This document shows, piece after piece, positions 1 to 64,000 of a stretch of DNA of 64,000 nt. A model generated the notes under the pieces. That model was given only the letters and a program-made list of their open reading frames with translations. It made no database searches and had not been told where the DNA came from. The DNA lies in contig CBDUOH010000001.1 in assembly GCA_965368815.1 (NCBI GenBank), positions 33,087 to 97,086 on the forward strand. The letters are read 5' to 3'. Both the position numbers and the translations under genes were made by a program. Each line of letters starts with the position of its first letter. Within the stretch, counting starts at the first letter, position 1. This stretch comes from an uncultured Acidimicrobiia bacterium. GTDB taxonomy: Bacteria > Actinomycetota > Acidimicrobiia > Spongiisociales > UBA5794.

Positions 1-185
1 CATCGTCGGTGTGTCGTGAGCCTAGACCGGACTTGCCCGTTCGCCGTGACGTGACAAACCGTCGCATCTGTGGTCACATGAATGCATTGCGTAGGTTTCC
101 GTCCCACTGTGGTGTGAGAGGGAGGGGTTCGTGCATGCGTCCGGAATGCCCGATATTGCGGTGTTCGATGCCTAGGGTTGCCGTC

Positions 186-2390
186 ATGAGACGATTTCTG
201 CTTGGAATCGGCTTGGTGGCGCTCGTCGTCACCCAGCTCACAATCGCTGGGGCCGAGGCGAACGACGCAGCCACGAGTCTTGCCAACTTCTCCGAGTCAC
301 GGGGGTGTGAACCCCATGAGGCGGGAGTCGTTCGCCCGTATGTCCAGCACACCGGAGCGATGCCGGCCTCTGAGCAGATCCTCGGCCCGTGGGGCGACAT
401 GTTCGGTCGGAATTCATACCAGGTCTCAGCTGCGATCGTGCCGTGGGCGCTTCCGGGGTCGAACAAGACCCTCTACGTGCACGAACGTGCTCTCCCGGCA
501 CTCGAGATCGCCGGCTCGTCACTTTCGAACCATCTCGCTGGTGGTGCCTGGTACTCGATCTACTCGGCGTTTGCCCGGAACTGGCGGACCGTTGGCGGCA
601 CCTACCGGCCCTCCGAACACGCCTTCGGGACCGCTTTCGACGTGAATCCTGCGGACAACCCGTACAGCCGGGACAACTACCTCCGAACCAATCTGCCTGC
701 CTGGTTCATCGATTCGTTCGTCAACGCCGGATTCTGCTGGGGCGGCGATTGGATCGATGTCAAGGATGCCATGCATTTCTCGTGGAGTGGCCCGGCGGAA
801 ACGCCGAACTATCCCTCCCGTCAGGCGCCGTTCCCCGCGTTGACGTCGGCCTCGGGTTTCGAAGGTCGCATCATCGGCTACCAATCCGCGGTGACATCGT
901 CCGGTGCCACATCGATGACCGTTGCCGACATGACGGGTGAAGGTGCGCCCGACATCGTCCGGATCTCAGGTTCGGGACTCGTCGAAGCGTCCGCAGCGGT
1001 CGGCGACTACCAACGGGTGGCGTATCGCGCCCAAGCAGGTTCGGGCTCGGCCGAAACCGTCGTCGGTGACTATGACCTGGACGGCGTCGCTGACGCCTGG
1101 ATGATCGACCGCTCGGGTTCGACGATCAAGCTTCGTATCTGGCGCGGCGTCACCGGTCTCGACTCCGAGATCGTGGTGAGCACCGGAGTGCCGTCCTCCA
1201 CGGGCAAGGTGTTGCTCGGCTACTACGACGGCGATTTCGTCCCCGACCTGTATGTCCGATCCGGCGGAGGCTTTTCGGTCTATCCGTCGTCGAGCAGCTA
1301 CTCGTCCCCGGTGGCGCAATATGCATTCGTGGGGGCGACGAACGACTCGTGGCACTTCGCAACGGGTGACGCAGACATGGACGGCAAGGCCGATGTGTAC
1401 GCGATCTCGAATGCGGGCGACCCGATCATGCACGTTCGTCTTGCGACCGGCAGCTATCAGACGTTCACACCTGCGGTGTCGATGGCCTCGGGTGACTTCT
1501 TCGAGATCGCCGATTACGACGGCGACGGACGTGACGACGTGTTCGCAATGTCAGGTTCGAAGCTGACGATCCTCCTCGGCGGGAACTCGAGCGGGAGTGC
1601 TGACCGCTGGTTCCAGACGGCGTCGACGCTGCCTCCCGATGCCGGGCCGAAGTGCGACGACCCCGGTCAGTGTGATTCGATCGGACACGTTGATGCGGGA
1701 GGGGTGTGGAGCCTTGCGGACAGCCCCGGTTTCAACGCCACCACAACCGACTTCTACTACGGCAACCCGGGAGATGAGCCATTCACAGGGGACTGGGACT
1801 GTGATGGGGACGAGACGCCGGGCCTGTATCGCCGGTCCGATGGGTTCGTCTACCTTCGCCAGTCGAATACCGAAGGTGTCGCGGATCTGGAGTTCTACTT
1901 CGGCAACCCGGGGGACAAGCCGCTCGTCGGCGACTTCAATGGCGACGGCTGCGACACGGTCAGCCTGTATCGGCCCTCTGAGCACCGCATCTACATCATC
2001 AATGATCTCGGCGAGGACGGCAAGGGACTCGGTGCCGCTGATTTCCACTACACCTTCGGCGATACCGGTGATGTACCGTTCGTCGGCGACTTCGATGGCG
2101 ACGGGATCGACGAGGTGGCCCTCCGTCGCCCGTCGACCGGCAAGATCCTTCTCAAGTGGGAGTTGTCCGCCGGCAACGCCGACTATCAGTTCATCTACGG
2201 TCAGACCGGTGATGTTCCGGTCGCAGGTGACTGGAACGGGGACGGGGTCGATACGGTTGCCGTGTATCGGCCGTCGAACGGCAACTGGTACATCCGCATC
2301 AACAACTCCGGCGGCGCAGCTGACCACGTCGTGCACATGAAGGCATCGGGGTCGGTCTCGTTGCCTGTCGTCGGCGTCTTCGGACTCTGA
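186..2390 (+). CDS. Secreted multidomain wall enzyme: M15-family (VanY/hedgehog-DD-peptidase fold) zinc peptidase + FG-GAP/VCBS-like repeats + C-terminal four-repeat GNPGD module
   Basis: ORF 9..2390. Start moved to ATG 186, where MRRFLLGIGLVALVVTQLTIAGAEA looks like a signal peptide. SEHAFGTAFD and DAMHFSW fit the M15 H-x-D ... H zinc-ligand pattern. About five DxDGxxD FG-GAP-like repeats follow (e.g. GDYDLDGVADAW, GDADMDGKADVY, ADYDGDGRDDVF). Four F[YF]xGNPGDxPxxGD[WF][DN]GDG repeats sit at the C-terminus. Confidence 0.85.
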   Translation: MRRFLLGIGLVALVVTQLTIAGAEANDAATSLANFSESRGCEPHEAGVVRPYVQHTGAMPASEQILGPWGDMFGRNSYQVSAAIVPWALPGSNKTLYVHERALPALEIAGSSLSNHLAGGAWYSIYSAFARNWRTVGGTYRPSEHAFGTAFDVNPADNPYSRDNYLRTNLPAWFIDSFVNAGFCWGGDWIDVKDAMHFSWSGPAETPNYPSRQAPFPALTSASGFEGRIIGYQSAVTSSGATSMTVADMTGEGAPDIVRISGSGLVEASAAVGDYQRVAYRAQAGSGSAETVVGDYDLDGVADAWMIDRSGSTIKLRIWRGVTGLDSEIVVSTGVPSSTGKVLLGYYDGDFVPDLYVRSGGGFSVYPSSSSYSSPVAQYAFVGATNDSWHFATGDADMDGKADVYAISNAGDPIMHVRLATGSYQTFTPAVSMASGDFFEIADYDGDGRDDVFAMSGSKLTILLGGNSSGSADRWFQTASTLPPDAGPKCDDPGQCDSIGHVDAGGVWSLADSPGFNATTTDFYYGNPGDEPFTGDWDCDGDETPGLYRRSDGFVYLRQSNTEGVADLEFYFGNPGDKPLVGDFNGDGCDTVSLYRPSEHRIYIINDLGEDGKGLGAADFHYTFGDTGDVPFVGDFDGDGIDEVALRRPSTGKILLKWELSAGNADYQFIYGQTGDVPVAGDWNGDGVDTVAVYRPSNGNWYIRINNSGGAADHVVHMKASGSVSLPVVGVFGL
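1751..2330 (+). repeat. Four-repeat GNPGD / GDWDGDG (FG-GAP-like) module, copy 1 of 6 in the window
   Basis: FYYGNPGDEPFTGDWDCDGDETPGLYRRSDGFVYLR, FYFGNPGDKPLVGDFNGDGCDTVSLYRPSEHRIYIINDLG, YTFGDTGDVPFVGDFDGDGIDEVALRR, FIYGQTGDVPVAGDWNGDGVDTVAVYRPS. The repeat order matches the paralogs at 32.4, 33.7, 35.1 and 35.9 kb. Confidence 0.85.
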
Positions 2391-2429
2391 CCGGCGAACA
2401 CGGACCGTGGAAGTTCGGCGCTACCATCA

Positions 2430-2451
2430 CGCCTGCCTGATCGGGCAGGCG
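2430..2451 (+). terminator. Possible stem-loop terminator after the first gene (no U-tract)
   Basis: Perfect 8-bp GC-rich inverted repeat cgcctgcc / ggcaggcg with a 6-nt loop, 40 nt after the stop at 2390. No T-run follows, so this is only a candidate. Confidence 0.3.
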
Positions 2452-2537
2452 GCTCGCCGTGGCAGTAACACGGGAGTCCAATCGCCGGTCCACCAGGCAC
2501 CGGTCGACAATGGGGCCGCACGAGGACGGGATGGGTT

Positions 2538-3707
2538 GTGACGATGCGATGGCTGTCAGCGCTCGTCCGACGCTTGCCTCGCCCGTGGGTTCGCGCACTC
2601 AAACGGATTCCCTGGCTCAGATCGATTCGGGATCGACTCTACGGTGAGCCTCGGATCGATGGTCCGCCATCAGGTTCCCTACGGGCCATCGTGTATCTCC
2701 CGACCTGGGCCCGTTGGGACGACATGCGTCAGCGCCCGCAGTACCTCGTTCAGGCTTTTGCGAAAGCCGGCCACGACACCTATTTCGTCGACGGCAGCGA
2801 GCCGAAGCCTCGCTTCGTCGATGGAGTCCACATCGTCCCCTCGTTGCGACACGTTCCTTCCGCCGGTGTGATCCTGTACGTGCATTTTGCGCCGGTACGG
2901 AGTCTGTTCGACTCGTTCGACGACCCTGTGATCGTGTATGACATCCTTGACGACCTTTCGATCTATGACGCTGACGAGGCGGGGCTCCCCGAGGAGCGCC
3001 GCGTCCGGGCACATCACCCCTTGGTCATGGACCGTGCCGATGTCGTGACCGCGTCCGCGCCGCTCCTGGTTGAACGACACCTCGGGGAACGATCCGACAT
3101 CCTGTTCGTCGAGAACGGGGTCGACGTCGCTGCCTTCACAACCAGCGCGGCTCCGCCCGAGGTGTTCACGGACATCCCGCGACCTGTCGCCGGCTACCAC
3201 GGGATGATGTCGAGGTGGTTCGACTTCGATCTCGTCGCCGAGACTGCACGGCTTCTTCCCGAGGTTTCTTTCGTGCTGGTCGGGCCGGTCGATCTTGGGT
3301 CACGAGCAGCGATGGATCGACTTGTGTCGCTCGGGAATGTGTTCGAGACCGGACCCATGCCGAGCGACACCATGCCCGGCGTGGTGCAGGGTTTCGATGT
3401 CGGACTGGTTCCGTTCGTCGTCGACGACATGACACGAGCCGTGAGCCCGCTCAAGATGTTCGAGTACCTTGCCGCTGGAATCGGAGTCGTGGCATCTCCA
3501 CTACCGGTGTGCGTTGATCATCCGCTCGTGACGGTCGCACCGGATGCGGCATCGTTTGCGTCGGCTGTCGTCGAGGGTCTGGAATCGAGGAACGATCCGG
3601 CGGCATCTGCCGAGCGTCGATCGGCTGCCGAGGCTGCGGATTGGAGTGCTCGGATTGCGCCGGTTCGTGCTCGTTTGGCGGACCTCGACCGACTGCGGGT
3701 GCCATGA
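2538..3707 (+). CDS. GT-B glycosyltransferase (GT4/TuaH-like)
   Basis: GTG 2538 (alternative ATG 2544). The C-terminal SPLKMFEYLAAGIGVVASPLP resembles the GT-B nucleotide-sugar binding helix. It is a paralog of the C-terminal half of 6280..7890 (YHG..W.D.. / VGLVPF / SPLK.[FY]EYLA.G). Confidence 0.8.
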   Translation: MTMRWLSALVRRLPRPWVRALKRIPWLRSIRDRLYGEPRIDGPPSGSLRAIVYLPTWARWDDMRQRPQYLVQAFAKAGHDTYFVDGSEPKPRFVDGVHIVPSLRHVPSAGVILYVHFAPVRSLFDSFDDPVIVYDILDDLSIYDADEAGLPEERRVRAHHPLVMDRADVVTASAPLLVERHLGERSDILFVENGVDVAAFTTSAAPPEVFTDIPRPVAGYHGMMSRWFDFDLVAETARLLPEVSFVLVGPVDLGSRAAMDRLVSLGNVFETGPMPSDTMPGVVQGFDVGLVPFVVDDMTRAVSPLKMFEYLAAGIGVVASPLPVCVDHPLVTVAPDAASFASAVVEGLESRNDPAASAERRSAAEAADWSARIAPVRARLADLDRLRVP

Positions 3708-6283
3708 CGCGGCACCTCGCTTTCGTCACCACCGAACTGGCGCCGTACACACGCGGCGGAGCGGGGGTTCTGGTTTCCACGCTTGCGTCGGAGCTCCGTG
3801 CCACCGGCAACCGTGTGTCAGTGGTGTTGTGTGCCGAGCTCCGGACCCCGACCGACGATCCGGACGTGATTGTCGCCGACAGCCTTCTTGCGCCGGGTTG
3901 GGACTTCGGATTCATGGATCTGTCGATGGCGGCTGCCGAGACCCTTTCCGCGCTGCACCGGTCCGATCCACTCGACGAAGTCGAGATGCAGGACTTCGAT
4001 GGGATCGGTTTCTGGACCTTGACGCACCGCTCGGACCTTGGTCTCGCCGACGTGCCGTTGTCGGTTCGCGTACACGGTCCGACCGGTCTTCAGACGATGG
4101 CCATGGGCGCGTCCACGTTCGACCTTGATGTGGTCGCCGCGATGGAGGCCGAGACCCTGCGCATGGCTGACCGGGTGGTTGTGCCAAGCGGCGGCATCGG
4201 CAGGCTGGTCGTCGATCATTACAACCTCGATCCCGAGCGCATCGCGATCGGAGCCCCGATTGTGCGTCAGCCGGTCATCGACGCCAGGTGGCGCCCCGGA
4301 GGTGCAGAGTTCCTCGTCATCGGAAGGCTGTCGGAGGTCAAGGGATCGCACGACATGATCGCAGCCGCCGTGCCGGTCCTGCGCTCCCACGGATCTGCGT
4401 CGGTCGCGTTCGTCGGCGACGATGGCTGGAGCGTTTCGGCGAACCAGCCGATGTCGGCTTGGCTCGCAGCGATGATCCCGGACGATGTCAGGGATCGGAT
4501 CACCTTTGAGCCCTTCATCGACCACCCTGCCCTGTGCGACAGGATCGCCAGATGTCACGCTGTCGTGGTGCCAAGCCGGTTCGAGACATTCAATCTCGCT
4601 GCGCACGAGGCGCGCGTCATCGGGGCGCCGGTCATCGTTCCGTCGATTCCCGCGTTCACTGACGTATTCACCGACGGTGACGGCGTCCGCTTCTTCGAAC
4701 AGGGGAGGAGCTCGTTGACGGAGGTACTGGATTCGTTCGCCTCAGATCCCGGTTTGGCGGCCGAAGTCGCTGCCGGTGGCGTGCCGCGCCCCGGAGAGCC
4801 GCTGGCACCGTATCTGAGCATGGCTCAGGTGAGGCACGTCCGCAGTCAGGGAGGTGTCGCGACCGCCGCCCTCGCGCGCGTGGAAGCGATACGGTTCGCC
4901 GATCGAACCGATCCCAGCGGGCTATGGCGTTCGCTTGTGGCCAGGATGCCGACGGGTGCCATCGCTGCCGTCAAGCGGGTCGTTCCCCGATCGTTGAAGG
5001 ACTGGGTCAAGCGTCGGGCCGGATGGGACAGTCTCGCGGAACAACGAAGGTGGGATGCAAGGTGGGCGGGCCTCCGAGCCGCGGTTGCCACAGGTCGTTG
5101 GAATCCTGTCGGACGACCGAGGGTGTCGGTCGTCATCCCCTGTTTCAACCAGGGTGGCTTCCTGCATCAGGCCATCCTGTCGGTATTCGACCAGACCTTC
5201 ACGGACTTCGAGATAGTCATCGTCGATGACGGGTCCACCGATCCGTCAACGGTGGCCGTGATCGATGCACTCGACCTGCCACGGGTCAGCGTCATCCGTC
5301 AGGAGAATGGAGGACTACCGAACGCCCGCAACACAGGGATCCGTGCAAGCGTCGGAGAGTATGTGGTGACACTCGATGCCGACGACATGCTCGCAGAGAC
5401 CTACCTCGAAGAGCTGGCTGCGGTCCTGGACCGGGCGCCGAACGCTGGATACGCGCATTGTTGGGCCGAGCTGTTCGGTGACTTCCAAGCGGTGTGGGCA
5501 ACCCGACCGCCGAATCCGTATCAGCTGCTCTTGTCGAACAGCGTTGTGGGATGTGTCATGCTCCGACGGTCGGCCTGGGAGGACGCGGGCGGATACGACG
5601 AGTCGATGGTGCACGGCAACGAGGACTGGGATCTTTGGATCAGGCTATCGGCTGCGGGCTGGGGGAGCGTGCAGGTTGAGAAACCTCTCTTTCGCTATCG
5701 GAAGCACGGTGTGTCGATGAGTGTCGAAACCGAGGGCGACTACGAGTCAGCCATTCGTGCCCTCCCCGAGCGCCTCCCGAGCGTCTACAACGCCGAGTAC
5801 ATGGTCGCAACGAAGTCGGAGCACTACCCACTGGTGACGGTCATCGGATCGGTTGCGGCGTCCGGTTTCCGCCACGCCGTGGGAGACGATCACCAACATC
5901 TCGAGATTGAGGTCGACGAATTGGCATCGCTCCAGGATGCAATCCACGGCAAGTACGTTGTGGCATGGCCGGCCGATGCCTCGGCGGACGACGACGTCGT
6001 TGTTGAGCTGTGTCGGTATCTCGAGGCTCATCCGGATATCGGCGCCGTGCGCACGCAACGGTCGAATCCCTTGACCGTTGTGCGGACGTGGTCACTCAAG
6101 GACCCCGCAGCACCATCGGAAGTCGCCACCATCGATGTCGCCGGCACGGCGTCGGTGTCGCTCGGGATCGGGCAGTTGCCCGATCCCGCCTGGCATGTTC
6201 CCGCAGAGCTCGGTGGTCTCCCCGTCCAACGCCAACGGCCCGAAGAAGCCGGCATGATCCCAGCATGGGTGTTGGGTCGATGA
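3704..6283 (+). CDS. Fused dual glycosyltransferase (N-terminal GT4-like GT-B + GT2 GT-A) with an uncharacterised ~200-aa C-terminal region
   Basis: ATG 3704 overlaps the upstream stop (ATGA). N-terminus MTRHLAFVTTELAPYTRGGAGV is a GT4-type start. The later RVSVVIPCFNQGGFLHQAILSVFDQTFTDFEIVIVDDGSTD and LDADD are GT2 signatures. Confidence 0.85.
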   Translation: MTRHLAFVTTELAPYTRGGAGVLVSTLASELRATGNRVSVVLCAELRTPTDDPDVIVADSLLAPGWDFGFMDLSMAAAETLSALHRSDPLDEVEMQDFDGIGFWTLTHRSDLGLADVPLSVRVHGPTGLQTMAMGASTFDLDVVAAMEAETLRMADRVVVPSGGIGRLVVDHYNLDPERIAIGAPIVRQPVIDARWRPGGAEFLVIGRLSEVKGSHDMIAAAVPVLRSHGSASVAFVGDDGWSVSANQPMSAWLAAMIPDDVRDRITFEPFIDHPALCDRIARCHAVVVPSRFETFNLAAHEARVIGAPVIVPSIPAFTDVFTDGDGVRFFEQGRSSLTEVLDSFASDPGLAAEVAAGGVPRPGEPLAPYLSMAQVRHVRSQGGVATAALARVEAIRFADRTDPSGLWRSLVARMPTGAIAAVKRVVPRSLKDWVKRRAGWDSLAEQRRWDARWAGLRAAVATGRWNPVGRPRVSVVIPCFNQGGFLHQAILSVFDQTFTDFEIVIVDDGSTDPSTVAVIDALDLPRVSVIRQENGGLPNARNTGIRASVGEYVVTLDADDMLAETYLEELAAVLDRAPNAGYAHCWAELFGDFQAVWATRPPNPYQLLLSNSVVGCVMLRRSAWEDAGGYDESMVHGNEDWDLWIRLSAAGWGSVQVEKPLFRYRKHGVSMSVETEGDYESAIRALPERLPSVYNAEYMVATKSEHYPLVTVIGSVAASGFRHAVGDDHQHLEIEVDELASLQDAIHGKYVVAWPADASADDDVVVELCRYLEAHPDIGAVRTQRSNPLTVVRTWSLKDPAAPSEVATIDVAGTASVSLGIGQLPDPAWHVPAELGGLPVQRQRPEEAGMIPAWVLGR

Positions 6284-7890
6284 TGCGAACCGTCCTCATG
6301 CAACTCAAGCGAGTCGTTCGGCGATTCATCCCCGACCGGGTCATGGCGCGGATACGCAGGAGCGAGCACTCACGTGCCGTGCGGCGCAATGTGGATCTGT
6401 ACGTTGTGGACCCGGTGTCGGCTCGGCGTTGGGTCAAGCTCACGCCCGATACATACCGGGTCATCTCGACCGTCCCGCCCGAATCGGTCAGTGGGGTCGA
6501 TGTCGTCACCGCCGGACCGCCCGACACCGAACTCGCCCGCTATCTCGGTTGGCACGGTTCCGACGTCGTGGTGCGCGGCAGCGTCGGGCGACCGGGCATG
6601 CGTGGGATGAGGGTGGTGGAACCGCCGATTGTGCCGATCACTGCCGTCACCTCTCCGAGGATTGCCGATACCTTGCCACCAGAAGCTGCCGAATCGCCGG
6701 CATCAATGCTGTCGATCGCTTCGGCCGCAGGTCTACGAATCGGCGTGATCCCGGAGGTCGTCGCCGACCTTTCGCTGCCCATCACGCAGATTGCGGGCGC
6801 CCATGTTGTGATATTCGCAGCGGTTCCGCTGCACGACATCGGTGGGGGCAGCAGGGCCGCCCAGATCGCGATCGAGCTGTTGCGTCGTGGCTATGGCGTG
6901 ACGTACGTCTACCGGTATCCGACTGTGGAAAGTGGCGACCTCGGGCTCCGGTTCGTCCACCCGGATCTGGCAGAGGTCGATGTTGCGGTGTTCGAGCCAG
7001 GGCTGATCCGGCGCGCCAACGGCGACGCCATCGTGATCGTGGAGGCACCCATCGCCGAGTTCGTTTCGCCCGTCGAGCGTCTTGCGTCCGAGGGCTGGAC
7101 TGTCGTGTACGACGTGATCGATGACTGGACCGATGTTGCCCTTGGTGGTGATTGGTACCGCAGAGACGCAGAGCAGAGGCTTGTGGACGCTTCCACGGGG
7201 ATCACATGTTCCGCGGACGATCTGACCGCTCACATCGCCACATTCGGTCGGGAGGCCGTCGTGGTGCCCAACGCAGTGAACGAATCCATATTCGGTGTCG
7301 CAGAACCACAGAGTCGCCCGAGTGACCTACCCACAGGGCCGGTCCTGGGCTACCACGGGTCGCTCTATGGCGAGTGGTTCGACTGGGGAGCTCTCGAGTC
7401 AGTCGCCGCGGCGTTCCCTGATCATGTGGTTGCGGTCATCGGCGACGCACGCGGGGTGCCGAAGGTTTCGGCCGACAACATCGTGTTTCTCGGACTCAAG
7501 CGTCAGAGCGAGTTGCCGGCCTATCTGCAGTCGTTCGAGGTCGGACTTGTGCCTTTCGAGGTCAGCAATCTGACCCACACGGTTTCGCCGCTCAAGATCT
7601 ACGAATACCTTGCGAGCGGGGTTCCTGTCGCGGCTCCGCCGCTGCGCCCCCTCAAAGGTCTCGACGGCGTGTACCTGGATCCTCATCTTCCGACGGCCGT
7701 TGCCAAGGCCATCGAAGGGGGCCCTCCGGACCGGAACGTGGCGCTGAGGGACCACACGTGGGGTGCGAGACTTGCGATCATGTTCCGACACATCGATAGA
7801 CAGCTCCAGCCGATCGACAATGACGGAGTCACGACCGCCGTGCGGTTGCCCGTCCGGTATGGCAAAGCCGAACGGTGGATCAGGGCATGA
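6280..7890 (+). CDS. GT-B glycosyltransferase (TuaH-like) with ~170-aa N-terminal extension
   Basis: ATG 6280 overlaps the upstream stop by 4 nt. C-terminal motifs GYHGSLYGEWFDW, VGLVPF and SPLKIYEYLASGVPVAAPPL are paralogous to 2538..3707. Confidence 0.75.
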   Translation: MMRTVLMQLKRVVRRFIPDRVMARIRRSEHSRAVRRNVDLYVVDPVSARRWVKLTPDTYRVISTVPPESVSGVDVVTAGPPDTELARYLGWHGSDVVVRGSVGRPGMRGMRVVEPPIVPITAVTSPRIADTLPPEAAESPASMLSIASAAGLRIGVIPEVVADLSLPITQIAGAHVVIFAAVPLHDIGGGSRAAQIAIELLRRGYGVTYVYRYPTVESGDLGLRFVHPDLAEVDVAVFEPGLIRRANGDAIVIVEAPIAEFVSPVERLASEGWTVVYDVIDDWTDVALGGDWYRRDAEQRLVDASTGITCSADDLTAHIATFGREAVVVPNAVNESIFGVAEPQSRPSDLPTGPVLGYHGSLYGEWFDWGALESVAAAFPDHVVAVIGDARGVPKVSADNIVFLGLKRQSELPAYLQSFEVGLVPFEVSNLTHTVSPLKIYEYLASGVPVAAPPLRPLKGLDGVYLDPHLPTAVAKAIEGGPPDRNVALRDHTWGARLAIMFRHIDRQLQPIDNDGVTTAVRLPVRYGKAERWIRA

Positions 7891-7899
7891 GCGAGGCGG

Positions 7900-8889
7900 T
7901 CACGCCGAACGCCCGGTGAACGCCTTCCAGCGGTAGGCGCTGTCCGCGTCCGTTCGGTCCAGGCTCGCGTTGGCACGGTCGATCGCCTCGGTGCGATTGT
8001 CCAACAATTCTGTCGCCTGGCCGGCGATCGCCGACGGGTCGTCCGCCCGTGTCAGTGTGGTCAGCGCCATGAGTTCCTGATCGTCCGTGAACAGAGCCGA
8101 CGTCCTCGACATGAGGCAAGGAACCCCGAGCCGGTACGACTCCATCGGCATCATGGGGTGGCATTCGGACAGCGTCACGTTGAAGCTGATGTCCATGGCC
8201 GCTTGGGTTCTGAAATAGGTGCTGCGATCGAGCTCACCGTGGACCACGATCCGATCCCTCGGCAGGTAGTCGGCACCGGGGTCGCCCATGACATGGGGCC
8301 GCCACCCGTTGCCGAGAGCGGCGAGGACCTGTGTCGTGACATTCTTGCGCCACAACGGGTGCAGGAAGATCCCCACGTTCGTGCCGTCGGGCACCTCGAT
8401 CGGCGCAACCGCATCGATGACGGGCACCCGGTTCGGCGTGTAGTGGATGGTGTGTCCGATCGATGCGAAGGCATCCACGAGTCCTGATTTGACAGTGCCG
8501 ATACGAGCGACGCGTCCTTCGTCGCTGAGCCGCATCATCGATGTGACCGCTTCCGCCTCCCCGCCATCAACACCGTGCTGCGCCGGTGAGGAGTGGAACA
8601 CGGTCAGGACCTCGATACCGACCTGCGAAGCTGCAGAGGCAAAGGCCTCGGCTCCGGGTGGCCAGCCCTGGATGACGGCGCATGACACGCCTGCGCCGAC
8701 GAGAGCATCGACATGCGGTGCGAGCATCCCGAGGTCCTCCGCCTCGATCACCGGATCACCGAATGCGTGTGTTGATGCTCGCACTCCTCGCCAGTGGGGA
8801 TGGCACAGCTGAAGGATTCCGTCACGAATCGTCGGGATGTCCGGTGGTCCAGCCAGTTCCGGGGTCGGGCGCCGCAACCGCCGTCTCAC
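7900..8889 (-). CDS. Probable GT-B-fold glycosyltransferase (weak assignment)
   Basis: GTG start overlaps the wecB stop (GTGA). The C-terminal SECHPMMPMESYRLGVPCLMS resembles the E-x7-E helix region of GT4 enzymes. There are no other strong motifs. Confidence 0.55.
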   Translation of the reverse strand: MRRRLRRPTPELAGPPDIPTIRDGILQLCHPHWRGVRASTHAFGDPVIEAEDLGMLAPHVDALVGAGVSCAVIQGWPPGAEAFASAASQVGIEVLTVFHSSPAQHGVDGGEAEAVTSMMRLSDEGRVARIGTVKSGLVDAFASIGHTIHYTPNRVPVIDAVAPIEVPDGTNVGIFLHPLWRKNVTTQVLAALGNGWRPHVMGDPGADYLPRDRIVVHGELDRSTYFRTQAAMDISFNVTLSECHPMMPMESYRLGVPCLMSRTSALFTDDQELMALTTLTRADDPSAIAGQATELLDNRTEAIDRANASLDRTDADSAYRWKAFTGRSA

Positions 8890-9995
8890 AGCTGCTCCCC
8901 GATGAGGTCGTTGATGGCCCTCACAGCGCGCGCTGGCGACTCTCGATCACCATACGGACTCGGCAGTGACCCGAGGTACTCAGTGCGCTCGGGCGCCATC
9001 TTCCACGCCTTGTGAAGATCGGCAGCGAGGTCGTCGGAAACCTCGAGCCGAGTGACGAACGTCCCTTCGACCTCCTGGCGTTCGGTGGAACGTCGGACGA
9101 CGACCGCAGGCTTCTTGTACACCGACACTTCTTCCTGTACTCCGCCGGAATCCGAAACGATCAGCCCGGCACCGGCACCCAGCCCGATGAAATCGCGGTA
9201 GCCGATCGGATCGACGATGGTGAGGTGATCGGTGTCGATCGAAAGCCCGAACTGCTCGATGCGGTTCTGCGTCCTGGGATGGAGCGGGAGAAGGACCGGA
9301 GCGCCCATCTGATTGATGGCTTCGATCAAGGTGCGGAGCGTCGTCGGATCGTCGACATTCTCGGGGCGGTGGAACGTGGCGAGCACATAGGCATCAGGCT
9401 CGATTCCGTAGCGGGCCCGTGTGACGGCCCGCTCATCGTCCGTGGGCATCAGCCGCAGGACCGCCTCGACGATCGGATTGCCCACAAGAACGACTCGATC
9501 GCCGGTGATACCTTCGTTGGCGAGGTGTTCCACGTTCAGCGGAGTCGCGGCAAGACACAGATCGGACAGATGGTCAGCAATCACGCGATTGTGTTCCTCA
9601 GGCATGCGCCGGTCGAAGGAACGGAGCCCGGCCTCGACATGGACGAGCGGTATCCCGCGTGAGTTGGCCGCCATCGCGCCAGCGGCAACGGCGTTCGTAT
9701 CGCCCTGGACGATCACGGCTGCAGGCTCGATATCCCCGAACAGTGTGTCGAGCGCGGACACGCCGTTTCCGATCTGTTGGCCCCGCGTCAGGCCGCCCAC
9801 GTCCAGGTGCCTGTCGGGTGTACGCATGTTGAACTCGGTGAAGAAGTCCTGGGACAAGGTCGGGTCGTAGTGCTGGCCGGTGTGCACGACATAGGCCGCG
9901 TCGCCAAGAAGTTCGGTGATCTTGGCGAGCTTGATGATTTCTGGCCTGGTTCCCAGCACGACGGCAATGCGCCGCGGATCAGTCGAATGAGACAT
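8886..9995 (-). CDS. wecB: UDP-N-acetylglucosamine 2-epimerase (non-hydrolysing)
   Basis: Start moved to ATG 9995 (MSHSTDPRRIAVVLGTRPEIIKLAKI is a typical WecB/MnaA N-terminus). HRPENVD, QGDTN and SDSGGVQEE motifs are present. Confidence 0.9.
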   Translation of the reverse strand: MSHSTDPRRIAVVLGTRPEIIKLAKITELLGDAAYVVHTGQHYDPTLSQDFFTEFNMRTPDRHLDVGGLTRGQQIGNGVSALDTLFGDIEPAAVIVQGDTNAVAAGAMAANSRGIPLVHVEAGLRSFDRRMPEEHNRVIADHLSDLCLAATPLNVEHLANEGITGDRVVLVGNPIVEAVLRLMPTDDERAVTRARYGIEPDAYVLATFHRPENVDDPTTLRTLIEAINQMGAPVLLPLHPRTQNRIEQFGLSIDTDHLTIVDPIGYRDFIGLGAGAGLIVSDSGGVQEEVSVYKKPAVVVRRSTERQEVEGTFVTRLEVSDDLAADLHKAWKMAPERTEYLGSLPSPYGDRESPARAVRAINDLIGEQL

Positions 9996-10031
9996 GTGAT
10001 TCGCCGATGGTCGAGGGCTACGCTGCGGCGC

Positions 10032-11189
10032 ATGATACGGGGTGTCCTCTGGTTCGTGCAGATTGTGCTTGTCGTGCCGGCGGTCTACTCGTCGGTCGTG
10101 GCTCTGTGGGGGCTGCGATCGCGACGCCCCCGTCCTGCAGGTGCACCATGCCCGCTCCGAGTGGTCGTGGCTGCGCACGATGAGGCTGCTGTGATCGCCG
10201 GGATCGCTGCGGATCTCGGCTCACAAACCCTCGCCGACTCCCTGCTTGACGTGTGTGTCATCGCCGATCGTTGTACCGATGACACCGCCGAGATCGCCCG
10301 TCGATGGGTTCCGGTTGTCGAGCGGCCGGATGGGCAGGGGGCCAAGGGCGCCGCGATCGCCTGGTACCTCGACCAGTTTCCACTCGGGGAGGATGAATCG
10401 CTCCTGATCATCGATGCCGACAATCGGATTGCTCAGGACTTCTGCGAGGCGGTCGCTACCGAACTCGGGTCCGGCGCGACGGTTGTGCAGACATACCTCG
10501 ACGTCGGCAATCCGGACGGGTCCGCCTTGGCGACCGCGAATGCGCTGACGTATTGGGCGTCGAACCGGATGGTTCAGCTTGCGAGGACGAACCTTGGGTG
10601 GTCGTGTGATCTCGGTGGGACTGGAATGGCTCTCACGAGGGCAGCCCTTGCCGATGCCGGTGGATTCTCCGATGATCTCGCCGAGGACCTTTCGTTGAAT
10701 GTTCGGCTGAATCTCGCAGGGCATCGCGCCGAGTGGTTGCACGACATCCGCGTCATGGATGAGAAGCCGACCGGCACGGGCTCGACGGTCACGCAAAGGG
10801 CGAGGTGGGTGCGAGGTAAACGGGCCGTGCAACGGACGTACGGCCCCCGCCTCGTTGGTGAGGCGATTCGTCAGCGACAGCTCGCCTTGTTCGACCTTGC
10901 CTATCGCCTCTACAACCCCGGTCGTTCTTTCATCGCGCTTGCCATCGGCATCCTTGCCGTTGCCGCAGCGATCTGGCCGGGCGCCGGGCTCTGGCCGTGG
11001 TGGCTGCTGGCTGCGATCGGTGGAGTCGTCGTGTTGCTGCCCCTCGTGTTCCTGGCCGCCGACGGTGTGCGTGTTCGTTACCTGATTCGCTACCCGTACG
11101 TGACACTCATCGCCATGTTGTGGCTACCGATCCGCATCGCCTCGAGGCTCATCCCCAATTGGCGCAGGACTGCCCACACCGGTGGCTAG
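10032..11189 (+). CDS. Membrane-embedded processive-type GT2 synthase (D,D,D,QxxRW class)
   Basis: N-terminal TM (GVLWFVQIVLVVPAVY), IIDADN, GGTGMALTR, AEDLSLNVRLNLAG and QRARWVRG (Q-x-x-R-W), then 3-4 C-terminal TM helices. Start is uncertain: ATG 10032 is chosen, while ATG 9987 would overlap wecB. Confidence 0.8.
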   Translation: MIRGVLWFVQIVLVVPAVYSSVVALWGLRSRRPRPAGAPCPLRVVVAAHDEAAVIAGIAADLGSQTLADSLLDVCVIADRCTDDTAEIARRWVPVVERPDGQGAKGAAIAWYLDQFPLGEDESLLIIDADNRIAQDFCEAVATELGSGATVVQTYLDVGNPDGSALATANALTYWASNRMVQLARTNLGWSCDLGGTGMALTRAALADAGGFSDDLAEDLSLNVRLNLAGHRAEWLHDIRVMDEKPTGTGSTVTQRARWVRGKRAVQRTYGPRLVGEAIRQRQLALFDLAYRLYNPGRSFIALAIGILAVAAAIWPGAGLWPWWLLAAIGGVVVLLPLVFLAADGVRVRYLIRYPYVTLIAMLWLPIRIASRLIPNWRRTAHTGG

Positions 11190-12605
11190 GGGTTCAGACG
11201 TGATGTTTGGGACTTGGCGGTCCGCGACGAACAGCCACAGGGGGAGTGAAGCCAGGGCGACAAGGTACAAGCCGAAGGCGTATCGGAACTCATGGCTCGG
11301 GGACGTGAAGAACACGTTTGCCAGGTGGAGTACGAAGAGCGCACCGATCAAACGCAGTGGTCGTAGCCGTCGCCGAGCCCATATCGCGGCGAAGGTTGCC
11401 AGACCGGCCAACATCGCCAAGGCCGGCCGCCAGGTGAGCCACTCGATGGCAGAGCGTTCTGCCTCGACATAGAGCCACGAGGTCACGGCGAACGCACGGT
11501 CTGAGACCGGGTCGCGTGTGAGGGCGATGGTGTTGGGCCAAATGTCGTAGGGAGGACGATGCACGAAGGTTCCGGTGCGATTGAACGGCGAGATCAGATA
11601 TTCGCCGGCACACCACCGATGCCCGAGCACTGTCATCGGTGCACCGGCCGCGGAGCGGACGACGAGCCAGCGGTAGTCCCACGGATTGTCCCTGATGGTT
11701 GTGTTGCTGAACTGCTGATCGAACAGCAACGGGGAGCTGTCGCCACACGCATACCGATCCTGCCACACAGGAAGAGGTGCCACGGCCTCGATGAGAGCGA
11801 CGTCGCGGTCCGACAGGGATGCGGGAGCGTGGTTCACCACTGCGGCCACATCGGGCATGAATACTTGTGCTGGCTCGATCGGTTGATCCGTGACCGGGAG
11901 AGCGAGGATGAGTATTGCGGGAATCACGACCCCCACGAACCCGACGGTCGTGGCTGTGACAAACACCCGACGGATCCGTTCGCGCTCGACGATCCCGATC
12001 ACGATCAGGAAGGTGGCCACGGTGTACTTCCCGTTTGCTCGCAAAGCCCACATCAGGCCGAGGCCGATACCGAGGCGACCAGGACCCCACCACGACGCCC
12101 AGAATCTCGAACGGTCGATGGCAAGGAGCAGCAGCTCGGTGAACACCCAGCCCATGGCGATGGCGAAGGGGACATCCTTCCATATCGTCATGGTCATCGC
12201 CCCGGTCATCGGGAGCAGAGCGATGACCCATACCGTCGCGACGCCTACCGACAGGGGGACACCGATCTGGACCAGACGTCTTGCCATGAACCCGAACAGC
12301 GTTGCCATGGCGACAACCTGCAGGAGAGCAACAGCTCCCGGGGTCTCCCACATCAGTGACACAAGCCACATGAGAGATGTGTGGGCGATCGGGTGGGCGG
12401 TGCGGAACTCGAAAGTGAGCACCTGATTCCACTGATCGATCGAGTCGCTGCTCATGAACCCTGGGAACCAGCCGGCCCACCACACGAGAAGCGGGATGAC
12501 CGTTGCCACGCCGAGGGCAAACGCTGCAGTGGATGGACGTTCGAATCGCTTCTTCACAGGGTCAGCAGCGTACGGGAATCGCCCTGATATCACAGGGAAT
12601 GCCAT
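11124..12605 (-). CDS. Polytopic integral membrane protein, GT-C-like (possible polyprenyl-phosphate-sugar-dependent glycosyltransferase or polymerase)
   Basis: Start moved to ATG 12605, with GGAG 5 nt upstream. There are more than 10 predicted TM segments, an acidic first loop (FMSSDSIDQWNQ) and a large extracytoplasmic loop. Function is inferred from topology only. Confidence 0.7.
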   Translation of the reverse strand: MAFPVISGRFPYAADPVKKRFERPSTAAFALGVATVIPLLVWWAGWFPGFMSSDSIDQWNQVLTFEFRTAHPIAHTSLMWLVSLMWETPGAVALLQVVAMATLFGFMARRLVQIGVPLSVGVATVWVIALLPMTGAMTMTIWKDVPFAIAMGWVFTELLLLAIDRSRFWASWWGPGRLGIGLGLMWALRANGKYTVATFLIVIGIVERERIRRVFVTATTVGFVGVVIPAILILALPVTDQPIEPAQVFMPDVAAVVNHAPASLSDRDVALIEAVAPLPVWQDRYACGDSSPLLFDQQFSNTTIRDNPWDYRWLVVRSAAGAPMTVLGHRWCAGEYLISPFNRTGTFVHRPPYDIWPNTIALTRDPVSDRAFAVTSWLYVEAERSAIEWLTWRPALAMLAGLATFAAIWARRRLRPLRLIGALFVLHLANVFFTSPSHEFRYAFGLYLVALASLPLWLFVADRQVPNITSEPLATGVGSPAPIGDEPRGDADR

Positions 12606-12721
12606 CGGATCTCCACGGAACCGAGAATGGGCATGCTTGACGAAATCAAAGGAGAAATCCGGCGGATGGGTACACTTCGGCACCTCGTGGCACCCACCAG
12701 CTGACCCTGGAGTTTTCTTAC

Positions 12722-12907
12722 ATGCGAATCTTTGCCTACCTCGACCCTGCAACCGGGACCTTGATCGTCTCGGCGATCGTCGGCGCCTTTGCTGCCGTAG
12801 CGCTCGTGTTCAAGAACTTCTGGTACAAGATCAAAGGTGCCGTCACCCGCGATGGGTCCGATCGGGTGACTGCGGTGGAAGCATCAACCGAGGATTCGAA
12901 GAACTAG
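12722..12907 (+). CDS. Small single-pass membrane protein (61 aa)
   Basis: ATG start. MRIFAYLDPATGTLIVSAIVGAFAAVALVF is followed by a basic/acidic tail. The N-terminal YLDPxTG motif recalls small conserved proteins I have seen near polysaccharide loci. This rests on memory only. Confidence 0.5.
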   Translation: MRIFAYLDPATGTLIVSAIVGAFAAVALVFKNFWYKIKGAVTRDGSDRVTAVEASTEDSKN

Positions 12908-12929
12908 TTCTTGGTTCGCGCGTGACGAA

Positions 12930-14108
12930 CTAGATCTGGGTCCGCCCGAGGCGATCCTTGGCCAGTTCGACAAGTACCTCGGCACCCGCAGCCGCTGAAC
13001 GGCCGACGTTGTAGACCGCGGTATCGCGAATCGCCGCAAGACGTTCGCGGTATTCGTCAGCCCGGGACAACAGGTTTTCGACTGCTGCCGCCGCCGCAGG
13101 TATGTCACCGGGCTCGACGACGGTTCCGACCTGGTGTCGCATCTGATCCTCGAATGGAACGATCCCGAGCGCTTCCCAACCGGGGTTGTTCACTTTGGGA
13201 GGGACGTCGACGAACAGCACCGGACGTTGCGTGCCGAGCGCGTACTCGAATGATGCACCCGACCAGTCCGAGATGAGCAGATCGGCTTCCATGAAGCTGT
13301 CCTCGCTCGTGATGGAAGTCTCGAGCACGACATTGTCCGTTTGGCCGAAGGTGTGTGCGATCTCGTCGACAATGCCGGCACCCTCCGGGTAGATGGATTC
13401 GAAGAACGCAGGATGTGGTCGCACGACGACGCGGTATCCGGTCGTGGCCAACGCGTCAATCAGCTCGACCCCCTGGGTCGCGAGGATGTTGGCCTTGCCC
13501 CATGACGGTGCCAGGAGCACAGTCTGTCGGTCGGGATGGACCTTGGTGTACCGGTCGTAGCGACCGATGATGCCGTCGAGTTTCGGGTACCCGACGTCGA
13601 ACAGTTGATAATCGGTCTTCCCGATCTTGGCGAAGTGCTTGTCAAGCTCGTCGCGGATGTGCGGACCGGGGCACAGGAACGAGTCATACGCATCGAACGC
13701 CCCGGGCCGATACGCCATGTGGATGCTGTTGAGCGAGTGGAACGCGTAGGTCACATTGGCGTTGCGGGGTCGCTTGATGTGGAACGAGTCGAGGTCGGGC
13801 ATGGTCGTCACGAACACCGGGCTGTCGACGCGGGGCAGGAACGATACGATCGAATCCTTCACCGTATGGACGGTCATCAGGTCGTCGTGATCGTCGATCC
13901 TGGGATCGTCGGGATCCGATGTCACATACACGACGGGCATGTGATGATCCCGGACGACGGATCGGACGTAGGGACCGAGCTGGTTCCATGAATAATCGTC
14001 TTCGGCATAGACGAGTATCGGCCGATCGGTGAGCGGCATCGACAGAATGGCCTGCGCAGTTTCCTTCTCGCGCATCTGGGCCTTGATCTGTTGAAAGAAA
14101 TTCGCCAT
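12930..14108 (-). CDS. TagF-family CDP-alcohol-type phosphotransferase (CDP-glycerol glycerophosphotransferase-like)
   Basis: Start moved to ATG 14108 (MANFFQQ). VLLAPSWG, VVVRPHP and LLISDWSGASFEYALGTQRPVLFV match the Glyphos_transf pattern (LYAPTWR / HP / DYSS..F.. / PiiF). Confidence 0.78.
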   Translation of the reverse strand: MANFFQQIKAQMREKETAQAILSMPLTDRPILVYAEDDYSWNQLGPYVRSVVRDHHMPVVYVTSDPDDPRIDDHDDLMTVHTVKDSIVSFLPRVDSPVFVTTMPDLDSFHIKRPRNANVTYAFHSLNSIHMAYRPGAFDAYDSFLCPGPHIRDELDKHFAKIGKTDYQLFDVGYPKLDGIIGRYDRYTKVHPDRQTVLLAPSWGKANILATQGVELIDALATTGYRVVVRPHPAFFESIYPEGAGIVDEIAHTFGQTDNVVLETSITSEDSFMEADLLISDWSGASFEYALGTQRPVLFVDVPPKVNNPGWEALGIVPFEDQMRHQVGTVVEPGDIPAAAAAVENLLSRADEYRERLAAIRDTAVYNVGRSAAAGAEVLVELAKDRLGRTQI

Positions 14109-14175
14109 GTTTGCCCTTGTCTGTGTCGTCGTGCCGGTCGCTGCCCGGCCCATGATATGGGAATCGGTCCGTTCC

Positions 14176-15306
14176 TCAGGGAAGAGAGGCGACCAATTCG
14201 CTGAGTGCTGACGCGCTGAAATGCCGCGGGTTGCCGGCGAGGCGCTCGGTGTTCACCGACCGGGCCATCCGGTCCCTCGATTCACCTGCGGGAACTCCGA
14301 GTCGTGTGAGGCTGGTCTCGAGTCCCAGCGATGACACGAAGCTTCCCCACGCCGCCCGTGCGTCCGAGACCGGTGACCCCAGGGCATCGGCAACCTCGGC
14401 AATGACGGTCCTGACGTGGGTGCTCCCGCGGTCGTCCACGCAATCTGCATCCGTTGTCTGGCTGTTGAACTCCAGAACCGCACCGAGCGTGAGCGCGACG
14501 GCGTGGCCGTGAGGAATGCCGTAGGTGCTCGTCAGGTGGTACGACAGGGCGTGCGGAGCAGTGGTGGTGGTCTCGTCGATCGCATGCCCTGCGAGATGGG
14601 CTGCTCTGGCCATTGCAGCCCGAGCGGAGGGATCCGGATTGACGACCGCCGTGTGGAGGTTCTCGATCGCGAGGCGCATGGCTTCACGCGCACAAGTCAT
14701 CGAGGTCTCGGTGGATCTCGCGCTCCACAGCGATTCGATTGCCTGGGTGAGCGCGTCGAGTCCGGTTACGGCCGTCGTGTTCGGGGACGCTGAATAGGTG
14801 AGCGTCGGATCCAACACTGCGTGGTCCGGTCGCACCCACTCATGGGCCAGGGAGTGCTTTGTGCCATCGACGTACACGACGGAGAAATGTGTCACCTCGC
14901 TTCCGGTACCGGCGGTGGTCGGTATCGCGATCAGGGGAACAGGCCGGATCGCGATTCCCGATCCGCCAGCCAGGATGATGTCGAGCGGTGGGGTCGGCTG
15001 TGGCGCAAGAACGCGCACGCTCTTGGCGAGGTCGATCACGGACCCTCCTCCAACAGCCACGATGAGATCGGGGCTCGTGTCGGTGTGGCGGTCGATCGCC
15101 GATTCGATGGCCTCGATGGTCGGGTTCGGCGCCACATCGGATACTCGCGTGAGCGCGATGCCGTCGAGTGCTGAATCAATGAGATCGGCGGCGCCCGACT
15201 CCAGATACGAGGATCCACCGGTGAACAGCATCACCTGTCGTGGAGCGGTATGCCGCACGATGTCGGCAACATCCGCAAGTTCACTCCCGGAACAGCAGAC
15301 ACTCAC
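14176..15306 (-). CDS. Iron-type alcohol dehydrogenase, probable phosphonoacetaldehyde reductase (FomC/PhpC-like)
   Basis: VAVGGGSVIDLAK and a His-rich metal site (AHLAGHAI..HGHAV) indicate a group III Fe-ADH. GTG start overlaps the ppd stop (GTGA). The substrate is inferred from context. Confidence 0.8.
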   Translation of the reverse strand: MSVCCSGSELADVADIVRHTAPRQVMLFTGGSSYLESGAADLIDSALDGIALTRVSDVAPNPTIEAIESAIDRHTDTSPDLIVAVGGGSVIDLAKSVRVLAPQPTPPLDIILAGGSGIAIRPVPLIAIPTTAGTGSEVTHFSVVYVDGTKHSLAHEWVRPDHAVLDPTLTYSASPNTTAVTGLDALTQAIESLWSARSTETSMTCAREAMRLAIENLHTAVVNPDPSARAAMARAAHLAGHAIDETTTTAPHALSYHLTSTYGIPHGHAVALTLGAVLEFNSQTTDADCVDDRGSTHVRTVIAEVADALGSPVSDARAAWGSFVSSLGLETSLTRLGVPAGESRDRMARSVNTERLAGNPRHFSASALSELVASLP

Positions 15307-16433
15307 TGGACGCCCAGATGGGTCATGATCGCCCTCTTGTTCTCCTCAGGAGTCGAGGCAGGGCGCCCGAGGTCGCTTCGCGCACCGGACCGGACGACAA
15401 TCTCGAGCAAGGCTGGTCCCGGAGCGGCTATCAGCTCGTCGAGCTTGACGGAGATCTCCGTAGGTGTTTGTGCCGTTGCGGTGCTCCGGTACCCCGCGGC
15501 CGTTGCCAGATCCGGAATCGACGTTCTTGTGAGCGGCGTCGGCTGACCGCCCACAGAGTCATGAACACGGTTGTTGAGGACGATGTGCTTGAAGTTCCCC
15601 GAGCCGTGCTGTGCGATGACCGGTAGTGCACCGAGGTGCATCAGGAGTGCTCCGTCGCCATCGAGGACCCACACCGTGCGTTCGGTTCCCGCAAGGTCGA
15701 TGCCAAGGGCGATCTGGGAGGCATGCCCCATGCCTCCGACGGTCAGGAAGTCCTGTCCACCGTTCCTGCCGGTTTCCTGCCGGTATTCGTAGAGCTCACG
15801 AGACGTCTTGCCTGTGGTGGCCACGAGGACATCGCGCTCGCTGATGACTTCGGCAATCGCCCGGATCGCTTGTTCCCGTGAAACCGGGATGTCGCCGTCG
15901 TCGATGCCGTCGTGCACATAGCTGGCAAACGTTCCGGCCCGCACGACGATTGCGTGTGGGCGAGACTCGGATACAGCCGATGCGACCGTTGATGCGATCT
16001 GCAGTGCTGCTTCGGACTGATCGTCGGCGAGTACCACGTGGGGGATGTCGCTCGCCTCGAGCATGGCTGTCGTCACGATGCCCTGTTTCACGTGCTGAGG
16101 CTCGTCCTTGGTTCCCGGCTCACCTCTCCACCCGATCAACAACACCATGGGAATCCCGTATACCTCGTTGGCCGCCAACGACACAAGCGGGTTGATCGTG
16201 TTGCCGAGACCGGAATTCTGTAGGTATACGACTGCGGGTTTGCCAGTGGCCAGATAGTGGCCCGATGCCAGGGCGACCGCGCCGCCCTCGTTTGCTGCAA
16301 TCACGTGATTCGAGTCCACAACAGTGTCGGTCAGGTAACCGCAGAAGTCCTTGAGGAGTGAATCAGGAACACCCGTCCAGAAGCTGACGCCGGCCTCGGT
16401 GAACGTTGCAAGCGTTGCAGCGGGGTCAAGCAC
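15303..16433 (-). CDS. ppd: Phosphonopyruvate decarboxylase (ThDP-dependent)
   Basis: 376 aa. FWTGVPDSLLKDFCGYL at the N-terminus is characteristic of Ppd/sulfopyruvate decarboxylase. The ThDP motif GDGALLMHLGAL...NN is present. The gene starts 2 nt after the pepM stop. Confidence 0.9.
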   Translation of the reverse strand: MLDPAATLATFTEAGVSFWTGVPDSLLKDFCGYLTDTVVDSNHVIAANEGGAVALASGHYLATGKPAVVYLQNSGLGNTINPLVSLAANEVYGIPMVLLIGWRGEPGTKDEPQHVKQGIVTTAMLEASDIPHVVLADDQSEAALQIASTVASAVSESRPHAIVVRAGTFASYVHDGIDDGDIPVSREQAIRAIAEVISERDVLVATTGKTSRELYEYRQETGRNGGQDFLTVGGMGHASQIALGIDLAGTERTVWVLDGDGALLMHLGALPVIAQHGSGNFKHIVLNNRVHDSVGGQPTPLTRTSIPDLATAAGYRSTATAQTPTEISVKLDELIAAPGPALLEIVVRSGARSDLGRPASTPEENKRAIMTHLGVQ

Positions 16434-16435
16434 CG

Positions 16436-17734
16436 TCAGGCCCCACCCTCGATCAGCGTCAGGATCTCTCTGATGGGCATGCAGAATTCATCGGCCTCAA
16501 GCGCTCGCTTGTGCTCGAGGATCGACAACGCGGTCTTCTCCATGGCGGGATAGGCGGCTCGGAGCAGGTGGTTTGCGTAGATGACGATTTGGAACCCGTG
16601 ATCGCGTAGCTCCTCCTCGGTGACCTGTGCGTAGCCCGATGGAACAGCGATGAGAGGAACCGACATCCCGTTCGCCGCATATTGTTCCGCGAACTGGAAC
16701 AGCTTGGTCGGGTCCTTCTCCTTGTGGTGGGGCATGATGCAGTCCGCCCCCGCTTCGACGTAGAGCTTGGCCCGCTCGATCGCATCGTCCACGGATTTGC
16801 CGAGAATCAAGGATTCGATGCGGGCGATGACGGCGAAATCGCTGGTCACCTGGGCAGCCTTCCCCGCTCGGATCTTGTTGGCGAATGCCACCGGATCATC
16901 CTGTGTCTGATCGACATCCGTCCCGAACAGGGAGTTCTTCTTCAAGCCCACCTTGTCCTCAATGATCACAGCGCTCACGCCGAGGCGTTCCAAGGTCTTG
17001 ACCTGGAACGCGAAGTGCTCGGTGATGCCGCCCGAATCCCCGTCGAGGATGATCGGTTTGGTCGTGACCTCGAGGATGTCCTGGATCGTCTGGAGTCGCG
17101 ACGTCAGGTCGACGTATTCGATGTCCGGCCTGCCCTTGGCCGTCGAGTCGGTGAGGCTCGATATCCAGATCGCATCGAACTCCTCGTTGACGCCGTCGTC
17201 CTTGTAGGCGGTGTGCTCGGCGATCAATCCCGTGAGTCCGTTGTGGGCCTCGATCACCCGGACCGTGGGCTTGGCGTCGAGGAGACGTCGGAATCGGCGC
17301 ATGCGGACCTCAGGAGTCGTTCCGACCTCCTTGACCGCCTTGTTGAGTTGGGTCGACGAGATACCGGGTGTGTATTCGGGCTCGACGAGCTGTCCGCCCC
17401 ACTGTGCAAGCGCGTCGATGACCCTTTGGCGCGTCTTTTGTTGAGGACCGGTCTTCCAGTCGTCGCCATGGACCACATAGTCGGGCTTGAGGGCCATCAG
17501 ATTCGGTACATAGTCCAATGTCTCCTGAGCTACCACCTTGACGACACCCTGGAGTTCGCTCACCACCGCGAACCGGTCACGATACGTCATGTACGGGAGC
17601 CGCTTGTAGCTGGCAATTGCCTCGTCGGTCAGGAGACCAATGGTCACATCGCCCAGTCCGCGGGCAACGTTGAGGACATTGATATGTCCCGGATGGATCA
17701 GATCGGCGCTCATCGCGACGTAGACAGATGGCAT
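16436..17734 (-). CDS. pepM: Bifunctional cytidylyltransferase-PEP phosphomutase (Fom1-like fusion)
   Basis: Start moved to ATG 17734, with GAGGAG upstream. The N-terminal ~135 aa carries [10 protein letters not shown] (HxGH) and [10 protein letters not shown] (RTxGISTT-like), i.e. the TagD/ECT cytidylyltransferase family. The remainder carries [19 protein letters not shown] and [12 protein letters not shown] (the EDKxxxxxNS PepM signature). Confidence 0.9.
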
Positions 17735-17897
17735 GGGTGGTGCTCCTCGGAGGTTGTGACCGCCTCGGTCCTGCTCGACGCGGGCGATACCGCTGCCATT
17801 GCAAGCCGTATCTGGGGACATGATACCGACAGGGATAGGGTTGCGCCGTCACGGATCGTCGGACCTGTTTCAGGTTCATCGTCATACACTTGCCCGG
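17735..17897. promoter_or_regulatory. Divergent intergenic region between the phosphonate operon and the LtaS-like gene (presumed promoters)
   Basis: Positional only: 163 bp between divergent start codons at 17734 (-) and 17898 (+). I could not call -10/-35 elements confidently. Confidence 0.3.
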
Positions 17898-20057
17898 ATG
17901 CCAGAGGACTCGAACGACACATCCACCACGGAGCCTCAGCCCACCGATGTGTCGGTTCAGGATTATCCGTCGTGGTTCCGCCGATCCGTATCGCTGTTCG
18001 CATTGTCGGGATTTGCTGTCGCCCAGCCATTGTTCGGGCTGATAGGTGCAGAACCGGAATTCTGGGTTGCCAGGGACGCCGGCTATCTGGACTTGCTCGT
18101 GCTTGTGATCGGGGTTGTGGCAGTCATCCCCGGTACGCTGCTCGTCGCTGAGTACGTGGTTTCGCGCTTCCACGAACGGGTCAGCTGGTACCTTCATCTT
18201 GCCTTTGTCGCCGGGCTGTCAGCGCTCGTCGGAGTCGACATCCTCGATACCGTGACCGGGGGCGACGTCCGCGGGTTGTATCTCATGGTGGCGGCGGCCT
18301 TGGTCGGGATAGGGCTGGCGGCGGTCTACCTCCGATCGAAATCGCTCCGGGACTTCGTGTCGATCCTTGCGATTGGCCCGGTCGTCTTCACCCTGCTCTT
18401 GGTGTTCTCGGTGCCATCGCTCGGTGCCCCGGACGCTGCGACGGTGGACGCATCGATCGATTCCGAGACGTCCGTTGTCGTGGTTGTCCTCGATGAGTTC
18501 CAGCTGGCAAGCATCCAGAACGCCGACGGGACCATCGACGATTCCCGGTTCCCCAACATCGCCAGACTCGCAGAGCGATCGACGTGGTATCCGTACGCAA
18601 CAACCGTCCACGACAACACCCTCAAGGCTGTTCCAGCGATCTTGACCGGCTCATATCCGAACCCGGATTTCGTTGCAACTGCTGCCGACTACCCGGTGAA
18701 TCTGTTCACCATCCTTGGTGAATCCCACACGATGCGTGTGTCCGAGGATGTGACACAACTGTGCCCGGTGTCTTTGTGCGCGGACACGGATTCGGATGAA
18801 TCGCTGGGCACCCATCTCTTCACCCTGGTGTCCGACACCGCTGTCGTGTACCTCCACACCGTGACCCCGACCACACTTCGATATCGACTGCCCCCGATCG
18901 GGACTCGCTGGGAGGGATTCCTTGTCGACGACGGTGCGCCGTCGGGAACAACGGCGGTGCCGGCTGACCTGGGGGAGTACGAACGCAAGTTCTCGGCCCA
19001 GACCAACGGGGACAAGCGTGCGGTCGGCTACGGACGTTTCCTGGATTCGTTCGACCCCGCTCTCGGCCCGACGTTGTACTACGCGCATGTGGATCTCCCA
19101 CACGCCCCGTGGTCAACCCTTCCCGGTGGAGCGTGGTATCCGTACTCGGATCTGATACCCGGGCAATCCCCACAGGGGGTGTGGACGGGGGATCATTGGT
19201 ATGTCCAGCAGGCGTATCAGCGATTCCAACTCAACGTCGGTTATGTGGATGTGCTCGTGGGGGCAACCCTTGATCGGCTCGACGAATTGGGTATGTTCGA
19301 CGACTCGTTGATCGTCTTCGTTTCGGACCATGGCGAGAACTTCGCAATCAATGAGTCCCGCAGAGCCATCACCGATGTTTCGCTCGCTGCTGTCGGAGGC
19401 ATTCCCCTTTTCGTCAAGTATCCGGGTCAGACAGAACCCGTCCTGTCACAGGCGAATGCGCAGACGGTCGACATTGTTCCCACTGTCGTCGCCGCTCTGG
19501 GGGGGTCTGTGACTGGGTTCGACGGTGCGGTCCTGGATGGTTCCCTACCTTCTGACAAGCGAATCCTGACCAACGCCGGAAGCGAGTACGTGCTTGCCCA
19601 TCAGGATTATGTTGCCCTGGCGGATGAGCACCGAGCAGAAATGCTCGGGCTGTTGCCGGCCGGCAGCGGGTTTCAAGGCGTGTTTACGAGCGCTGGACCA
19701 CGACCCGATCTCAATGGTGTTCCCATAAGTTCGTTTGACATCGTTGAGAGACAGGGTGCTGTTGAACTTCCTGCTCAATCCTTCGTCACAAATTTCGATT
19801 CGTCAGCGAGCATGGATCCTGTGGGGGTGCCCGCAGTGATCTCGTTCGGAAACGCCGAGGATCGGACAGAACACTTTGCGATAGCTGTGAACGGAATCAT
19901 CCGTACGACGATTACCGCCTACCTCGCTGACGGTGGATCGGTCACGCTGTACGCCGTGGTACCGCAGGGGTCCTTTGCGCACGGCTCGAACGAGGTCGAG
20001 GTGTTCGGCATCGGCGGCTCGACAAACGAGCCCGTTCTGGTTCGCTACAGCCGTTAG
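17898..20057 (+). CDS. Membrane-anchored alkaline-phosphatase-superfamily transferase (LtaS / phosphoglycerol- or phosphoethanolamine-transferase-like)
   Basis: Start moved to ATG 17898. About five N-terminal TM helices precede an extracytoplasmic domain with VVVVLDEF, NTLKAVPAILTG (Thr-nucleophile-type rather than the CxPxR sulfatase type) and FVSDHGENF. Confidence 0.8.
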   Translation: MPEDSNDTSTTEPQPTDVSVQDYPSWFRRSVSLFALSGFAVAQPLFGLIGAEPEFWVARDAGYLDLLVLVIGVVAVIPGTLLVAEYVVSRFHERVSWYLHLAFVAGLSALVGVDILDTVTGGDVRGLYLMVAAALVGIGLAAVYLRSKSLRDFVSILAIGPVVFTLLLVFSVPSLGAPDAATVDASIDSETSVVVVVLDEFQLASIQNADGTIDDSRFPNIARLAERSTWYPYATTVHDNTLKAVPAILTGSYPNPDFVATAADYPVNLFTILGESHTMRVSEDVTQLCPVSLCADTDSDESLGTHLFTLVSDTAVVYLHTVTPTTLRYRLPPIGTRWEGFLVDDGAPSGTTAVPADLGEYERKFSAQTNGDKRAVGYGRFLDSFDPALGPTLYYAHVDLPHAPWSTLPGGAWYPYSDLIPGQSPQGVWTGDHWYVQQAYQRFQLNVGYVDVLVGATLDRLDELGMFDDSLIVFVSDHGENFAINESRRAITDVSLAAVGGIPLFVKYPGQTEPVLSQANAQTVDIVPTVVAALGGSVTGFDGAVLDGSLPSDKRILTNAGSEYVLAHQDYVALADEHRAEMLGLLPAGSGFQGVFTSAGPRPDLNGVPISSFDIVERQGAVELPAQSFVTNFDSSASMDPVGVPAVISFGNAEDRTEHFAIAVNGIIRTTITAYLADGGSVTLYAVVPQGSFAHGSNEVEVFGIGGSTNEPVLVRYSR

Positions 20058-23000
20058 CGATCGGACAACGAGCTGATTGCGTCGTCGTAGGCCTCGAGCA
20101 TCCGGTTCAGGGTCAGCTCCTCGGGCAGTTCGATACCGAGTTCTTTGTCACCAGCCACGAGCTTGAGCGTCGTGTCGACGAACTCATCGACACGTTTTGG
20201 GTGTGTCAGATGGAGTCCTCGGACGTGCTCGAGTTCCGGAAGTCCACCGACGGCGGTCGCAACGACGGGTGTACCGACGGCCAATGACTCCATCGCCGTG
20301 AGCGGAATGCCCTCGATCTTGGACGGGAGCACGGCCGCCGAACTTGTGGCAAGGAGTGGGTACGGATCCGAGATCCTCTTGAGCCAGATGATCGCGTCGT
20401 GTCGTTTGAAATCATCGCCAAGCTTCTTCCGCAGCGGTCCTGTGCCGACGATCACCACCTTGGCACCGAGTGGCTCGAGTGCGTCTGCGAGTGGTAGCAG
20501 CCACTTCGGCCGCTTCTCCTTGGAGAGGCGGCCGACGAAGGAAACGAGCTGCGTTGTCGAGTCGACTCCGAGCTCTCGGCGGATCTCATCGATCTCGGGT
20601 TGTGTCACAGAACGAGGTTCGATGCCGATGTACACGGTCTGATGCGGATCATCGTCCTCCAGGTCAAGTGCGTCACGCAGGTCGCGGTACGCAGTCACCG
20701 TGAGGTCGATCGACTTGCGGGCTTTGGCATTGCCCGCAACGTGACCGGAGTCGTTGAACTGCTGATCGATGATTCGCACGTCCGGGCAATCGGCTTTGAG
20801 TCGGGCGGCGTGGTGGTACAGCCACGCGGATCCAATGTTCATCACAGTCGCGTTCGGGAGTGCCCTGACTACGGACCGTACGAAGCCGTACCAATGCTGG
20901 GGAGGCAGGATGCTTGGTAGCTGATAGGCGTACGGTGTGATGTCGAGGAGATCATCGATGCGGTCCTTCATGCCTTCGTCGACGCCGACGGTGGCGATGA
21001 CGACGACGGTGCGTCCGGATTCCTGCCAGTGCCGAGTCAGGTTCTCGACGACGGTGTCGGCTCCGCCGACCGTGAACCATGGCACCGTAAGGATGATCGG
21101 GTCTGCGTCGCCTGTCGGGATTGCAGGAGGCGTGAAGTCGAGGAGCAGCGGTTCCGCTCCGTGGGTGCGCGTGTTGGCAACCCACTCGAGCTGTGGATGT
21201 CGGTCCCGGATGAGGTCTCCAAGCTCCGCCCTGAAGTCGCGAGCTGCCGCATCGCGGGACTCTGACGGGTCCGACGAGTGGCGATACTCGAACAACGCCT
21301 CGCGGATGACCCGCCCTCGGAAACCGAGCGCTGCGGCATGTGTCCAGAACTCCCAGTCCTCGAAGCCCCTGTCCATGTCAGAGGAGAACCCGCCGGTCCT
21401 CTCAAACACCTCTCGGCGGAACATCGCACACACGGGGACGTGGTTGCCGTCTGCGATGGTCTTGGGATCGAGGTTCTGTGTCTCCCACACTTCTTCGACC
21501 GACCCGATGCTTCGCTGCCATGGATAGACGATCGCCGTGTCTGGCTGGCTCCGCAGGAACAGTGCCGCCTTCTCGAGATACGTCGGATGTATGGTGTCGT
21601 CCGGGTCGAGACAGACCATGAATTCCCCGCGTGCGAGGCGCATCGCGGCGTTCCTGGCAGCCACGACGCCACGATTGGTGCTCCGCACCACCGTAAGCCG
21701 GGGGAGGTCCTCCAGTGCTTCGAGCTCGGCAATCGTCGCCGGATCGGTCGAGCCGTCGTCCCACACGATGACTTCTACGTCGCGAAGCGTCTGATTGAGG
21801 ACGCTGTCGATCGACTCACGGATTGTGCGACCCTTGTTGTACACCGGCATGATCACGGACACCAAGACCCCCGGAGCCGGCAGACCCGGTTCGATTGGTT
21901 CGGTGTCGAAGAAATCCCCAGCGCGATCATCGTCATCAGGACGACCTCGCGGGGTGAGACGCTTGAGATTCCACAGTGAACTTGCGATCTTCCATGCCCG
22001 CGAGGCATAGATGCCATCGAGGGTCGCCGCGTGTCTGTCGGCGCGCTTGCGTTCCTCGTCAGCTACATCGACGGCGTGGAGCCTCCTCGCCTCGGACCAT
22101 TCCAGAGCGCCGCTGAGATCCCGAGCAGCCATCTCTGCTCGCCGCGCACGTTCCTCGGCCTCGTGCGCCTCCTGCCGTGCCTGATCGACCAACGTCTCCA
22201 CCAGATGTTCGGGCCCGTCGTACGAAGAATCACCACCGATGGTGTCCTCAATGACGCTCTTGAGTGTCTCGGCCGCATCGAGTCGCTGATGCATGCGCTG
22301 GAAGCCGGCCGTGAGGCCCGGCTCGGCTATGCCGAGCATGGTCGTGAGGTCGTCGACGACCTCGATCAGGAGCTGGGCAGCGAGTGGGTCCTCGTTCTCC
22401 GAGTCACCGAGCACACGATGCTCCAGGAGGCGCATCGCTCGATAGATCTCGCCACGATTGCGAAATACCTGGGCGGTCACCGTCGCGAGGTCGGCATCGG
22501 AACCGCCGAGTTCTCGCGCTCGCTCAAGAGCATCGTCGGCGAGGCTGGGGACGAAGAACTTCGCCGCCATCAGGCTGGTGGCAATCGCTTCGTCGATGGT
22601 TCTGATCGCCTCGATGGTTGCTTCACCGTTGAGAATGTCGAAGATCTTCTGTTCGGGTGTGCTCTGTGCCGGTACAGAGCGGATAACCCCCAGCGCCGCC
22701 GACACGGTCTGTCCCCATTGCTCGACGTTGGGTGTGTAGAGCGTGAGGGAGCCATCGCCGAATACCTCCTCGCACGCTGATTTCAGGAGAGTCGGGTTGA
22801 GATACAGCGTGTGATCGAACGACTTGTTGAAATCCAATGCCTGTGCCCCGTATGACCGGATGATGTCGTCCGTGACATTGGGAACGAGGAACACGAACAC
22901 GCCGTCGTCGGCCATGATCGACTTGAGGCCCGCGAGCGTCGCCCTGAGATCCCCCACATGCTCAAGGACCTCGAGGGCGGTCACGACATCGAATTGCTGA

Positions 23001-23497
23001 CCATCCCAGTCAGAGGGATCGAACCAGCCCTGTCGTAACGCTATGCCTTTGGCTCCTGCCGCAGCCACGCCCTCGGTCGTCAACTCGCTGCCGACGACGT
23101 TGAACCCTTCCTTTCGGGCCATGGCGAGGAACGTCCCCGTGGCGGCACCGAAGTCGAACAACGATCCCTTCCCGGGCTTGATCGACGCCAGGAGTGCCGT
23201 CAACCATCGGAACGACGACGGTGTGTACTCGCGTTCGTAGTGTTCGTAGCCGCTGACCGCCGGGGCGGTTCCCGGGATGATGCTCCGCTCGTAGTACTCG
23301 GCGTCGTAGAACACGGCGAGGTCAGTCGGCAGTTCCGCAAGGAACCCAAGGTGACATTCCCTGCACCGTTTCACCTCAAGTCCGTCGCCACGATGGACCA
23401 GATGGTCGACGTCGTCACTGCTGCACCACGGACATGCGGTGACAGGCTCAAACGTGGTGGTCTTCTTGAGATAGCCGAGATCAGCTTGGCGACTCAT
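20054..23497 (-). CDS. Giant multidomain protein: Zn-ribbon + class I SAM methyltransferase / long helical coiled-coil-like region / GT2 / GT4-like GT-B
   Basis: Start moved to ATG 23497, with AGGAG upstream. Motifs in order: CPWCSS..CRECH; DFGAATGTFLAMARKEGFNVVGSE (SAM motif I); the charged helical segment EAHEAEERARRAEMAARDL..EERKRADRH; VSVIMPVYNKGRTIRESIDSVLNQTLRDVEVIVWDDGSTD (GT2); LPSKIEGIPLTAMESLAVGTPVVATAVGGLPE (GT-B). Confidence 0.85.
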   Translation of the reverse strand: MSRQADLGYLKKTTTFEPVTACPWCSSDDVDHLVHRGDGLEVKRCRECHLGFLAELPTDLAVFYDAEYYERSIIPGTAPAVSGYEHYEREYTPSSFRWLTALLASIKPGKGSLFDFGAATGTFLAMARKEGFNVVGSELTTEGVAAAGAKGIALRQGWFDPSDWDGQQFDVVTALEVLEHVGDLRATLAGLKSIMADDGVFVFLVPNVTDDIIRSYGAQALDFNKSFDHTLYLNPTLLKSACEEVFGDGSLTLYTPNVEQWGQTVSAALGVIRSVPAQSTPEQKIFDILNGEATIEAIRTIDEAIATSLMAAKFFVPSLADDALERARELGGSDADLATVTAQVFRNRGEIYRAMRLLEHRVLGDSENEDPLAAQLLIEVVDDLTTMLGIAEPGLTAGFQRMHQRLDAAETLKSVIEDTIGGDSSYDGPEHLVETLVDQARQEAHEAEERARRAEMAARDLSGALEWSEARRLHAVDVADEERKRADRHAATLDGIYASRAWKIASSLWNLKRLTPRGRPDDDDRAGDFFDTEPIEPGLPAPGVLVSVIMPVYNKGRTIRESIDSVLNQTLRDVEVIVWDDGSTDPATIAELEALEDLPRLTVVRSTNRGVVAARNAAMRLARGEFMVCLDPDDTIHPTYLEKAALFLRSQPDTAIVYPWQRSIGSVEEVWETQNLDPKTIADGNHVPVCAMFRREVFERTGGFSSDMDRGFEDWEFWTHAAALGFRGRVIREALFEYRHSSDPSESRDAAARDFRAELGDLIRDRHPQLEWVANTRTHGAEPLLLDFTPPAIPTGDADPIILTVPWFTVGGADTVVENLTRHWQESGRTVVVIATVGVDEGMKDRIDDLLDITPYAYQLPSILPPQHWYGFVRSVVRALPNATVMNIGSAWLYHHAARLKADCPDVRIIDQQFNDSGHVAGNAKARKSIDLTVTAYRDLRDALDLEDDDPHQTVYIGIEPRSVTQPEIDEIRRELGVDSTTQLVSFVGRLSKEKRPKWLLPLADALEPLGAKVVIVGTGPLRKKLGDDFKRHDAIIWLKRISDPYPLLATSSAAVLPSKIEGIPLTAMESLAVGTPVVATAVGGLPELEHVRGLHLTHPKRVDEFVDTTLKLVAGDKELGIELPEELTLNRMLEAYDDAISSLSDR

Positions 23498-23553
23498 CGG
23501 GCTCCTGACAGCTCGTGGACTCAAGGCGGAAGGCTACCCGCCGTTTCCTGTGA

Positions 23554-24423
23554 TTACCGTTCCAACGCCGTGGATACGAGTTCGGGGATCGATCGGGTCC
23601 AGATCAACCCGGTCTCCTCCGCAAGACGTTCGGGATCACCGACGACTCTGTCAGCGGCGGGAAGTGCAGCAAGCTCGGGATCCTTGACCATGGTGAGCGG
23701 GAGGCCCAGCTCGGCTGCCATAGCGGCGATGATCTCGCCCAGCGTCATGCCCGTTCCCGAACAGATGTTGTACGAACCAGAAGCAGTCTGCGCAGTGGCC
23801 AAGGCAATCAGCGCATCGGCGACGAATCGCACGGGGATGAAGTCGCGGACAATGTCAGTGCGGCCGACTCTGAGGGTTGCAGCACCTCGCCTGCGCGCAG
23901 CAAGCAACGTCGACGCGGCGTTGCCAAGGGCAGTGCTCGTTGGCATTGCTGGGCTCACGACGTTGAATGGTCGAGCAATCGTCACGCGCACGCCACGTCG
24001 GGCGCCAATCGTTGAAGCGGTACCGGTTTGCTGCGCCTTGGACTTTCCGTACCGTGAAAGGGGAGCGAGTGGCGCGTCAGACGCCACGATATCCGTCGCT
24101 GGTGCACCGAATTCTGCTGCGGATCCGACAACGATGAGATGTACGGCCGGATCGACTGATTCGACAAGGTTGCGCGTCGTCACCACGTTGGCCAGTGCAA
24201 GTGCCGCCTCGCTACCGGTGACTGCTCCTGCAAGATGAATCACGGCGTCGGGCCTCACGGAGCCGAGCATCGTCGTCACGCCATCGATGTCAGCGAGATC
24301 GGCCACGGTGTGTCGACCTCCCTCGGTGCCTGTACGAGAAGTCGTCCATATTTCGTGATTGTCGAGGTCCTTCGGCATCTGGCGTCCGACCGTGCCGGAA
24401 GCCCCGGTTACGAGAATCCTCAT
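23554..24423 (-). CDS. Extended-SDR NAD(P)-dependent sugar epimerase/reductase (probable NDP-4-keto-6-deoxyhexose reductase)
   Basis: MRILVTGASGTVG is a Rossmann start and YGKSK is a YxxxK motif. ATGA overlap with the upstream nucleotidyltransferase gene. Confidence 0.75.
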   Translation of the reverse strand: MRILVTGASGTVGRQMPKDLDNHEIWTTSRTGTEGGRHTVADLADIDGVTTMLGSVRPDAVIHLAGAVTGSEAALALANVVTTRNLVESVDPAVHLIVVGSAAEFGAPATDIVASDAPLAPLSRYGKSKAQQTGTASTIGARRGVRVTIARPFNVVSPAMPTSTALGNAASTLLAARRRGAATLRVGRTDIVRDFIPVRFVADALIALATAQTASGSYNICSGTGMTLGEIIAAMAAELGLPLTMVKDPELAALPAADRVVGDPERLAEETGLIWTRSIPELVSTALER

Positions 24424-25130
24424 CCGCCGAGGAACCGTGACGGATCCGACGAGAAGACGTTGGTACCGGTCTCAAGGTCTTCGAGACGTCCGAGGTCGAG
24501 CCAATAGGCGTCGGGCTGGCTGACAGCGACCCGCAGCCCTGCATCGCGGAATCGACGGATCAGATCAGGCATGTCGAGGCGCTCGCCCGGTTCGAGATGG
24601 GACCGAAGGGCGTCGACGGTCAGGATGTTGGTCCCCATCGAGACGAGGTACCGCATCGTTGGTTTCTCCGAGTACCCGGACAGGAGACCTTCAGTGTCGA
24701 CTTCGAGGACACCGAAGTCGACATGCACGACGCGTTCGTTCGACATGATCGTCGCAGCATCACTGGTGTTGTGGTCCCGATAGGCGGCAGCGAAGTCAAG
24801 GTCGGTCAGTGTGTCGCCGTTGACGACGAGCACCCGGTCGTCAGGGAATTCCGATATCAGGCCGAGGCTCCCCACCGTCCCCAAAGGTGTGTCCTCATAG
24901 ACATAGTCGATCGATACGTCCCACTTCGATCCATCGCCGCAGAAGCTCTCGATGAGCGTGGCAAGATGCCCCACGGAAATCGTGATTCGTTCGAAGCCTT
25001 GGGTACCGAGCTGTTTGATCAAGAGCTCGATGATCGGGATGTCACCGATGGGAACGAGCGGTTTCGGGATCGCAAAGGTGAACGGGGCGAGGCGGCTGCC
25101 CTTGCCGCCGGCGAGTATCACGGCGTGCAT
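24420..25130 (-). CDS. Sugar-1-phosphate nucleotidyltransferase
   Basis: MHAVILAGGKGSRLAPFTFAIPKPLVPI is the canonical G-x-G-t-R-L NTP-transferase signature. GGAGGA RBS upstream. Confidence 0.85.
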   Translation of the reverse strand: MHAVILAGGKGSRLAPFTFAIPKPLVPIGDIPIIELLIKQLGTQGFERITISVGHLATLIESFCGDGSKWDVSIDYVYEDTPLGTVGSLGLISEFPDDRVLVVNGDTLTDLDFAAAYRDHNTSDAATIMSNERVVHVDFGVLEVDTEGLLSGYSEKPTMRYLVSMGTNILTVDALRSHLEPGERLDMPDLIRRFRDAGLRVAVSQPDAYWLDLGRLEDLETGTNVFSSDPSRFLGG

Positions 25131-25139
25131 GTCGTCCTC

Positions 25140-26147
25140 CTAGACGTTGTAGGTACCGGGCTTGTACTGGGCCCGATTGGCCCCATCCGAGAACCACGAC
25201 ACCGTTTCTGATATGCCGCGGTTGAACCCGTCGAGTCCTCCGTACTCGGGTTCCCAGCCGAGGATCTCCCGAGCCTTCTCGTTCGAAGCCCACAGGCGAT
25301 CGACCTCACTGTCAGCCGGTCGGACGCGTGCGTCTTCCGTCTCAACCTCGAGTTCCCGTCCGATCGCCGTTCCCACGGCTTCAACCACCTGACCGACCGA
25401 GATCTCGAAATTCGATCCGAAGTTGATGACTTCGCCGAGCCCGACGGTGCTTTCCGCCTCGATCGCGAAGCCACGGGCGATGTCCTTGACGAAGTTGAAG
25501 TCTCTTGTCGGGGTGAGTGTGCCGAGGCGAATGGGGTTTCGGGTTGTGAGCGCCTGGATGATGATGGTCGGGATCACGGCGCGAGCGGATTGTCGCGGCC
25601 CATAGGTGTTGAAGGGTCTCGCGACCGTCACCGGCGTGCCGAACGACCTGTGATACGACAGCGCGAGCTGGTCAGCCCCGATCTTCGATGCGGCGTAGGG
25701 GGATTGCGCTCGGAGCGGGTGTTCCTCGGTGATCGGCACGAACTGGGCAGTTCCGTACACCTCGCTCGTGGAGGTCTGGACGATTCGTCGTACCTCGAGT
25801 TCCCTCGCCGCCTCGAGCACGTTCAAGGTCCCCGTCACGTTGGTGTCGACGTACGACTGGGGGGCGATGTACGAGTACGGAATCCCGATGAGGGCGGCAA
25901 GATGGAGAACCGTGTCGGTTCCGCGCATGACGTTTCTGACGAGGAACGGGTCTCTGACGTCGCCAAGCACGATGTTCATGGCACTTGTGACGTCCGGAGG
26001 AAGGTTGTCGAGCCAACCCCACGTCCCGAACGAGGTGTAGTAGGCCAGCGCCGTGACCTCATGGCCCCGTGCCACGAGCTCCTCGCACACGTGGGAACCG
26101 ATGAAACCGTCTGCTCCGGTAACCAGGATGTTTCTCGATGCGGTCAA
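25140..26147 (-). CDS. NDP-hexose 4,6-dehydratase-like extended SDR
   Basis: ILVTGADGFIGSHVCEELV, STSEVYG and YAASKIGADQL (S/YxxxK). YYTSFGTWGWLD resembles the LegB-type/archaeal-type 4,6-dehydratase subgroup (from memory). It appears to start at TTG 26147, with GAAGGGA upstream. Confidence 0.8.
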   Translation of the reverse strand: MTASRNILVTGADGFIGSHVCEELVARGHEVTALAYYTSFGTWGWLDNLPPDVTSAMNIVLGDVRDPFLVRNVMRGTDTVLHLAALIGIPYSYIAPQSYVDTNVTGTLNVLEAARELEVRRIVQTSTSEVYGTAQFVPITEEHPLRAQSPYAASKIGADQLALSYHRSFGTPVTVARPFNTYGPRQSARAVIPTIIIQALTTRNPIRLGTLTPTRDFNFVKDIARGFAIEAESTVGLGEVINFGSNFEISVGQVVEAVGTAIGRELEVETEDARVRPADSEVDRLWASNEKAREILGWEPEYGGLDGFNRGISETVSWFSDGANRAQYKPGTYNV

Positions 26148-26265
26148 CTGTTGTCCCTTCGGTCTCGGTGTAGCTTATCGAGCGGGTGTGATCGGTCGGA
26201 TCGGGTTTCGTGGTCGCCGATCCACATTCATCGGTCGGGCCGGGGTACTTCAAGTCCCGCCGTCG

Positions 26266-28581
26266 ATGGTCGTACGATGCGGGTGCCGTCCGGCGCATCG
26301 CTCAAGGGACGGTACCGGTTTGGCTGAGAAAGGTGATGCCATCCACAACTTCCGTCCAGACATACCCAACCCGGCATCAGCCAGCCGGCCCGGTCATGCC
26401 CGGCTTCGGGCCGATGATGCATCGGCCCCGGTGGTCTCGATCGTGACACCGTTCTTCAATACCGGGCCGGTGTTCGCTGAGACGGCGCTGAGCATTGCTC
26501 GCCAGACATTCCTGCAATGGGAATGGATCATCGTCAACGACGGTTCCGACGACCCTCAATCGCTGGCACTCCTCGACGGATTCCGGACCGGGGATACGCG
26601 GATCAGGGTCGTCGACCTGGCCAGGAACAGTGGGCCCGGCGCGGCCAGGAATCGTGGCTTCGCAGAAGCAGCGGGACGGTATGTGTTCCAGCTCGACAGT
26701 GATGACCTCGCTGAGCCGACCGCAGTCGAGACGTTGTACTGGTATCTCGAAACCCACCCGGAGATGGCCTTTGCAAAGGGTTACACAGTGGGGTTCGGTG
26801 CGGAGTCATACATCTGGGTCAACGGCTTCCATTTCGCGGAAGCCTTCCTCGACGGAAACCGGGCTGACACCATCGCCATGATCCGCACCGACGTCGCGAG
26901 ATCCATCGGATACGACGAATCGAACACGGACGGCCTCGAGGATTGGGAGTTCTGGGTTGCATGCGCCGCAGCGGGCTACTGGGGTGGAACCGTCCATGAA
27001 CCGCTCGGGTGGGTTCGTCGGAGATCATCCCATTCGGGTTCGTGGGCGAACTGGGACGATGGCCCTCGGGAGGAGGCGTTCCGGATCCGGCTCACACAGC
27101 GGTATCCGGCGCTGTTCGACGGCGGCTTTCCCGATGTCCGGTCACGGCCGGAGGAGCCATCCGGGTTCAATGCAGCACCGCCGCCTGCAGTCAACAGGAG
27201 CAATGCCGACGCATCAGGGCTCCTGATGCTCGTTCCGTGGCTTGAGGTCGGGGGAGCAGACCGCATCAACCGCGCCATTGTCGGGTGGATGATCGGCGCC
27301 GGTTGGCATGTCTCGGTCGTCACAACGCTGCCCGCACCGAACGCATGGGAGTCCGAGTTCCGGCTGCTGACGGCGGACGTGTTCGTGATGGATCGCTTTC
27401 TTGCAATCGACGAGCGTGTTCGGTTCATCAGTTACCTCATCGAGTCGCGCTCGATCGACGTCGTGATGATCTCGAACAGCTGGTTCGGGTACGACGTTGT
27501 GCCGATGTTGCGCAGGATGCACCCCGAGTGTGCATTCGTCGATCTGACCCATGCCGAGGAGGAATGGAACGACGGCGGGTATCCCCGGTTGTCATGCGAG
27601 TATCGGAACAGCCTTGACCTCAGGATTGCCGGAAGCGCGCATCTCAAAGCGTGGATGGAAGAGCGTTGTGGCAGTGATCCGAGCGTCGAGGTCTGGTACG
27701 GAGGGATAGATACGGCGAAGTTCGCTCCGGATCAGGCCGCCCGCATCGCGACGCGACAGGAGCTTGGAGTCACCGGCAGTCAGACGGTGCTGTTGTTCGT
27801 GGGACGACTCGCCCCCGAAAAGCAACCGCTGGTTTTCGTCGATGTGGTTCGGTCTGTGTCGCAACGGGGCCACGATGTGGTCGGCATCGTTGTCGGCGAC
27901 GGTGAGCTGCGAGGAGCCCTCAACGAACGAATCGTCGATGCCCAGGATTCCGCACCGGTGCATGTGGAGAATTCGGCAGGCGATGAACGGGTTCTGGACC
28001 TGATGCGCGCGGCGGATGTGCTCGTGATGCCGTCGCTGCGCGAGGGGGTCGCGGTCGCCACCTACGAGGCGATGGCTGCTGGTCTGGTGGTCGTCGCCAC
28101 CGAGGTCGGGGCACAGGATGAACTCATCGCGCATGGCGCGGGCGTGCTGATCCCGGATCCGTCCGGTCACGATCTGGCGGAAAGAATCGCTTCGGCGGTT
28201 GAGAATCTCATCGTGGACCCCGAAGTCCGTGAGGCGATGTCGTCCACGGCACGCACCCGCGTCGTCGAGCGATTCTCCTCTGATCGTGCAAGGGATCGCA
28301 TTGCCGGACTGCTCGCCGACGTCGGCGCACGGCACCGCGACGGGTCAGAAGGCGCGCCACCCGACGGATATGACGAGAACGCCGTGTTCGTCAGGCACAA
28401 GGGTCTCGAGACCCAGCAGCTGTACACGCTGAGCCTTCGGGAGCCGAGCGGGCTGCCGGGAGTCGATGCCGGACGAACCCTCGGGTACAGGATTCTGCGG
28501 CGCTTCTATCGGTCGATCCGACGCATCCCCGGATTGGGGCGCCCTTTGGAACGGCTCGCCCGGAGGGTCGGTGGATCGTAG
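26266..28581 (+). CDS. Fused dual glycosyltransferase (GT2 + GT4-like GT-B)
   Basis: VVSIVTPFFNTGPVFAETALSIARQTFLQWEWIIVNDGSDD, LDSDD and EDWEFW (GT2). The C-terminal MPSLREGVAVATYEAMAAGLVVVATEVGAQDE is GT-B. Start ATG 26266 is the first ATG after the divergent gene, and the N-terminus is uncertain. Confidence 0.8.
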   Translation: MVVRCGCRPAHRSRDGTGLAEKGDAIHNFRPDIPNPASASRPGHARLRADDASAPVVSIVTPFFNTGPVFAETALSIARQTFLQWEWIIVNDGSDDPQSLALLDGFRTGDTRIRVVDLARNSGPGAARNRGFAEAAGRYVFQLDSDDLAEPTAVETLYWYLETHPEMAFAKGYTVGFGAESYIWVNGFHFAEAFLDGNRADTIAMIRTDVARSIGYDESNTDGLEDWEFWVACAAAGYWGGTVHEPLGWVRRRSSHSGSWANWDDGPREEAFRIRLTQRYPALFDGGFPDVRSRPEEPSGFNAAPPPAVNRSNADASGLLMLVPWLEVGGADRINRAIVGWMIGAGWHVSVVTTLPAPNAWESEFRLLTADVFVMDRFLAIDERVRFISYLIESRSIDVVMISNSWFGYDVVPMLRRMHPECAFVDLTHAEEEWNDGGYPRLSCEYRNSLDLRIAGSAHLKAWMEERCGSDPSVEVWYGGIDTAKFAPDQAARIATRQELGVTGSQTVLLFVGRLAPEKQPLVFVDVVRSVSQRGHDVVGIVVGDGELRGALNERIVDAQDSAPVHVENSAGDERVLDLMRAADVLVMPSLREGVAVATYEAMAAGLVVVATEVGAQDELIAHGAGVLIPDPSGHDLAERIASAVENLIVDPEVREAMSSTARTRVVERFSSDRARDRIAGLLADVGARHRDGSEGAPPDGYDENAVFVRHKGLETQQLYTLSLREPSGLPGVDAGRTLGYRILRRFYRSIRRIPGLGRPLERLARRVGGS

Positions 28582-28665
28582 CGGCGAGTTCGATACCCGT
28601 GGTGCGCACGATGCGCGGGTACCATACCGACGCTCCATGAATCCTCGACTGAGCGACGACCACCG

Positions 28666-29496
28666 ATGACCGATACGACATTCACACACGATTCTGCTCG
28701 TGGCCGGCGGCCGCTTCTGACCGACGTCGCCAACCTGCGAAAGTATCGCGGGCTGCTCCGCTTGCTCGTTGTGCGAGATCTCACGGTCAGGTACAAGCGA
28801 TCCGCGCTCGGTGTGTGGTGGACATTGCTGAACCCGCTGCTGTTCTCTGCAGTCATCTGGGTGGTGTTCGGACAGATCTTCCGGTTCGAGACGCCGGGGG
28901 TCCCGTACATCGTGTACCTGCTCTCCGGTGTGATCTGGATGGGCTTCTTCTCCCAGGGCGTCATGACGACTGGTTCGTCGATCGTGAACAGTGCCTCGAT
29001 TCTCACCAAGGTGAGTGTGCCGCCAGAAGTGTTCTCGTTCGCGGCAGCGATAGCGGCAGGATCGAACTTCGTTCTCAGCCTCCCGATTCTGATTGCTGCC
29101 CAGCTCGCCTTCGGCGTCGGTATCCCGTGGACGATCGTGCTCGTCCCGATCCCGCTTCTCGCAACCGTTGTCCTTGTGACGGGTATCGGACTCCTGGTTG
29201 CTTCTGCAGCGGTGTTCTTCTTCGACGTGCTCGACTTCACGGCCGTTCTCGTTCAGCTTGCGAGCTACTTGACGCCGACGTTCTACCCGATCGAAATCAT
29301 TCCTGACCACCTCCGCTGGCTGGTCGGACTCAACCCCCTCTATTCCTATCTGGAGATCTTCCGCGGGTTCATGTACGGCGGGACATTCGCTCCTGCCTGG
29401 CAATTCGCATACATGTCCGTCACGGCCGTGGTCGCGCTCATGCTCGGCGTATGGGTGTTCAATCGCAGTTGGAAGAATCTCGTGGTGAGGATCTGA
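28666..29496 (+). CDS. ABC-2 type polysaccharide/teichoic-acid export permease (Wzm/TagG-like)
   Basis: LLRLLVVRDLTVRYKRSALGVWWTLLNPLL is the typical ABC-2 N-terminal motif. Six TM helices. Confidence 0.85.
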   Translation: MTDTTFTHDSARGRRPLLTDVANLRKYRGLLRLLVVRDLTVRYKRSALGVWWTLLNPLLFSAVIWVVFGQIFRFETPGVPYIVYLLSGVIWMGFFSQGVMTTGSSIVNSASILTKVSVPPEVFSFAAAIAAGSNFVLSLPILIAAQLAFGVGIPWTIVLVPIPLLATVVLVTGIGLLVASAAVFFFDVLDFTAVLVQLASYLTPTFYPIEIIPDHLRWLVGLNPLYSYLEIFRGFMYGGTFAPAWQFAYMSVTAVVALMLGVWVFNRSWKNLVVRI

Positions 29497-30239
29497 TGTC
29501 CAACGACGCAGTTGTCAGGGTTGAGGACGTGTCGCTCGCCTTTCGCATCGGTCGGAGTCAGGTGGGAACGATGAAGGAACACCTCATCAACCTTCTGAAG
29601 GGAAACACGACCTACGAGAAGCTCTGGGCGCTCAAAGGCGTGTCGTTCGAGGTGCAACGCGGAGAGGTGCTGGGCATCATCGGGCCGAATGGCGCTGGCA
29701 AGTCAACCCTGATGAAGATCATCGCGCAGGTACTCCCACCGACATCGGGAAGAGTCAGGGTCGACGGTTCGATCGCACCGATGATCGAACTCGGGGCCGG
29801 GTTCAACTCCGAGATGACCGGGGTGGAGAACATCGTGTTGTACGGCACCCTGCTCGGTCGTGATCCGAAGGAAATGCGAGAGCGTGTCGGCGCCATTGCC
29901 GAGTGGGCAGAGTTGGAGGAATTCATCGACACGCCGATCCGCAATTACTCGTCCGGGATGTTGGCCCGACTCGGGTTCGCCGTTGCGACCGATCAACGAC
30001 CCGATGTCCTGGTGGTCGACGAGGTGTTGTCGGTGGGCGATGAGAGCTTCCAAAGCAAGTCAGGCAAGCGCATCGAAGCCATGATCGCCGAAGGGACCTC
30101 GGTTGTCCTTGTCTCGCACGTGCTCGGGACAGTCGCGGAATTGGCCGACCGGGTGGTCTGGCTCGACCATGGGAACATCGTCAAAGAGGGCGACCCGAAA
30201 GACATCGTCGAGTCCTATCGAGAGGCTGCTACCGGTTGA
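29496..30239 (+). CDS. ABC exporter ATP-binding protein (Wzt/TagH-like, no C-terminal carbohydrate-binding domain)
   Basis: Start moved to ATG 29496 (TGATG overlap). Walker A GPNGAGKST, signature YSSGMLARL, Walker B VLVVDE. Only ~247 aa. Confidence 0.9.
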   Translation: MSNDAVVRVEDVSLAFRIGRSQVGTMKEHLINLLKGNTTYEKLWALKGVSFEVQRGEVLGIIGPNGAGKSTLMKIIAQVLPPTSGRVRVDGSIAPMIELGAGFNSEMTGVENIVLYGTLLGRDPKEMRERVGAIAEWAELEEFIDTPIRNYSSGMLARLGFAVATDQRPDVLVVDEVLSVGDESFQSKSGKRIEAMIAEGTSVVLVSHVLGTVAELADRVVWLDHGNIVKEGDPKDIVESYREAATG

Positions 30240-31221
30240 GTGAACCGGTTGGTTCGGTGCGGAGCGATCGCGCCTTGCCGAAACCAAGCAGCAGGCCCAC
30301 CCAGAGGCCGGATCCGTAGGCCAGGTGCATCGTCGCTGCGGCGATGCTCACACCGAGCGGCCGTTCTGACGCTCTGATACCCACGACAGCGAGTGCAGCG
30401 GTCCATGACCCGACCAGGACGATCAGGGGGATCCACGAGACGGTCAATCCCACGATCACGCCGACAAGCATTCCTGCCACGAGGAACGCAGGCGCAAGCG
30501 GTCGTGGCGACGGGAGCCTGCCGTTGGCGATGAGGAGTTCACTCTTGCCCTGCCCGTAGCGCCAGTATTGGCGTGCAAGTTGACGCCATGAACTCCGTGG
30601 CCGGTACCACGAGCGTATGTCCGGATCGACAACAACAGTGCGACCGGACGCACGCCACCGTGCGTAGAAGTCGGCATCTTCAACGGTCCCGGAAGGAAAT
30701 GTGCGGTAGCCGCCGGTGTCGAGGAAGTCGACACGAGCGAACGTCCCGAGATACACGGTATCGACAGTTTCACGTTGTGTCGCATGACGGAAACGGCCCG
30801 GTCCGATGGCAATCGGATCCGCCATGGCGGCTGCCACTGACCGCTCCCAGGCAGTGGCTCCCTCACCGACCATGGGGCCACCGACCGCAGAACCCGGTAC
30901 CCAACCATCGATGCTCGCGGTCACGTAGTTCTCTGCATACCTCGTGTGCGCATCGAGGCGGACAAGCAGGTCGCCGGTCGCCTGGGAGGCCACGGCGTTG
31001 AGCCCGATCGATTGCACGCGGTCCGGGTTCGGATGAAGTTGCACTCGTGGATCGATTCGGCTGCGGGCCTGAACTCGTTCAACCGTGCCATCGGTCGACC
31101 CACCATCGGCAACCAGGACCTCGATGACACGCCGGTCGGTGAGGGCGACATCCATTACGTGATCGACGTTCTCGACCTCGTTGAACGTCGCGACGATCAC
31201 TGACACGGAAGGTAAATGCAT
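30229..31221 (-). CDS. GT2 glycosyltransferase with C-terminal TM helices (ExoA-like)
   Basis: VSVIVATFNEVENVDHVM, VADGGSTDGT and a DAH motif. Two or three C-terminal TM segments. The 3' end overlaps the convergent ABC ATPase gene by 11 nt. Confidence 0.8.
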   Translation of the reverse strand: MHLPSVSVIVATFNEVENVDHVMDVALTDRRVIEVLVADGGSTDGTVERVQARSRIDPRVQLHPNPDRVQSIGLNAVASQATGDLLVRLDAHTRYAENYVTASIDGWVPGSAVGGPMVGEGATAWERSVAAAMADPIAIGPGRFRHATQRETVDTVYLGTFARVDFLDTGGYRTFPSGTVEDADFYARWRASGRTVVVDPDIRSWYRPRSSWRQLARQYWRYGQGKSELLIANGRLPSPRPLAPAFLVAGMLVGVIVGLTVSWIPLIVLVGSWTAALAVVGIRASERPLGVSIAAATMHLAYGSGLWVGLLLGFGKARSLRTEPTGSLNR

Positions 31222-31294
31222 TTCGCCACCACAATACCTGTCGGTGGTACTTCCAAGCTCTCAAGCCAGACACGACTTTTGCCGATATCAAGGA

Positions 31295-33055
31295 ATGCGT
31301 CTCCTTCGCGCCCTTGTCACGATCGCAAGTGTTCTCGCCTTGCTCGCTCCCGCCGGCGCGATTGCCGGTGAGGTACCTGCGCAGCTGCACACGGGTTTGT
31401 ACTCGGATGACTTCGATTCCTCCGGCGACCTCAACGCCGTCGGATCGGCGGCAGGGCAGAAAGTGACGTTCGGTGGAACGTTCCACGACATTTCCGAGGC
31501 CAGCGGAAGCTACAACCCCTCTGACCCGAACTCGTGGTCGAACACCGTGCAGATCCTTGACGGTGTGTGGGCCGGCAAGGCGACACCGTTTGCCAACGTG
31601 GGCGTCAATGCATCGGCCGCGGCGATCGCAAGCGGCGCCCATGACGCTCAGATAGCCGAGTGGGTTCGTCATGTGAAGGCCTGGCTCGACAAGCTTGAGA
31701 ATCGCAGCCTTGTCGTGGCCCCGCTCCAGGAACACAACGGGAACTGGACGCCGTACGGCTGTAATCCAACAGCGTTCAAGGCCGCCTACCAGAAGTTCGT
31801 CGATGCATTCGACAACGCCGGCATAGGCGAGAACAAGGTGAGGTTCGCCTGGGCACCGAACGGTTGGACATCCCCGGGCTGTGGATCGCTTGCGGACTAC
31901 TACCCGGGTGACGGGGTCGTCGACGTGGTCGGAATCTCGGCATACAACTGGTCGGCCTGCCCGGGCAACGCAGCCTACGACACGCCCGCCGAGGCGATGG
32001 GGCCCTATCTCGACGAGATCCGAGGCACGATCCCCGGGGCGGGGGTGAAGCCGTTCGTGATCGCCCAGACAGCCTCGCCTCGTGGGTCATGCCAGAGCGA
32101 CTGGATCACGTCGATGGTTCCGTACCTGAAAGCCGATCCCAATGTCGTCGGATTCGTCTGGTTCAACTTCAACAAACCGGGCGAACCGGACTTCCGTGTC
32201 TGGACGACATCGCTGACGAAGGGCTGGAAGGATGCAGTTGCCACCGGGGACACGACGTACACGTGGCCTCTGACGTCCTGGTTCACGCCCGGCCCGTTGA
32301 CCGTCGGTGGGCTGCCACCCGAGGACCCTCCGTGCGGCAAAGGACCCTGCGACACCATCGCATCGATCGATGGCGGCGGACTCTGGTCTCGATGGGCTGA
32401 GCTGTTGTCGACGTCGGGAACGAATGACTTCTACTTCGGCAATCCCGGGGACTTCCCATTCATGGGTGACTGGAACGGAGACGGAACCGCAACGCCGGGT
32501 CTGTACAGGCAGTCGGACGGGTTTGTGTATGTCCGGTACTCCAACAGCCAAGGCATAGCGGATCGTGAGTTCTTCTTCGGCAACCCGGGAGACGTCCCGT
32601 TGGTTGGCGATTTCGACGGCGATGGTCGCGACTCGGTCTCGATCTGGCGTGCCAGCGAGGCACGGGTCTACATCATCAACGAGCTCGGCGCCGACGGAGC
32701 TGGGCTTGGTGCAGCCGACTTCAGCTACTACTTCGGGAACCCGGGCGACCAGCCCTATGTCGGCGATTTCGACGGTGACGGCATCGACACAGTCGGTCTG
32801 TACCGGCAATCAACCGGGTTCGTGTACTTCCGGAATTCGCTCACGACCGGCAATGCGGACTTCTCGTTCTTCTACGGGAACCCCGGAGATCGCATCATCG
32901 CCGGCGACTGGGACGGTGATGGCGACGACACGGTGGCCGTGTACCGACCGTCCACCCGTCGGATCTACGTCAATCTTGAGAACTCGAGCGGAGCAGCCGA
33001 CTGGACCGGGTACGTCGGAACCGTGTCCCACGTCGTGACTGCGGGCAACCGTTGA
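31295..33055 (+). CDS. Secreted GH26-like glycoside hydrolase + four-repeat GNPGD module
   Basis: Start moved to ATG 31295 (MRLLRALVTIASVLALLAPAGAIA signal peptide). VAPLQEHNGNWTPYG, FAWAPNGW and YYPGDGVVDVVGISAYNW resemble GH26 motifs (PLHEMNG.W / YYPGD.YVD..G.D.Y). The family call is tentative. Confidence 0.8.
   Translation: MRLLRALVTIASVLALLAPAGAIAGEVPAQLHTGLYSDDFDSSGDLNAVGSAAGQKVTFGGTFHDISEASGSYNPSDPNSWSNTVQILDGVWAGKATPFANVGVNASAAAIASGAHDAQIAEWVRHVKAWLDKLENRSLVVAPLQEHNGNWTPYGCNPTAFKAAYQKFVDAFDNAGIGENKVRFAWAPNGWTSPGCGSLADYYPGDGVVDVVGISAYNWSACPGNAAYDTPAEAMGPYLDEIRGTIPGAGVKPFVIAQTASPRGSCQSDWITSMVPYLKADPNVVGFVWFNFNKPGEPDFRVWTTSLTKGWKDAVATGDTTYTWPLTSWFTPGPLTVGGLPPEDPPCGKGPCDTIASIDGGGLWSRWAELLSTSGTNDFYFGNPGDFPFMGDWNGDGTATPGLYRQSDGFVYVRYSNSQGIADREFFFGNPGDVPLVGDFDGDGRDSVSIWRASEARVYIINELGADGAGLGAADFSYYFGNPGDQPYVGDFDGDGIDTVGLYRQSTGFVYFRNSLTTGNADFSFFYGNPGDRIIAGDWDGDGDDTVAVYRPSTRRIYVNLENSSGAADWTGYVGTVSHVVTAGNR
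32429..33013 (+). repeat. Four-repeat GNPGD module, copy 2
   Basis: FYFGNPGDFPFMGDWNGDGTATPGLYRQSDGFVYVR, FFFGNPGDVPLVGDFDGDGRDSVSIWRASEARVYIINELGADGAGLG, YYFGNPGDQPYVGDFDGDGIDTVGLYRQSTGFVYFR, FFYGNPGDRIIAGDWDGDGDDTVAVYRPSTRRIYVNL. Confidence 0.9.
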
Positions 33056-34299
33056 TGGTCCCCGCTCACCGTCTCGGTCGATCCTTTGCCATTCTTGCGG
33101 CGTTCGCAATCGTTGCTGGCTTGTTCAGCACGGCGTCCGTCGCCCCGGCGTCGGCTGCATCAGCCGGCGTCGACCCGGGTCTCGAGGAGTGTCTGTTGAA
33201 CCTGCACAACGCAGAGCGAACGGCGCGAGGTCTGCACCCGCTCGTCCCCGATCCCACGCTCACCGCGTATGCGCGGGATTGGTCGTGGGAGATGTATGAC
33301 TCACGCGATTTCCGCCACTCCGACCTGTCGTGGCCGGGCACGTGGTGGGGGCGGAGCGAGAACATCTCGTACAGCTACGGGTACGGTCATCAATGTGAGA
33401 CCCACCACGATGGGTTCATGAATTCCTCGGGCCATCGAGCCAACATCCTGAGAGCATCCTCGGATCGCGTCGGGGTCGGCATCGTCTTTGACGGCGATTC
33501 GAACGATCTGATGTATGTCACGGTGGTCTTCGGGGATTCAGACGGCACCGACGGGCCCGCACCGGGCTCCGACCCACCTCCGTCGCCTTGCGGTGGTGAC
33601 TGTGCAGGATTCGCTGCAGTCGATGCAGGCGGCGAGTGGACTCTGTTCGATGAGATCGGAGATCAGAACCCCTCGACATTCTTCTTCGGCAATCCCGGTG
33701 ACATCCCGTTCATGGGCGACTGGAACGGGGACGGGACGCCTACCCCTGGTCTGTATCGCCAGAGCGATGGCTTCGTGTACCTGAGGGATTCGAACACCCA
33801 GGGTGTCGCGGATCACGAGTTCTTCTTCGGTAACCCCGGTGATGTTCCGATCGTCGGGGACTGGGACGCCGATGGCGACGACACGGTGTCCGTCTATCGG
33901 CCAGCGACGGGCCGGTTCTACATCATCAACGAACTCGGGACCGACGGTGGGGGACTCGGCGAAGCGGACTACGACTTCGCCTTCGGAAACGTCGGTGACA
34001 CCCCGTTCGTCGGTGACTTCGATGGCGATGGCGTCGATTCGATCGGTCTGTATCGCCAGTCGACCGGCTACCTGTACTTCCGGAACGAACTTTCGACGGG
34101 TGTCGCCGATAACTCGTTCTACTACGGCGATCCCGGGGATCGGATCATGGCCGGCGACTGGGACGGTGACGGCATCGACACGGTTGCGGTCTATCGCCCG
34201 TCCGTGTGGCACCTGTATGTGAAGCTCGCCAACAGCGCGGGTACAGCCGATTGGGATGCGTACCTCGGCGATTTTCGGTACGTCGTATCGGCACGATGA
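33055..34299 (+). CDS. Secreted CAP/SCP (PR-1-like) domain protein + four-repeat GNPGD module
   Basis: ATG 33055 (TGATG overlap; TTG 33052 is also possible). LLNLHNAERTARGLHPLVPDPTLTAYARDWSWEM, GENISY, HDGFMNSSGHRANIL and VGVGIV are bacterial SCP-domain motifs. Confidence 0.85.
   Translation: MVPAHRLGRSFAILAAFAIVAGLFSTASVAPASAASAGVDPGLEECLLNLHNAERTARGLHPLVPDPTLTAYARDWSWEMYDSRDFRHSDLSWPGTWWGRSENISYSYGYGHQCETHHDGFMNSSGHRANILRASSDRVGVGIVFDGDSNDLMYVTVVFGDSDGTDGPAPGSDPPPSPCGGDCAGFAAVDAGGEWTLFDEIGDQNPSTFFFGNPGDIPFMGDWNGDGTPTPGLYRQSDGFVYLRDSNTQGVADHEFFFGNPGDVPIVGDWDADGDDTVSVYRPATGRFYIINELGTDGGGLGEADYDFAFGNVGDTPFVGDFDGDGVDSIGLYRQSTGYLYFRNELSTGVADNSFYYGDPGDRIMAGDWDGDGIDTVAVYRPSVWHLYVKLANSAGTADWDAYLGDFRYVVSAR
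33679..34263 (+). repeat. Four-repeat GNPGD module, copy 3
   Basis: FFFGNPGDIPFMGDWNGDGTPTPGLYRQSDGFVYLR, FFFGNPGDVPIVGDWDADGDDTVSVYRPATGRFYIINELG, FAFGNVGDTPFVGDFDGDGVDSIGLYRQSTGYLYFR, FYYGDPGDRIMAGDWDGDGIDTVAVYRPSVWHLYVKL. Confidence 0.9.
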
Positions 34300-35699
34300 G
34301 GTATACGGAAACCCCGGGATTCAAGAATGTCGGTGACGCTGCCGATACCAACAAGATGCGCAACGGAGCCACCGCCGCCGCCGCACGATTGATTGCGGTC
34401 GTATTCGCCGTGTTCTCGCTCGCGCTCGTGGCGACGCCGGCGAGGGCGGACGAACCGCCGCCGCCGTGGATCTTCCCTGTTGTCGGCGAGGACGGCGTCG
34501 ATTTCGGCTATTACGACACGTTCGGTGCACCACGCGGCGGTGGCCGCAGTCATCACGGCGTTGACATCGGTACCTACGGCGTCAAAGGCGTTCCTGTCGT
34601 TGCAGCGGCCGACGGGTACGTGAAGCAGGTGAACTGGTCCTCGGATCCCGACAATCTCAACCCCGATCGATGCTGCACCATCGCACTCGTCCATGAGGGG
34701 GGCTGGGAGACCTGGTACATCCATCTGGACAACGACACCGAGGGCACCGACGATGGCCTCGGCTGGGGCATCGCCGACGGCGTCGTTCCCGGGGCAGATG
34801 TTGTGGCCGGTCAACTGATCGGTTGGGTCGGCGACTCTGGCAACGCCGAAGGCACGTACCCGCATCTTCATTGGGAGGTCCATGCACCGGGTGGCGTTGT
34901 GGTCAACCCGACGCCACATGCCGACTCGGCCATGCGGATCCCGGAGCCGGGAATCGTGAGCTACGACCCGCCATGTACCGACGGCGCCACCTGCGATTCG
35001 ATCGCAGTCGTCGACAGCGGTAGCCGATTCGGATTGTGGAGCCAGCTCGACGATCCACACGAGACCGATTGGTTCTATTTCGGCAACCCGGGCGATATCC
35101 CGTTCATGGGTGACTGGGACGGTGACGGTATCGCAACACCGGGTCTGTACCGTCAATCCGACGGTTTTGTCTACCTCCGCGAGTCCAACACCGAAGGTGT
35201 CGCAGATCGTGAATTCTTCTTCGGGAATCCCGGGGACGTTCCATTGATCGGCGACTTCGACGGCGATGGGAGGGATTCGGTGTCGATCTGGCGTTCGAGC
35301 GAGGCTCGGGTGTACGTGATCAACGAGCTCGGTGCCGACGGCGAGGGGCTCGGAGCGGCGGACTACGACTTCATGTTCGGCAACCCCGGTGACCAGCCGT
35401 TCGTCGGTGACTTCGACGGGGACGGGATCGATACGATCGGGCTCTACCGGACATCGACGGGATTCGTCTACTTCACGAATGCCAACGAGACCGGTGCCGC
35501 CGACAACGAGTTCTTCTACGGCAACCCCGGTGACGTGATCTTCGCCGGTGACTGGGACGGCGACGGCGACGACACCGTTGCCGTGTTCCGCCCCTCGAGT
35601 CGACGCGTCTACATGAATCTCAACAACGCACCAGGTACGGCCGATTGGGCCGGATACGTCGGCACGAACCCATACGTGGTCGTGGCCGGTCGCCGATGA
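34296..35699 (+). CDS. Secreted M23 (LytM-type) peptidoglycan endopeptidase + four-repeat GNPGD module
   Basis: ATGA overlap with the upstream stop. Signal/TM segment RLIAVVFAVFSLALVATPARA. HHGVDIG (HxxxD), WYIHLDN and GDSGNAEGTYPHLHWEV (HxH) motifs. Confidence 0.85.
   Translation: MRYTETPGFKNVGDAADTNKMRNGATAAAARLIAVVFAVFSLALVATPARADEPPPPWIFPVVGEDGVDFGYYDTFGAPRGGGRSHHGVDIGTYGVKGVPVVAAADGYVKQVNWSSDPDNLNPDRCCTIALVHEGGWETWYIHLDNDTEGTDDGLGWGIADGVVPGADVVAGQLIGWVGDSGNAEGTYPHLHWEVHAPGGVVVNPTPHADSAMRIPEPGIVSYDPPCTDGATCDSIAVVDSGSRFGLWSQLDDPHETDWFYFGNPGDIPFMGDWDGDGIATPGLYRQSDGFVYLRESNTEGVADREFFFGNPGDVPLIGDFDGDGRDSVSIWRSSEARVYVINELGADGEGLGAADYDFMFGNPGDQPFVGDFDGDGIDTIGLYRTSTGFVYFTNANETGAADNEFFYGNPGDVIFAGDWDGDGDDTVAVFRPSSRRVYMNLNNAPGTADWAGYVGTNPYVVVAGRR
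35073..35657 (+). repeat. Four-repeat GNPGD module, copy 4
   Basis: WFYFGNPGDIPFMGDWDGDGIATPGLYRQSDGFVYLR, FFFGNPGDVPLIGDFDGDGRDSVSIWRSSEARVYVINELG, FMFGNPGDQPFVGDFDGDGIDTIGLYRTSTGFVYFT, FFYGNPGDVIFAGDWDGDGDDTVAVFRPSSRRVYMNL. By eye, nucleotide identity to copies 2 and 5 in repeat 2 is roughly four positions in five. Confidence 0.9.
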
Positions 35700-36985
35700 A
35701 AACCCGTGCGATCGTGCAAACCCTCGGTATGGTGCCCGCTGGTGAGGAGGCTGGAATGACCACGAGATCGACGTCAACTGCGAACCGGTCGTTGCGGCGC
35801 GCCCTGATACTCGCGTTCACGGTTGCAGCGTTCCTGCTGACGGCGGCCGGTATGGCTGCCGCATCGGACGATGTGGGGCTCGTCGACGGTGAGACCGGCA
35901 TCTGGTACCTCAGGGACGCTGCGTCGGGGGAGACCACCTCGTTCTACTACGGCAATCCCTCCGACTACCCGTTCGCGGGGGACTGGGACTGCGACGGCGT
36001 CGACACGCCAGGGCTCTACCGCCAGTCCGACGGATATGTGTATCTGCGGAACTCGAACACGCAAGGGATTGCCGACATCCGGTTCTTCTTCGGCAACCCG
36101 GGCGATATCCCGCTTCCCGGTGATTTCGACGGCGATGGGTGCGACTCGGTGTCGATCTACCGTCCATCCGAGGCACGGGTCTACATCATCAACGAGATCG
36201 GTGCCCACGGCGCAGGTTTGGGTGCCGCGGACTTCAGCTTCGCCTACGGGAACTACGGGGACATCCCGGTTGTCGGCGACGCCGATGGTGACGGTACCGA
36301 TTCCATCCACATGTTCCGGGAACAGACGGGGATGGTCTACCTCAACGACGTCGTGGGGGATGGGCCGACGACTGCGGTGGAGGTCGCAGACCGTACCGTA
36401 CCGCTGATCGGAGACTGGCCCGGAAGCGGAGCCGTGGCGACGTTCGGGTCGAACCCGTCCGAGTTCGACGTGCCCGGTACCGGAGTGTTCGCATACGGTG
36501 GCCCTGACATGTCCCCGATCTCGGGTGACTTCGGAGTCCTCCCCGGTGGCGACGACCCGCCGCCGGTTCCACCTCCGTATCCGGATGTGGGTGACGGCAA
36601 ACGGATCATCTACTCCAATTCCGAGCAGCACGTCTGGTTGGTCGATGAGAACAACAAACTCGTCGACGATTACCCCGTGTCCGGTCGCAAGGGTATTCCC
36701 TACGCAGGCACGTACTCGGTCTTCAGCAAGTCGGTGAATGCCTACGCGCCCTACGGCGGGATCACGATGCAGCACATGGTCCGATTCGTCCGTCCTGGTA
36801 CATGGGGCAACCAATGGTCCTACGGCTTCCACTCGATACCCAGATATCCCAATGGACAGCCGATGCAGACGGTCGACGAACTCGGGTACTACCGGTCAGG
36901 TGGATGTGTTCGGCAGGAGGATGGCAAGGCTGCGGCGTTGTTCGAATGGGCCGACATCGGCACCGTCGTCCACGCGCTGCCGTAG
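35696..36985 (+). CDS. Secreted protein: N-terminal GNPGD repeat module + C-terminal L,D-transpeptidase (YkuD) domain
   Basis: ATGA overlap with the upstream stop. TM/signal segment ALILAFTVAAFLLTAAGMAAA. The C-terminal YGFHSIP....SGGCVRQ matches the YkuD catalytic H...S-x-G-C-x-R motif. Confidence 0.85.
   Translation: MKTRAIVQTLGMVPAGEEAGMTTRSTSTANRSLRRALILAFTVAAFLLTAAGMAAASDDVGLVDGETGIWYLRDAASGETTSFYYGNPSDYPFAGDWDCDGVDTPGLYRQSDGYVYLRNSNTQGIADIRFFFGNPGDIPLPGDFDGDGCDSVSIYRPSEARVYIINEIGAHGAGLGAADFSFAYGNYGDIPVVGDADGDGTDSIHMFREQTGMVYLNDVVGDGPTTAVEVADRTVPLIGDWPGSGAVATFGSNPSEFDVPGTGVFAYGGPDMSPISGDFGVLPGGDDPPPVPPPYPDVGDGKRIIYSNSEQHVWLVDENNKLVDDYPVSGRKGIPYAGTYSVFSKSVNAYAPYGGITMQHMVRFVRPGTWGNQWSYGFHSIPRYPNGQPMQTVDELGYYRSGGCVRQEDGKAAALFEWADIGTVVHALP
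35942..36447 (+). repeat. GNPGD repeat module, copy 5 (N-terminal position, last repeat degenerate)
   Basis: FYYGNPSDYPFAGDWDCDGVDTPGLYRQSDGYVYLR, FFFGNPGDIPLPGDFDGDGCDSVSIYRPSEARVYIINEIG, FAYGNYGDIPVVGDADGDGTDSIHMFREQTGMVYLN, then a degenerate VPLIGDWPGSG. Confidence 0.85.
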
Positions 36986-36987
36986 AC

Positions 36988-38007
36988 CTAGTGCGTCGGC
37001 ATGTCCCTGCCGCCGCGTCTCCCCGGCGTCGGCGCACCCCTGTGGAGCGTGCGGGTCTGGCTCCTCGGGTATCGCAGCGACATCGCGTTGACCATGTGCA
37101 GGGCAGATACGGTTCGGAACCGCTCGACCTCGCGTCGGCGTTGGAGCCTGCCGCGTCGCCGTGTCCAGACGCTTTGATACGACCGCCATTTGGCTCCCGC
37201 AAGCCCGGATCGTTTCCGAACGGCGTACACCCAGACCGCGAGCTCGGTGGCGACGATGATCGGGCTGACCAACAGCCTCGTTGCGAACCCGAGGTACGTC
37301 ATCAGCATTTCGATGCGGTTGCGCTCCAGGAGGAAGAACTTCTCGGGTGACATCGTGAGGTGATAGTCGTGGACAACGGCTGGTGTCGGTACGTGCCAGA
37401 CCTGGTATCCAGCGGCCATGATGGCCCATGACAGTTCGACGTCCTCGTGATAGAGGAATCCGCGTTCGGACCAACCACCGATCTGCTCGAGAACGTCCCG
37501 CTTGATCACGAACGCGGTCCCCTGGACACCGTGAACTCTCGCCGGGGTCACGGCTGCCGTGTCGGTGGCATGGCCCAGGTGCCGATTGAAGCCGAACCCT
37601 GCTTTGTGGAGCAGCAATCCTTCGGCGTTGATGCCCGTTCCGTCAGCCAGGATCACCGTGGGACACGCCGCAGCGATTCGGTCGTTGCGTTCCAGTATGT
37701 CGACGCAGGGCGCAATCCAGTCGCCCTCGACGACGCAATCAGCGTTCATGACAGCGATGTGCTGCGTTGTGACCGAGCGCACCCCGAGGTTGACTCCGCC
37801 CGCATAGCCGAGGTTCTTCTCGGATCGGACGACCTTGACTCCATCGAGGCGCCCGGCGACCGCATGCGCGATCGATGCCGTGTCATCGGTGGACGCGTTG
37901 TCGACGATCACCAGCGGGCCGGCGAAACCGGACTGCCGCACGGATTCGATGCATCGTTCGAGTGTCCCTGCATCGTTGTACGCCACGATGATGAGCGCCG
38001 ATGCCAC
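36988..38007 (-). CDS. GT2 glycosyltransferase (soluble, rhamnosyltransferase-like architecture)
   Basis: ALIIVAYNDAGTLERCIESV, VIVDNASTDDT, NLGYAGGVNLG and MNADCVV motifs. It starts 1 nt after the upstream gene ends. Confidence 0.8.
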   Translation of the reverse strand: MASALIIVAYNDAGTLERCIESVRQSGFAGPLVIVDNASTDDTASIAHAVAGRLDGVKVVRSEKNLGYAGGVNLGVRSVTTQHIAVMNADCVVEGDWIAPCVDILERNDRIAAACPTVILADGTGINAEGLLLHKAGFGFNRHLGHATDTAAVTPARVHGVQGTAFVIKRDVLEQIGGWSERGFLYHEDVELSWAIMAAGYQVWHVPTPAVVHDYHLTMSPEKFFLLERNRIEMLMTYLGFATRLLVSPIIVATELAVWVYAVRKRSGLAGAKWRSYQSVWTRRRGRLQRRREVERFRTVSALHMVNAMSLRYPRSQTRTLHRGAPTPGRRGGRDMPTH

Positions 38008-38008
38008 G

Positions 38009-39175
38009 CTAGGACGTCCGGTCGGTCAACAGTGTGATGAAGAGCGAAGCGGACAACATCTGGAGGCCGAAGACGGCTCCCGTGGCTGTCGCGACCAGCG
38101 TGCGGGTATCGGTGAATGCAGGTCCTCCCGCGGCAAGCCACGCGACAATCGTCGCGAGCAGCCAGAGGCCACACACCATCACGAGCGTGAGCCCGGTGAG
38201 TGCAGCGATGGCACGAGCCCGGCCCGATGTCAGCGCGTCGACGGCGCGCGACACGCGGAATCCGAGTTGCTTGCGGTACACAGCGCCCGCGATACCAAAG
38301 ATCAGGAGCTGGAATCCTGCGAGGATCCCGAGGGCGGACACGATGAACGAATGAATCGACAGACCGAGGTAACCGGTCATCACGGGTCCTCCTGCGAGCG
38401 CGACGGCGGCGATCAGCGACACGGTCGTCAGGATCGCCCCGGGTACGCCGAAGAGCATCAGTGGGCGATACACGAGCACCAGGCGCAGGATGCGCCCGAA
38501 GATGCGTGCCCCGTCGCGGAGGGGATTGAGCTTCTTCTCGCCGACCCTCGGGAGATAGTCGATGGGGACCGACGCGGTACGGAGCTCTCGCTCCTTGACC
38601 TTGATGCCGATCTCGACCTCGATGTCGAAGCCTCGCGCTTCGGTACCGAGATCGCCGAATATGGCCCGCCTGAAACCGTACAGCCCACTGAGGTGATCAC
38701 CGCGATCGAGGCCGTGCAGGGTCTGGAGCACGCGCTCCATCAGGGCGTTGCCGATTCGGTTGATCATCGGGGTATTCGATGCATCGATGGCTCGATCAGC
38801 CCGCACATAGTCGTTGTCAGCGAGCAGCTCGACCATGGCAGGAATCGCTTGTGCCGGGTATGTCGCATCGGCGTCCATGAAGAAGACATAATCACCGCTT
38901 GATGCCTCGAACCCGGTCCTGAGGGCACTGCCTTTGCCGAGATTGCTCTGATGCGGGGCAACGACGCAGCCGAGTCCTGCTGCCTCGGCGGCCGTGGCGT
39001 CCGTGCTGGCATCGTCGACCACCACGATCTCGGCATCGGGCAGATGGGTCCGGATGTCCGCGACGACGATCGGGATGGCGTCAGCCTCGTTGTACGCAGG
39101 CAGCACGACGGTCACCGTGGGCGAGTTCGACCGTCGGGCGACGGCGTCTGGTTGGGTCGAGATCGAGTGTGACAC
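38009..39175 (-). CDS. Polyprenyl-phosphate glycosyltransferase (GtrB/DPM1/ArnC-like GT2) with extended C-terminal TM region
   Basis: VTVVLPAYNEADAIPIVVADI, VVVDDASTDAT, NLGKGSALRTGF and FMDADATY, followed by at least four TM helices. Confidence 0.85.
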   Translation of the reverse strand: MSHSISTQPDAVARRSNSPTVTVVLPAYNEADAIPIVVADIRTHLPDAEIVVVDDASTDATAAEAAGLGCVVAPHQSNLGKGSALRTGFEASSGDYVFFMDADATYPAQAIPAMVELLADNDYVRADRAIDASNTPMINRIGNALMERVLQTLHGLDRGDHLSGLYGFRRAIFGDLGTEARGFDIEVEIGIKVKERELRTASVPIDYLPRVGEKKLNPLRDGARIFGRILRLVLVYRPLMLFGVPGAILTTVSLIAAVALAGGPVMTGYLGLSIHSFIVSALGILAGFQLLIFGIAGAVYRKQLGFRVSRAVDALTSGRARAIAALTGLTLVMVCGLWLLATIVAWLAAGGPAFTDTRTLVATATGAVFGLQMLSASLFITLLTDRTS

Positions 39176-39197
39176 GTCGCAACGATAGTGCGACTTG

Positions 39198-41309
39198 TCA
39201 GCCGCCCCAGTATCCGGCGATCGGGTTCATCCAGGAATCCCCGAATTGGAAGATCACGTTCGCCGACGTCTGGGTGTAGGTGTCGCGGAGGTAGAAGGTT
39301 CCGTTCGACGGCCGGAACACCCCGAGTGTGTCGTCTCCGTCGTTGTCCCAGTCGCCCGCGATCACGAGATCACCCGCTGCCGCTCCCCGGTAGTTGTAGG
39401 CAACAGACACGGCGCCGGTTGCGAGGTTGTCCGTGAGGTACACCATCTTGGTCGACGGGCGATAGACACCCACGGTGTCCTTGCCGTCTCCGTTCCAGTC
39501 GCCTGCGATCGGCTGATCGCCCGAGTTGCCGAACGACACCACGATGTCGGCGATGCCCTGCGTGTTTGTGTTGCGGAGGTAGAACTTCGATTCCGATGGA
39601 CGGTAGACGCCGACGGTGTCAGTCCCGTTTCCGTTCCAGTCGCCTGCGATCGGGATGTCACCGGGGATGCCGTAGTAGATGTCGATGTCGGCGACACCTT
39701 GCGTGTTGGAGTTCCGGATGAACAGGAACCCGACGCTTCGGCGGTACAAACCGACGGTCTCGATGCCATCTCCGTTCCAATCACCGATGAACGGCTCATC
39801 GTTCGGGTCCCCGTAGTAGAACGTCTTGACCGCGCCAGACGGCATCCGGATTGACCAGACACCGGTCGTCGGGTCCTGCATGCCGACCGACGATGCGCCT
39901 GCGGGAACAGTCATCGGGGGCGGTCCTTCGACCTCGGCGTCATCGATGTCGAAGTACCAGCTGTAGAGACCGAATCTCGAGCTGACCGTGCCCACCGGCA
40001 GCGTGACGGTCTTGATGCCGTCCTCGCCGGCGTCTGCGGTGAACCGCACGGTCTTGGCACTCCCCGAGGTGTGCCGGGCGATGACATCGGCAGCGGTGAG
40101 GCGATATCCGTCGTAGAGCGAGCTGGTACCCCAGACCTTGTCGATGACCACGTCGGTCGTGAACGTGGATGTCCATGTCCCGAGCGGATTGGCCGCGGTG
40201 ATCGACTGCCCATCCGACTTCGAAATCAGATACGACCGATACGAACCCCACTTCTCTTCCGACGACTCGGTCGCTCCACCGTTCGACGAGCTGTAGTACG
40301 CCTTGACGATCTTGCCGTCAGGGGCCTGGGCATGGGTCATCACCATGCCCGCTGTGGCGTTCGCAGCGGCTTCCCACAGCGTTCCCATCGTGAAACTCCG
40401 GGTCCAGCCGGCGTACACCTGGTCTGAGGAGCTGTTCTTGATGTCGCAGAAGCATCCCGCATTCCTGTGGTTGACCGTGTAGGCAGTGGCTGCGCCATAC
40501 GACCGTGCCGCCACCGCCTGGGTCCTGAGGGCGTTGGATGGCCACGAGTACGGCACCTCGGAGATCCCCCGTGTGTACTCGTCGAGGGTGGTCACGACAA
40601 CGAGATCGAAGCCCGGATAGGCCAGCTCGTTGTTGTTGCCGCACGGGTGTGCATAGCAGTCATGGAGGGATCGGTGACTGCTGACGTTGTCGACCACGTG
40701 GAAGGCGGTGCCGTATCCGTAGGTGCATTGGGTCGGTCGCCTGCAGTTGGTGGCGGATATGAGATTGGACGGTTCGCCACCGGGAGCGTTGAGCGCTGCT
40801 GTCACATCGCAGCTCCCGACCCCCCAATCGGTGGCGACGTCATCGATGGTCACGACGATCTGGCAACCGCCGGGTGCACCCTCCTGGGGTGTGGTGTCGA
40901 CGATCGATACGGTGTCGCCGCTGAACAGGGTCGTCGACGGTGTGGCTGTCACGGTGGGATCGCGGGTGATCACGATCCCGGCTTCAGGAGCCGCAGGACC
41001 GGGGTGCACCGTGAGTGTCGTGCTCGTGATGTCCGATGCCACGTTGGTGTAGATCGAATCGACGGCTCCGACACCGCCCTGACCGAGGACGCCGATCGTT
41101 GCCCCGTGGTAGTAGAAGCCGAGGATGGTCGAGTACGACTGGCCGTCGAGTGCCCTTTGGTATGCGCCGTATTGGCTCATACCCACGCCATGACCGAATC
41201 CGGAGCCTTCGAAGTCGATCGTCGCAGGAGGTTCCGCAGCGGTAGCCGTCGAAGGAATCGATGTCATGGAGACCAACAACGCAATCAATATCAGAGATCT
41301 GCGAACCAT
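39198..41309 (-). CDS. Secreted SpoIID/LytB-domain protein + C-terminal five-repeat GDWNGDG module
   Basis: Signal peptide MVRRSLILIALLVSMTSIPSTATAA. GHGVGMSQYGA and YYSSSNGGATE are SpoIID-domain motifs. The C-terminal repeats are a diverged version of the GNPGD module. Confidence 0.85.
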   Translation of the reverse strand: MVRRSLILIALLVSMTSIPSTATAAEPPATIDFEGSGFGHGVGMSQYGAYQRALDGQSYSTILGFYYHGATIGVLGQGGVGAVDSIYTNVASDITSTTLTVHPGPAAPEAGIVITRDPTVTATPSTTLFSGDTVSIVDTTPQEGAPGGCQIVVTIDDVATDWGVGSCDVTAALNAPGGEPSNLISATNCRRPTQCTYGYGTAFHVVDNVSSHRSLHDCYAHPCGNNNELAYPGFDLVVVTTLDEYTRGISEVPYSWPSNALRTQAVAARSYGAATAYTVNHRNAGCFCDIKNSSSDQVYAGWTRSFTMGTLWEAAANATAGMVMTHAQAPDGKIVKAYYSSSNGGATESSEEKWGSYRSYLISKSDGQSITAANPLGTWTSTFTTDVVIDKVWGTSSLYDGYRLTAADVIARHTSGSAKTVRFTADAGEDGIKTVTLPVGTVSSRFGLYSWYFDIDDAEVEGPPPMTVPAGASSVGMQDPTTGVWSIRMPSGAVKTFYYGDPNDEPFIGDWNGDGIETVGLYRRSVGFLFIRNSNTQGVADIDIYYGIPGDIPIAGDWNGNGTDTVGVYRPSESKFYLRNTNTQGIADIVVSFGNSGDQPIAGDWNGDGKDTVGVYRPSTKMVYLTDNLATGAVSVAYNYRGAAAGDLVIAGDWDNDGDDTLGVFRPSNGTFYLRDTYTQTSANVIFQFGDSWMNPIAGYWGG
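39201..39821 (-). repeat. GDWNGDG repeat module, copy 6 (five repeats, diverged)
   Basis: FYYGDPNDEPFIGDWNGDGIETVGLYRRSVGFLFIRN, IYYGIPGDIPIAGDWNGNGTDTVGVYRPSESKFYLRN, VSFGNSGDQPIAGDWNGDGKDTVGVYRPSTKMVYL, AAGDLVIAGDWDNDGDDTLGVFRPSNGTFYLRD, FQFGDSWMNPIAGYW. Confidence 0.85.
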
Positions 41310-41460
41310 GGGGAGAGCTCCGTTGTCTACGCGTTGCGGCTGAACCTGACCCCGGTCAACCTACATGGGCTTTCAAATAACTCGATGCAAATCGGATCTG
41401 TGCGGGCCTGATACATCTATCGGCCACTTCCGTGCCGGTCTGAACATTTGTGTTCCCGGT

Positions 41461-42473
<1,013 letters not shown>

Positions 42474-42477
<4 letters not shown>

Positions 42478-44354
42478 TGGCCTGCCTCCCCATCAAGGAG
42501 TCGATGGATCTCGGTCTCGATCTCTCTGGCTCTCATCGGTTGTCCCTGGATCCGGTTGAACGATACGGTCGGGATCAGGTACTCGGCTCTGATGAGTCGC
42601 GAAAGCTGTCCCATGTTGATCTCGGGCACGAGGACCGACTTGTACCGGCGCAGGACCTCTTCGAGATTCTTCGGCATCGGGTTGAGGTGCCGCAGGTGCA
42701 CGTGGGCCACGGGGCGACCGGCCTTGATCACCCGGTTGACCGCGGTTCGTGCCGCGCCATATGTCGATCCCCAGCTGAGAACCAGAAGCTCGTCGCCTTC
42801 GCCGTGGACGACGACATCGGGTATGTCCTGTGCTATTCGCTTGATCTTCTCCGCACGGGTATGGGTCATCGCCTCGTGGTTGTCGGGATCGTACGAAACG
42901 TTGCCCGTGGTTGCGTCCTTCTCGAGACCACCGACTCTGTGTTCCAACCCGGGTTGGCCCGGAATCGCCCAAGGTCGCGACATCGTCTCCGGGTCTCGTA
43001 GGTAGGGGAGGAACGGCCCATCCTCCTCGGAGTGGGTCGCATACGGGCGGGAGATGTCCGGCAGGTCGTCGAGGTTGGGCAGTGCCCACGGTTCGGACGA
43101 CGTTGCGATGTAACCATCGGTCAGCAGGATCACAGGAGTCATGTACTTGATGGCGATGCGTGCCGCTTCGAACGCTGCACCGAAGGCATCCGACGGCGAC
43201 GAGGTCGACACGATGGGGAGAGGCGATTCGCCATGTCGTCCGTACATCGCGAACAGGAGGTCGGACTGTTCGACCTTGGTGGGCAACCCCGTCGAAGGCC
43301 CACCTCGCTGGATGTCCACGACGACCATCGGCAGTTCGATCATCAACGCGAGTGACAACGTCTCGGATTTGAGGGCGAGCCCCGGTCCCGAGGTCGTCGT
43401 CACGGCGAGTCTGCCGGTGAACGCGGCCCCGAGGGCGGTCCCGATTCCTGCGATTTCATCCTCTGCCTGGAACGACTTCACACCGAAATTCTTGTGCCGT
43501 GCGAGTTCCTCGAGGATCGTCGTCGCCGGGGTGATCGGGTACGAACCGATGAACAACGGGATGTTGGCCTTGTCCGACGCCGCCATCAGCCCCCATGCGG
43601 TGGCCGTGTTCCCCACGACGTTGGTGTACTCGCCCGGGGGAAGTTCGGCAGGTTTGATCTCGAATGTCTGATGGAACGCTTCGGTCGTTATCCCGAAGTT
43701 GTACCCCGCCTTGAGGGCGGCAGTGTTGGCATTCGTCACCGGTGTGTCGGATCCGAACTTGGTGACGACCCAGTCGATCACAGGATCGAGAGGCCGCTGG
43801 TAGATCCACGACATGAGGCCGAGGGCGAAGAAGTTCTTCGACCGCAGGGTTTCGCGACCTTTCACCCCTGTGTCCTTGACCGCCTCCTTGGTGAGTTCGT
43901 CCATCGGCGCCTGCAGGAACCGATAGGCATCGAGGCTGCCGTCTTCAAGGGGATTCGTGTCGTAGCCGGCCTTGGCGAGGTTGCGTTCCTCGAACGCATC
44001 ACTGTTGACAATCAGCAGACCACCCTTGACCAGGTCGTGGAGGTGAGCTTTGAGCGCAGCCGGGTTCATCGCAACGAGGCAGTCAGGGTTGTCGCCGGGC
44101 GTCAGGATGTCCCAGTCCGCGATGTGGACCTGGAAGGATGAGACGCCTGCGATGGTGCCGGCGGGAGCACGGATCTCTGCCGGGAAGTTCGGAAGGGTCG
44201 CGAGGTCATTGCCGAACAGGGCAGAGCTTGCTGTGAACTGCGTTCCTGCGAGCTGCATTCCGTCACCGGAGTCGCCAGCGAATCGGATGACCACGTCCTC
44301 GATCTGCTCGGGGGCTGGTCGTTCTTCGGTCAGGGTCTCTTCGGACACGGTCAA
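42474..44354 (-). CDS. korA: 2-oxoacid:ferredoxin oxidoreductase, alpha subunit
   Basis: FAGDSGDGMQLAG, GSYPITPAT and TTSGPGLALK motifs. The start is either TTG 44354 or, more likely given GGAG spacing, GTG 44348. Confidence 0.9.
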
Positions 44355-44449
44355 GGCTCCTGGTTGGCAGATGAAGCTCTCGCTTCGGCATGTCTCGGGA
44401 CCAACCGATCTACGCGGTCCCGCTGCTCGCTTGCATGGACGTCTACAGC

Positions 44450-45880
44450 TTATTGCACTGCTGGGTCATCGCTGCCATTTCCCGCAAACGCAGGATCGGC
44501 CATCGGAGGAAGCGGCGATCCGAGTATGCCGAGACCTTCGAGCAGCCCAGCTGTCTCGAGGATCACGTTCTCCCGCCACATGGGCGCGATCAGCTGAACG
44601 GACACCGGCACCCCGGAAGGGCCGATGACCGGGGCTGCGAGAGCAGGCAGACCGATCCGATTGATCGGGGCGGTGAAGCTCGCAAGGAGTTCACGATGGA
44701 AGTATGTGTTCCCGTCGATCTCCATGTCCTCGTCGCCTATCAATTGGCGAAGCCCACCCACCGTCGGGCAGGTCAGGACGTCGATGCCCGACCGTTCGAG
44801 CGCCGCCACCGTGTTGCGGGCGCCCGCGGCCCAGGCTGCGGCCTCGAGGAGATCGTCCACCGTTCCCTGCGAGCATTGGGCGAGCCGCTCCCTGGTCAGG
44901 GGACCGTAGCCTTCGGGATGAGCGGCGAATCGTTCGCCGTGGATGGTGAGGATCTCAAGCCCGGCTGCCTGCGCAAGTCGGGTTGGCGGTGCGAGTGCGG
45001 GTTCATCGATCATCTCGACCGTGCATCCCGCCTGTGCCGCCGCCTCAAGGAAACGGCTGAATCCGTTGTCCACATGCTGGGAGCGAGGCGCGACCTCGAC
45101 CCATTGCCTGACCACACCGATCGTTGTGGCATGCGCCTGACGTCGGTCCGGACGGACCGGATCGGTCGGAACCGACCAGCGGTCTGACGCCTCGTAGCCG
45201 GCCATGGCAAGATACGAAGCCGTGATGTCGGCAACGTTGGTCGCAAGCGGGCCGACCGTGTCGAGTGATGGTGCAAGCGGGTAGACGCCGGTCAACGGCA
45301 CCCTTCCGTGGGTCACCTTCAGACCGAAGACGCCACACAGCGCCGCCGGCACGCGTACCGAACCACCGGTATCTGTTCCGATGCCAATCGGGACGACCCG
45401 CGCAGCAACAGCCGCACCGGAGCCCCCCGATGAGCCACCGGCCGATGTGGCAGTGTCCCAGGGGTTGCGGACCGGTCCGAAGAAGTGGTTCTCGCTGGTG
45501 AATCCGAATGCAAACTCGTGGAGTCCGGTCCTGCCGATGATCACCGCACCTGCTGCGCCGAGCCTGCGAACGACAGGCGCGGAATGTTCCGGGACGTCAG
45601 ATGGGAGGCCCGACCCCCGTGTGTTGGGGAGACCGGTTTGATCGATGAGGTCCTTCAGTCCGACCGGAACACCGGCAAGGGGACCGGGGTCCTTCCCAGC
45701 GTCCACGAGGCGATCGATGCCCTCGGCGCGAGCCATTGCGCCGGATCGGTCGACCAAGGTGAATGCGTTGAGTTCATCGTGCGAGTCGAGCGCGGATTCG
45801 ATGGCGGCTGCGACGATGTCGGTGGCGCGCAGCCTGCCGGAGCGGACCTGTTCGCCGATCGCTGTTGCGCTCTGGGTCAT
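44450..45880 (-). CDS. Amidase-signature family amidase
   Basis: GGSSGGSGAAVA and GTDTGGSVRVPA (the amidase-signature Ser-cisSer-Lys region). LKDLID contains the Lys. Confidence 0.85.
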   Translation of the reverse strand: MTQSATAIGEQVRSGRLRATDIVAAAIESALDSHDELNAFTLVDRSGAMARAEGIDRLVDAGKDPGPLAGVPVGLKDLIDQTGLPNTRGSGLPSDVPEHSAPVVRRLGAAGAVIIGRTGLHEFAFGFTSENHFFGPVRNPWDTATSAGGSSGGSGAAVAARVVPIGIGTDTGGSVRVPAALCGVFGLKVTHGRVPLTGVYPLAPSLDTVGPLATNVADITASYLAMAGYEASDRWSVPTDPVRPDRRQAHATTIGVVRQWVEVAPRSQHVDNGFSRFLEAAAQAGCTVEMIDEPALAPPTRLAQAAGLEILTIHGERFAAHPEGYGPLTRERLAQCSQGTVDDLLEAAAWAAGARNTVAALERSGIDVLTCPTVGGLRQLIGDEDMEIDGNTYFHRELLASFTAPINRIGLPALAAPVIGPSGVPVSVQLIAPMWRENVILETAGLLEGLGILGSPLPPMADPAFAGNGSDDPAVQ

Positions 45881-45889
45881 GGCCGCATG

Positions 45890-46978
45890 TTACGACCAGC
45901 TGACCGTCCCGGTGTCAGGGAAGATGGCGATGAACATCTTCGATGGCGGCAGGAGGATCGGGTTGTCGTCCGCATCGAGGAGGACGAATGGGTCCGTGGT
46001 GCGATCGCGCTGCCATGTTCCTTCGATGACGGTTCCGTTCCGGAACACGCGCGCCGTGCCGGCTCCGACCGTATGGATCGCGGGCACCGAGCTACCGGAA
46101 CCCGATGGGCTCGCGGTGTACCTGTCGCCGGTCAGGACCACCACCATGGGGGTGCTGATGATGTCCTCCTCACCGTCCTTGGTCACCCAATTGTGCGGCG
46201 TGTCGGCGTTGAACCGTTCATACACCTCACCGTTCCACACCCAGCGCACAGGTGGCTGCTGGGACCAGTCGAGTGTGATCTCGGTTGCCGTCGCAGTCGA
46301 TTCCGTGGGTTCCCAACTGAAAGCGAACACGTTGCCCGGCGAAGCGTCGGGCCAGTTCTTGTCGTCGGCCACGTCGCGGATGAGCGTGGTGCTTGCGTAC
46401 AGGTTGTGGGGGGCGCTGCGGTGGTTCTCACGCCATGTCGTGGCGCCGGTGTCGTACACCATCCGCAGGTTCGCAGCGGTGAAGATGTCCTGGACCCAGG
46501 GCTGGGCCCCGGACACCTGGAATGGTCCGTCGAGGGGCTTGACGATCTCGGCATCCGTCGGTCGGCCTGAGCGCACGGGCCCGACGTATTCGACATCGTT
46601 CGACTGGAACACGGCGAGGAAACGGGTGAGACCGGCTTCGACAAGGATCTCGTACACGATGTCGGCGTCCATGACGCCTGATTGCGGCCGGGCAGCGACG
46701 GCGTTGTCGATCTTGATCGCAACCGTTCGCCGATCCACGCTCGCGGCGTCCTCCGGTACCAGCCCGTTGACACCCTGTGAGATCTCGGGAAGGGTCGTGG
46801 TCGTGGCTGTTGTGGTGGGTGGTTGGGTTGTCGGGGTCTGTGAGGTCGTCGGGGCGATGGTCGTAACCGGAGCCAAGGTTGTTGTGGTTGTCGAATCGTC
46901 CGAGGCCGACGGGCTGCACGCAGCAGCAGTGAGGGCAAGGACGACCGCAAGAGACATGAGGGTGGTGGTGCGACGCAT
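45890..46978 (-). CDS. Lipoprotein, DUF3048 (YerB-like) family
   Basis: Lipobox LALTAAAC, a Thr/Pro-rich linker, then VAIKIDNAVAARPQSGVMDADIVYEILVEAGLTRFLAVF, which is typical of DUF3048. Confidence 0.8.
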   Translation of the reverse strand: MRRTTTLMSLAVVLALTAAACSPSASDDSTTTTTLAPVTTIAPTTSQTPTTQPPTTTATTTTLPEISQGVNGLVPEDAASVDRRTVAIKIDNAVAARPQSGVMDADIVYEILVEAGLTRFLAVFQSNDVEYVGPVRSGRPTDAEIVKPLDGPFQVSGAQPWVQDIFTAANLRMVYDTGATTWRENHRSAPHNLYASTTLIRDVADDKNWPDASPGNVFAFSWEPTESTATATEITLDWSQQPPVRWVWNGEVYERFNADTPHNWVTKDGEEDIISTPMVVVLTGDRYTASPSGSGSSVPAIHTVGAGTARVFRNGTVIEGTWQRDRTTDPFVLLDADDNPILLPPSKMFIAIFPDTGTVSWS

Positions 46979-47029
46979 CTTGATGAGGTTAGAACCCGAT
47001 CAGAGTATTGGGATATCTATCGTCTGACC

Positions 47030-47710
47030 GTGGAACACGATCCCATCGTTGACGTCGCACGCAGAGAACTCGGGGCCCTGGCGGATCCTGCGAAGGCTGC
47101 GGCGATGGCGGCATACATGAAGACCGACATGCCGTTCTACGGGGTTCAGAAGAAGGGCCGTTCGACGGTCCTGCGTTTGCTGATCCGCTCATTTCCCGCC
47201 CAGGTGCGTGATGTGTACGAATCCAATGTGCTTGCGCTGTGGAGCGAACCCCATCGTGAGGTGAAGTATCTGGCTCTCGGCTACGCGAGAGCGTGGAAGG
47301 CCTTCATCACGATCGAATCCATGGCGATGTATCGGGATCTCATCGTGCAAGGTGCGTGGTGGGACCTCGTTGATGAGGCGGCCGTGCAGCTCGTCGGCCC
47401 GGTCCATCTCGCCGACCCGTCGAAGTCGGAACACCTGGTGCGGTCGTGGATCCGATCGGACGACATGTGGCTTCGCCGCACGAGCATCATCTGCCAGATC
47501 AAGCACAAGGCTGCGACGGACACCGGGCTGTTGTCCGATGCGTGTCGTTGGAATCTCAGTGACACCGACTTCTTCATTCGCAAGGCCATCGGGTGGGCGC
47601 TCCGCGAATATGCCAAGACCGACCCTCAGTGGGTGCGGACCTTTGTAGCGTCCCACAAGGATGAGATGGCCCCGCTGTCGTTCAGGGAGGCGACGAAGCA
47701 CCTGTCCTAA
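47030..47710 (+). CDS. DNA alkylation repair protein (AlkD/HEAT-repeat family)
   Basis: GTG start. KAAAMAAYMKTDMPFYGV, WWDLVD and IRKAIGWALREYAKTDP motifs of the DNA_alkylation family. Confidence 0.8.
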   Translation: MEHDPIVDVARRELGALADPAKAAAMAAYMKTDMPFYGVQKKGRSTVLRLLIRSFPAQVRDVYESNVLALWSEPHREVKYLALGYARAWKAFITIESMAMYRDLIVQGAWWDLVDEAAVQLVGPVHLADPSKSEHLVRSWIRSDDMWLRRTSIICQIKHKAATDTGLLSDACRWNLSDTDFFIRKAIGWALREYAKTDPQWVRTFVASHKDEMAPLSFREATKHLS

Positions 47711-47720
47711 TCCGGCTCGT

Positions 47721-49244
47721 TCACCAGGGTTCGCTCATGTCGCGATCGAACGGCCACAGTGGGCGTGTGATTCTCCGGTACGGCAAGCGGGTGAGCTCGC
47801 TGTCACATGGGCCCTCTGTGTCGAGGTCGTAGACGACCGAGGCGATCGGTTCGTACTCGGCGCGGTACGCACCTGCAGATTTCACCTGTACGAGAGCGAA
47901 GTCGCGCGGGTCGAATCCGTGTTGCATGTACGGAAAGAGCTTGCGTCCGTCGGCCTTGAACTCCGTGACGAGGATGGTCGTGTTCTCCACACGCAGCACC
48001 GCTGTCTTCCCCAGCTCGAACATCGTCGAGGTTCCCGTGTCCGCAATGTCCGCTCGTGGGTCGCCGGGCCTGTGGACCGAGAGGACCTCAGCGGTGACAG
48101 GAAGCGGCGTATAGAACTCCGTGGTGATCCGCCCTCCCAGTTCGATGTCGATGACCGCCCCCGGACCGGCTGCAATCGCGGCGTCGACACTGACGGGGTC
48201 GGTCACGAGCATGAGGGCACGCACATCGTTGTGCGTTGCCACGATCTCGGCGAGCATCGCAGTGCCATCGCCTGCGGCCCCTGCCGTGGGGGAGTCCGGT
48301 CCGTCGGAGGCGACCACGGGGCCACCGGCGCCGTCGCGGGCCACTGCTTCGGCCAGGACGACGGGTATCGGCGTCTTCACGACGTCATACAGTTCGCGCT
48401 GGTCCCAGAGTTCACGTGCCAAAGTATCGGCTGCTTGCTGGGCCAGTTCCACGTCGCCGTCGGTACTCACCACCGCCGACCAACCGATGTCGGGAACATC
48501 CATCCACGGCTGCGTGGCGAAGATCGAGATTGCCAGGACACCGGGCGTCTTCTCGAGTTCACGGGCGCGGGCCTGCATTGCTGTGAGCGGACCGAATGTC
48601 GTGTCGTGTGCCTCAGCCGAGGCGATGAGCGGGATCTTGCGCTGCACTGTTGTGGCTCGCGGCCCGCGAGCGCCGCTGATCATGTCGGCGAGTGACTCCA
48701 TGAGCCGAGCGCCGGTTTCGACAACGTCGGTGTGGGGGCAGGTCCGGAATCCGACGACGAGGTCGGTTCCTTTTGCCATGCGATCGGTGAAGTGGGCATG
48801 GAGATCGAGGCTGATTGCGATGGGTACGTCCGGTCCGACAATGGCGCGAACCTGCTCGATCAGTTCTCCTTCGGGGTCATCGTGGCTTGTCGTTGCCATC
48901 GCCCCGTGCAGATGCAGGTACACACCGTCAACCGGCTTCTGTGCGACCTCCTGTTGGGCCAGCTCAAGCAAGCGGGTGGAGAGTGCGGCGTACGCCTCGT
49001 CCTCCACACGACCACCGGCGCCACCGTGGGCGGTCAACGTGGGTACGAGCTCGATGTTGCGGCGCCGCGCGACCTCGACAGCGCCGATCATGGAGCTTGT
49101 CGGGTCGTCGACGATCGCACGGCCTTCTCCCAACATGGTTCGGCGATACGTATCGAGGTCCACCGTGCCCGGGACGAAACTATTGAGTTCGTGTCGGATG
49201 CCACCAACGAGGATGCGGGGTCTGTTCAGGGATGAGTCAGTCAT
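47721..49244 (-). CDS. M81-family (MlrC-like) metallopeptidase
   Basis: Start moved to ATG 49244. RILVGGIRHELNSFVP at the N-terminus and the overall length (~507 aa) fit MlrC-like proteins. Recalled from memory, moderate certainty. Confidence 0.72.
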   Translation of the reverse strand: MTDSSLNRPRILVGGIRHELNSFVPGTVDLDTYRRTMLGEGRAIVDDPTSSMIGAVEVARRRNIELVPTLTAHGGAGGRVEDEAYAALSTRLLELAQQEVAQKPVDGVYLHLHGAMATTSHDDPEGELIEQVRAIVGPDVPIAISLDLHAHFTDRMAKGTDLVVGFRTCPHTDVVETGARLMESLADMISGARGPRATTVQRKIPLIASAEAHDTTFGPLTAMQARARELEKTPGVLAISIFATQPWMDVPDIGWSAVVSTDGDVELAQQAADTLARELWDQRELYDVVKTPIPVVLAEAVARDGAGGPVVASDGPDSPTAGAAGDGTAMLAEIVATHNDVRALMLVTDPVSVDAAIAAGPGAVIDIELGGRITTEFYTPLPVTAEVLSVHRPGDPRADIADTGTSTMFELGKTAVLRVENTTILVTEFKADGRKLFPYMQHGFDPRDFALVQVKSAGAYRAEYEPIASVVYDLDTEGPCDSELTRLPYRRITRPLWPFDRDMSEPW

Positions 49245-49358
49245 GTTCCACCATGAGCCGCAGCGTAGAGGCATGTGTTCGGCAGGTATCAGGCGGGGAC
49301 AATCCACGCTGCGGTGGCGTGGGTGTTGCATCGCTCTTCGGTGCGCGACCCGTTCCGA

Positions 49359-49874
49359 TCAGCTGATGGAACCTACCCGGGACGTCGGCCAGTATCGGGC
49401 CGTGGCGATCCAGCCGATTGCATCGACCCGGACGGGGCCGATCATCCGGCTGTCGGACGAGGACAATCCGCGATTGTCGCCGAGAACCCAGACGTGATCG
49501 TCCGGGATGCTCCACTCGCCATCGGGTTCGGTGATTCCCTGGGCCCACCGGTCGGCGAGGAGGGCTCCATCGATGGTCACCCGTCCACCATCGACGCCGA
49601 CCCGTTCAGAACCGAGACCGATGACTCGTTTGATCAGGGTGCGACCGGTAGCTGCCGGATCAGGGAACGCCACGATGTCGCCGCGATCGGGAGTCCCTGT
49701 CGCTCGTTTGGCGATGATCCAGTCACCTTCCATCAAGGTTGGGGCCATTGACGATTCCCGAACCTCGAATCTGCGCACGACTCCGCGGGCGGCCGCACCA
49801 GCCACCAACACCGCGCCGACAGCCCCCGCAACCACTCCCCGTTTCCGCATCGTCCGTTTCCTCCGCGTTCCCAT
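49359..49874 (-). CDS. sodX: S26-family signal-peptidase-like protease, probable NiSOD maturation protease
   Basis: SSMAPTL (catalytic Ser), KRVIG (Lys) and GDNRGLSSSDSR boxes. It is divergent from and adjacent to sodN, as in Streptomyces. Confidence 0.8.
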   Translation of the reverse strand: MGTRRKRTMRKRGVVAGAVGAVLVAGAAARGVVRRFEVRESSMAPTLMEGDWIIAKRATGTPDRGDIVAFPDPAATGRTLIKRVIGLGSERVGVDGGRVTIDGALLADRWAQGITEPDGEWSIPDDHVWVLGDNRGLSSSDSRMIGPVRVDAIGWIATARYWPTSRVGSIS

Positions 49875-49949
49875 GATCGGACTGTCCAGCGTAAACCACG
49901 GTTACCACCTTGAGTAGTGTTGATGACGAAACCCGATACGGAGGTACCC
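49875..49949. promoter_or_regulatory. sodX-sodN divergent intergenic region (presumed promoters; GGAGG RBS for sodN near 49940)
   Basis: 75 bp lie between the divergent starts. GGAGG lies 6-7 nt before ATG 49950. No operator was identified. Confidence 0.35.
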
Positions 49950-50378
49950 ATGCGAGTGATTGAGAAGTTGCTGCGTCCCAAGACAGAGGTCCATGCCCAC
50001 TGTGATCTGTTCTGTGGCGTGTATGACCCGGCGCAGGCGATGATCGAAGCGACATCATGCCTGAAGGCTGCCGAGAAATACCACGCCTCCGACGACGACG
50101 TGTTCCGCGCACGATGCATTGCCATCAAGGAAGAGCGGGCCGAACTCGTCAAGCATCATCTCAACGTGTTGTGGGCTGATTTCTTCAAGCCGCACCATGT
50201 CGAACAGTTCCCCGGACTCCATGATCTGTTCTGGCGCGCGATCAAGGCTGCAGGTGATGCAAAGAAGTCGATGGACCCAACCGTGTCCCAGGGGATGATC
50301 GATCTCATCGGTGAGATCAGCGAGATGTTCTGGCAGACGGAAGAATCCAAGGCCACCGGGTTGTATCCGCCGTCCTAG
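49950..50378 (+). CDS. sodN: Nickel superoxide dismutase precursor
   Basis: Start moved to ATG 49950. The propeptide MRVIEKLLRPKTEVHA is followed by HCDLFCGVYDPAQA (Ni-hook). The rest aligns by eye with Streptomyces SodN (KEERAELVKHH..VLW.D.FKP). Confidence 0.92.
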   Translation: MRVIEKLLRPKTEVHAHCDLFCGVYDPAQAMIEATSCLKAAEKYHASDDDVFRARCIAIKEERAELVKHHLNVLWADFFKPHHVEQFPGLHDLFWRAIKAAGDAKKSMDPTVSQGMIDLIGEISEMFWQTEESKATGLYPPS

Positions 50379-52009
50379 ACGTCTGATCGATCGACAACCG
50401 AGTCCGAACTGAGCGCCGTACTGCGGGTCGTCCGACCTGCCGTGCGGCGTTTCGCGTTGGTCCACAACCAGTCATGGATCGCGCCACCAAGACCGACCAC
50501 GACACCGCCGTACACAAGCCCTCCGAAGATGACGGCGAACAGTGCTGCAATCCACCGTGGTCCTTGGAGTCCGCCGACGATGAACCACGACACACCAAAC
50601 GCACAGAATGATGCAGGCACTGCCAGAGGAATCGACCGTCCAGCCGATCGGACCACACCGACGAGGCCTTCTCGTGCCTCGGTCGGCCGGTACCAGACAG
50701 CCAACAGGATGAAGGTGTAGAGGCCCAGCGCCAAGACCGAAGCCAGCGCAACGCCTTCGATACCGAAGGCCTCCTGGAACACGAAATAGGTGGGGACGGC
50801 CGCAACGGTGGCCACTGTGCCAACGATGACGGGGGTCCACATCTGGCGGCGAGCGTAGAACGCGCGCGTCACGATCTGGAGGGCGCCCCACACCGGGATC
50901 GAGAGCGCGTACATGAACAATGCCGACGCCGAAGCATCGGTCGAGGCCTGCTCGAACGCACCGCGCTCGAACAGCAGCCTCATGATCGGATTGGCCATGC
51001 CCATTGCGACTCCGGCTGCACCGATCGACAGAACCAGGACGTACCGAAGGGCCCGGTTGACGGTCCTGCGCATCGCCTCGTGTCTGCCTTCGGCGAAGAG
51101 TCGGGCCAAGGTCGGGTACGCGGCCACCGCGGCGGCCTGTGCGATCACACCGACCGGGACGAGCATGGTGCGGCGCGCAAACTGGAGCTCTGTCGCCACA
51201 CCGTCGCCGACCATCGCACCGAAGACGGACATGAACGTCTCATCGAGCGCGACAACGGACTGGCCAAGCATCAGGGGGAGAGCGATCGTCAGATAGGTTC
51301 TGACCGCGGGATGCCGCCACGAGCCTGACCACTCGATGCGCATGCCGACCCTCGACGCACCCCAGATCTGCAACGCCAGGTTGCCCACAAGCGCCCCCGC
51401 GAGCGCACCCCAGATGAACCCCGCCGGATCCGCCGTGCCGGTCACCAGTGCATAGCCGACGCCACCGACAATGATGCCGAGGTTGTAGATGATCGGAGCC
51501 AATGTCGGGATACCGAACGACCCCTTCGCGTACTGGACCGCCGTGAACATCGATCCGACGACAAAGGCGAACTGTGCCGGTAGCACGATTCGCGTGAGGT
51601 GGATGGTGGACTCGATCTGGGACGGCTCGAAGTCCGGATACAACGCCTGGACCAGGGTCGGGGTCAGTATCCATGCGATTGCAATGAGGCCGCTGATGCC
51701 GATGGCGAGCCACCGCAGGATCGCTGTGAAGCCGATCCAGGCGCCTGGCTCGTCATCATCGGCGAGATACTTGGCGAAGATCGGGATGAATGTGATCGTC
51801 AGGAACCCGCCGGCGAGCAGATAATTCGCAAAGTCCGGGATGCGGAATGCAGCCACATACTCGTCGGTGACGCCGTCGGCGCCGAGCATCGACGCGAACA
51901 CGATGTCACGGATGATGCCCAATATGCGTGACAGCAGGACACCGCCACCGACAATGAGAGCGGCTGCACCGATGTCACCACGTTTGAGACGCGTCAGAAA
52001 GGTCTGCAC
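50375..52009 (-). CDS. murJ: Lipid II flippase MurJ/MviN
   Basis: GTG start. LLSRILGIIRDIVFASMLGA..DEYVAAFRIPDFANYLLAGG is the canonical MurJ N-terminus. About 14 TM helices. Confidence 0.85.
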   Translation of the reverse strand: MQTFLTRLKRGDIGAAALIVGGGVLLSRILGIIRDIVFASMLGADGVTDEYVAAFRIPDFANYLLAGGFLTITFIPIFAKYLADDDEPGAWIGFTAILRWLAIGISGLIAIAWILTPTLVQALYPDFEPSQIESTIHLTRIVLPAQFAFVVGSMFTAVQYAKGSFGIPTLAPIIYNLGIIVGGVGYALVTGTADPAGFIWGALAGALVGNLALQIWGASRVGMRIEWSGSWRHPAVRTYLTIALPLMLGQSVVALDETFMSVFGAMVGDGVATELQFARRTMLVPVGVIAQAAAVAAYPTLARLFAEGRHEAMRRTVNRALRYVLVLSIGAAGVAMGMANPIMRLLFERGAFEQASTDASASALFMYALSIPVWGALQIVTRAFYARRQMWTPVIVGTVATVAAVPTYFVFQEAFGIEGVALASVLALGLYTFILLAVWYRPTEAREGLVGVVRSAGRSIPLAVPASFCAFGVSWFIVGGLQGPRWIAALFAVIFGGLVYGGVVVGLGGAIHDWLWTNAKRRTAGRTTRSTALSSDSVVDRSDV

Positions 52010-52063
52010 ACGGGCACGGTACCGGTAGTCGGTCGTTCTCCGAGGGAGCGCACCCGACCTGCC

Positions 52064-52813
52064 CTAGGCGAGGTCCTTCTTGGCGATGAGGTACGAGGTG
52101 AGAGCGACCCCGATTGCGCCATACACCAAAAGTGTCAGACCGACCGATCCCATTCCGAAGTTGAGCCGTGACGTCATACCGGAGATCCAGGCCTGGGCGT
52201 CGGGAGCGAGGGCACCGAAGGCGGCGACTCCGGTCCGTGACGGCGAGAGTGATGCCAGGCCGGGGAGGGCCGCAACAACGCCGTTCTCGAACACGAGGAG
52301 CAAGGCAAGGCCGATGATCACGGACCGGTCGGTTATGAAGCCGAGGGGCACGAACAGCAATGAGTATGCGACTGCCGCCACGATGCCCCCGCCCATGACA
52401 CCGAGAATCAACGTGGTGTCGAACGAGAATCGGGTGGCGTAGGTGAAACCGAGGAGCACCGCTCCGCCGACGGCGTACAGCGAGGCGACCGTCGCAGCGG
52501 CGATCATCTTCATCAAGGCGATGCGCCAACGTGGAATCGGTCGAAGTGTGATGAAGCTGAGGGTTTGGTCCCTGCGTTCCACACCGAGCGCCGACGAGGA
52601 GACGACGATCGCGATGATCGGCAGGACGAGAGCGAAGTACGACACGACCGTGACCTCCACGAAGATCTGGAACCCCGCATCCGGAGACCGGTCGCTCACG
52701 CCGATGATGAACAGAATCGCCGGTGCGGCCTGCATTGCAGCGAGCGCCAATGACCTCTTCAGCGGCAGAAGCTGACGAATGGACCCGACGAGGAGGGCAA
52801 GTGATGGTGTCAT
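52064..52813 (-). CDS. ABC-2-type transporter permease
   Basis: Six hydrophobic segments. 4-nt overlap with the upstream ATPase gene. Confidence 0.7.
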   Translation of the reverse strand: MTPSLALLVGSIRQLLPLKRSLALAAMQAAPAILFIIGVSDRSPDAGFQIFVEVTVVSYFALVLPIIAIVVSSSALGVERRDQTLSFITLRPIPRWRIALMKMIAAATVASLYAVGGAVLLGFTYATRFSFDTTLILGVMGGGIVAAVAYSLLFVPLGFITDRSVIIGLALLLVFENGVVAALPGLASLSPSRTGVAAFGALAPDAQAWISGMTSRLNFGMGSVGLTLLVYGAIGVALTSYLIAKKDLA

Positions 52814-53766
52814 CGGCGTTCCACAAGGTATCGAAACACCGATTCGAGCGATTCGTCTTGCGGGAGGAAGGCCGTCAGGCGTGATCCCGCGTCGACCGCC
52901 AGTGCTGCAATGTCAGAGCCGAGCCCTTCGACGTCGCTCGTGCGGACGGTCAGCGTGCCGTCGCCCGCCTCGACGCTGTCGACGTGGCCGGCAGCGAACA
53001 TCGCTGCTCCGAGCTCGCGCGGGCGGTCGGTTCCGATCCGCACGATGTAGGGGATGTTGTTCATAGCCGCCCTGATGGCGTGGACCGACCCTGCGGCTGC
53101 GAGCCGCCCGTCGACGATGGCGACGACCCGCGTTGATACCCGTTCGACCTCCTCGAGCACATGGGAGGACACGATCACGGTCTTGCCAGCCGCCCCGAGT
53201 CCTTCGAAGAGCTCGATGAGGCGGGCGCGCTGGAGGGGGTCGGTGCCGTTGAGCGGCTCGTCGAGGATCAGGACCGATGGGTCGGTGGCGAGTGCCGCGG
53301 CGACCTTGATTCGTTGGCGCATCCCTTTGGAATACCCGCCGACGTTCCTGTCTGCGGCGTCCTGCATCGACACGGCCTCGATCGCCTCGTCGGCTCCACT
53401 GCCACGTTTCCCCGACAATTGGACCGCGTAGCGGACGAGCTCGCGCCCGGTCATGGATTCGTAGACGGCGTCTTCGTCGGGAACCAGGGCGATGTCGCGG
53501 TACACACTGTGGTTCCGGCGCGGATCGGACCCCAACACCGTCACTGAGCCGTTGGATGCGTCGGTGAGGCCGGCGACCATCCGGAGTAAGGTCGTCTTGC
53601 CGGCTCCGTTGGGACCGAGGAGTCCGGTGACCCCTGGGCCGAACGAGCACGACAGATTCGAGACGGCGACCTTCTGGCCGAACCACTTCGAGACGTTGGT
53701 GACCTCGATGGTCGCGTGCTCGACGAATGCCGGGTCACGGGCACCGTCGGTGGTGGCCGTGGTCAC
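52810..53766 (-). CDS. ABC transporter ATP-binding protein
   Basis: Walker A GPNGAGKTT, signature YSKGMRQR, Walker B VLILDEP. Confidence 0.9.
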   Translation of the reverse strand: MTTATTDGARDPAFVEHATIEVTNVSKWFGQKVAVSNLSCSFGPGVTGLLGPNGAGKTTLLRMVAGLTDASNGSVTVLGSDPRRNHSVYRDIALVPDEDAVYESMTGRELVRYAVQLSGKRGSGADEAIEAVSMQDAADRNVGGYSKGMRQRIKVAAALATDPSVLILDEPLNGTDPLQRARLIELFEGLGAAGKTVIVSSHVLEEVERVSTRVVAIVDGRLAAAGSVHAIRAAMNNIPYIVRIGTDRPRELGAAMFAAGHVDSVEAGDGTLTVRTSDVEGLGSDIAALAVDAGSRLTAFLPQDESLESVFRYLVERR

Positions 53767-54656
53767 AGCAACCTCCTGTATCGCCTGATGACGAACGCCA
53801 CCGACGCTGCGCCGATGACCACCAAGGCCACGAGCGCGACACTCGGGTGGATGTCCGCAGCGGCCAGGAGCGACCCCGAGTCCGTATCGCCGAAGATCCA
53901 GTAGGTCACGGCGTGAGCGCTGTCAACCGGTGCGAACAGAGCGGCGAACCGGCCGCCCGGGATCGCAGAACCCCGCACCAGCGACTCACCGACGGCACTC
54001 GTGAAGATCATGACGGCCACGTAGATACTTGCGGCGATCGCCTTCCGATTGGAGAGTGCGGCGATGACGAATGCAAGTGGTACGAAGGCAACGACGTAGA
54101 CGCCCACAGCTGCTGCAATCCGAGGGATGGTGTCGGCTGCTTCGACCAGACCGTCGAAGATCCCGTCCGGATCCGTTCCTGCCTGTCCGATGTACAGCAC
54201 GATCTGGGGAATCAGCAGGAACCCGCCGACTATCCACAGCATTCCGGCGAAACGCGCAAACACGTAGTCATCCGACGACAGCGGCCTCGACGACAACATC
54301 GAGAGCACGCCGTCACGTCGGTCAGGGATGAACAGCTCAGGTGCCGACAGTGCGGCGAAGAGCATCGCGATGGTCCCACCCCACACGAAGAAGTTTGCAT
54401 TCTCGGCAGCAATGTCGATTTCATCGGCCGCACCGGCAGGAAGGAAGAACGCCAACCCCACTGCGACGATCGCGGGCAGCATGGCAATCACGACCATGCC
54501 CCACGGCATGATCTTTCTGCGCGCCTTTCTGCGAAGACCGAGAACGCGACGCACGCCGTCGGCAATGACGGCACGGCGTGCACCTGATCGCCCTCGTCGC
54601 TCGCCTTCGTATGGCTCGTACCCGAGGTCATATACGGCGCCGGTCCGCTCACTCAT
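53763..54656 (-). CDS. ABC-2-type transporter permease
   Basis: Polytopic membrane protein. 4-nt overlaps with both neighbours. Confidence 0.7.
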   Translation of the reverse strand: MSERTGAVYDLGYEPYEGERRGRSGARRAVIADGVRRVLGLRRKARRKIMPWGMVVIAMLPAIVAVGLAFFLPAGAADEIDIAAENANFFVWGGTIAMLFAALSAPELFIPDRRDGVLSMLSSRPLSSDDYVFARFAGMLWIVGGFLLIPQIVLYIGQAGTDPDGIFDGLVEAADTIPRIAAAVGVYVVAFVPLAFVIAALSNRKAIAASIYVAVMIFTSAVGESLVRGSAIPGGRFAALFAPVDSAHAVTYWIFGDTDSGSLLAAADIHPSVALVALVVIGAASVAFVIRRYRRLL

Positions 54657-55561
54657 GGCATATCTCCGTGGCGGATGAACAGCTCCTCAAGTGATGCGCC
54701 TTCGCCATCGAGACGACGCAGCTGCCCCCCGAGCCGAGCCGTGGTGTCGCGCACGAGGTCGAACACATCGAGCCGGTCGTGCCTGACGGCGAGACGGCGA
54801 CCATCGAGGGTCACCTCGGCCCCGGCGGCGGTCAGCGCGGCGACGATCAGGACCGGATCGTCGGCGTACTCGACCCGCACCGTGTGCTCGTCGACGCTTG
54901 CTCCGATCGGGCCGGTGTGCAGCACCGTGCCTTCGTCAAGCATGACGACCCAATCACAGGTGCGCTCGATGTCTCGCAGCACATGGGACGAGACGACGAC
55001 ATCGATGCCGAATGTGCCGAGGCGACTGATGAGTTCGAGCATTTCCTCTCGTCCGCTCGGGTCGAGTCCGGATGTCGGCTCGTCCAGGAAGACAAGTTCG
55101 GGGTCGTGCACGATCGCCTGTGCGAGCTTTGCCCGTTGCTTCATACCTGTCGAGAAATCACCGAGGTACCGGAACCGTTCCTCATCCAGCCCGACAAGAG
55201 TCAGGACGTCCGATGCGCGTTGTCGCGCTGCCTGCATCGGGAGCCCAGCTGTTCCTGCGGCGTACACGAGGAAGTCCGCGGCCGTCTGGTCGAGCGGCAG
55301 ACACGGTCCTTCCGGCATGTAGCCGATCACGGATCGGATATCGACCAGTTGTTGGCGGGGGTCCATGTCGAGAACAGTCGTGGACCCGACGGTCGGATCC
55401 AGAATGCCGAGCAGGATCTTGATCAGGGTCGACTTACCTGCGCCGTTGGCTCCCACGAGCCCGGTGCGGCCCCGCGGCACGGACACGTCGAGGCTATGCA
55501 GAGCGGCGATCTTGCCGTAGGCGTGACCGAGATCGGTTGCAGTGAAAGCGGTGTTTGGCAC
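54653..55561 (-). CDS. ABC transporter ATP-binding protein
   Basis: GTG start 55561. Walker A GANGAGKST, signature FSTGMKQR, Walker B LVFLDEP. Confidence 0.9.
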   Translation of the reverse strand: MPNTAFTATDLGHAYGKIAALHSLDVSVPRGRTGLVGANGAGKSTLIKILLGILDPTVGSTTVLDMDPRQQLVDIRSVIGYMPEGPCLPLDQTAADFLVYAAGTAGLPMQAARQRASDVLTLVGLDEERFRYLGDFSTGMKQRAKLAQAIVHDPELVFLDEPTSGLDPSGREEMLELISRLGTFGIDVVVSSHVLRDIERTCDWVVMLDEGTVLHTGPIGASVDEHTVRVEYADDPVLIVAALTAAGAEVTLDGRRLAVRHDRLDVFDLVRDTTARLGGQLRRLDGEGASLEELFIRHGDMP

Positions 55562-55618
55562 GGCAGAACATTAGGGGAGTCTGTGCTATCGGGGGTGCAC
55601 AGCGGTACGCTCGCCGCG

Positions 55619-56311
55619 ATGGATCTCGTGTTTGCAATCCCCGCTGCAGCCGTCGCCACCGGCCTTGCGATCGATCTGTGGTTGGGGTGGCGTCGGCGGC
55701 CGCGCCTCCACGCAGAGGTGTGGACGATGGCGTTCGCAGCCTACGCACTTGCATCATGGGCCCTTGTCATCGGACTTGCCTTCGGCTGGTCGAGCGTGTC
55801 ATTCCGGCTCTTCTACTACCTGGGCGGCATCGCCAACATCCCCTTGCTTGCCGCCGGTTCGATAGCACTCGTCGTTTCGGAGAGAGCTTCACGGCGCTTT
55901 CTGACGCCCACCCTGCTGTGGCTCGTCTTCGGTTTCTTTGCAACGTTTCTCGCACCGTTTGTATCGTCGCTCCCGGCCGAGGGGATACCGGAGGGCAGCG
56001 ATGTCTTCGAATTCACATTCGGTCTCGAGGCGCTCACACTTCCCGGGCCGAGGCTGTTCGCAGCCATTTCCGGGGGCGTCGGCACGGTCGTCATCATCGG
56101 ACTGTCGGTTGTCACGATCGTGCGGACGATCGCGACCAACCGCAAGCTTGCATCCGCGAACGTGTTGATCATCGCGGGGACGTTGGCGCCAGCGATCGGG
56201 GGAACCCTTACCGCCTTCGGTGAGTCGGCCGGTCTGTCTGTTTCCCTGATGGTCGGCGTGACACTGCTGTGGCTCGGGTACCGCCGAGCCGTGTCGGCAC
56301 GCGCCGGCTGA
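55619..56311 (+). CDS. Integral membrane protein, unknown function
   Basis: Only the 3' third of ORF 54779..56311 is used, from ATG 55619. It has six or seven hydrophobic helices. The upstream part of that ORF is antisense to a well-supported ABC ATPase. Confidence 0.6.
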   Translation: MDLVFAIPAAAVATGLAIDLWLGWRRRPRLHAEVWTMAFAAYALASWALVIGLAFGWSSVSFRLFYYLGGIANIPLLAAGSIALVVSERASRRFLTPTLLWLVFGFFATFLAPFVSSLPAEGIPEGSDVFEFTFGLEALTLPGPRLFAAISGGVGTVVIIGLSVVTIVRTIATNRKLASANVLIIAGTLAPAIGGTLTAFGESAGLSVSLMVGVTLLWLGYRRAVSARAG

Positions 56312-56312
56312 G

Positions 56313-56789
56313 TCAGTGCCCGGAAGGGAGCGGAGCGAGAACCGGACGGCGGGTCAACCCGACCAGCGCTGCGACAGTCACGGCTGCGAGCAATCCGGCG
56401 AGCATGAGTGGCGAGTTCGGGGTGACGCCGATCGGTGCGCGCTCAGCGGTCTCGCCATAGACCAACATCAGCGTTGCGGTTTCACCCGGTTCCAGATGGG
56501 GAACCAGCCACGAACCGTTCTCGATCGTCGCACCGATGGACGTCCCGACGACGTCACATTCGCATGGGACCTCAGTCAACCCGATCGTCTGGTCCGAGGT
56601 AGGTGTGTCGAGGATGTTGGTGACCGTGATCGTTCGGTGCCCACCGACGATCTGGCCATCCACAACTATCGATTCCCAGGATGAGAGGGTGGTGACGGTT
56701 GGCGCCGCAGATGCAGTTCCAGCCATCACCACCACCATCGCCACCGCGAGGATGCCTGTCAACAAGGTTTTCCTAACCATGGTGCGCAC
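56313..56789 (-). CDS. Secreted protein with C-terminal membrane anchor, unknown function
   Basis: Signal peptide LLTGILAVAMVVVMAGTASAAP. C-terminal hydrophobic helix LMLAGLLAAVTVAALVGL followed by TRRP. Confidence 0.6.
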   Translation of the reverse strand: MRTMVRKTLLTGILAVAMVVVMAGTASAAPTVTTLSSWESIVVDGQIVGGHRTITVTNILDTPTSDQTIGLTEVPCECDVVGTSIGATIENGSWLVPHLEPGETATLMLVYGETAERAPIGVTPNSPLMLAGLLAAVTVAALVGLTRRPVLAPLPSGH

Positions 56790-56883
56790 GGTAGGTCAGG
56801 CGACCCACGGTGCCTAGACACATCCCGACGTGTCCAGAGGGACTAGTCACGTTCGGGTCGGCGCGACGGTCGCTGGCGAGCAC

Positions 56884-57690
56884 CTATCGACGGCGTCTGC
56901 GGTCCCGCCATCCCGTGGTGAGATAGCGCCAGTAGGTGGTCGTTCCGGATCCGGAGGGAGCGGCGACGCCAGGTGGAACCGTTCCGCCGTTGTTGACATC
57001 GTGGGACGGCTCGCTGGCCGGTTCTGGGTCCGGATGGTGGTCCTCACCGATGACGACCTGTCCGGGTGTCGTTGCCGCAGCCAGGTCGGAGCGAAGTTCC
57101 CTCAACCGTTCCCGTAGGAATTGGGATTCCGTTTCTGCTTTGGCAGCTCGCTCGCGTGCATCGGCGAGCTGTTGCCCTGCCTCGTGGAGGTTTCCCAACT
57201 GGTTGAGCATCTTGTTCCACGCATCGACGGGGACGAGCATCGTGCCCTCGGGGTGTTCGGGTGAGGTGTCTGGTTGCGGCGAAGGAGCCGTTTGCTGGCT
57301 TGGCTGTGCGGCACTGCTTGCGTTGACGGCGGCCGGAGTGCGGGTGTCCTGATGTGCGGATCCGCTTGGCGAGTCATCCGAGTGGTGCTCAGGATCGGGC
57401 GTCGCGAGGTCACGTCCGAGCGATCGTGCACGCTCCCGGATCGAATCGAGATCGACCATACGAAGCGCGAGCTCGCCATCGGATTCGAGGTACGTCGCGA
57501 CCGTCTCCTTGCGCACCCATTTGCGCAACGTATTGGTGGGGATCCCTGTGGCGGCCTCGGCTTCCTTGAGCGTCACCCACGTACCCGACGCAGCGTTCGG
57601 ACCTCGTTTGGATGTCGGACGCGGTGGTGTGGTTCGCTTCGCCGGCGATGCTCGTATCGCCTCTGTTTCCCATCTGGTGGTGGCATCCAT
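56884..57690 (-). CDS. Helix-turn-helix (excisionase/MerR-like HTH) DNA-binding protein with coiled-coil and low-complexity tail
   Basis: WVTLKEAEAATGIPTNTLRKWVRK is an HTH_17-like segment. The later QLADARERAAKAETESQFLRERLRELR is helical. It is divergent from the BMC operon. Confidence 0.6.
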   Translation of the reverse strand: MDATTRWETEAIRASPAKRTTPPRPTSKRGPNAASGTWVTLKEAEAATGIPTNTLRKWVRKETVATYLESDGELALRMVDLDSIRERARSLGRDLATPDPEHHSDDSPSGSAHQDTRTPAAVNASSAAQPSQQTAPSPQPDTSPEHPEGTMLVPVDAWNKMLNQLGNLHEAGQQLADARERAAKAETESQFLRERLRELRSDLAAATTPGQVVIGEDHHPDPEPASEPSHDVNNGGTVPPGVAAPSGSGTTTYWRYLTTGWRDRRRRR

Positions 57691-57771
57691 TGTGATCCCA
57701 TCCTATCGGCCCCGCACCCTGCGCGAATGCGAGGCGAAGGGATGCCCCGTGGAGGTGCCACGGGTTCTAGG
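57691..57771. promoter_or_regulatory. Divergent intergenic region between the HTH gene and the BMC operon (presumed promoter/operator)
   Basis: Positional only: 81 bp between the start at 57690 (-) and ATG 57772 (+). If rpiB instead uses TTG 57793, the region extends to 57792. Confidence 0.3.
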
Positions 57772-58398
57772 ATGACATGTGAAGGAGCCGCATTGACCGC
57801 ACGAGATCCCAACATCGAAGCTGACGTGCGTTCACTTGTCCGCCGTATCGTCGACGGCATCATGGACGGTGGCGTCGATGACGGAAACGCTCCATCGACC
57901 GACCCGCGTGAACCGGTGGATGTGGACAGTGGATCATCGCCGGTCGGTGCTGTGGCCATTGGTGGGGATCACGGTGGATACGCGATGAAAGAAAAGCTTG
58001 CGTTCCGCCTCAAGGAGCTGGGGATGCGGGTGGTGGATTGCGGTACCGACTCGACGGATTCGGTCGATTATCCCGACATCGCCGCGGCGGTCGCTCATGA
58101 GGTCGCATCGGGGAACACGGACGTCGGAATCGTGGTGGACGGTGCCGGTATCGGTTCAGCGATCGCGGCCAACAAGGTCATGGGCATCCGAGCAGCGAGA
58201 TGTGATGACATCTCGACTGCGCGCAATGCCCGCGAACACAACCATGCCAACGTCCTGACGCTCGGCGCCGGGCTCATCGGTGACGCCCTTGCGTGGCAGA
58301 TCGTGGAGGAGTTCCTCGCAACACCCTACGGTGAGGGGCGTCACGCCCGCAGAGTGGACAAGATTTCCGACCTCGAACGGAGCCGAAGCCGGTCATGA
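57772..58398 (+). CDS. rpiB: Ribose-5-phosphate isomerase B-type sugar-phosphate isomerase with ~60-aa N-terminal extension
   Basis: Core [16 protein letters not shown]...[23 protein letters not shown]...[17 protein letters not shown] is RpiB/LacAB family. Start is ATG 57772, or TTG 57793 which has a strong GAAGGAG 5 nt upstream. Confidence 0.85.
57814..57864 (+). other. Encapsulation-peptide-like amphipathic helix on RpiB
   Basis: [17 protein letters not shown] is followed by the Gly/Asp/Pro/Ser-rich linker [26 protein letters not shown]. The pattern resembles PduP/PduD-type N-terminal targeting helices. Confidence 0.55.
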
Positions 58399-59237
58399 CC
58401 GACGTCAGCAGAGATCAGCTTGTTGAGATTGTCACCCGAGAGGTCTTGTCGGCGCTCGCGGAACGGTCCGACATCTGCGCAAGCCCTGAGAAGTTGCGCA
58501 GCGTGGTCGCCAGCGGAGCCGATCGCGTGTCGTTCCACGGCGACGCAGAGGACGTTCCCCTCGACCTCGCCAAGTACATCGACCACACGTTGCTGCGACC
58601 AGATGCGACCGCGGACGAGATCGACACGATGTGTGATGAAGCGATGGAGTACGGATTCGCATCGGTGTGCATCAACCCGACCTGGGTCAAACGAGCAGCC
58701 GAGCGACTCCGTGGATCAGAGGTCAAGGTCTGCACCGTGATCGGTTTCCCCCTTGGTGCAACACCGCCGGAGATCAAGGCGATGGAGGCCAGGCGTGCGC
58801 TTCGCGACGGCGCTCGCGAGGTCGACATGGTCATCAATGTCGGTGCCCTCAAGTCCGGGGACCAGGAGCTTGTGCTCCGGGACATCGAAAAGGTGGTGGA
58901 TGCCGCACATGAGGGCGGAGCCATTGCCAAGGTGATCCTCGAAACGGCACTGCTCACGGACGAGGAGAAAGTGATCGCCTCGGCGCTCGCTCGTCAGGCT
59001 CGTGCTGACTTCGTCAAGACATCGACCGGGTTCGGGGGCGGAGGCGCAACCGTGTACGACGTTGCATTGATGCGCGAGACCGTGGGGCCGAACATGGGAG
59101 TGAAGGCGAGCGGGGGAGTCCGGACACTCGCCGATGCCGAAGATATGATCGCTGCAGGTGCCACCAGGATCGGTGCTTCGGCGGGAGTCCAGATCGTCAG
59201 TGGTAATGAAGGAGATTCCGATGACAAGCGGTATTGA
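58395..59237 (+). CDS. deoC: Deoxyribose-phosphate aldolase (class I, DERA) with ~50-aa N-terminal extension
   Basis: ATGA overlap with rpi[22 protein letters not shown] and DFVKTSTGF (Schiff-base Lys) motifs. Confidence 0.9.
58410..58463 (+). other. Encapsulation-peptide-like amphipathic helix on DeoC
   Basis: [18 protein letters not shown] lies at residues 6-23, ahead of the conserved DERA core. Confidence 0.55.
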
Positions 59238-59847
59238 GCTGCGTTCGTATGCATTCCTCGACAGTCTGCAGCCTCAGTACGCAGCATTCATGGGGACGAC
59301 TGCCCAGGGTTTCCTTCCGCTTGCCGGAGAAGCGGTGCTCTTCGTCGAGGTTGCGCCCGGTATCGAGATCAACCGATTGACCGATGTCGCTCTCAAGGCC
59401 ACGAGCGTCAAGCCGGGGATGCAGATCATCGAGCGGGTCTTCGGCCTCCTCGAGGTCCATTCACCGGAGCAGTCCGAGACGCGAGCCGCAGGTGAAGCAA
59501 TTCTCGAGTCGCTCGGGGCAAAGGAATCGGACCGACTCAAGCCTGTGGTCCATACGAGCCAGATCATCCGCAGGATCGACGATCATCACGCTCAGCTGAT
59601 CAACCGCACACGCCACGGCCAGATGATCATTCCCGGCCAGACGCTGTACGTCCTCGAGTGTGCTCCCGCTGCCTACGCCGCACTTGCCGCGAACGAGGCG
59701 GAGAAGGCGGCGAACATCAATGTGCTCGAGGTTCGAGCATTCGGTGCGGTCGGGCGGATCTATCTCGGTGGCGAAGAGCAGGACATCGAGGTCGGCTGGC
59801 ACGCAGCCGTCGCAGCGATTGAAGGTCTCGACGGGCGATCGTCGTAG
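59221..59847 (+). CDS. Tandem BMC-domain shell protein (BMC-T-like)
   Basis: Start moved to ATG 59221, with GAAGGAG upstream; it overlaps the deoC 3' end by 17 nt. There are two BMC-like halves: [26 protein letters not shown]... and [44 protein letters not shown]. Confidence 0.7.
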
Positions 59848-59891
59848 TCAACGAACGAACAAGACACACATATCGATCCATAGGAGGGTCC

Positions 59892-60194
59892 ATGTCAGAC
59901 GCATTGGGAATGATTGAGTGCCGTAGTTTCGCGGCGATGGTCGAGGCAGCCGACGCCATGGTCAAGGCTGCCAAGGTCGAGCTCGTGAGCTATGAGGAGA
60001 CCGGGGGCGGCTACGTCACGGCCATCATCCGTGGGGACGTTGCTGCGGTCAAGGCAGCGGTCGACGCCGGTGTGCGCGGTGGCGAGAAGGTCGGCGAGGT
60101 CATCGCAACACACGTGATCGCACGTCCACACGTCAACCTCGATCTCATCCTCCCGCTCGGTCGAGCGGACGAGGCGAAGGACGCTGTCAGCTGA
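59892..60194 (+). CDS. BMC-H hexamer shell protein (PduA/EutM type)
   Basis: AGGAGGG RBS. ALGMIECRSFAAMVEAADAMVKAAKVELVSYEETGGGYVTAIIRGDVAAVKAAVDAG is a textbook single BMC domain. Confidence 0.92.
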   Translation: MSDALGMIECRSFAAMVEAADAMVKAAKVELVSYEETGGGYVTAIIRGDVAAVKAAVDAGVRGGEKVGEVIATHVIARPHVNLDLILPLGRADEAKDAVS

Positions 60195-60237
60195 TTCCTG
60201 CATCGATCCGACGTGATCGCAATCGAAAGGAGCTGAC

Positions 60238-60525
60238 GTGAATCTCGGAAGGGTGACAGGAACGCTGGTCGCCTCCCGCAAGGAGCCCTTGCTTGAGGGG
60301 CTGCCTCTGCTCGTCGTGCGCCAGCTGGACGAAACCGGAGCTCCCAAGGGTGGCTACGTCGTTGCCGTGGACAGCGTCGGCGCCGGAATCGACGAAGTCG
60401 TGTTGTATGCAAGCGGAAGCTCCGCCCGCCAGACATCGGTGACCAGGGACAAACCCTGTGACGCCGTCATCATGGCCATCGTCGACCAATGGGATGTCGA
60501 TGGAGAAACGGTCTACGTGAAGTGA
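60238..60525 (+). CDS. BMC-P pentamer vertex protein (EutN/CcmL family), paralog 1
   Basis: GTG start with GAAAGGAG upstream. [15 protein letters not shown]...LLVV..LD...[11 protein letters not shown]...GSSAR is the EutN_CcmL pattern. Confidence 0.9.
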
Positions 60526-60526
60526 C

Positions 60527-61990
60527 ATGGCGCGTCTGACCGACTCTGACATCCAGGCGATCATCTCCCGCGTCAAAGAGCGCGTTGCCTTCACCGACAT
60601 AGAGGGAAAGACGTCGCAGGCCCTCCGGGCCGGGCAAGCGATAGCCGATCCCGACGAAGACCTCGGGGACGGCGTGTTTGCGACCGTTGATGAAGCCGTT
60701 GCAGCAGCCAAGCAGGCGTTCATGCGATATCAGACCAGCGGACTCGACGCCCGCAAGGAGATCATCGAGTCGATCCGTGCGTCGATGCGTGAGAACAACG
60801 AACGCCTCGCATACATGGCCAGACAGGAGACCGGCCTCGGTCGTGCCGACGACAAGGTGCTGAAGAACCATCTGGTGATCGAGCGCACACCGGGGCCCGA
60901 AGACCTCGAACCACAGGTCATCACAGGGGACAAGGGCATGACCATCACCGAGTTTGCTCCGTACGGGGTCATCGGTGCGATCACGCCGACGACCAACCCG
61001 ACATCGACGATCATCAACAACACCATCGCGATCCTGTCGGCAGGCAATGCCGTGACGTTCAACGTCCACCCGAGTGCCCGCAAGGTTTCGACCGAGAACG
61101 TGAAACTGATCAATCAGGCGGTGCGGCGCGCCGGCGGCCCCGAGAACCTGGTCACCAGTGTCGCGGTCCCCACGCTGGATTCGGCTCAGGCGCTCATGCA
61201 ACACCCTGACGTTCGGGTCCTCTTGGTCACCGGCGGACCGGGCGTTGTCAAAGAAGCCCTCCGCACTCCCAAGAAGGCCATCACAGCAGGACCGGGCAAC
61301 CCACCGGCAGTCGTCGACCAGACCGCTGACATCGAGAAGGCTGCCAAGGCGATCGTCCGGGGCGCTTCGTTCGACAACAACGTCATCTGCGTCGACGAGA
61401 AGACCACCATCGTCGTGGACACCGTCGCTGACCGCCTGGTGCAACACATGGTGGCCGCCGGCGCGTACCGTTTGAAGGAGCATGAACTCAAGCGTCTCGA
61501 ACGCGTGATCTTCAAGGAGATGGGTCCACCGAACAAACCCGGAGTCATCAACGGGCAGTTCATCGGCAAGGACGCGGCCGTCATCCTCAACGAGATCGGG
61601 GTCAGCGTCCCTCCCGAGGTCCGCCTCGTCATCGCCGAGGTCCCGGTTGAACACAGCCTCGTGTGGACGGAGCAGATGATGCCCGTGATGCCGGTGGTGC
61701 GGGTCAAGGACGTGGAAACCGCGATCGACCTCGCCGTCCGTTCCGAGCATGGTTTCCGCCACACCGCTTCGATCCACTCGACCAACGTCGACACGATCAC
61801 CACGATGGCCAAAGCGATGAACTGTTCGATCTTCGTGGCTAACGGTTCCAACGTCGCCGGTCTCGGCTCCGAGGGCGAGGGCTACACGAGCTTCTCGATC
61901 GCCAGTCCGACGGGCGAGGGGCTCACCAAACCCCGCACCTTCTCGCGCGAGCGACGCATTTCGGTGGTTGGAGCGTTGCGCATTGTCTGA
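60527..61990 (+). CDS. CoA-acylating aldehyde dehydrogenase (PduP/EutE-like)
   Basis: ITPTTNPTST, GGPGVV, AGPGNPP and FDNNVICVDEK (catalytic Cys context) motifs. N-terminal targeting-like helix. The gene starts 1 nt after the BMC-P stop. Confidence 0.9.
   Translation: MARLTDSDIQAIISRVKERVAFTDIEGKTSQALRAGQAIADPDEDLGDGVFATVDEAVAAAKQAFMRYQTSGLDARKEIIESIRASMRENNERLAYMARQETGLGRADDKVLKNHLVIERTPGPEDLEPQVITGDKGMTITEFAPYGVIGAITPTTNPTSTIINNTIAILSAGNAVTFNVHPSARKVSTENVKLINQAVRRAGGPENLVTSVAVPTLDSAQALMQHPDVRVLLVTGGPGVVKEALRTPKKAITAGPGNPPAVVDQTADIEKAAKAIVRGASFDNNVICVDEKTTIVVDTVADRLVQHMVAAGAYRLKEHELKRLERVIFKEMGPPNKPGVINGQFIGKDAAVILNEIGVSVPPEVRLVIAEVPVEHSLVWTEQMMPVMPVVRVKDVETAIDLAVRSEHGFRHTASIHSTNVDTITTMAKAMNCSIFVANGSNVAGLGSEGEGYTSFSIASPTGEGLTKPRTFSRERRISVVGALRIV
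60539..60586 (+). other. Encapsulation-peptide-like amphipathic helix on the aldehyde dehydrogenase
   Basis: TDSDIQAIISRVKERV lies at residues 5-20, comparable to the PduP N-terminal targeting sequence. Confidence 0.6.
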
Positions 61991-62594
61991 TCCCGCCAGG
62001 ACCGCCCCATCGATCTCTCTGTGGGAGTTCTCATCGATCGCCGAGGGCGTCCGGATCGCCGATCAGATAGCCAAGGGTGCACCGGTTGCCGTTCTCACGT
62101 CCGGGACCACCCACCCGGGCAAGTACCTCGTCCTCGTGGCGGGAGACACGGCCTCGGTTGTCGTTGCAAATGACATCGTGGCCGATGATGGACCTGAGAC
62201 CCTGCTCGACCATGTGTTCCTTGCAGACATCGCCCCGTCGGTGGCTGAAGCTCTGGCGAGCGGACGCGGTGCAGCGCACCTCGCCGGTGAAGCGGCAGGT
62301 ATCGTCGAAACCGACTCCGTTGCAGCGGCCATCGAAGCCGCGGACGCGGCGGTGAAGGACGCCGATGTCGCCTTGGGCATCATCCGGATGGCCGATGGAC
62401 TCGGCGGGAAGGGGTTCTTCATCGTCGACGGTTCGGTTGGGGAGGTCACTTCGAGTGTTGCCGCAGCCCGGGAACGGGCCGGCGCACACCTGATCGGCAC
62501 TGTCGTGATACCTCAGCTCACCGACGAGGTGCGAGCAGACCTCGCAGTGTCGCTCCGATTCGGGGACACCGTCGTATCGGGGGATCCGACATGA
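61968..62594 (+). CDS. Tandem BMC-domain shell protein (BMC-T, PduT-like architecture)
   Basis: First half ISLWEFSSIAEGVRIADQIAKGAPVAVL...GKYLVLVAGD; second half AAGIVETDSVAAAIEAADAAVKDADVALGIIRMADGLGGKGFFIVDGSVGEV. The start is non-ATG (TTG 61968 or TTG 61983) and overlaps the aldehyde dehydrogenase 3' end. Confidence 0.8.
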   Translation: MERCALSDPARTAPSISLWEFSSIAEGVRIADQIAKGAPVAVLTSGTTHPGKYLVLVAGDTASVVVANDIVADDGPETLLDHVFLADIAPSVAEALASGRGAAHLAGEAAGIVETDSVAAAIEAADAAVKDADVALGIIRMADGLGGKGFFIVDGSVGEVTSSVAAARERAGAHLIGTVVIPQLTDEVRADLAVSLRFGDTVVSGDPT

Positions 62595-62863
62595 TGCTTG
62601 GGCGTGTCCGTGGTTCGGTGGTGGCCACGGTGAAGGACGAGAACATGGAAGGGATGAAGCTGCTCGTCGTGCAGCCAGTCGCCGATGACGGCTCCGATGC
62701 GGGCGGCTGCGTGGTTGCAGCCGACGCCGTCCACCAGGCGGGTGTCGGCGACCTCGTGTATTTCGTGGCGTCCCGTGAGGCAGCAGAGGCGATGGAACCA
62801 CGTTTCGTTCCGGTCGACCACGCGATTGTCGGCATCGTCGATGCCGTGGATGTGAACCGATGA
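62591..62863 (+). CDS. BMC-P pentamer vertex protein, paralog 2
   Basis: ATGA overlap. MMLGRVRGSVVATVKDENMEGMKLLVVQP...AADAVHQAGVGDLVYFVASREA. Confidence 0.9.
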   Translation: MMLGRVRGSVVATVKDENMEGMKLLVVQPVADDGSDAGGCVVAADAVHQAGVGDLVYFVASREAAEAMEPRFVPVDHAIVGIVDAVDVNR

Positions 62864-63156
62864 AGGTCGGGCGTGTCGTCGGGACCGTGACATCGACCAT
62901 CAACCACGGGTTCTTCGACGGTCAGCGGCTGCTCGTGTGCGATCTGATCGATCGGGACGAAGCCGTCGGTGGATATCTGATCTGCACGGATCGTGTCGAT
63001 GCCGGACACGGTGACACGGTGCTCATCCTCGACGAGGGGACGTCGGCGCGTCAGATGCACGATGTCCCGACAGGCCCGATCAGGTCCGTTGTGGTCGGGA
63101 TCGTGGACGACATCAACGAGCTCGCCCCCGACGGCGACGATGCCGGAATCGGATAG
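62860..63156 (+). CDS. BMC-P pentamer vertex protein, paralog 3
   Basis: ATGA overlap. MKVGRVVGTVTSTINHGFFDGQRLLVCDLID...TDRVDAGHGDTVLILDEGTSARQ. Confidence 0.9.
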   Translation: MKVGRVVGTVTSTINHGFFDGQRLLVCDLIDRDEAVGGYLICTDRVDAGHGDTVLILDEGTSARQMHDVPTGPIRSVVVGIVDDINELAPDGDDAGIG

Positions 63157-63173
63157 ACCCCGACTAGCCGGGT

Positions 63174-63190
63174 CGGCAGGTAGCCTGCCG
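63174..63190 (+). terminator. Possible stem-loop after the BMC operon
   Basis: cggcagg-tag-cctgccg is a 7-bp GC stem with a 3-nt loop, 18 nt after the stop at 63156. There is no U-tract, and it abuts the next start codon, so it could instead affect translation of the lipoprotein gene. Confidence 0.3.
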
Positions 63191-63191
63191 T

Positions 63192-63563
63192 GTGATGAGA
63201 ACCCGTCTCCACATCGTGCTGCTCGTCGGTGCGCTCCTCGTAGCGGGATGCTCGGGTGGGAGCGCGGCGTCCAGTTGCGACGATCTTGCCGCTGAGACCA
63301 TTGATCTGCTCCAGGCGCTCATCGATGACGTCGATGCCGAGTTCGATTCGATGAGCATCGAGGAGTTCATCGCCCAGGGTGAGAATCTGCCCTCCCTGGA
63401 GTCGTTCCGTGAGAAATCGGCTGCGATCGACCGACGTGCCGAGGAACTCGAATGCACCGAACTCGAGATAACGACAGGTGTCGCACAACGCGTCGGTGAA
63501 CTGACAGCGAAGACCCGACTCGGCCAATTCGTGATCAACCTGCTCACTTCCGGGGGCCTGTAG
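63192..63563 (+). CDS. Small lipoprotein, unknown function
   Basis: MMRTRLHIVLLVGALLVAGC has a lipobox (LVAGC). The mature part is helical and acidic. Start is GTG 63192 or ATG 63195. Confidence 0.6.
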   Translation: MMRTRLHIVLLVGALLVAGCSGGSAASSCDDLAAETIDLLQALIDDVDAEFDSMSIEEFIAQGENLPSLESFREKSAAIDRRAEELECTELEITTGVAQRVGELTAKTRLGQFVINLLTSGGL

Positions 63564-63572
63564 CTCGAACGG

Positions 63573-64000
63573 TCAGAGGAGTCGGGCTGCTGGCTCGTCG
63601 AGTATCCAAAGGACCCGACCCCGTGCTGTGACGTGCGCTGCTGGCACGTCGTCGCCGGCAGCCACCTGCGCCACCATGTCCGCCTTGGCCGAGCCCATGA
63701 CCACGAAGAGCACGAGATCGGTGCTGTCCATGAGTGGGTAGGTGGCGGTGAGGCGCCATGTGTCGAGTTTGTCGACCCAGTTCGCGACGTAGAGGTGGTC
63801 ATCGACGGCGAGAGCGGTCGTTGCGGGAAACAGCGATGCAGTGTGACCATCGTCGCCCATCCCGAGCATCAATACGGACGGCGTCGATCCTCCTATGGCG
63901 TGTTCGACGAGCACGCGCTCGAAACTGTGAGCCGCCTCGTGCGGGTCGGCCATCGTTGTGTCCGGGGCGAGGAATCGCACACCGGTCGGTTCGACGAGCG
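63573..64000 (-). CDS. pgl: 6-phosphogluconolactonase (C-terminal part; the gene continues beyond the window end)
   Basis: LMLGMGDDGHTASLFP is the Pgl/NagB-family signature. The reading frame stays open to position 64000, so the ORF-track Met at 63980 is not the true start. Confidence 0.8.
   Translation of the reverse strand, partial: LVEPTGVRFLAPDTTMADPHEAAHSFERVLVEHAIGGSTPSVLMLGMGDDGHTASLFPATTALAVDDHLYVANWVDKLDTWRLTATYPLMDSTDLVLFVVMGSAKADMVAQVAAGDDVPAAHVTARGRVLWILDEPAARLL

Follow-up and report, generated by a model that had tools for sequence, protein, structure and literature searches.

A predicted beta-propeller module on secreted enzymes as a probable cell-wall anchor encoded beside a glycopolymer locus in Acidimicrobiia

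Organization of the locus

The window analyzed here, by computation throughout, is a stretch of 64,000 nucleotides (contig CBDUOH010000001.1, positions 33,087 to 97,086) from an uncultured Acidimicrobiia bacterium whose genome, labeled G000, measures 2.3 Mb and is 96.5% complete. Six secreted enzymes encoded in it (M15, GH26, CAP, M23, YkuD, and SpoIID) share a module of about 235 residues, and their genes flank or lie within a single glycopolymer locus. The six module genes described in an initial annotation were confirmed as open reading frames with matches to a module HMM, and Pfam annotation of the locus bore out the contiguous glycopolymer region that it had placed between them. The features below were assigned with Pfam, supplemented by the module HMM for the six module genes.

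186-2390, plus strand: Peptidase_M15_4, then classical FG-GAP_3 repeats, then a C-terminal module (1668-2387; module HMM 4e-120)
2538-3707, plus strand: GT4, conserved core
3641-6283, plus strand: GT4+GT2 fusion, conserved core
about 6270-7890, plus strand: GT4, conserved core
7900-8889, minus strand: GT-like gene, core
8886-10178, minus strand: UDP-GlcNAc 2-epimerase, core (Epimerase_2, 3.9e-84)
9777/10032-11189, plus strand: membrane GT2 synthase-like gene, core
11124-12752, minus strand: DUF6020 polytopic membrane protein, probable GT-C glycosyltransferase (31.1 bits against a cut-off of 28.3)
12930-14153, minus strand: TagF-like transferase, variable cassette part 1
14176-15306, minus strand: Fe-ADH, cassette part 1
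15303-16433, minus strand: phosphonopyruvate decarboxylase (Ppd), cassette part 1
16436-17821, minus strand: cytidylyltransferase-PepM fusion, cassette part 1
17799-20057, plus strand: sulfatase/LtaS-like membrane protein, cassette part 1
20054-23524, minus strand: methyltransferase-GT2-GT4 fusion, variable cassette part 2
23554-26147, minus strand: epimerase/reductase, NDP-sugar nucleotidyltransferase, and 4,6-dehydratase (6-deoxyhexose genes), cassette part 2
26053-28581, plus strand: GT2-GT4 fusion, cassette part 2
28666-29496 and 29451-30239, plus strand: permease and ATPase of an ABC-2 polymer exporter
30229-31221, minus strand: GT2 glycosyltransferase, core
31295-33055, plus strand: secreted GH26-like hydrolase with module (32345-33052; module HMM 4e-122)
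33052-34299, plus strand: secreted CAP/YkwD protein with module (33598-34296; also NCBIfam)
34296-35699, plus strand: secreted Peptidase_M23 with module (34992-35696)
35696-36985, plus strand: secreted protein with N-terminal module (35855-36544) and YkuD L,D-transpeptidase domain
36988-39175, minus strand: two GT2 genes
39198-41309, minus strand: secreted SpoIID/LytB protein with module (39201-39899; also NCBIfam)

Signal-peptide-like N-termini can be read from the translations of all six module proteins. Pfam and NCBIfam recognize their catalytic domains, along with FG-GAP_3 below threshold on the module, and find no LysM, SLH, PG_binding, or choline-binding repeats on them, in agreement with the earlier observation that these enzymes carry no other wall-binding domain. 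Across the whole G000 genome, neither SLH (PF00395) nor a CsaB-type pyruvyltransferase (PF04230) was matched.

Genome-wide, the module occurs in 16 copies, six in the window and ten on other contigs, the latter fused to Amidase_2, subtilisin S8, PD40/cadherin, right-handed beta-helix, FN3/FG-GAP, and unknown domains. Finding six of 16 copies within 41 kb has a binomial probability of 2.3e-7, and the clustering is more than chance because the arrangement is also kept in other genera and families. The module may be N-terminal, C-terminal, or internal on otherwise unrelated exoproteins, which rules out a terminal sorting signal and points to the behavior of a binding module.

Module genes and polymer locus are syntenic across several genera and families, with an M15-module ortholog at the head of the locus in G007, G017, G020, G018, G043, G046, G310, and G167. 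In module-type loci from other genera, the core GT4/GT2 genes (2538-7890) have orthologs that are 36-58% identical, and they are also present in the SLH-type locus of the relative G004; the core genes at 7900-11189 are likewise kept in loci of both types. The ABC-2 exporter is 54-67% identical in every locus examined, including that of G004, and the GT2 gene at 30229-31221 stays beside the run of module genes in relatives. The GT2 pair at 36988-39175 has orthologs in G007 and G020, which are weak or absent in G017 and G018. Its member at 38009-39175 combines a GT2 head with a C-terminal membrane region (a TM-rich tail in the translation) and would be GtrB-like by this architecture.

Predicted structure of the module

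The AlphaFold2 model of the module (pLDDT 87, pTM 0.84) contains 20 strands, which we read as a predicted five-bladed beta-propeller. Four FG-GAP/VCBS-like loops of the DxDxDG type, with the pattern GD[WF][DN]G[DN]GxD, retain their first aspartate in 135-143 of 143 copies and are calcium-type loops that presumably bind Ca2+. An arginine is invariant in blades 1-3. Furthermore, a pair of cysteines co-varies perfectly across the 143 copies (91 with both, 52 with neither, none mixed), and in most copies a predicted disulfide joins the loops of blades 1 and 2. Both the arginine and the cysteine pair are consistent with a folded extracellular lectin.

No Pfam or NCBIfam model covers the module, NCBIfam yielding zero matches on it. 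FG-GAP_3 reaches 17.0 and 21.5 bits on the modules of the second and fourth of the six proteins, against a cut-off of 26.9, and three of the six have no match at all to the Pfam FG-GAP repeat models PF13517 and PF01839. The above-threshold FG-GAP match in the M15 protein corresponds to separate classical repeats at residues 408-466. Blade-specific conservation, the predicted inter-blade disulfide, and the subthreshold FG-GAP_3 scores set the module apart from the carbohydrate-binding FG-GAP/VCBS propellers.

The best Foldseek match is a chain of UmbA4 (E 3.2e-8, TMq 0.56, 21% identity), a modest similarity, with Bap1 and fungal GlcNAc propeller lectins following. A PDB sequence search with the module returned UmbA4 as well, 9oee_A being its sole and weak match (HMM E 2.3e-4). 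The family comprises at least 9,185 cluster representatives at E ≤ 1e-30, and a search of the literature on FG-GAP wall-binding domains of Actinobacteria and on SLH domains and wall polymers of Acidimicrobiia found no paper describing it.

Co-occurrence of the module with DUF6020

Co-occurrence was assessed in 301 genomes of the order, 64 of them module-rich and 237 others. A DUF6020 ortholog was detected in 50 of the 64 module-rich genomes versus 8 of the 237 others (odds ratio about 100, Fisher p 1.6e-35, kinship ignored). Among the 14 module-rich genomes in which it went undetected, both of the two inspected possess the gene: in G310 it lies in the locus, split by frameshifts as are several neighboring genes, and in G167 it is cut by the contig end.

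The AlphaFold2 model of DUF6020 has a pLDDT of 77.6, and its top Foldseek matches are all GT-C enzymes (Pmt1/2, ArnT, AglB, OST, EmbB, AftA, and PglB), albeit weak ones (E 0.013-1, TMq 0.3-0.43); a PDB sequence search with the protein gave no match. From the modeled fold, DUF6020 is probably a GT-C glycosyltransferase.

The module is missing from about 70% of the genomes of the order, congeners included. In module-free congeners the dispersed copies, which make up 10 of 16 in G000 and about two-thirds in G017, vanish together with the island. Since the module genes and DUF6020 share this one island, their co-occurrence could in part reflect physical linkage.

Exchange of the module for SLH domains

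SLH domains are absent from 58 of the 64 module-rich genomes and present in 135 of the 237 others (odds ratio 0.078, Fisher, kinship ignored). Six of the 301 genomes carry both module and SLH, and 102 carry neither, so other systems must exist in the order. A CsaB pyruvyltransferase accompanies SLH in 22 of 26 SLH-positive relatives.

Congeneric module-free genomes encode SpoIID with three SLH repeats, M23-SLH, and Amidase_2-SLH in place of the module fusions. More specifically, the syntenic SpoIID ortholog of G004 bears three SLH repeats instead of the module, C-terminal SLH is also found on SpoIID homologs in G010, G021, and G006, and the M23 counterpart in G006 is 56.6% identical in its catalytic domain and likewise has SLH instead. 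These SLH-bearing genes adjoin KorAB (the G004 SpoIID gene; G006) or lie in the homologous polymer locus (G004), which encodes a canonical CsaB and lacks DUF6020. The congener G005, which has no module, yields nothing informative at the syntenic site, where its contig breaks off 4.5 kb past KorB.

Module-type and SLH-type genomes coexist in at least seven genera, where DUF6020 is confined to the module-type members. SLH-type genomes possess most of the core polymer genes too, so the specificity of the module cannot be accounted for by the polymer backbone on its own.

A variable phosphonate cassette within the locus

The pepM/Ppd/ADH/TagF/sulfatase/6-deoxyhexose block at 12.9-28.6 kb is a variable cassette. 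A PEP mutase (Ppm) with a fused cytidylyltransferase is recognized by an EDKxxxxxNS motif together with a CTP_transf_like domain (PMC6697681). The fused PepM has both features of this Fom1/PntC type, the ten-residue EDKxxxxxNS motif being present in the translation and the PepM match (PF13714, 7e-54) following an N-terminal CTP_transf_like domain (PF01467, 1.4e-11).

Part 1 of the cassette (12930-20057) is found as a whole block in G020, but G007, G017, and G018 lack it at their syntenic locus. Part 2 (20054-28581) is present in G020 and partly in G310, and in G007 it is absent or represented by distant paralogues. The locus of this sister genome has a pyruvyltransferase fusion and GDP-mannose dehydratase genes in the place of the cassette.

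The initial annotation had proposed the locally made polymer as the ligand of the module, possibly through its 2-hydroxyethylphosphonate (HEP) or 6-deoxyhexose decoration, and had suggested co-occurrence with pepM as a check. The HEP proposal is not supported, since the module is common in genomes without pepM: 58 of the 64 module-rich genomes have no fused PepM, among them the near-complete G007 (4 contigs, 7 module copies), G017 (6 contigs, 30 copies), and G018 (100% complete, 26 copies). Conversely, five of the 11 pepM-bearing genomes in the order have no module. The fused PepM does show a mild enrichment among module-rich genomes (6/64 versus 5/237, p 0.014). As a general rule, a HEP ligand was rejected by co-occurrence both in 61 relatives and in the 301 genomes, and in that general form it is already largely refuted. 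The 6-deoxyhexose genes were rejected as a discriminator, because the SLH-type locus likewise includes related dehydratase and nucleotidyltransferase genes. The HEP, TagF-like, and 6-deoxyhexose genes seem instead to form a strain-variable decoration cassette, reminiscent of a serotype cassette, that is not required for the anchor. A rare phosphonate pathway lying between module genes invites over-reading as the source of the ligand, a reading that the comparison corrects.

A proposed anchor for the local glycopolymer

In one group of Acidimicrobiia genomes, the module most likely acts as an anchor that holds many secreted proteins non-covalently at the cell wall. Its probable ligand would be a secondary wall glycopolymer built by the core of the locus (GT4, GT2, UDP-GlcNAc 2-epimerase, and ABC-2 exporter), to which we infer that the module binds. 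The recognized epitope would probably depend on, and be made with, the GT-C-like membrane enzyme DUF6020, which we name as the candidate since, of the locus genes, it is the one nearly restricted to genomes with the module. Taken as a whole, a propeller anchoring proteins to the local glycopolymer through a DUF6020-dependent epitope, with a dispensable phosphonate cassette, is the best explanation of the data and, in our judgment, a reasonably probable one. The design principle put forward in the initial annotation, in which anchor and polymer are encoded side by side, gains support from synteny, the co-occurrence with DUF6020, the near-exclusivity with SLH, and the anchor swap; of its overall proposal, the wall anchor coupled to the local glycopolymer is supported, and HEP as the ligand is not.

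Alternatively, the module could bind peptidoglycan, either the glycan strand or the stem peptide, the adjacency of the polymer locus reflecting a clustering of wall genes. In the window, the module is mostly joined to domains that act on peptidoglycan (M15, M23, YkuD, and SpoIID), as it is elsewhere to Amidase_2, and the related propeller lectins PVL and AAL2 bind GlcNAc. We nevertheless regard this as unlikely: all members of the order have peptidoglycan, whereas most of their genomes lack the module, and its presence follows both that of DUF6020, a gene of the glycopolymer locus, and the lack of SLH, a known polymer anchor. Moreover, subtilisin, PD40/cadherin, and beta-helix proteins, which also carry the module, are not peptidoglycan enzymes.

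Quite improbable, in our view, is a protein-protein or self-assembly domain, or a calcium-stabilised spacer, whose link to DUF6020 stems from co-inheritance of one island. Possible docking targets of such a domain are an S-layer-like lattice or another surface protein. Integrin FG-GAP propellers do bind proteins, the UmbA4 propellers also mediate filament contacts (PMC13274773), and, with about a third of the module copies located in the island, the co-occurrence is inflated by linkage. On the other hand, the dispersed copies are lost along with the island in module-free congeners, the counterpart enzymes bear SLH, a polymer-binding anchor, and no candidate partner protein co-varies with the module in the data examined.

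Docking onto the HEP or 6-deoxyhexose decoration is very improbable, even though the HEP pathway (PepM fusion, Ppd, Fe-ADH, and TagF-like transferase) is encoded here within a locus that has module genes on both sides, the fused PepM shows its mild enrichment, and the invariant arginine of the blades could bind an anionic group, given the many pepM-free module genomes, the pepM-bearing genomes without module, the otherwise syntenic G007 locus, and the 6-deoxyhexose-type genes of the SLH-type locus.

Extending the anchor reading to the whole order, we tentatively suggest, as a possibility somewhat short of even, that homologous chromosomal loci house two interchangeable and nearly exclusive display systems, SLH trimers with a CsaB-pyruvylated polymer and the disulfide-stapled propeller with an epitope that DUF6020 adds on the outer side of the membrane, between which lineages have switched repeatedly. 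Each switch would have exchanged the anchor of several to dozens of exoproteins, and variable anionic cassettes, phosphonate or pyruvate, would come in addition, perhaps selected by phages or toxins.

Comparison with known anchoring systems

Non-covalent anchors such as SLH, choline-binding, LysM, GW, and CWB2 domains are central to the surface organization of Gram-positive bacteria and also serve as affinity tools. If the anchor reading is true, the module would represent another type of such anchor, folded as a propeller lectin, from an actinobacterial class that is abundant but uncultured. The order offers a natural experiment, in which the same enzymes and locus backbone come with either propeller and DUF6020 or SLH and CsaB, singling out DUF6020 as a named candidate for the epitope enzyme. 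With recombinant modules, it might be possible to tag or sort uncultured Acidimicrobiia according to their type of wall.

In Streptococcus pneumoniae, choline-binding proteins dock onto teichoic acid decorated with phosphocholine. The initial annotation took from this system its model of a small decoration serving as ligand. The module resembles choline-binding proteins in that one binding module is distributed over enzymes with different catalytic domains. It differs in its unrelated fold and in the lack of tandem choline-binding repeats of about 20 residues (CW_binding_1) in a Pfam scan of the six proteins (E ≤ 0.01), and the candidate decoration, HEP, fails the co-occurrence comparison.

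The propellers of PVL, AAL2, and Bap1 have seven or eight blades. Their structures (Psathyrella velutina lectin, 2bwr; Agrocybe AAL2, 4tqm; Vibrio cholerae Bap1, 6mlt), all carbohydrate or exopolysaccharide binders, are among the Foldseek matches of the module and share with it DxDxDG-type loops on the propeller blades, although these chains are much larger, at about 400 and 600 residues.

SLH trimers anchor to CsaB-pyruvylated secondary cell-wall polymer in Bacillus anthracis and Paenibacillus alvei (PMC6081394, PMC6030368). As in that system, a non-covalent anchor would be common to many exoproteins, the anchor genes are embedded in a polymer locus with a UDP-GlcNAc 2-epimerase, and the anchor co-varies with one locus-specific enzyme, a functional analogy. 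Within the order, the loci of the two systems are homologous, with one anchor substituted for the other on corresponding SpoIID, M23, and amidase proteins. In contrast to the three-fold helical SLH trimer, the module is a predicted five-bladed propeller, and the co-varying enzyme is a GT-C-like membrane protein rather than a pyruvyltransferase.

The C-terminal beta-propeller lectin of UmbA4, from the umbrella toxin particles of Streptomyces (PDB 9oee), binds a wall-linked, teichuronic-acid-like polymer of Streptomyces through its canonical sites (PMC13274773). It is likewise an actinobacterial propeller with GDFNGDGxDD-type loops, but has at least six blades, site I lying between blades 5 and 6, compared with the five predicted here. 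UmbA4 serves toxin delivery to the wall of a competitor, whereas the module would retain the enzymes of the cell that makes them.

Module-bearing enzymes of the window

Six open reading frames of the window, which has a G+C content of ~62%, share one module of ~235 amino acids, and all six have signal-peptide-like N-termini. Searches against Pfam and NCBIfam assigned their catalytic domains as follows.

186-2390, + strand: Peptidase_M15_4, classical FG-GAP_3 repeats, module
31295-33055, + strand: GH26, module
33052-34299, + strand: CAP/YkwD, module
34296-35699, + strand: Peptidase_M23, module
35696-36985, + strand: module, YkuD
39198-41309, - strand: SpoIID/LytB, module

The module itself either matched FG-GAP_3 below threshold (17-21.5 bits; cut-off 26.9) or had no match. 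Neither Pfam nor NCBIfam holds a model for it, and no description was found in the literature. The same databases detected no LysM, SLH, PG_binding or choline-binding repeats on the six proteins. Together, the calls of reading frames, domains and locus genes bear out the initial annotation in placing the six genes around and inside a glycopolymer biosynthesis locus. That these genes share a module also held; they do not account for all copies, since a profile search of the 2.3-Mb genome (96.5% complete) returned 16. The ten copies outside the window are joined to Amidase_2, subtilisin S8, PD40/cadherin, right-handed beta-helix, FN3/FG-GAP or unknown domains, and the module is therefore a general exoprotein module, not one specific to peptidoglycan hydrolases. 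In the same genome, three further module genes are truncated at the ends of contigs C161 (1768 bp), C126 and C6, so that copy number and architectures are slightly under-described; the C161 protein carries FN3 and six FG-GAP_3 repeats and breaks off 18 residues into the module.

Downstream of KorAB, the genes beside the locus, the stretch 44450-55561 has no module on any gene. It includes the following.

44450-45880, - strand: amidase
45890-46978, - strand: DUF3048 protein
47721-49331, - strand: M81/MlrC peptidase
50375-52009, - strand: lipid II flippase MurJ
within 44450-55561: two ABC ATPases

Fold and relatives of the module

A confident AlphaFold2 model built from the alignment of the six copies (pLDDT 87.0, pTM 0.84) contains 20 strands, which we interpret as five blades of four strands each, with the N-terminal strand closing the propeller. 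Conservation, assessed in an alignment of 143 distinct copies, differs from blade to blade. The alignment contains four GD[WF][DN]G[DN]GxD loops of the integrin/VCBS calcium-loop type, and the arginine of a 'YR' motif is present in 143/143 copies in blade 1, 143/143 in blade 2, 141/143 in blade 3 and 137/143 in blade 4. Two cysteines, one in the loop GDWDCDG of blade 1 and one in the loop GDGCD of blade 2, covary perfectly (91 copies with both, 52 with neither, 0 mixed), the pattern expected of an extracellular disulfide. Copies without the pair mostly have Gly and Arg/Lys/Phe at these sites. Within the window, the pair occurs in the M15 (module 1668-2387) and YkuD (35855-36544) proteins and is absent from the GH26, CAP, M23 and SpoIID proteins.

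Within the PDB, chain 9oee_A is both the best-scoring structure (Foldseek E 3.2e-8, TMq 0.56) and the sole sequence match (HMM E 2.3e-4). This chain is UmbA4 of the Streptomyces umbrella toxin, and the target of its beta-propeller lectin is a teichuronic-acid-like polymer that is linked to wall teichoic acid (PMC13274773). Other Foldseek matches include Vibrio cholerae Bap1 and fungal GlcNAc-binding propeller lectins. In structure, the module appears to be distantly related to FG-GAP/VCBS propeller lectins, that of UmbA4 among them, and has five blades.

A search of 1.84 billion proteins puts the family at 9,185 or more cluster representatives (E<=1e-30). When 401 genomes of the phylum were sampled, strong members (E below 1e-80) were restricted to the order of the window, and a few weaker relatives lay elsewhere in Actinomycetota. 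Some members are giant; the profile matches nine stretches of P0001 (1796 aa) and many of P0003 (3432 aa), and such proteins would therefore contain several propellers or long repeat arrays. Several metagenome-assembled genome (MAG) records carry strong copies but are titled 'Acidobacteriota' or 'Kiloniellaceae' (for example loci L033, L041, L050 and L070). All other strong copies fall in one actinobacterial order, so these records have probably been mislabelled or mis-binned.

A recurrent glycopolymer locus

The locus lying between and around the six module genes encodes, by Pfam, several GT4 and GT2 enzymes, a membrane GT2, a TagF-like transferase and a methyltransferase-GT2-GT4 fusion. It further holds a UDP-GlcNAc 2-epimerase, the polytopic membrane protein DUF6020, a sulfatase/LtaS-like membrane protein and an ABC-2 exporter, together with an Fe-ADH, a phosphonopyruvate decarboxylase, a cytidylyltransferase-PEP mutase fusion and NDP-6-deoxyhexose genes. 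The translated PEP mutase contains the diagnostic motif of this enzyme (PMC6697681).

Finding 6 of the 16 copies within 41 kb has a binomial P of 2.3e-7, and recurrence of the arrangement in relatives is more telling. The common order runs M15-module, GT4, GT4+GT2, GT4, [GT-like, epimerase, membrane GT2], DUF6020 and ABC-2, followed by a variable stretch, GT2, a run of module enzymes, GT2s, SpoIID-module and KorBA. It is found, whole or rearranged, in nine relatives from several genera and families (G007, G017, G020, G018, G026, G043, G046, G310, G167). All genomes are MAGs and were searched with a heuristic first pass, and the analysis is wholly computational. In the window, the convergent membrane GT2 (+, to 11189) and DUF6020 (-, from 11124) genes overlap by 66 nt at their 3' ends (11124-11189); in G007 and G017 they are likewise convergent neighbours, with aligned matches overlapping by ~57 nt.

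The phosphonate genes form a variable cassette

The initial annotation had named hydroxyethylphosphonate (HEP) as a possible ligand, a proposal that by its own terms excluded a module common in genomes without pepM, the PEP mutase gene. Among 61 relatives, fused PepM orthologs occur only in the genome of the window and in G001, G009 and G020. The fusion is missing from module-rich genomes such as G007 (7 copies, 4 contigs), G017 (30 copies, 6 contigs), G018 (26 copies, 100% complete), G029, G043 and G054. Across the order (301 genomes, >=85% complete), 64 genomes are module-rich, with three or more strong copies; only 6 of these have fused PepM and 58 lack it, and 5 of 11 PepM genomes are module-free.

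The sister genome G007 keeps all module genes and core polymer genes but has nothing of window positions 12.9-28.6 kb; a fusion protein that includes a pyruvyltransferase domain stands there instead, along with GT4s and a GDP-mannose 4,6-dehydratase/epimerase pair. G020, from another genus, has the complete HEP cassette as a block. The phosphonate genes are therefore a movable, strain-variable decoration cassette, and HEP cannot be the required ligand of the module; a role for HEP would be conceivable only as a strain-specific refinement. Most genes of the G020 block (L009-L012) are 46-78% identical to those at 12930-28581, the epimerase 40%. The block, with HEP, TagF-like, sulfatase-like, methyltransferase-GT and 6-deoxyhexose genes, behaves like a serotype cassette. 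The cassettes of the window and of G007 (L001-L002) would differ in the anionic group that they provide, phosphonate in the first and pyruvate in the second.

DUF6020 accompanies the module

DUF6020 has few paralogues and was used as a marker (orthologs at E<=1e-40). Orthologs are present in 50 of the 64 module-rich genomes and in 8 of the 237 others (odds ratio 102, Fisher p 1.6e-35, phylogeny ignored); seven of these eight rank as the weakest matches, at 34-39% identity. Of the 14 module-rich genomes lacking a match, two were examined, and both contain the gene, frameshift-split within the locus like several neighbours in G310 and cut at a contig end in G167; the true association is therefore tighter. 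In G310 (C2:250000-305000, L113-L115), DUF6020, the membrane GT2, the GT-like gene and the methyltransferase-GT each appear as two or three consecutive fragments, probably through indel error in the assembly, and such breaks create false absences in presence/absence profiles.

The AlphaFold model of DUF6020 (pLDDT 77.6) has only GT-C enzymes as top PDB matches (Pmt1/2, ArnT, AglB, OST, EmbB, AftA, PglB). Because these are weak (E from 0.013, TMq 0.3-0.43), the assignment of DUF6020 as a GT-C glycosyltransferase is tentative.

Exchange of the module for SLH

The clearest evidence comes from module-free congeners. In G004, the SpoIID ortholog lies beside KorAB as in the window and ends in three SLH repeats in place of the propeller; G010, G021 and G006 likewise have SpoIID homologs with SLH at the C-terminus. 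Beside KorAB, G006 encodes M23-SLH (catalytic domain 56.6% identical to that of the window), Amidase_2-SLH and a further SLH protein, then GT2 homologs and a CsaB-type pyruvyltransferase. The homologous polymer locus of G004 shares ABC-2, membrane GT2, epimerase, GT-like, GT4+GT2 and GT4 genes with the window (41-62% identity), and has an SLH protein and canonical CsaB between exporter and membrane GT2, the position of DUF6020 in module-type genomes.

SLH is absent from 14 of 16 module-rich relatives and, in the 301-genome sample, from 58 of 64 module-rich genomes, while 135 of the 237 others have it (odds ratio 0.078, p 1.3e-12, phylogeny ignored). CsaB accompanies SLH in 22 of 26 SLH-positive relatives, which fits the established pairing of SLH with pyruvyl-ManNAc polymer (PMC6081394, PMC6030368). 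Both anchor types occur inside at least seven genera (g1, g8, g11, g62, g85, g87, g68), with DUF6020 found in module-type members only, and the anchors were therefore switched repeatedly, not divided by a single split.

With fold prediction, synteny, profiles and anchor replacement shown here, we propose that the module is a lectin-type propeller, probably calcium-stabilised, through which exoproteins would be attached non-covalently to a secondary wall polymer; the ABC-2 system of the neighbouring locus would export this polymer. SLH-type genomes also have most of the backbone genes, whereas DUF6020 is specific to the module type, so the recognised epitope would most likely be the DUF6020 product. 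As a putative GT-C enzyme, DUF6020 would transfer a sugar from a polyprenyl-phosphate donor on the outer side of the membrane; a candidate donor synthase, not conserved in all loci, is the membrane-anchored GT2 at 38009-39175. The system would functionally resemble SLH/CsaB and choline-binding proteins, and the module belongs to neither. A protein-docking role, or mere linkage of one island, is possible, but in module-free congeners the dispersed copies are missing along with the island, and replacement by SLH speaks for the module being equivalent to a polymer anchor. Neither the patchy occurrence of the module nor its exclusivity with SLH fits easily with direct binding to peptidoglycan.

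In SLH-type relatives (L100, L101, L102, L108), many SLH repeats carry a conserved cysteine pair (G-I-T-x-G-C ... F-C-P) inside the repeat, a lineage-specific SLH variant. SLH is also combined with FG-GAP in a protein of G021 and with VanW in one of G004.

What the first reader, a model, noticed from the sequence alone, without database searches (positions are those of the whole stretch)
12930..20057. Fom1/Fom2/FomC-like hydroxyethylphosphonate module operonic with a TagF-like transferase: candidate phosphonate teichoic-acid analogue
SEEN:
- Four co-directional, tightly spaced minus-strand genes run from 17734 to 12930, with a 2-nt gap at 16434-16435 and a GTGA overlap at 15303-15306.
- The first protein fuses a TagD/ECT-type cytidylyltransferase domain (HPGH; [10 protein letters not shown]) to a PEP mutase domain. 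That domain carries [12 protein letters not shown], the EDKxxxxxNS signature that separates true PepM from other isocitrate-lyase-superfamily enzymes.
- Next come a phosphonopyruvate decarboxylase and an Fe-type alcohol dehydrogenase. No aminotransferase is present.

ESTABLISHED (from memory):
- PepM + Ppd + Fe-ADH yields 2-hydroxyethylphosphonate (HEP).
- The same CyTase-PepM fusion is Fom1 of Streptomyces fosfomycin biosynthesis, whose CyTase domain forms CMP-HEP.
- HEP-bearing phosphonoglycans have been reported from a few actinomycetes.

INFERENCE:
- No Fom3-type radical-SAM methyltransferase or HppE epoxidase is present.
- Instead the operon ends in a TagF-family enzyme (VLLAPSWG, VRPHP, LLISDWSG) and faces an LtaS/EptA-like membrane transferase. 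It sits among GTs, WecB and a TagGH/Wzm-Wzt-type exporter.
- The only cytidylyltransferase in the cluster is the one fused to PepM.
- CMP-HEP is a close mimic of CDP-glycerol. The TagF-like enzyme may therefore cap a glycan with HEP, or polymerise HEP through phosphonate-ester bonds into a poly(HEP) teichoic-acid analogue.
- I am not aware of a described TagF-family enzyme that uses a CMP-phosphonate donor.
Basis: partly seen in the sequence, partly recalled or inferred. Interest (0 to 1): 0.85.

Follow-up and report, generated by a model that had tools for sequence, protein, structure and literature searches.

The report
Hydroxyethylphosphonate operon with TagF-like transferase
An uncultured actinobacterium carries a four-gene operon that should make the nucleotide-activated C-P compound CMP-hydroxyethylphosphonate and ends in a teichoic-acid-type transferase; the same gene set recurs in uncultured bacteria of about eight phyla, which makes this transferase a concrete, testable candidate for the still unidentified enzyme that attaches phosphonates to cell-surface polymers.

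Summary
Four tightly packed minus-strand genes encode:
- a Fom1-type cytidylyltransferase-PEP mutase fusion
- phosphonopyruvate decarboxylase
- an Fe-alcohol dehydrogenase
- a 392-aa TagF-like GT-B protein

They face a 5-TM alkaline-phosphatase-superfamily membrane protein, inside a glycan cluster (glycosyltransferases, WecB, ABC-2 exporter).

The cytidylyltransferase domain is 68% identical to the Fom1 domain that makes CMP-HEP.

The TagF-like protein belongs to a large, mostly unnamed subfamily, found here only in uncultured genomes. In 21 of 24 assessable species-level genomes it lies within 3 kb of PepM-Ppd-ADH. The link holds where PepM is fused to a different nucleotidyltransferase.

Best reading: the enzyme transfers HEP from CMP-HEP onto a membrane-bound envelope acceptor.

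A poly(HEP) polymer is not supported, because the protein lacks the extra N-terminal domain of known TagF-type polymerases.

The membrane partner has LtaS/EptA-like architecture, but its fold is nearest to phosphonate-monoester hydrolases and sulfatases. Fusions of YidC-like, TagF-like and AP domains in other bacteria hint at an inside-to-outside relay.

HEP-glycans and Fom1-like fusions are already known. The transferase link appears undescribed in the literature I could search.

I rate it a new variant of a known kind, of moderately high interest.

The parts
16436..17734 (-). Bifunctional cytidylyltransferase (res. 1-~140) - PEP mutase (res. ~145-432), Fom1-like
   Evidence: - Domains PF01467 plus PF13714; TIGR02320 at 373 bits, above its cutoff.
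- [10 protein letters not shown] motif present.
- CyTase domain 68% identical to Fom1 CyTase 5X3D, E 3e-57.
- The likely start is the ATG at 17734, from the alignment with homologues.
15303..16433 (-). Phosphonopyruvate decarboxylase (Ppd/Fom2-like)
   Evidence: TIGR03297 at 458 bits against a cutoff of 312. TPP_enzyme_N and TPP_enzyme_C domains. A 2-nt gap separates it from the upstream gene.
14176..15306 (-). Group III Fe-alcohol dehydrogenase, putative phosphonoacetaldehyde reductase (PhpC/FomC-like)
   Evidence: Fe-ADH plus ADH_Fe_C domains. The best NCBIfam model is the phosphonate-associated Fe-ADH TIGR03405, but at 200 bits it is below the cutoff of 424. GTGA overlap with Ppd. It always follows Ppd in related loci.
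12930..14108 (-). TagF-like GT-B phosphotransferase (392 aa), proposed CMP-HEP:acceptor HEP-phosphonyl transferase
   Evidence: - PF04464 at 34.6 bits, partial coverage.
- AF2 model pLDDT 93.5. Foldseek best matches are TagF 3L7K/3L7I at E 1e-13, with TarL 8VA1 also listed.
- Family-invariant F123-H124, APSW, R-P-H232-P and DxSGA..EYA.
- Syntenic with the HEP trio in 21 of 24 assessable genomes.
17898..20057 (+). 5-TM membrane protein with extracytoplasmic alkaline-phosphatase-superfamily ('Sulfatase') domain, Thr nucleophile type
   Evidence: - PF00884 hit and 5 hydrophobic helices at residues 30-171.
- Conserved D198, T240 and D476-H477, with no CxPxR motif.
- AF2 pLDDT 87.8. Foldseek best matches are phosphonate monoester hydrolases and S1 sulfatases at E 6e-12; PbgA ranks 45.
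- AP-superfamily membrane proteins adjoin the TagF-like gene in 20 of 29 genome loci.
11124..12752 (-). Polytopic membrane protein DUF6020, downstream of the TagF-like gene
   Evidence: PF19484 at 31 bits. About 7 hydrophobic helices. Conserved next to the TagF-like gene in the closest relatives L006, L007, L008, L010, L016 and L036.
9777..11189 (+). GT2 family glycosyltransferase with C-terminal TM helices (true start probably downstream of 9777)
   Evidence: Glyco_trans_2_3 / Glyco_tranf_2_3 hits. Conserved next to DUF6020 in L006, L007 and L016.
8886..10178 (-). UDP-GlcNAc 2-epimerase (WecB/MnaA)
   Evidence: TIGR00236 at 252 bits against a cutoff of 210; PF02350.
20054..23524 (-). Trifunctional methyltransferase-GT2-GT4 protein (1156 aa)
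   Evidence: Methyltransf_23, Glycos_transf_2 and Glycos_transf_1 domains. Homologues are present in L008, L016 and L036.
23554..26147 (-). NDP-deoxyhexose genes: reductase/epimerase (23554-24423), sugar-1-P nucleotidyltransferase (24420-25130), 4,6-dehydratase (25140-26147)
   Evidence: Pfam and NCBIfam hits. The same three genes lie near the HEP operon in L008, L010, L011 and L036.
26053..28581 (+). GT2-GT4 bifunctional glycosyltransferase
   Evidence: Pfam hits.
28666..30239 (+). ABC-2 type exporter (permease 28666-29496, ATPase 29451-30239), TagGH/Wzm-Wzt type
   Evidence: ABC2_membrane and ABC_tran hits. The same pair lies next to the HEP genes in L036 and L037.
2538..8889 (.). Further glycosyltransferases (2538-3707, 3641-6283, 6010-7890 on +; 7900-8889 on -)
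   Evidence: GT4 and GT2 Pfam hits.

Best explanation
**Proposed pathway**
1. The operon converts PEP to phosphonopyruvate (PepM domain).
2. Ppd converts that to phosphonoacetaldehyde.
3. The Fe-ADH reduces it to 2-hydroxyethylphosphonate (HEP).
4. The Fom1-type N-terminal domain activates HEP with CTP to CMP-HEP.
5. The last gene encodes a TagF-like GT-B phosphotransferase working at the cytoplasmic face of the membrane. It uses CMP-HEP in place of CDP-glycerol. An acceptor hydroxyl, activated by the conserved His124, attacks the phosphonyl phosphorus. CMP leaves, and HEP ends up as a phosphonate monoester on a membrane-bound envelope intermediate.

The acceptor is most likely the lipid-linked glycan built by the surrounding glycosyltransferases and exported by the ABC-2 transporter. 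One or a few HEP groups are added as a cap or side group, not a long polymer.

The divergently transcribed 5-TM AP-superfamily enzyme acts on the same phosphonate ester outside the membrane. It either passes it on to a final acceptor or trims it.

**Shown versus inferred**
- Shown: domain identities, fold, conserved synteny, fusions.
- Inferred: donor, acceptor, number of transfers, role of the AP enzyme.
For: **The CMP-HEP module**
- PepM with the EDKxxxxxNS motif, and Ppd, both score above their curated cutoffs.
- The CyTase domain is 68% identical to the Fom1 domain, E 3e-57. It matches TagD 1COZ only at E 2e-5. Fom1's HEP cytidylyltransferase activity is published (Cho 2017, as cited in PMC6697681).

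**The TagF-like enzyme**
- Confident AF2 model, whose best PDB matches are TagF, with TarL and the Bcs3 capsule enzyme also listed.
- Two family-invariant His residues sit just after beta-strands in the N and C halves. This matches the two essential His of TagF/TarL (PMC10901376).
- H124 aligns with a His inside the PF04464-matched stretch of the fusion protein P0238.

**Linkage**
- 21 of 24 assessable GTDB species genomes with this subfamily have PepM, Ppd and ADH within 3 kb. The phyla covered are Actinomycetota, Acidobacteriota, Planctomycetota, Chloroflexota, Vulcanimicrobiota and Xenobia.
- In L023 and L024 the PepM is fused to the unrelated PF12804 nucleotidyltransferase, yet keeps the same TagF-like neighbour.
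- In L004 and L017, which lack PepM, a separate NTP_transf_3 gene is adjacent.
- Seen from the PepM side, the gene abutting the trio is a TagF-superfamily gene in 11-12 of about 52 loci and a CDP-alcohol-phosphotransferase-like gene in about 7. That position therefore appears to hold the consumer of CMP-HEP.

**Envelope context and size**
- Envelope genes surround the operon, and no small-molecule tailoring genes were found.
- At 392 aa with no extra N-terminal domain, the protein matches the non-polymerase TagF-like members rather than polymerases.
Against: - No biochemical data exist for any member of this subfamily.
- The Pfam match is weak and partial, and no PDB protein is detectable by sequence.
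- The catalytic-His equivalence rests on alignment and secondary structure, not on a structural superposition.
- Three assessable genomes (L017, L028, L031) and L004 carry the TagF-like gene without PepM nearby. The family is therefore not phosphonate-specific as a whole.
- Most Fom1-like trios in metagenomes have no detectable TagF-like neighbour within the DNA held.
- The ADH scores below the curated cutoff for the phosphonate-associated family.
- In L001/L014 and L002 no glycosyltransferases lie nearby, so the acceptor need not be the neighbouring glycan.
Confidence: 0.6

Rival explanations
1. **Inside-to-outside relay.** The TagF-like enzyme does not decorate the final polymer. It loads HEP from CMP-HEP onto a membrane lipid carrier, for example a glycerolipid or polyprenol-linked primer. 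The HEP-lipid is translocated across the membrane. The 5-TM AP-superfamily enzyme then transfers HEP, through a Thr-phosphonyl intermediate, to the final extracellular acceptor or acceptors. This parallels how LtaS, EptA and GacH use lipid head groups.
For: - AP-superfamily membrane proteins are almost as constant a neighbour of the TagF-like gene as PepM: 20 of 29 loci. They remain adjacent where PepM is absent (L004, L017, L028) and occur in 2-8 copies per locus in one subgroup.
- Single polypeptides fuse a YidC-like membrane domain, a TagF-like domain and an AP domain (P0238, P0224). Their TM counts are roughly compatible with TagF-like inside and AP outside.
- The 5-gene module stands alone without glycosyltransferases in a Planctomycetota genome.
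- The AP domain keeps its metal ligands and has Thr at the nucleophile position. Its nearest folds include phosphonate monoester hydrolases.
- From memory of Yu et al. 2014 (paper not held): hydrolysis of actinomycete HEP-glycans yielded a HEP glycerol ester as well as a HEP hexose ester.
Against: - No TagF-family enzyme is known to act on a simple lipid acceptor.
- Foldseek does not separate phosphonate monoester hydrolases from ordinary sulfatases (E 6e-12 against 2e-11).
- The AP enzyme could equally be a hydrolase, or a transferase of an unrelated group such as glycerol phosphate.
- No YidC-like gene lies near the operon in this window.
- Terriglobia loci L001 and L014 have the TagF-like gene and the trio but no AP gene within 10 kb.
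Confidence: 0.2
2. **Poly(HEP) teichoic-acid analogue.** The TagF-like enzyme is processive. It uses the 2-hydroxyl of the last HEP as acceptor and builds a poly(hydroxyethylphosphonate) chain on a linkage unit.
For: - The fold is closest to the polymerase TagF.
- HEP offers a primary hydroxyl comparable to that of glycerol phosphate (chemistry).
- WecB and a TagGH-type exporter are present, as in wall teichoic acid loci.
Against: - The protein is a bare GT-B of 392 aa. According to PMC10901376, TagF-like polymerases carry an additional N-terminal domain, and non-polymerase members such as TagB add a single unit.
- From memory of Yu et al. 2014, the only characterised HEP-glycans carry HEP as monoesters on sugars or glycerol.
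- No TagO, TagA or LCP genes turned up among the window ORFs scanned.
Confidence: 0.08
3. **The TagF-like enzyme uses a conventional CDP-alcohol.** The donor would be CDP-glycerol or similar, made elsewhere in the genome. Under this reading the synteny reflects only shared envelope function. HEP would be attached by another enzyme, such as the AP-superfamily protein or an unrecognised transferase, or would be released as a free metabolite.
For: - The family has members without PepM nearby.
- The Pfam family to which it weakly belongs is defined by CDP-glycerol enzymes.
Against: - No glycerol-3-phosphate or ribitol-phosphate cytidylyltransferase turned up among the window ORFs scanned.
- Translational coupling and a fixed gene order hold across phyla. 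The linkage also survives a swap of nucleotidyltransferase type.
- In other trios the same position is filled by other CMP-donor-type transferases.
Confidence: 0.09
4. **Small-molecule phosphonate pathway.** The operon would make a fosfomycin-like compound or a methylphosphonate precursor, in which CMP-HEP is only a transient intermediate.
For: The Fom1/Fom2/FomC-like trio is the opening of fosfomycin biosynthesis.
Against: - No Fom3-type radical-SAM methyltransferase, HppE, FomD, MpnS/HEPD-like cupin, ATP-grasp or NRPS gene was found among the window ORFs scanned or in the syntenic loci examined.
- The neighbours are glycosyltransferases and exporters.
Confidence: 0.03

Closest known systems
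Fom1-Fom2-FomC, the first steps of fosfomycin biosynthesis in Streptomyces (Cho et al. 2017, as cited in PMC6697681)
   Same: - The same N-terminal PF01467 cytidylyltransferase fused to PEP mutase; the CyTase domain is 68% identical to Fom1 (5X3D).
- The same follow-on enzymes, Ppd and a Fe-ADH.
- The expected product is CMP-HEP.
   Different: Fom3, Fom4 (HppE) and FomD are absent. In fosfomycin synthesis the CMP group is transient and removed by hydrolysis. Here a transferase gene follows, and the context is envelope glycan synthesis.
HEP-phosphonoglycan clusters of Glycomyces sp. [quoted passage not shown] 2014; cited in PMC8942020, PMC13576164)
   Same: - An actinobacterial PepM-Ppd-Fe-ADH module sits among glycosyltransferases, methyltransferase domains and exporters.
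- HEP is found esterified to polysaccharide. This is the only experimentally characterised product of this kind of locus.
   Different: - I could not obtain those clusters or the paper, so whether they contain this TagF-like subfamily or the AP-superfamily partner is untested.
- My genome scan with subfamily-specific patterns returned only uncultured genomes, and neither of these two genera.
- The attaching enzyme was not identified in the literature I could read.
TagF/TagB/TarF/TarL CDP-glycerol or CDP-ribitol phosphotransferases of wall teichoic acid synthesis (PF04464; PDB 3L7I, 8VA1)
   Same: - GT-B fold, with TagF the best structural match.
- Conserved His after a beta-strand in each half, and APSW / RPHP / SDWSG motifs in the expected order.
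- Peripheral, nucleotide-dependent chemistry that releases CMP.
   Different: - Only a weak, partial Pfam match, with no sequence-level PDB hit.
- F-H-S replaces the W-H pair described for TarL.
- No N-terminal polymerase domain.
- The proposed donor is a phosphonic-phosphoric anhydride (CMP-HEP) rather than a CDP-alcohol.
- The subfamily was found here only in uncultured lineages, and is often misnamed 'YidC/Oxa1 insertase'.
PntC/LicC-LicD type decoration (CMP-AEP, CDP-choline) of surface glycans (Rice et al. 2019, PMC6697681)
   Same: The logic is the same: a small head group is cytidylylated by a nucleotidyltransferase often fused to PepM, then transferred to a surface glycan.
   Different: The nucleotidyltransferase family differs in most loci (PF01467 against PF12804). 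The head group is HEP rather than AEP or choline. The proposed transferase is a TagF-like GT-B, not LicD. Downstream transferases for CMP-phosphonates were left unidentified in that work.
LtaS/EptA/PbgA-type membrane-anchored AP-superfamily enzymes, and soluble phosphonate monoester hydrolases (PDB 2VQR, 2W8S, 9GVE)
   Same: - Like LtaS, EptA and PbgA: 5 N-terminal TM helices plus an outside AP-superfamily domain, with metal ligands D198 and D476-H477, and Thr at the nucleophile position.
- Like the phosphonate monoester hydrolases and S1 sulfatases: the nearest fold.
   Different: - Not detectably closer to LtaS or EptA than to sulfatases.
- It lacks the Cys/Ser-x-Pro-x-Arg formylglycine motif of sulfatases and phosphonate monoester hydrolases.
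- It has an extra C-terminal beta-rich domain (residues ~610-718).
- Its substrate is unknown.

Membership tests
True PEP mutase (PepM/Ppm) | EDKxxxxxNS active-site motif and a score above the curated equivalog cutoff | tested here: met
   [12 protein letters not shown] is present. TIGR02320 scores 373.2 bits against a cutoff of 319.55; methylisocitrate lyase and PnPy hydrolase models fall far below their cutoffs.
Fom1-type HEP cytidylyltransferase | N-terminal PF01467 domain with HxGH, fused to PepM, closely related to the characterised Fom1 domain | tested here: met
   PF01467 hit. HPGH motif. 68% identity over 136 residues to 5X3D, E 3e-57, compared with ethanolamine-phosphate cytidylyltransferase (3ELB) at 2e-12 and TagD at 2e-5.
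Fom1-type HEP cytidylyltransferase | Catalyses CTP + HEP -> CMP-HEP + PPi | not testable with these tools
   Needs an enzyme assay.
Phosphonopyruvate decarboxylase | TPP enzyme scoring above the equivalog cutoff | tested here: met
   TIGR03297 scores 457.6 bits against a cutoff of 312.5.
Phosphonoacetaldehyde reductase (PhpC/FomC/DhpG type Fe-ADH) | Group III Fe-ADH belonging to the phosphonate-associated clade | tested here: inconclusive
   The Fe-ADH domains are clear. TIGR03405 is the best NCBIfam hit, but at 199.9 bits it is below the cutoff of 423.7. The assignment rests on its fixed position after Ppd.
TagF/TagB family (PF04464, CDP-alcohol phosphotransferases) | Match to the family profile above the gathering score | tested here: met
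   34.6 bits against a cutoff of 22.1, but covering only profile positions 148-291 of 367. No NCBIfam hit and no PDB hit by sequence.
TagF/TagB family (PF04464, CDP-alcohol phosphotransferases) | GT-B fold most similar to TagF/TarL | tested here: met
   AF2 pLDDT 93.5. Foldseek rank 1-2 are TagF 3L7K/3L7I (E 1e-13, TM 0.59), TarL is at rank 16 and Bcs3 at rank 27. Generic GT-B enzymes follow from E 1e-10.
TagF/TagB family (PF04464, CDP-alcohol phosphotransferases) | Two invariant catalytic histidines (base in the N-half, leaving-group contact in the C-half) | tested here: inconclusive
   H124 and H232 are invariant in 18 family members, and each follows a beta-strand in its half. H124 aligns with a His inside the PF04464-matched stretch of P0238. 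No structural superposition was possible. The preceding residue is F, where TarL has the stacking W299.
TagF-type polymerases (TagF, TarL, TarK) | Additional N-terminal domain preceding the GT-B domain | tested here: not met
   The protein is 392 aa. The model is one N-terminal helix plus the two Rossmann halves. The requirement is stated in PMC10901376.
TagF/TagB family (PF04464, CDP-alcohol phosphotransferases) | Uses CDP-glycerol or CDP-ribitol as donor | not testable with these tools
   Context argues for CMP-HEP instead, but only an assay can decide.
LtaS/EptA-type membrane phosphotransferases | N-terminal multi-TM anchor plus extracytoplasmic AP-superfamily domain with metal ligands and a Thr nucleophile | tested here: met
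   5 hydrophobic helices at residues 30-171. PF00884 hit. D198, T240 and D476-H477 conserved in 22 homologues, with T240 at a helix N-terminus and no CxPxR. The nucleophile assignment relies on motif spacing recalled from sulfatases and EptA.
LtaS/EptA-type membrane phosphotransferases | Catalytic domain closest to LtaS/EptA rather than to other AP-superfamily branches | tested here: not met
   By sequence, the best PDB hits are phosphonate monoester hydrolase and choline sulfatase (6e-9 to 4e-8), with the LTA primase at 3e-4 and LtaS at 0.16. By fold, the top 44 matches are phosphonate monoester hydrolases and sulfatases, with PbgA at rank 45.
Fosfomycin biosynthetic cluster | Fom3 (B12 radical-SAM methyltransferase), Fom4/HppE epoxidase and FomD present | tested here: not met
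   No such domains appear in any window ORF scanned.
HEP-phosphonoglycan gene cluster (Glycomyces/Stackebrandtia type) | PepM-Ppd-Fe-ADH embedded among glycosyltransferases, methyltransferase and polysaccharide export genes | tested here: met
   Gene content of window 2.5-30 kb.
HEP-phosphonoglycan gene cluster (Glycomyces/Stackebrandtia type) | Gene-by-gene orthology with the published clusters; HEP detected on a polysaccharide | not tested
Detecting the product needs chemistry.

The most novel reading that the evidence does not exclude
The TagF-like protein and the AP-superfamily membrane protein are the two catalytic halves of a previously unrecognised, phylum-spanning envelope-decoration relay.
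- A cytoplasmic GT-B enzyme loads a nucleotide-activated head group onto a membrane carrier. Here the head group is the phosphonate HEP; elsewhere it would be other NDP-alcohols.
- The carrier is translocated across the membrane. In some Firmicutes-like proteins a fused YidC-like domain may do this.
- An extracytoplasmic Thr-nucleophile AP-superfamily enzyme transfers the head group onto final acceptors.

This would be the general route by which HEP esters reach bacterial polysaccharides, including those that accumulate in environmental organic matter.
Probability: 0.2. Interest if true: 0.8.

Novelty: new variant of a known kind. Interest (0 to 1): 0.62.

Why it matters
**The gap in the field.** About half of bacterial phosphonate gene clusters are thought to decorate cell surfaces. 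Yet the steps after cytidylylation 'remain enigmatic' (PMC6697681), and no enzyme that hangs a phosphonate on a glycan or lipid has been characterised in the literature I could search.

**Environmental relevance.** HEP esterified to polysaccharide is reported as a major phosphonate form in marine high-molecular-weight organic matter. HEP catabolism is widespread, which implies an abundant but poorly explained source (PMC8942020, PMC13576164).

**What this locus offers.**
- A specific, compact candidate: a 392-aa soluble GT-B enzyme, with a conserved 5-TM partner.
- Synteny across about eight phyla of uncultured bacteria, which makes the hypothesis directly testable in vitro with CMP-HEP.

**What a positive result would give.**
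- An extension of the chemistry of the teichoic-acid transferase family from phosphodiester to phosphonate-ester formation.
- A marker gene for HEP-glycan producers in metagenomes.
- A correction for a widespread misannotation ('YidC/Oxa1 insertase').

Tried and rejected
**Searches that gave nothing**
1. Sequence searches of the TagF-like protein and its family profile against PDB gave no true hit. Only the fold comparison worked.
2. I tried to read Yu et al. 2014 (PMC3993330) and Yu et al. 2013 (PMC3870699) to compare with the characterised HEP-glycan clusters. Neither is held.
3. Supplements of PMC8942020 and PMC6697681 contained nothing on PF04464 or sulfatases.
4. I hoped the PepM-fusion homologue search would return the Stackebrandtia protein so that I could fetch its locus. 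The top 120 hits were all metagenomic.

**Readings considered and rejected**
5. A small-molecule (fosfomycin or methylphosphonate) reading is rejected, because no tailoring genes were found among the window ORFs scanned or in the syntenic loci.
6. Treating the facing gene as a bona fide sulfatase or phosphonate-monoester hydrolase is rejected. The formylglycine motif is absent and Thr occupies that position.
7. The C. difficile flagellin type A paper (PMC8861647) was a text-search hit but has no bearing on this locus.

**Uninformative or weak results**
8. The promoter and terminator scans were uninformative: 0 promoter-like sites, and terminator-like sites at chance level.
9. Crude hydropathy TM counts for the fusion proteins are only roughly consistent with the proposed topology, and I do not lean on them.

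Full report
**1. The observation**

The ORF map and the junction sequences confirm four co-directional minus-strand genes.
- 16436-17734: the fusion protein.
- 15303-16433: starts 2 nt after the fusion's stop codon.
- 14176-15306: GTGA start/stop overlap with the preceding gene.
- 12930-14108: ATG 14153 is also possible, but homologues begin at the residue encoded at 14108.

Pfam and NCBIfam give the following.
- Fusion: CTP_transf_like plus PEP_mutase, with TIGR02320 above its cutoff.
- Second gene: phosphonopyruvate decarboxylase, TIGR03297 well above its cutoff.
- Third gene: a group III Fe-ADH. Its best NCBIfam model is the phosphonate-associated one, but it scores below that model's cutoff.
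- Fourth gene: a weak, partial Glyphos_transf match.

The divergent plus-strand gene (17898-20057) has five N-terminal hydrophobic helices and a Sulfatase/AP-superfamily domain.

The neighbourhood from about 2.5 to 41 kb is envelope-related.
- Several GT2/GT4 proteins, including a methyltransferase-GT2-GT4 fusion.
- WecB.
- A deoxyhexose trio: nucleotidyltransferase, 4,6-dehydratase and reductase.
- An ABC-2 exporter and a GH26-like protein.
- Peptidoglycan enzymes.

No aminotransferase, radical-SAM, cupin, ATP-grasp or NRPS gene turned up among the window ORFs scanned.

The statement 'only cytidylyltransferase' needs a nuance. A sugar-1-phosphate nucleotidyltransferase lies at 24420-25130.

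**2. The HEP module**

The N-terminal domain is 68% identical over 136 residues to the crystallised Fom1 cytidylyltransferase domain (5X3D, E 3e-57). It is far from glycerol-3-phosphate cytidylyltransferase TagD (E 2e-5).

Fom1's domain converts HEP and CTP to CMP-HEP, as summarised in PMC6697681. JGI already names close homologues 'phosphoenolpyruvate phosphomutase / 2-hydroxyethylphosphonate cytidylyltransferase'.

Formation of CMP-HEP is therefore a well-founded inference. It has not been shown for this protein.

**3. The TagF-like protein**

A search of 5.8 billion proteins found 539 relatives. Almost all are unnamed metagenomic proteins of about 385 aa. Some are labelled 'CDP-glycerol glycerophosphotransferase family' and many 'YidC/Oxa1 family membrane protein insertase'.

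An 18-member alignment (A1) shows invariant F123-H124, APSW, R-P-H232-P and DxSGA..EYA.

The AlphaFold model is confident (pLDDT 93.5). Its best PDB matches are the teichoic-acid polymerase TagF (3L7K/3L7I, E 1e-13), with TarL and the Bcs3 capsule enzyme further down. Generic GT-B enzymes follow. Sequence-only searches of PDB find nothing.

According to the TarL paper (PMC10901376):
- TagF-like enzymes need two invariant histidines;
- the polymerases of the family carry an extra N-terminal domain.

The window protein has two invariant His residues in the corresponding halves. Each sits just after a beta-strand. H124 aligns with a His inside the Pfam-matched region of a relative.

The window protein has no extra N-terminal domain. 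By size and architecture it resembles the non-polymerase members of the family.

A profile search of 1.84 billion cluster representatives shows the family is large: 979 clusters at E<=1e-30.

**4. Conserved linkage, from the TagF-like side**

Scanning one genome per species (GTDB) with subfamily patterns returned 29 loci. All are from uncultured genomes:
- Acidimicrobiia and other Actinomycetota;
- Gaiellaceae;
- Acidobacteriota/Terriglobia;
- Vulcanimicrobiota and Xenobia;
- Planctomycetota;
- Chloroflexota;
- one alphaproteobacterial single-cell genome.

HMM and BLAST mapping gives these counts.
- 21 loci have PepM, Ppd and ADH within 3 kb of the TagF-like gene. The usual order is fusion, Ppd, ADH, TagF-like.
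- 5 of the remaining loci are cut off less than 500 nt upstream and cannot be assessed.
- 3 loci (L017, L028, L031) truly lack the trio within 10 kb.

That gives 21 of 24 assessable loci.

Pfam-annotated contigs tell the same story. They include a five-gene stand-alone module in a Planctomycetota genome: AP-protein, TagF-like, fusion, Ppd, ADH.

Two loci (L023, L024) are especially telling. Their PepM is fused at its C-terminus to the unrelated PF12804 (LicC/PntC-type) nucleotidyltransferase, yet they keep Ppd, ADH, the TagF-like gene and the AP partner.

In two PepM-less loci (L004, L017), a separate NTP_transf_3 protein and a methyltransferase sit beside the TagF-like/AP pair.

The common denominator is a neighbouring nucleotidyltransferase. 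That is what one expects if the TagF-like enzyme consumes its product.

**5. Conserved linkage, from the PepM side**

Three contigs holding distant Fom1-like fusions were inspected.
- A deltaproteobacterial operon runs Wzm/Wzt, fusion, Ppd, ADH, and then a more canonical Glyphos_transf. That protein is only 28% identical to the window protein over its C-half.
- A second operon has a CDP-alcohol-phosphotransferase-like gene in that position.
- The third is a fragmentary Ignavibacteria locus with a weak TagF-like signal after the ADH.

A metagenome scan gave 80 loci, with about 52 holding the whole trio.
- 11-12 have a TagF-superfamily ORF directly abutting the trio.
- About 7 have a CDP-OH-transferase-like ORF there.
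- Many of the rest are too short to judge, or continue with Wzx flippases and glycosyltransferases.

The Fom1-like trio is thus much more widespread than this TagF-like subfamily. The gene next to it is repeatedly an enzyme class that uses CMP-linked donors.

**6. The membrane partner**

AP-superfamily membrane proteins lie within 4 kb of the TagF-like gene in 20 of 29 genome loci. They come in two forms:
- the window type, about 600-850 aa;
- a roughly 515-aa type, present in 2-8 copies per locus.

The window protein's 22-member alignment conserves D198, T240, H396/H401 and D476-H477, and lacks a CxPxR formylglycine motif.

The T240...G250 spacing equals the Cys...LTG spacing of sulfatases, and resembles the T-x-x-S-V-P-x-M-F motif of EptA. 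Both comparisons are from my memory. T240 sits at a helix N-terminus in the model.

By sequence and by fold the domain is nearest to phosphonate monoester hydrolases and S1 sulfatases. LtaS-type enzymes score far lower, and full-length PbgA is at rank 45. So it is 'LtaS/EptA-like' in architecture and probable nucleophile, but not in nearest kinship.

The top rank of the phosphonate monoester hydrolases is suggestive, since a HEP-glycan bond is a phosphonate monoester. It is not statistically separable from ordinary sulfatases.

**7. Fusions**

Among family representatives are single polypeptides that combine three domains: a YidC/60KD_IMP-like membrane domain, the TagF-like domain and an AP-superfamily domain. 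Examples are P0238 and P0224; others are YidC-like plus TagF-like only.

This explains the odd JGI names. It also ties the TagF-like and AP activities together independently of gene order. Crude TM counts are roughly compatible with a cytoplasmic TagF-like domain and an external AP domain.

I read this as support for a two-compartment process, possibly a relay through a lipid-bound intermediate. None of that is shown.

**8. Mechanism and alternatives**

| Reading | Confidence |
|---|---|
| CMP-HEP is made by the first three proteins, and the TagF-like enzyme transfers the HEP-phosphonyl group to a hydroxyl of a membrane-bound envelope acceptor, releasing CMP | ~0.6 |
| Relay: the acceptor is a lipid carrier that the AP enzyme later unloads outside | ~0.2 |
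| Conventional CDP-alcohol donor | ~0.09 |
| Poly(HEP) | ~0.08 |
| Small-molecule pathway | ~0.03 |

Under the best reading, the acceptor may be the neighbouring glycan directly.

- Poly(HEP) is disfavoured by the missing polymerase domain.
- A conventional CDP-alcohol donor is disfavoured by three points: no such cytidylyltransferase was found in the window, the genes are translationally coupled, and the linkage survives a nucleotidyltransferase swap.
- A small-molecule pathway has no tailoring genes.

**9. Comparison with what is known**

Already known:
- Fom1-like fusions: 23.6% of PepM proteins carry PF01467 (PMC6697681).
- HEP as a branch point: 8.5% of ppm neighbourhoods (PMC8942020).
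- HEP-bearing exopolysaccharides of Glycomyces and Stackebrandtia (Yu 2014, cited).
- An association of sulfatase-family genes with some ppm clusters.

Searches combining phosphonate/PepM terms with teichoic, TagF-like, PF04464, Glyphos_transf and glycerophosphotransferase, and searches for CMP-HEP, CMP-AEP and related transferase terms, found no paper on such a transferase.

The 2019 survey states that the steps after cytidylylation are unknown.

I could not compare the window directly with the published phosphonoglycan clusters. That is the main gap in the novelty assessment.

**10. Verdict**

The locus is a new member of the HEP-glycan type of cluster.

The added value lies in two points.
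- A distinct, widespread and so far unnamed TagF-like subfamily, with its AP-superfamily partner, is the conserved companion of CMP-HEP synthesis in uncultured bacteria.
- That makes it the best available candidate for the missing phosphonyl transferase.

I rate it a new variant of a known kind, with interest about 0.6.

Noticed in passing
window 58395-62594: A DeoC/LacD-type aldolase (58395-59237), an aldehyde dehydrogenase (60527-61990) and a protein with two BMC shell-domain stretches (61968-62594) lie together. This may be the edge of a bacterial microcompartment locus in this actinobacterial genome.
   Followed up: no
window 49359-50378: A nickel superoxide dismutase gene (49917-50378) is transcribed divergently from an S26 signal-peptidase-like gene (49359-49874). 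This is the usual SodN/SodX maturation pair.
   Followed up: no
proteins P0238, P0224, P0230, P0242, P0252, P0265 (family representatives, not in the window): Multi-domain proteins fuse a YidC/60KD_IMP-like membrane domain to the TagF-like domain, and in two cases also to an AP-superfamily 'Sulfatase' domain. Many stand-alone family members are named 'YidC/Oxa1 family membrane protein insertase' by JGI, apparently by annotation transfer from such fusions.
   Followed up: partly
L023:5746-7434 and L024:5048-6700: In Xenobia and Vulcanimicrobiota genomes the PEP mutase carries a C-terminal PF12804 (LicC/PntC-type) nucleotidyltransferase instead of the N-terminal PF01467 domain. It is still followed by Ppd and Fe-ADH and flanked by the TagF-like and AP-superfamily genes.
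   Followed up: partly
L004:3522-12993 and L017:8076-13184: These TagF-like/AP-protein pairs have no PepM within 10 kb. They sit next to a methyltransferase and an NTP_transf_3 protein. In L004 there is also a 1004-aa PEP-utiliser/Rph-like protein. This suggests the same transferase pair handles a different, phosphate-based head group there.
   Followed up: partly
L019-L022, L028-L030, L032 (e.g. L019:3027-4535, 4754-6361, 11436-12944): One subgroup of loci carries 2-8 paralogous copies of a roughly 515-aa membrane-anchored AP-superfamily protein around the HEP/TagF-like operon. A GT2 and a polytopic membrane protein of unknown family accompany them.
   Followed up: partly
L039:13694-14521; also L050, L064, L085, L091, L098, L104: In some Fom1-like/Ppd/ADH operons the adjacent gene is a CDP-alcohol-phosphotransferase-like membrane protein instead of a TagF-like one. 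This may be a route to HEP-containing lipids.
   Followed up: no
window 11124-12752: A DUF6020 polytopic membrane protein lies directly downstream of the TagF-like gene. It is conserved there in the closest Acidimicrobiia relatives. Its role (glycan polymerase, ligase or acceptor handling) is unknown.
   Followed up: no
window 1-2390 and 33052-41309: The glycan cluster is bracketed by peptidoglycan-related genes: an M15 peptidase with FG-GAP repeats, a CAP-domain protein, an M23 peptidase, a YkuD L,D-transpeptidase and a SpoIID-like protein. MurJ lies at 50375-52009.
   Followed up: no

Follow-up and report, generated by a model that had tools for sequence, protein, structure and literature searches.

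The module shared by six proteins in the analysed stretch of DNA (64,000 nucleotides, here called the window) is best read, with a probability of roughly 70%, as an extracytoplasmic five-bladed propeller of the FG-GAP/VCBS (integrin-alpha-like) type that acts as a non-covalent cell-envelope anchor, its ligand most likely being a secondary glycopolymer. Under this reading a module protein would first be exported through the Sec pathway, the propeller would then bind a wall glycan, and the bound propeller would keep the fused enzyme, at either end, in the wall. The glycan would most likely be a wall-linked secondary glycopolymer from the surrounding locus, with the peptidoglycan glycan strand as the main alternative. 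If the anchor reading is true, the module belongs to an undescribed family of bacterial wall-binding domain.

Module copies and host genes

A profile (HMM) built from the six copies and searched against the six-frame translation recovered exactly six ORFs in the window (E 1e-105 to 1e-125), at the coordinates of the preliminary description; the remaining alignments were weak, secondary and inside three of the same six proteins. The hosts are M15, GH26-like, CAP, M23, YkuD and SpoIID proteins. The secreted M15 (VanY-type) peptidase (186..2390, forward strand; Peptidase_M15_4 4.2e-14) has a signal-peptide-like N-terminus and a C-terminal module copy at 1662..2387 (domain E 1.9e-122, HMM positions 2-240), besides a separate, central and canonical FG-GAP_3 region (residues 347-405, 5.9e-16).

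Four translationally coupled forward-strand genes, recognised as such in the preliminary description, are joined by a TGATG (33053-33057) and two ATGA junctions (34296-34299 and 35696-35699). The run opens with a secreted GH26-like glycosidase (31295..33055; Glyco_hydro_26 3e-8, a partial match) whose C-terminal copy lies at 32339..33052 (E 4.3e-124). The secreted CAP/SCP (YkwD-like) gene (33055..34299; CAP 3.8e-16) follows, with an ATG at 33055 that overlaps the TGA of the upstream gene, an alternative TTG start at 33052 and a C-terminal copy at 33589..34296 (E 7.1e-120). Next come the secreted M23 metallopeptidase (34296..35699; Peptidase_M23 2.4e-13), with its C-terminal copy at 34983..35696 (E 4.6e-125), and the L,D-transpeptidase (35696..36985; YkuD 1.9e-11, residues 302-425), in which the SGGCVR catalytic motif is conserved and the module is N-terminal (35852..36541; E 8.3e-105, positions 1-229). 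Blade 4 of the YkuD copy has lost its D-G-D-G loop (GDWPGSG), and the same decay is found in YkuD orthologues. On the reverse strand, a secreted SpoIID/LytB-family protein (39198..41309; SpoIID 2.5e-12 in Pfam, SpoIID_LytB 8.4e-42 in NCBIfam) carries a C-terminal copy at 39201..39911 (E 1.9e-106, positions 2-240). This copy is the most diverged (42-46% identity to the others) and is without the 5-residue insertion in blade 2; it had been described as a diverged five-repeat version, but only the divergence holds, its architecture being that of the other copies.

Signal-peptide-like N-termini occur in all six window proteins and in 64/80 homologues, against 5/80 in an internal control region. 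Pfam bears out the catalytic domains given in the preliminary description. However, the hosts cannot all be called wall-active enzymes, as had been done: only M15, M23, YkuD and SpoIID are peptidoglycan-active families, and for the GH26-like and CAP domains an action on the wall is assumed.

Sequence conservation

The conserved unit spans about 235 aa, not the four-repeat unit of about 190 aa first proposed, and includes about 30 residues ahead of repeat 1 (C-D-x-[IV]-x-x-x-D-x-G-x-W) and about 17 past repeat 4 (Y-x-G...V-V-x-G). Pairwise amino acid identity between the six copies is 42-74%, and nucleotide identity is 54-71% overall and 41-51% at third codon positions. The earlier figure of about 80% DNA identity in repeat 2 is therefore true only locally, since values of 80-85% are confined to parts of blade 2 in some pairs (GH26/M23, GH26/YkuD). 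The six copies are old paralogues without recent gene conversion.

Among 119 modules, blades 1 to 4 are 77, 71, 70 and 59% identical, respectively, to the same blade of other proteins, while the figure for different blades of a single protein is 42-58%, which bears out the positional conservation of the repeats. The motifs said always to be present are approximate, reading GLYRQSDGFVYVR in the GH26-like protein, GLYRRSDGFVYLR in M15 and GLYRRSVGFLFIR in SpoIID. A Cys pair in the loops of blades 1 and 2, present in the M15 copy, covaries perfectly (both residues in 88 of the 119 modules, neither in 31, a single one in 0), and a disulfide is therefore predicted. The claim that the unit is not an expandable array is right for the Acidimicrobiia subfamily, where alone the repeat number is fixed; in the wider family it varies from 6 to more than 17.

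The best module copy of each locus in distant MAGs shares 61-71% identity with the M23 module; for the M23 catalytic domain of those loci identity falls to 43-53%, a contrast that is indicative only, as the compared copies may be paralogues.

Fold and anatomy

The AF2 model of the M23 module copy (pLDDT 94.8, pTM 0.90) has 20 strands, consistent with five blades of four strands each, and its top Foldseek matches are propellers throughout. A propeller of four or eight blades had been raised earlier as a possibility; the model points to five. Four blades bear D-x-D-G-D-G loops, and the fifth would be formed by three N-terminal strands and the last C-terminal strand (3+1 closure), the assignment of strands to individual blades being putative. 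Each repeat of about 47 aa comprises a D strand (F-Y-F-G), a D/A loop (N-P-G-D-x-P), an A strand (x-x-G-D-W), a calcium-type loop (D-G-D-G-x-D-T/S), a B strand (x-G-L-Y-R), a C strand (G-F-V-Y-L-R) and a C/D loop (N-S-N-T-x-G-x-A-D). The loop motif suggests that the module may bind, or depend on, calcium, although its acidic position lies one residue away from that of the canonical D-x-D-x-D-G-x-x-D.

The module shares four-stranded blades, an F-G motif and a D-x-D-x-D-G-type hairpin loop with FG-GAP/FG-GAP_3 (VCBS; PF01839, PF13517), for which Bap1/RbmC and the integrin alpha propellers are the comparison set, and integrin alphaIIb/alphaV and Vibrio Bap1 are among its Foldseek matches. Integrins have seven blades and Bap1 eight. 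It differs from FG-GAP in that the acidic residue occupies position 8 of the loop and precedes T/S, where FG-GAP has it at position 9, and in that each blade has its own conserved sequence, with a conserved insertion in blade 2. At the level of profiles the FG-GAP/VCBS resemblance noted earlier is weak: FG-GAP_3 scores on the window's modules are 17-22 bits, below the 26.9 threshold, or there is no match. No dedicated Pfam or NCBIfam model for the module was found, and a newer precomputed Pfam annotation leaves the module region blank, in agreement with the earlier remark that it maps to no named wall-binding domain.

Relationship to known glycan-binding propellers

Against the whole PDB sequence set the module profile had a sole match, UmbA4 (9oee_A; E 2.8e-6), which falls within its propeller, and UmbA4 is also the best Foldseek match (E 6.1e-9, TM-score 0.53). 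Against every solved structure the TM-score stays modest, 0.53 at most, since there is no solved structure of a five-bladed FG-GAP-type propeller; the tie to UmbA4 accordingly holds at superfamily level. UmbA4 belongs to the umbrella toxin particles of Streptomyces coelicolor and is, like the module hosts, an actinobacterial secreted protein; its C-terminal beta-propeller lectin has FG-GAP-like blades with G-D-F-N-G-D-G-R-D-D loops, and its canonical lectin pockets bind Streptomyces teichuronic acid (PMC13274773). However, the UmbA4 propeller is built of six blades, each of about 57 aa, where the module has five of about 47 aa, its fusion partners are a trypsin-like domain and a bulb lectin in a toxin particle that targets the walls of competitors (PMC13274773), and Umb lectin domains are reported to be diversified whereas the module is strongly conserved. 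Domain annotation of the first 42 kb of the window found neither a trypsin-like domain nor an annotated Umb component.

The receptor-binding protein Gp45 of phage phi11 and tachylectin-2 are also five-bladed propellers, and are reported to bind GlcNAc-type wall or surface glycans. They have other blade sequences, without D-G-D-G loops, and are absent among the top 50 Foldseek matches; their resemblance is one of analogy, homology not being demonstrable.

Fusion partners, anchor slot and phage proteins

In Acidimicrobiia the module is fused to at least 57 Pfam families, including S8, trypsin, PD40, LRR, cadherin-like, PKD and Calx-beta. The module had been proposed as a tag appended to a peptidoglycan-remodelling toolkit; such partners exist, but the range is much broader than wall enzymes and the module therefore looks like a general surface-display anchor for exoproteins. 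The association with wall enzymes recurs in relatives, whose fusions include Amidase_2, Amidase_3, CHAP, GH25, glucosaminidase, NlpC/P60, M23, YkuD, SpoIID, VanW and PgdA-type deacetylase domains; taken together, the fusions in Georgenia, Bifidobacterium, Agromyces and Chloroflexota cover nearly all peptidoglycan hydrolase classes. The N-terminal propeller with YkuD is seen again in Bifidobacterium amazonense (P0297), and PG_binding_1 or LysM is additionally present in some relatives.

The 120 best homologues of the GH26-like catalytic domain include 15 with the module, about 68 with SLH and 3 with CWB2, e.g., three SLH stretches in P0404 (E 6.5e-37) and CWB2 in P0423 (1.2e-21). One homologue (P0411) has RTX repeats in the same slot, which is therefore not exclusive to wall anchors. 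The folds are unrelated: SLH is a three-pronged helical spindle, CWB2 a Toprim-like trimer and CWB1 a beta-solenoid. SLH (PF00395), a non-covalent anchor on many unrelated exoproteins, holds the same C-terminal slot in other Acidimicrobiia; it binds secondary wall polysaccharide (PMC5817068), but needs a pyruvylated polymer made with CsaB and has no sequence similarity to the module. CWB2 (PF04122), which likewise stands in for the module, and choline-binding CWB1 (PF01473) are repeat-built and hold autolysins or surface proteins on anionic wall polymers or teichoic-acid decorations; CWB1 varies in repeat number, in contrast to the closed five-blade module, and the match of the module to TcdA CROP repeats is weak and at chance level. 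For both SLH and CWB2, anchoring to wall polysaccharides is established by experiment (PMC5817068); the text of this review names the two as binders of wall polysaccharide, but in its domain table the SLH target is given as PG (PMC5817068).

Phages use related propellers as well. On one metagenomic contig (L081, 7383-8609) an endolysin with an N-terminal PGRP/Amidase_2 domain (PHROG endolysin 4.7e-20; PDB PGRP 1e-13) has a Pro-rich linker and then a five-repeat propeller in the C-terminal wall-binding position (E 1e-48); on another (L080, 7893-9359) a tail protein with five repeats (E 1e-50) is encoded between tape-measure-like and tail-fibre-J-like genes. A tblastn search of the module against deposited phage genomes gave no match.

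Glycopolymer locus and synteny

An envelope-glycopolymer biosynthesis locus lies among the module genes (2538..30239), with GT1/GT2/GT4 enzymes, UDP-GlcNAc 2-epimerase, a TagF-like glycerophosphotransferase, phosphonate genes (PEP mutase-cytidylyltransferase/decarboxylase/Fe-ADH), a sulfatase/LtaS-like protein, RmlA/B-like enzymes and an ABC ATPase, and is a candidate source of the module's ligand. Directly upstream of the four-gene run is a reverse-strand GT2 glycosyltransferase (30229..31221, from its translation), with counterparts 48-65% identical that adjoin the GH26 gene in other Acidimicrobiia (L002, L003, L004, L005 and L058). Two more reverse-strand GT2 genes lie between YkuD and SpoIID (36988..39175; Glycos_transf_2 2.9e-27 and 1.7e-26), also syntenic elsewhere; the block GT2 - GH26 - [CAP] - [S8] - M23 - [YkuD] - GT2 - GT2 - SpoIID is repeated in many Acidimicrobiia MAGs. 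Together with UmbA4, the phage propellers and the SLH/CWB2 slot, this locus supports the predicted envelope-targeting role put forward earlier.

Alternative explanations

An anchor whose ligand is peptidoglycan itself (a glycan-strand or stem-peptide feature), like LysM, SH3b or PG_binding_1, is possible but rather doubtful. The high conservation of the module across paralogues and MAGs (59-77% per blade) is easier to reconcile with a conserved ligand such as peptidoglycan than with a secondary polymer that varies, a related propeller fills the wall-binding slot of an endolysin, and the wider family sits on peptidoglycan hydrolases in Bifidobacterium, Georgenia, Agromyces and Chloroflexota, which are expected to differ in secondary wall polymers. 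Conversely, the nearest characterised relative binds teichuronic acid and not peptidoglycan, the module genes are conserved within a glycopolymer-synthesis locus, the extra PG_binding_1 or LysM of some relatives suggests non-redundant specificity, and SLH and CWB2, its replacements on GH26-like proteins, are wall-polysaccharide binders in the review text (PMC5817068).

A role as a generic FG-GAP/VCBS adhesin or carbohydrate-binding module for external substrates (environmental polysaccharides, other cells), with no part in retaining proteins on the wall of the producer, is unlikely. YkuD L,D-transpeptidase, SpoIID, M23 and M15 are housekeeping enzymes that act on the producer's own wall, the module and the self-anchors SLH and CWB2 can replace one another, the endolysin position implies binding of the host wall from within, and the strong purifying conservation of the module is set against the diversification reported for Umb lectins, even if FG-GAP_3 similarity (weak), the non-wall partners, the aim of UmbA4 at other cells' walls and the UmbA-like look of trypsin-module proteins would suit an adhesin. 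Propellers often serve as platforms for protein interactions, KICSTOR, BBSome and WD40 proteins are among the Foldseek matches, and translational coupling joins several module genes into one operon; a docking unit that gathers enzymes on a common protein scaffold or S-layer in dockerin-cohesin manner, with no glycan, is nevertheless very unlikely, given that syntenic loci have no conserved candidate scaffold gene beside the cluster, that a phage endolysin or tail protein would gain little from a host scaffold protein, and that the sequence-level relative is a lectin. We regard as highly improbable a calcium-dependent folding, stability or autoinhibitory domain without a targeting role, which the four D-G-D-G loops per module and the RTX calcium-binding block in the GH26 slot would favour: attachment at either terminus and to so many unrelated partner families argues against specific intramolecular regulation, and targeting is indicated both by the exchange with SLH or CWB2 and by the wall-binding place of the propeller in the endolysin.

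Six unrelated enzymes share one module

The six module-bearing open reading frames exist as they had been described, and Pfam assigns them unrelated catalytic domains, giving the module six different partner types in the window. The four-gene run on the forward strand (31295-36985) encodes the GH26-like (Glyco_hydro_26, 3e-8, partial), CAP (3.8e-16), M23 (Peptidase_M23, 2.4e-13) and YkuD (1.9e-11) proteins, while the M15 gene lies at 186-2390 (+; Peptidase_M15_4, 4.2e-14) and the SpoIID gene at 39198-41309 (-; SpoIID, 2.5e-12; NCBIfam SpoIID_LytB, 8.4e-42). The gene junctions of the run, TGATG at 33053-33057 and ATGA at both 34296-34299 and 35696-35699, are consistent with translational coupling. 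Signal-peptide-like N-termini were found in all six proteins and in 64 of 80 homologues, compared with 5 of 80 for an internal control region.

A regular-expression scan found the F-x-[FY]-G...G-D-[WF]-[DN]-G-D-G...R repeats in 6/6 proteins, and a module HMM built from the six copies and searched against the six-frame translation of the window retrieved exactly those copies (E 1e-105 to 1e-125), which rules out chance. Pairs of copies are 42-74% identical in protein sequence and 54-71% in nucleotide sequence overall; the 80% DNA identity estimated by eye in the preliminary description holds only locally, in blade 2 of some pairs. The copies are old paralogues kept alike by selection on the protein, and a recent origin of their similarity, by duplication or gene conversion, was rejected, given an identity of 41-51% at third codon positions and a longest exact nucleotide match of ≤28 nt. 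A conserved C-x5-6-C mini-loop, which may be a disulfide-stapled hinge, lies ~10 residues ahead of the module in the four copies that are C-terminal and preceded by a Pro-rich linker (PPCTDGATCDS in M23, PPCGKGPCDT in GH26, PSPCGGDCAG in CAP and PKCDDPGQCDS in M15); the YkuD and SpoIID copies are without it.

Predicted fold and conserved features

An AlphaFold2 model of the module, run on a 50-sequence alignment, is all-beta and of very high confidence (mean pLDDT 94.8, pTM 0.90) and contains exactly 20 strands, which we read as five four-stranded blades, the strand-to-blade assignment resting on strand order and repeat phase. Four of the five blades bear a D-G-D-G hairpin, and the remaining blade is, in our reading of the model, made up of the three N-terminal strands and the last C-terminal strand. 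The module had been presented as a ~190-aa unit of four repeats. However, the conserved unit is ~235 residues long, with conservation extending for ~30 residues ahead of repeat 1 and for ~17 past repeat 4, and by strand count it is a five-bladed propeller of four full repeats plus terminal strands; relatives show five G-D-W motifs. Likewise, the SpoIID copy, thought to be a five-repeat version, has the same architecture as the others (HMM positions 2-240), and the sequences said always to occur in repeats 1 and 2 do so only approximately. In the YkuD copy the acidic loop of blade 4 has been lost (GDWPGSG), a loss common to its orthologues in other genomes.

Across 119 modules, equivalent blades of different proteins are 77, 71, 70 and 59% identical (blades 1 to 4), compared with 42-58% for different blades inside one protein. 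Because same-blade identity exceeds between-blade identity, the module is one fixed domain in the Acidimicrobiia subfamily covered by these 119 modules, as had been proposed, but the proposal does not extend to the wider family, where the repeat number ranges from 6 to >17 in some distant members and others have a pair of five-repeat modules. Four homologues outside Acidimicrobiia (P0122, P0125, P0127 and P0135) include repeat arrays of 6, about 9 and >17 units, and among them are one matrixin domain flanked by two five-repeat modules and two M23 peptidases.

A pair of cysteines, in the blade-1 and blade-2 loops, is complete in 88 modules and absent from 31, with neither residue ever found alone (0 modules). 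This covariation predicts a disulfide, which fits an extracytoplasmic location of the module. From the D-[WF]-[DN]-G-D-G-x-[DT]-[TS] motif of four blades, in which the last acidic residue is shifted one position relative to D-x-D-x-D-G-x-x-D, we infer that the module may bind calcium. By analogy with integrin-type blades, the ligand face would be formed by the conserved G-N-P-G-D (D/A) and R-Q-S-D-G (B/C) loops, with the opposite face taken up by the D-G-D-G hairpins and the blade-2 insertion (I-N-E-L-G-x-x-G-x-G-L-G-A-A-D). One arginine is present without exception in blades 1-3 and almost without exception in blade 4. A functional site involving blades 1 to 3 is suggested, because these blades are the most conserved and are still intact in the YkuD copy with its decayed blade 4.

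Relationship to known propellers

No NCBIfam model matched the module in the six proteins. Pfam FG-GAP_3 (PF13517) scored 17.2 bits on the module of the GH26 protein and 21.8 bits on that of the M23 protein, against a gathering threshold of 26.9 bits, and gave no match in the CAP, YkuD and SpoIID proteins; some orthologues are borderline (28.4 bits). Precomputed annotation with a newer Pfam release leaves the module blank or occasionally labels it PF13517. Two families of that release, PF27503 and PF27111, were rejected as module families: both occur with just a subset of amidase or hypothetical proteins, neither is ever seen with the module by itself, and both probably represent partner domains. 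The significant FG-GAP_3 match of the M15 protein falls in a separate central region, outside the module. This second, canonical FG-GAP_3/VCBS region (window 1224-1400, (+); Pfam 5.9e-16) is located between the catalytic domain and the module, and the protein therefore has two different propeller-type repeat regions.

Searching the PDB with a single module sequence gave chance-level matches only (TcdA CROP 0.008, UmbA4 0.015). The module profile, searched against the entire PDB, had one match, inside the propeller domain of UmbA4 (9oee_A, E 2.8e-6), a Streptomyces coelicolor umbrella-toxin lectin that was also the best Foldseek match to the module model (E 6.1e-9, TM 0.53). All top Foldseek matches were propellers, including Bap1 and integrin alpha, while a viral fold search (BFVD) returned generic propellers only. 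Because of the UmbA4 profile match and the propeller Foldseek matches, the module belongs, on sequence and model, to the FG-GAP/VCBS propeller superfamily, in line with the resemblance noted earlier, though below the FG-GAP_3 threshold and outside every curated family. It shares with the FG-GAP family a beta-propeller of four-stranded blades (20 AlphaFold2 strands; Foldseek), but the integrin-alpha-type propeller has seven blades whereas the module, by its 20 strands and four repeats, has five. No five-bladed representative of the FG-GAP type has been solved.

Homology between the module and UmbA4 is at superfamily level only. The C-terminal six-bladed propeller of UmbA4 is a lectin with canonical pockets for Streptomyces griseus teichuronic acid, binding of which steers umbrella toxins to their target cells, and twelve five-bladed propeller families occur among Streptomyces UmbA proteins (PMC13274773). 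[quoted passage not shown] Four homologues at two other loci, L083 and L084, on contigs of ~3 kb, too short to show umb genes, resemble UmbA in layout: P0178, P0193, P0201 and P0215 each couple the module to a trypsin domain in which the TAAHC and GDSGG motifs are intact.

Distribution, partners and exchange with known anchors

A profile search covering 1.84 billion cluster representatives gave 34,368 matches to the module at E <= 1e-3, of which 8,852 reached E <= 1e-30; the module is N- or C-terminal, and the proteins that bear it have many different lengths. Close relatives are almost all from metagenome-assembled genomes (MAGs) of Acidimicrobiia, a class known here almost entirely from such genomes, and several copies per locus are common (173 matches across 79 loci). 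The association with wall enzymes recurs in other genomes, but the range of partners is far wider: 57 Pfam families were found among 80 Acidimicrobiia-type homologues, including PD40, DPPIV_N, S8, trypsin, Calx-beta, Big_9, LRR, cadherin-like, PKD, NHL, CAP and SpoIID. On this survey, specificity to wall enzymes within Acidimicrobiia is rejected, and the module is there a general exoprotein module. The wider family consists of ~45-aa repeats, five in each case examined, and occurs on almost every class of peptidoglycan-active enzyme (Amidase_2, Amidase_3, CHAP, GH25, glucosaminidase, NlpC/P60, M23, YkuD, SpoIID, VanW, PgdA-type deacetylase and Rpf-like transglycosylase) in Georgenia, Bifidobacterium, Agromyces, Promicromonosporaceae and Chloroflexota. 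In the L,D-transpeptidase of Bifidobacterium amazonense the propeller is N-terminal, as in the window YkuD protein.

When the 120 best homologues of the GH26-like catalytic domain (40-72% identity, mainly from Acidimicrobiia) are compared, the C-terminal slot is occupied by the module in 15, by SLH in about 68 (e.g., P0404, three SLH stretches, E 6.5e-37), by CWB2 in 3 (e.g., P0423, 1.2e-21) and by RTX in 1. On homologous catalytic domains the module is therefore interchangeable with the known anchors SLH and CWB2. Pfam found no SLH, CWB2, LysM or CWB1 in any of the six window proteins. The RTX case is P0411, with calcium-binding repeats (3e-44) in the slot otherwise held by module, SLH or CWB2. 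SLH and CWB2 anchor proteins non-covalently to wall polysaccharides according to the text of a surfaceome review, the domain table of which gives peptidoglycan as the SLH target (PMC5817068). Non-covalent anchors (SLH, CWB1, CWB2, LysM, SH3b) are found on many unrelated secreted proteins, at the N- or C-terminus, and the module likewise.

Two metagenomic phage contigs from IMG/VR also carry a related propeller. An ORF at 7383-8609 of L081 (54% GC) encodes an endolysin (PHROG "endolysin" 4.7e-20; PDB PGRP 1e-13) in which a Pro-rich linker connects a PGRP/Amidase_2-like N-terminal domain to a five-repeat propeller at the C-terminus (module HMM, E 1e-48); the propeller holds the canonical position of a cell-wall-binding domain. 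The other contig, L080 (61% GC), encodes at 7893-9359 a tail protein with five repeats (E 1e-50), flanked by a tail-fibre-J-like protein and a 1,431-aa ORF without a family match whose size, position and composition are tape-measure-like. Cellular amidase, CHAP and GH25 fusions to a related propeller also exist. A tblastn search of deposited phage genomes (INPHARED) with the module gave no match, and in the literature searched no paper was found that connects FG-GAP-type repeats with endolysins or with wall binding.

Proposed role and significance

The mechanism that we consider most likely is that module-bearing proteins would be exported by Sec, after which the propeller would bind a wall glycan and so retain the fused enzyme in the wall. 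This anchor reading is supported by several independent computational lines. The modular envelope-targeting domain proposed in the preliminary description is supported by the SLH and CWB2 swaps, the phage endolysin slot, the UmbA4 relative and the glycopolymer locus, with the amendment that the partners extend well past wall enzymes. The module is best classed as a five-bladed, positionally fixed propeller of the FG-GAP superfamily, a putative lectin that would serve as a housekeeping wall anchor. As such a putative anchor it is a functional equivalent of SLH and CWB2 with an unrelated fold.

To our knowledge, there is no described system for protein display on the Acidimicrobiia surface. Should the module prove to be a wall anchor, it would bring a new fold into the small set of wall-binding domains, among which the 2018 surfaceome review lists no propeller (PMC5817068), account for how thousands of proteins now called "hypothetical" are built (8,852 cluster representatives at E <= 1e-30) and help to predict which proteins Acidimicrobiia display at their surface. 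It would also be a candidate for directing engineered lysins or probes to Actinomycetota, and would form an evolutionary tie between housekeeping wall anchors and the umbrella-toxin and phage lectins that recognise the same kind of polymers. The result is useful, somewhat surprising to specialists and directly testable, while not a conceptual upheaval.

The glycopolymer locus and candidate ligands

All six module genes lie inside a ~40-kb envelope-glycopolymer locus, which contains multiple GT1, GT2 and GT4 enzymes, a UDP-GlcNAc 2-epimerase, a TagF-like glycerophosphotransferase, RmlA/B-like enzymes, an ABC ATPase, a sulfatase/LtaS-like protein and a phosphonate cassette. The cassette (14176-17821, (-)) comprises genes for a PEP mutase-cytidylyltransferase fusion (16436-17821, (-)), a TPP-dependent decarboxylase (15303-16433, (-)) and an Fe-alcohol dehydrogenase (14176-15306, (-)), and adjoins the TagF-like gene (12930-14153). 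Together these genes suggest a phosphonate-bearing wall polymer, the substituent perhaps being hydroxyethylphosphonate. Many MAGs contain the block GT2 - GH26 - [CAP] - [S8] - M23 - [YkuD] - GT2 - GT2 - SpoIID, and many also the arrangement M15-module - GT1 - DUF6020.

This synteny, the SLH and CWB2 swaps and the UmbA4 relationship favour a secondary polymer as the ligand; the very high conservation of the module and its spread over lineages expected to differ in their secondary polymers favour peptidoglycan. A far more specific proposal is that the module is the first beta-propeller class of bacterial cell-wall-binding domain and the principal means of surface display in Acidimicrobiia, widespread in Actinomycetota, Chloroflexota and their phages, and that its ligand in Acidimicrobiia is a teichoic-acid-like polymer with phosphate or phosphonate made by the flanking locus (the TagF-like enzyme with the PEP mutase-cytidylyltransferase, decarboxylase and Fe-alcohol dehydrogenase) and recognised via the arginine noted above, i.e., a phosphonoglycan counterpart of the pneumococcal choline-binding-protein system. 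We regard this joint claim as unlikely.

Syntenic clusters of other MAGs contain module-gene variants (L003, 11928-13985; L032, 10822-12855 and 12859-14691). In these operons an S8 subtilase with module is inserted, and in L032 the YkuD gene is replaced by one for a GSDH-like protein whose module is N-terminal. Within the window, an ORF at 28345-29403 (-; 352 aa), which has no Pfam match, is kept beside the ABC ATPase gene at two other loci (L058 and L076, 41-53% identity) and may encode a permease or other component of the polymer exporter.
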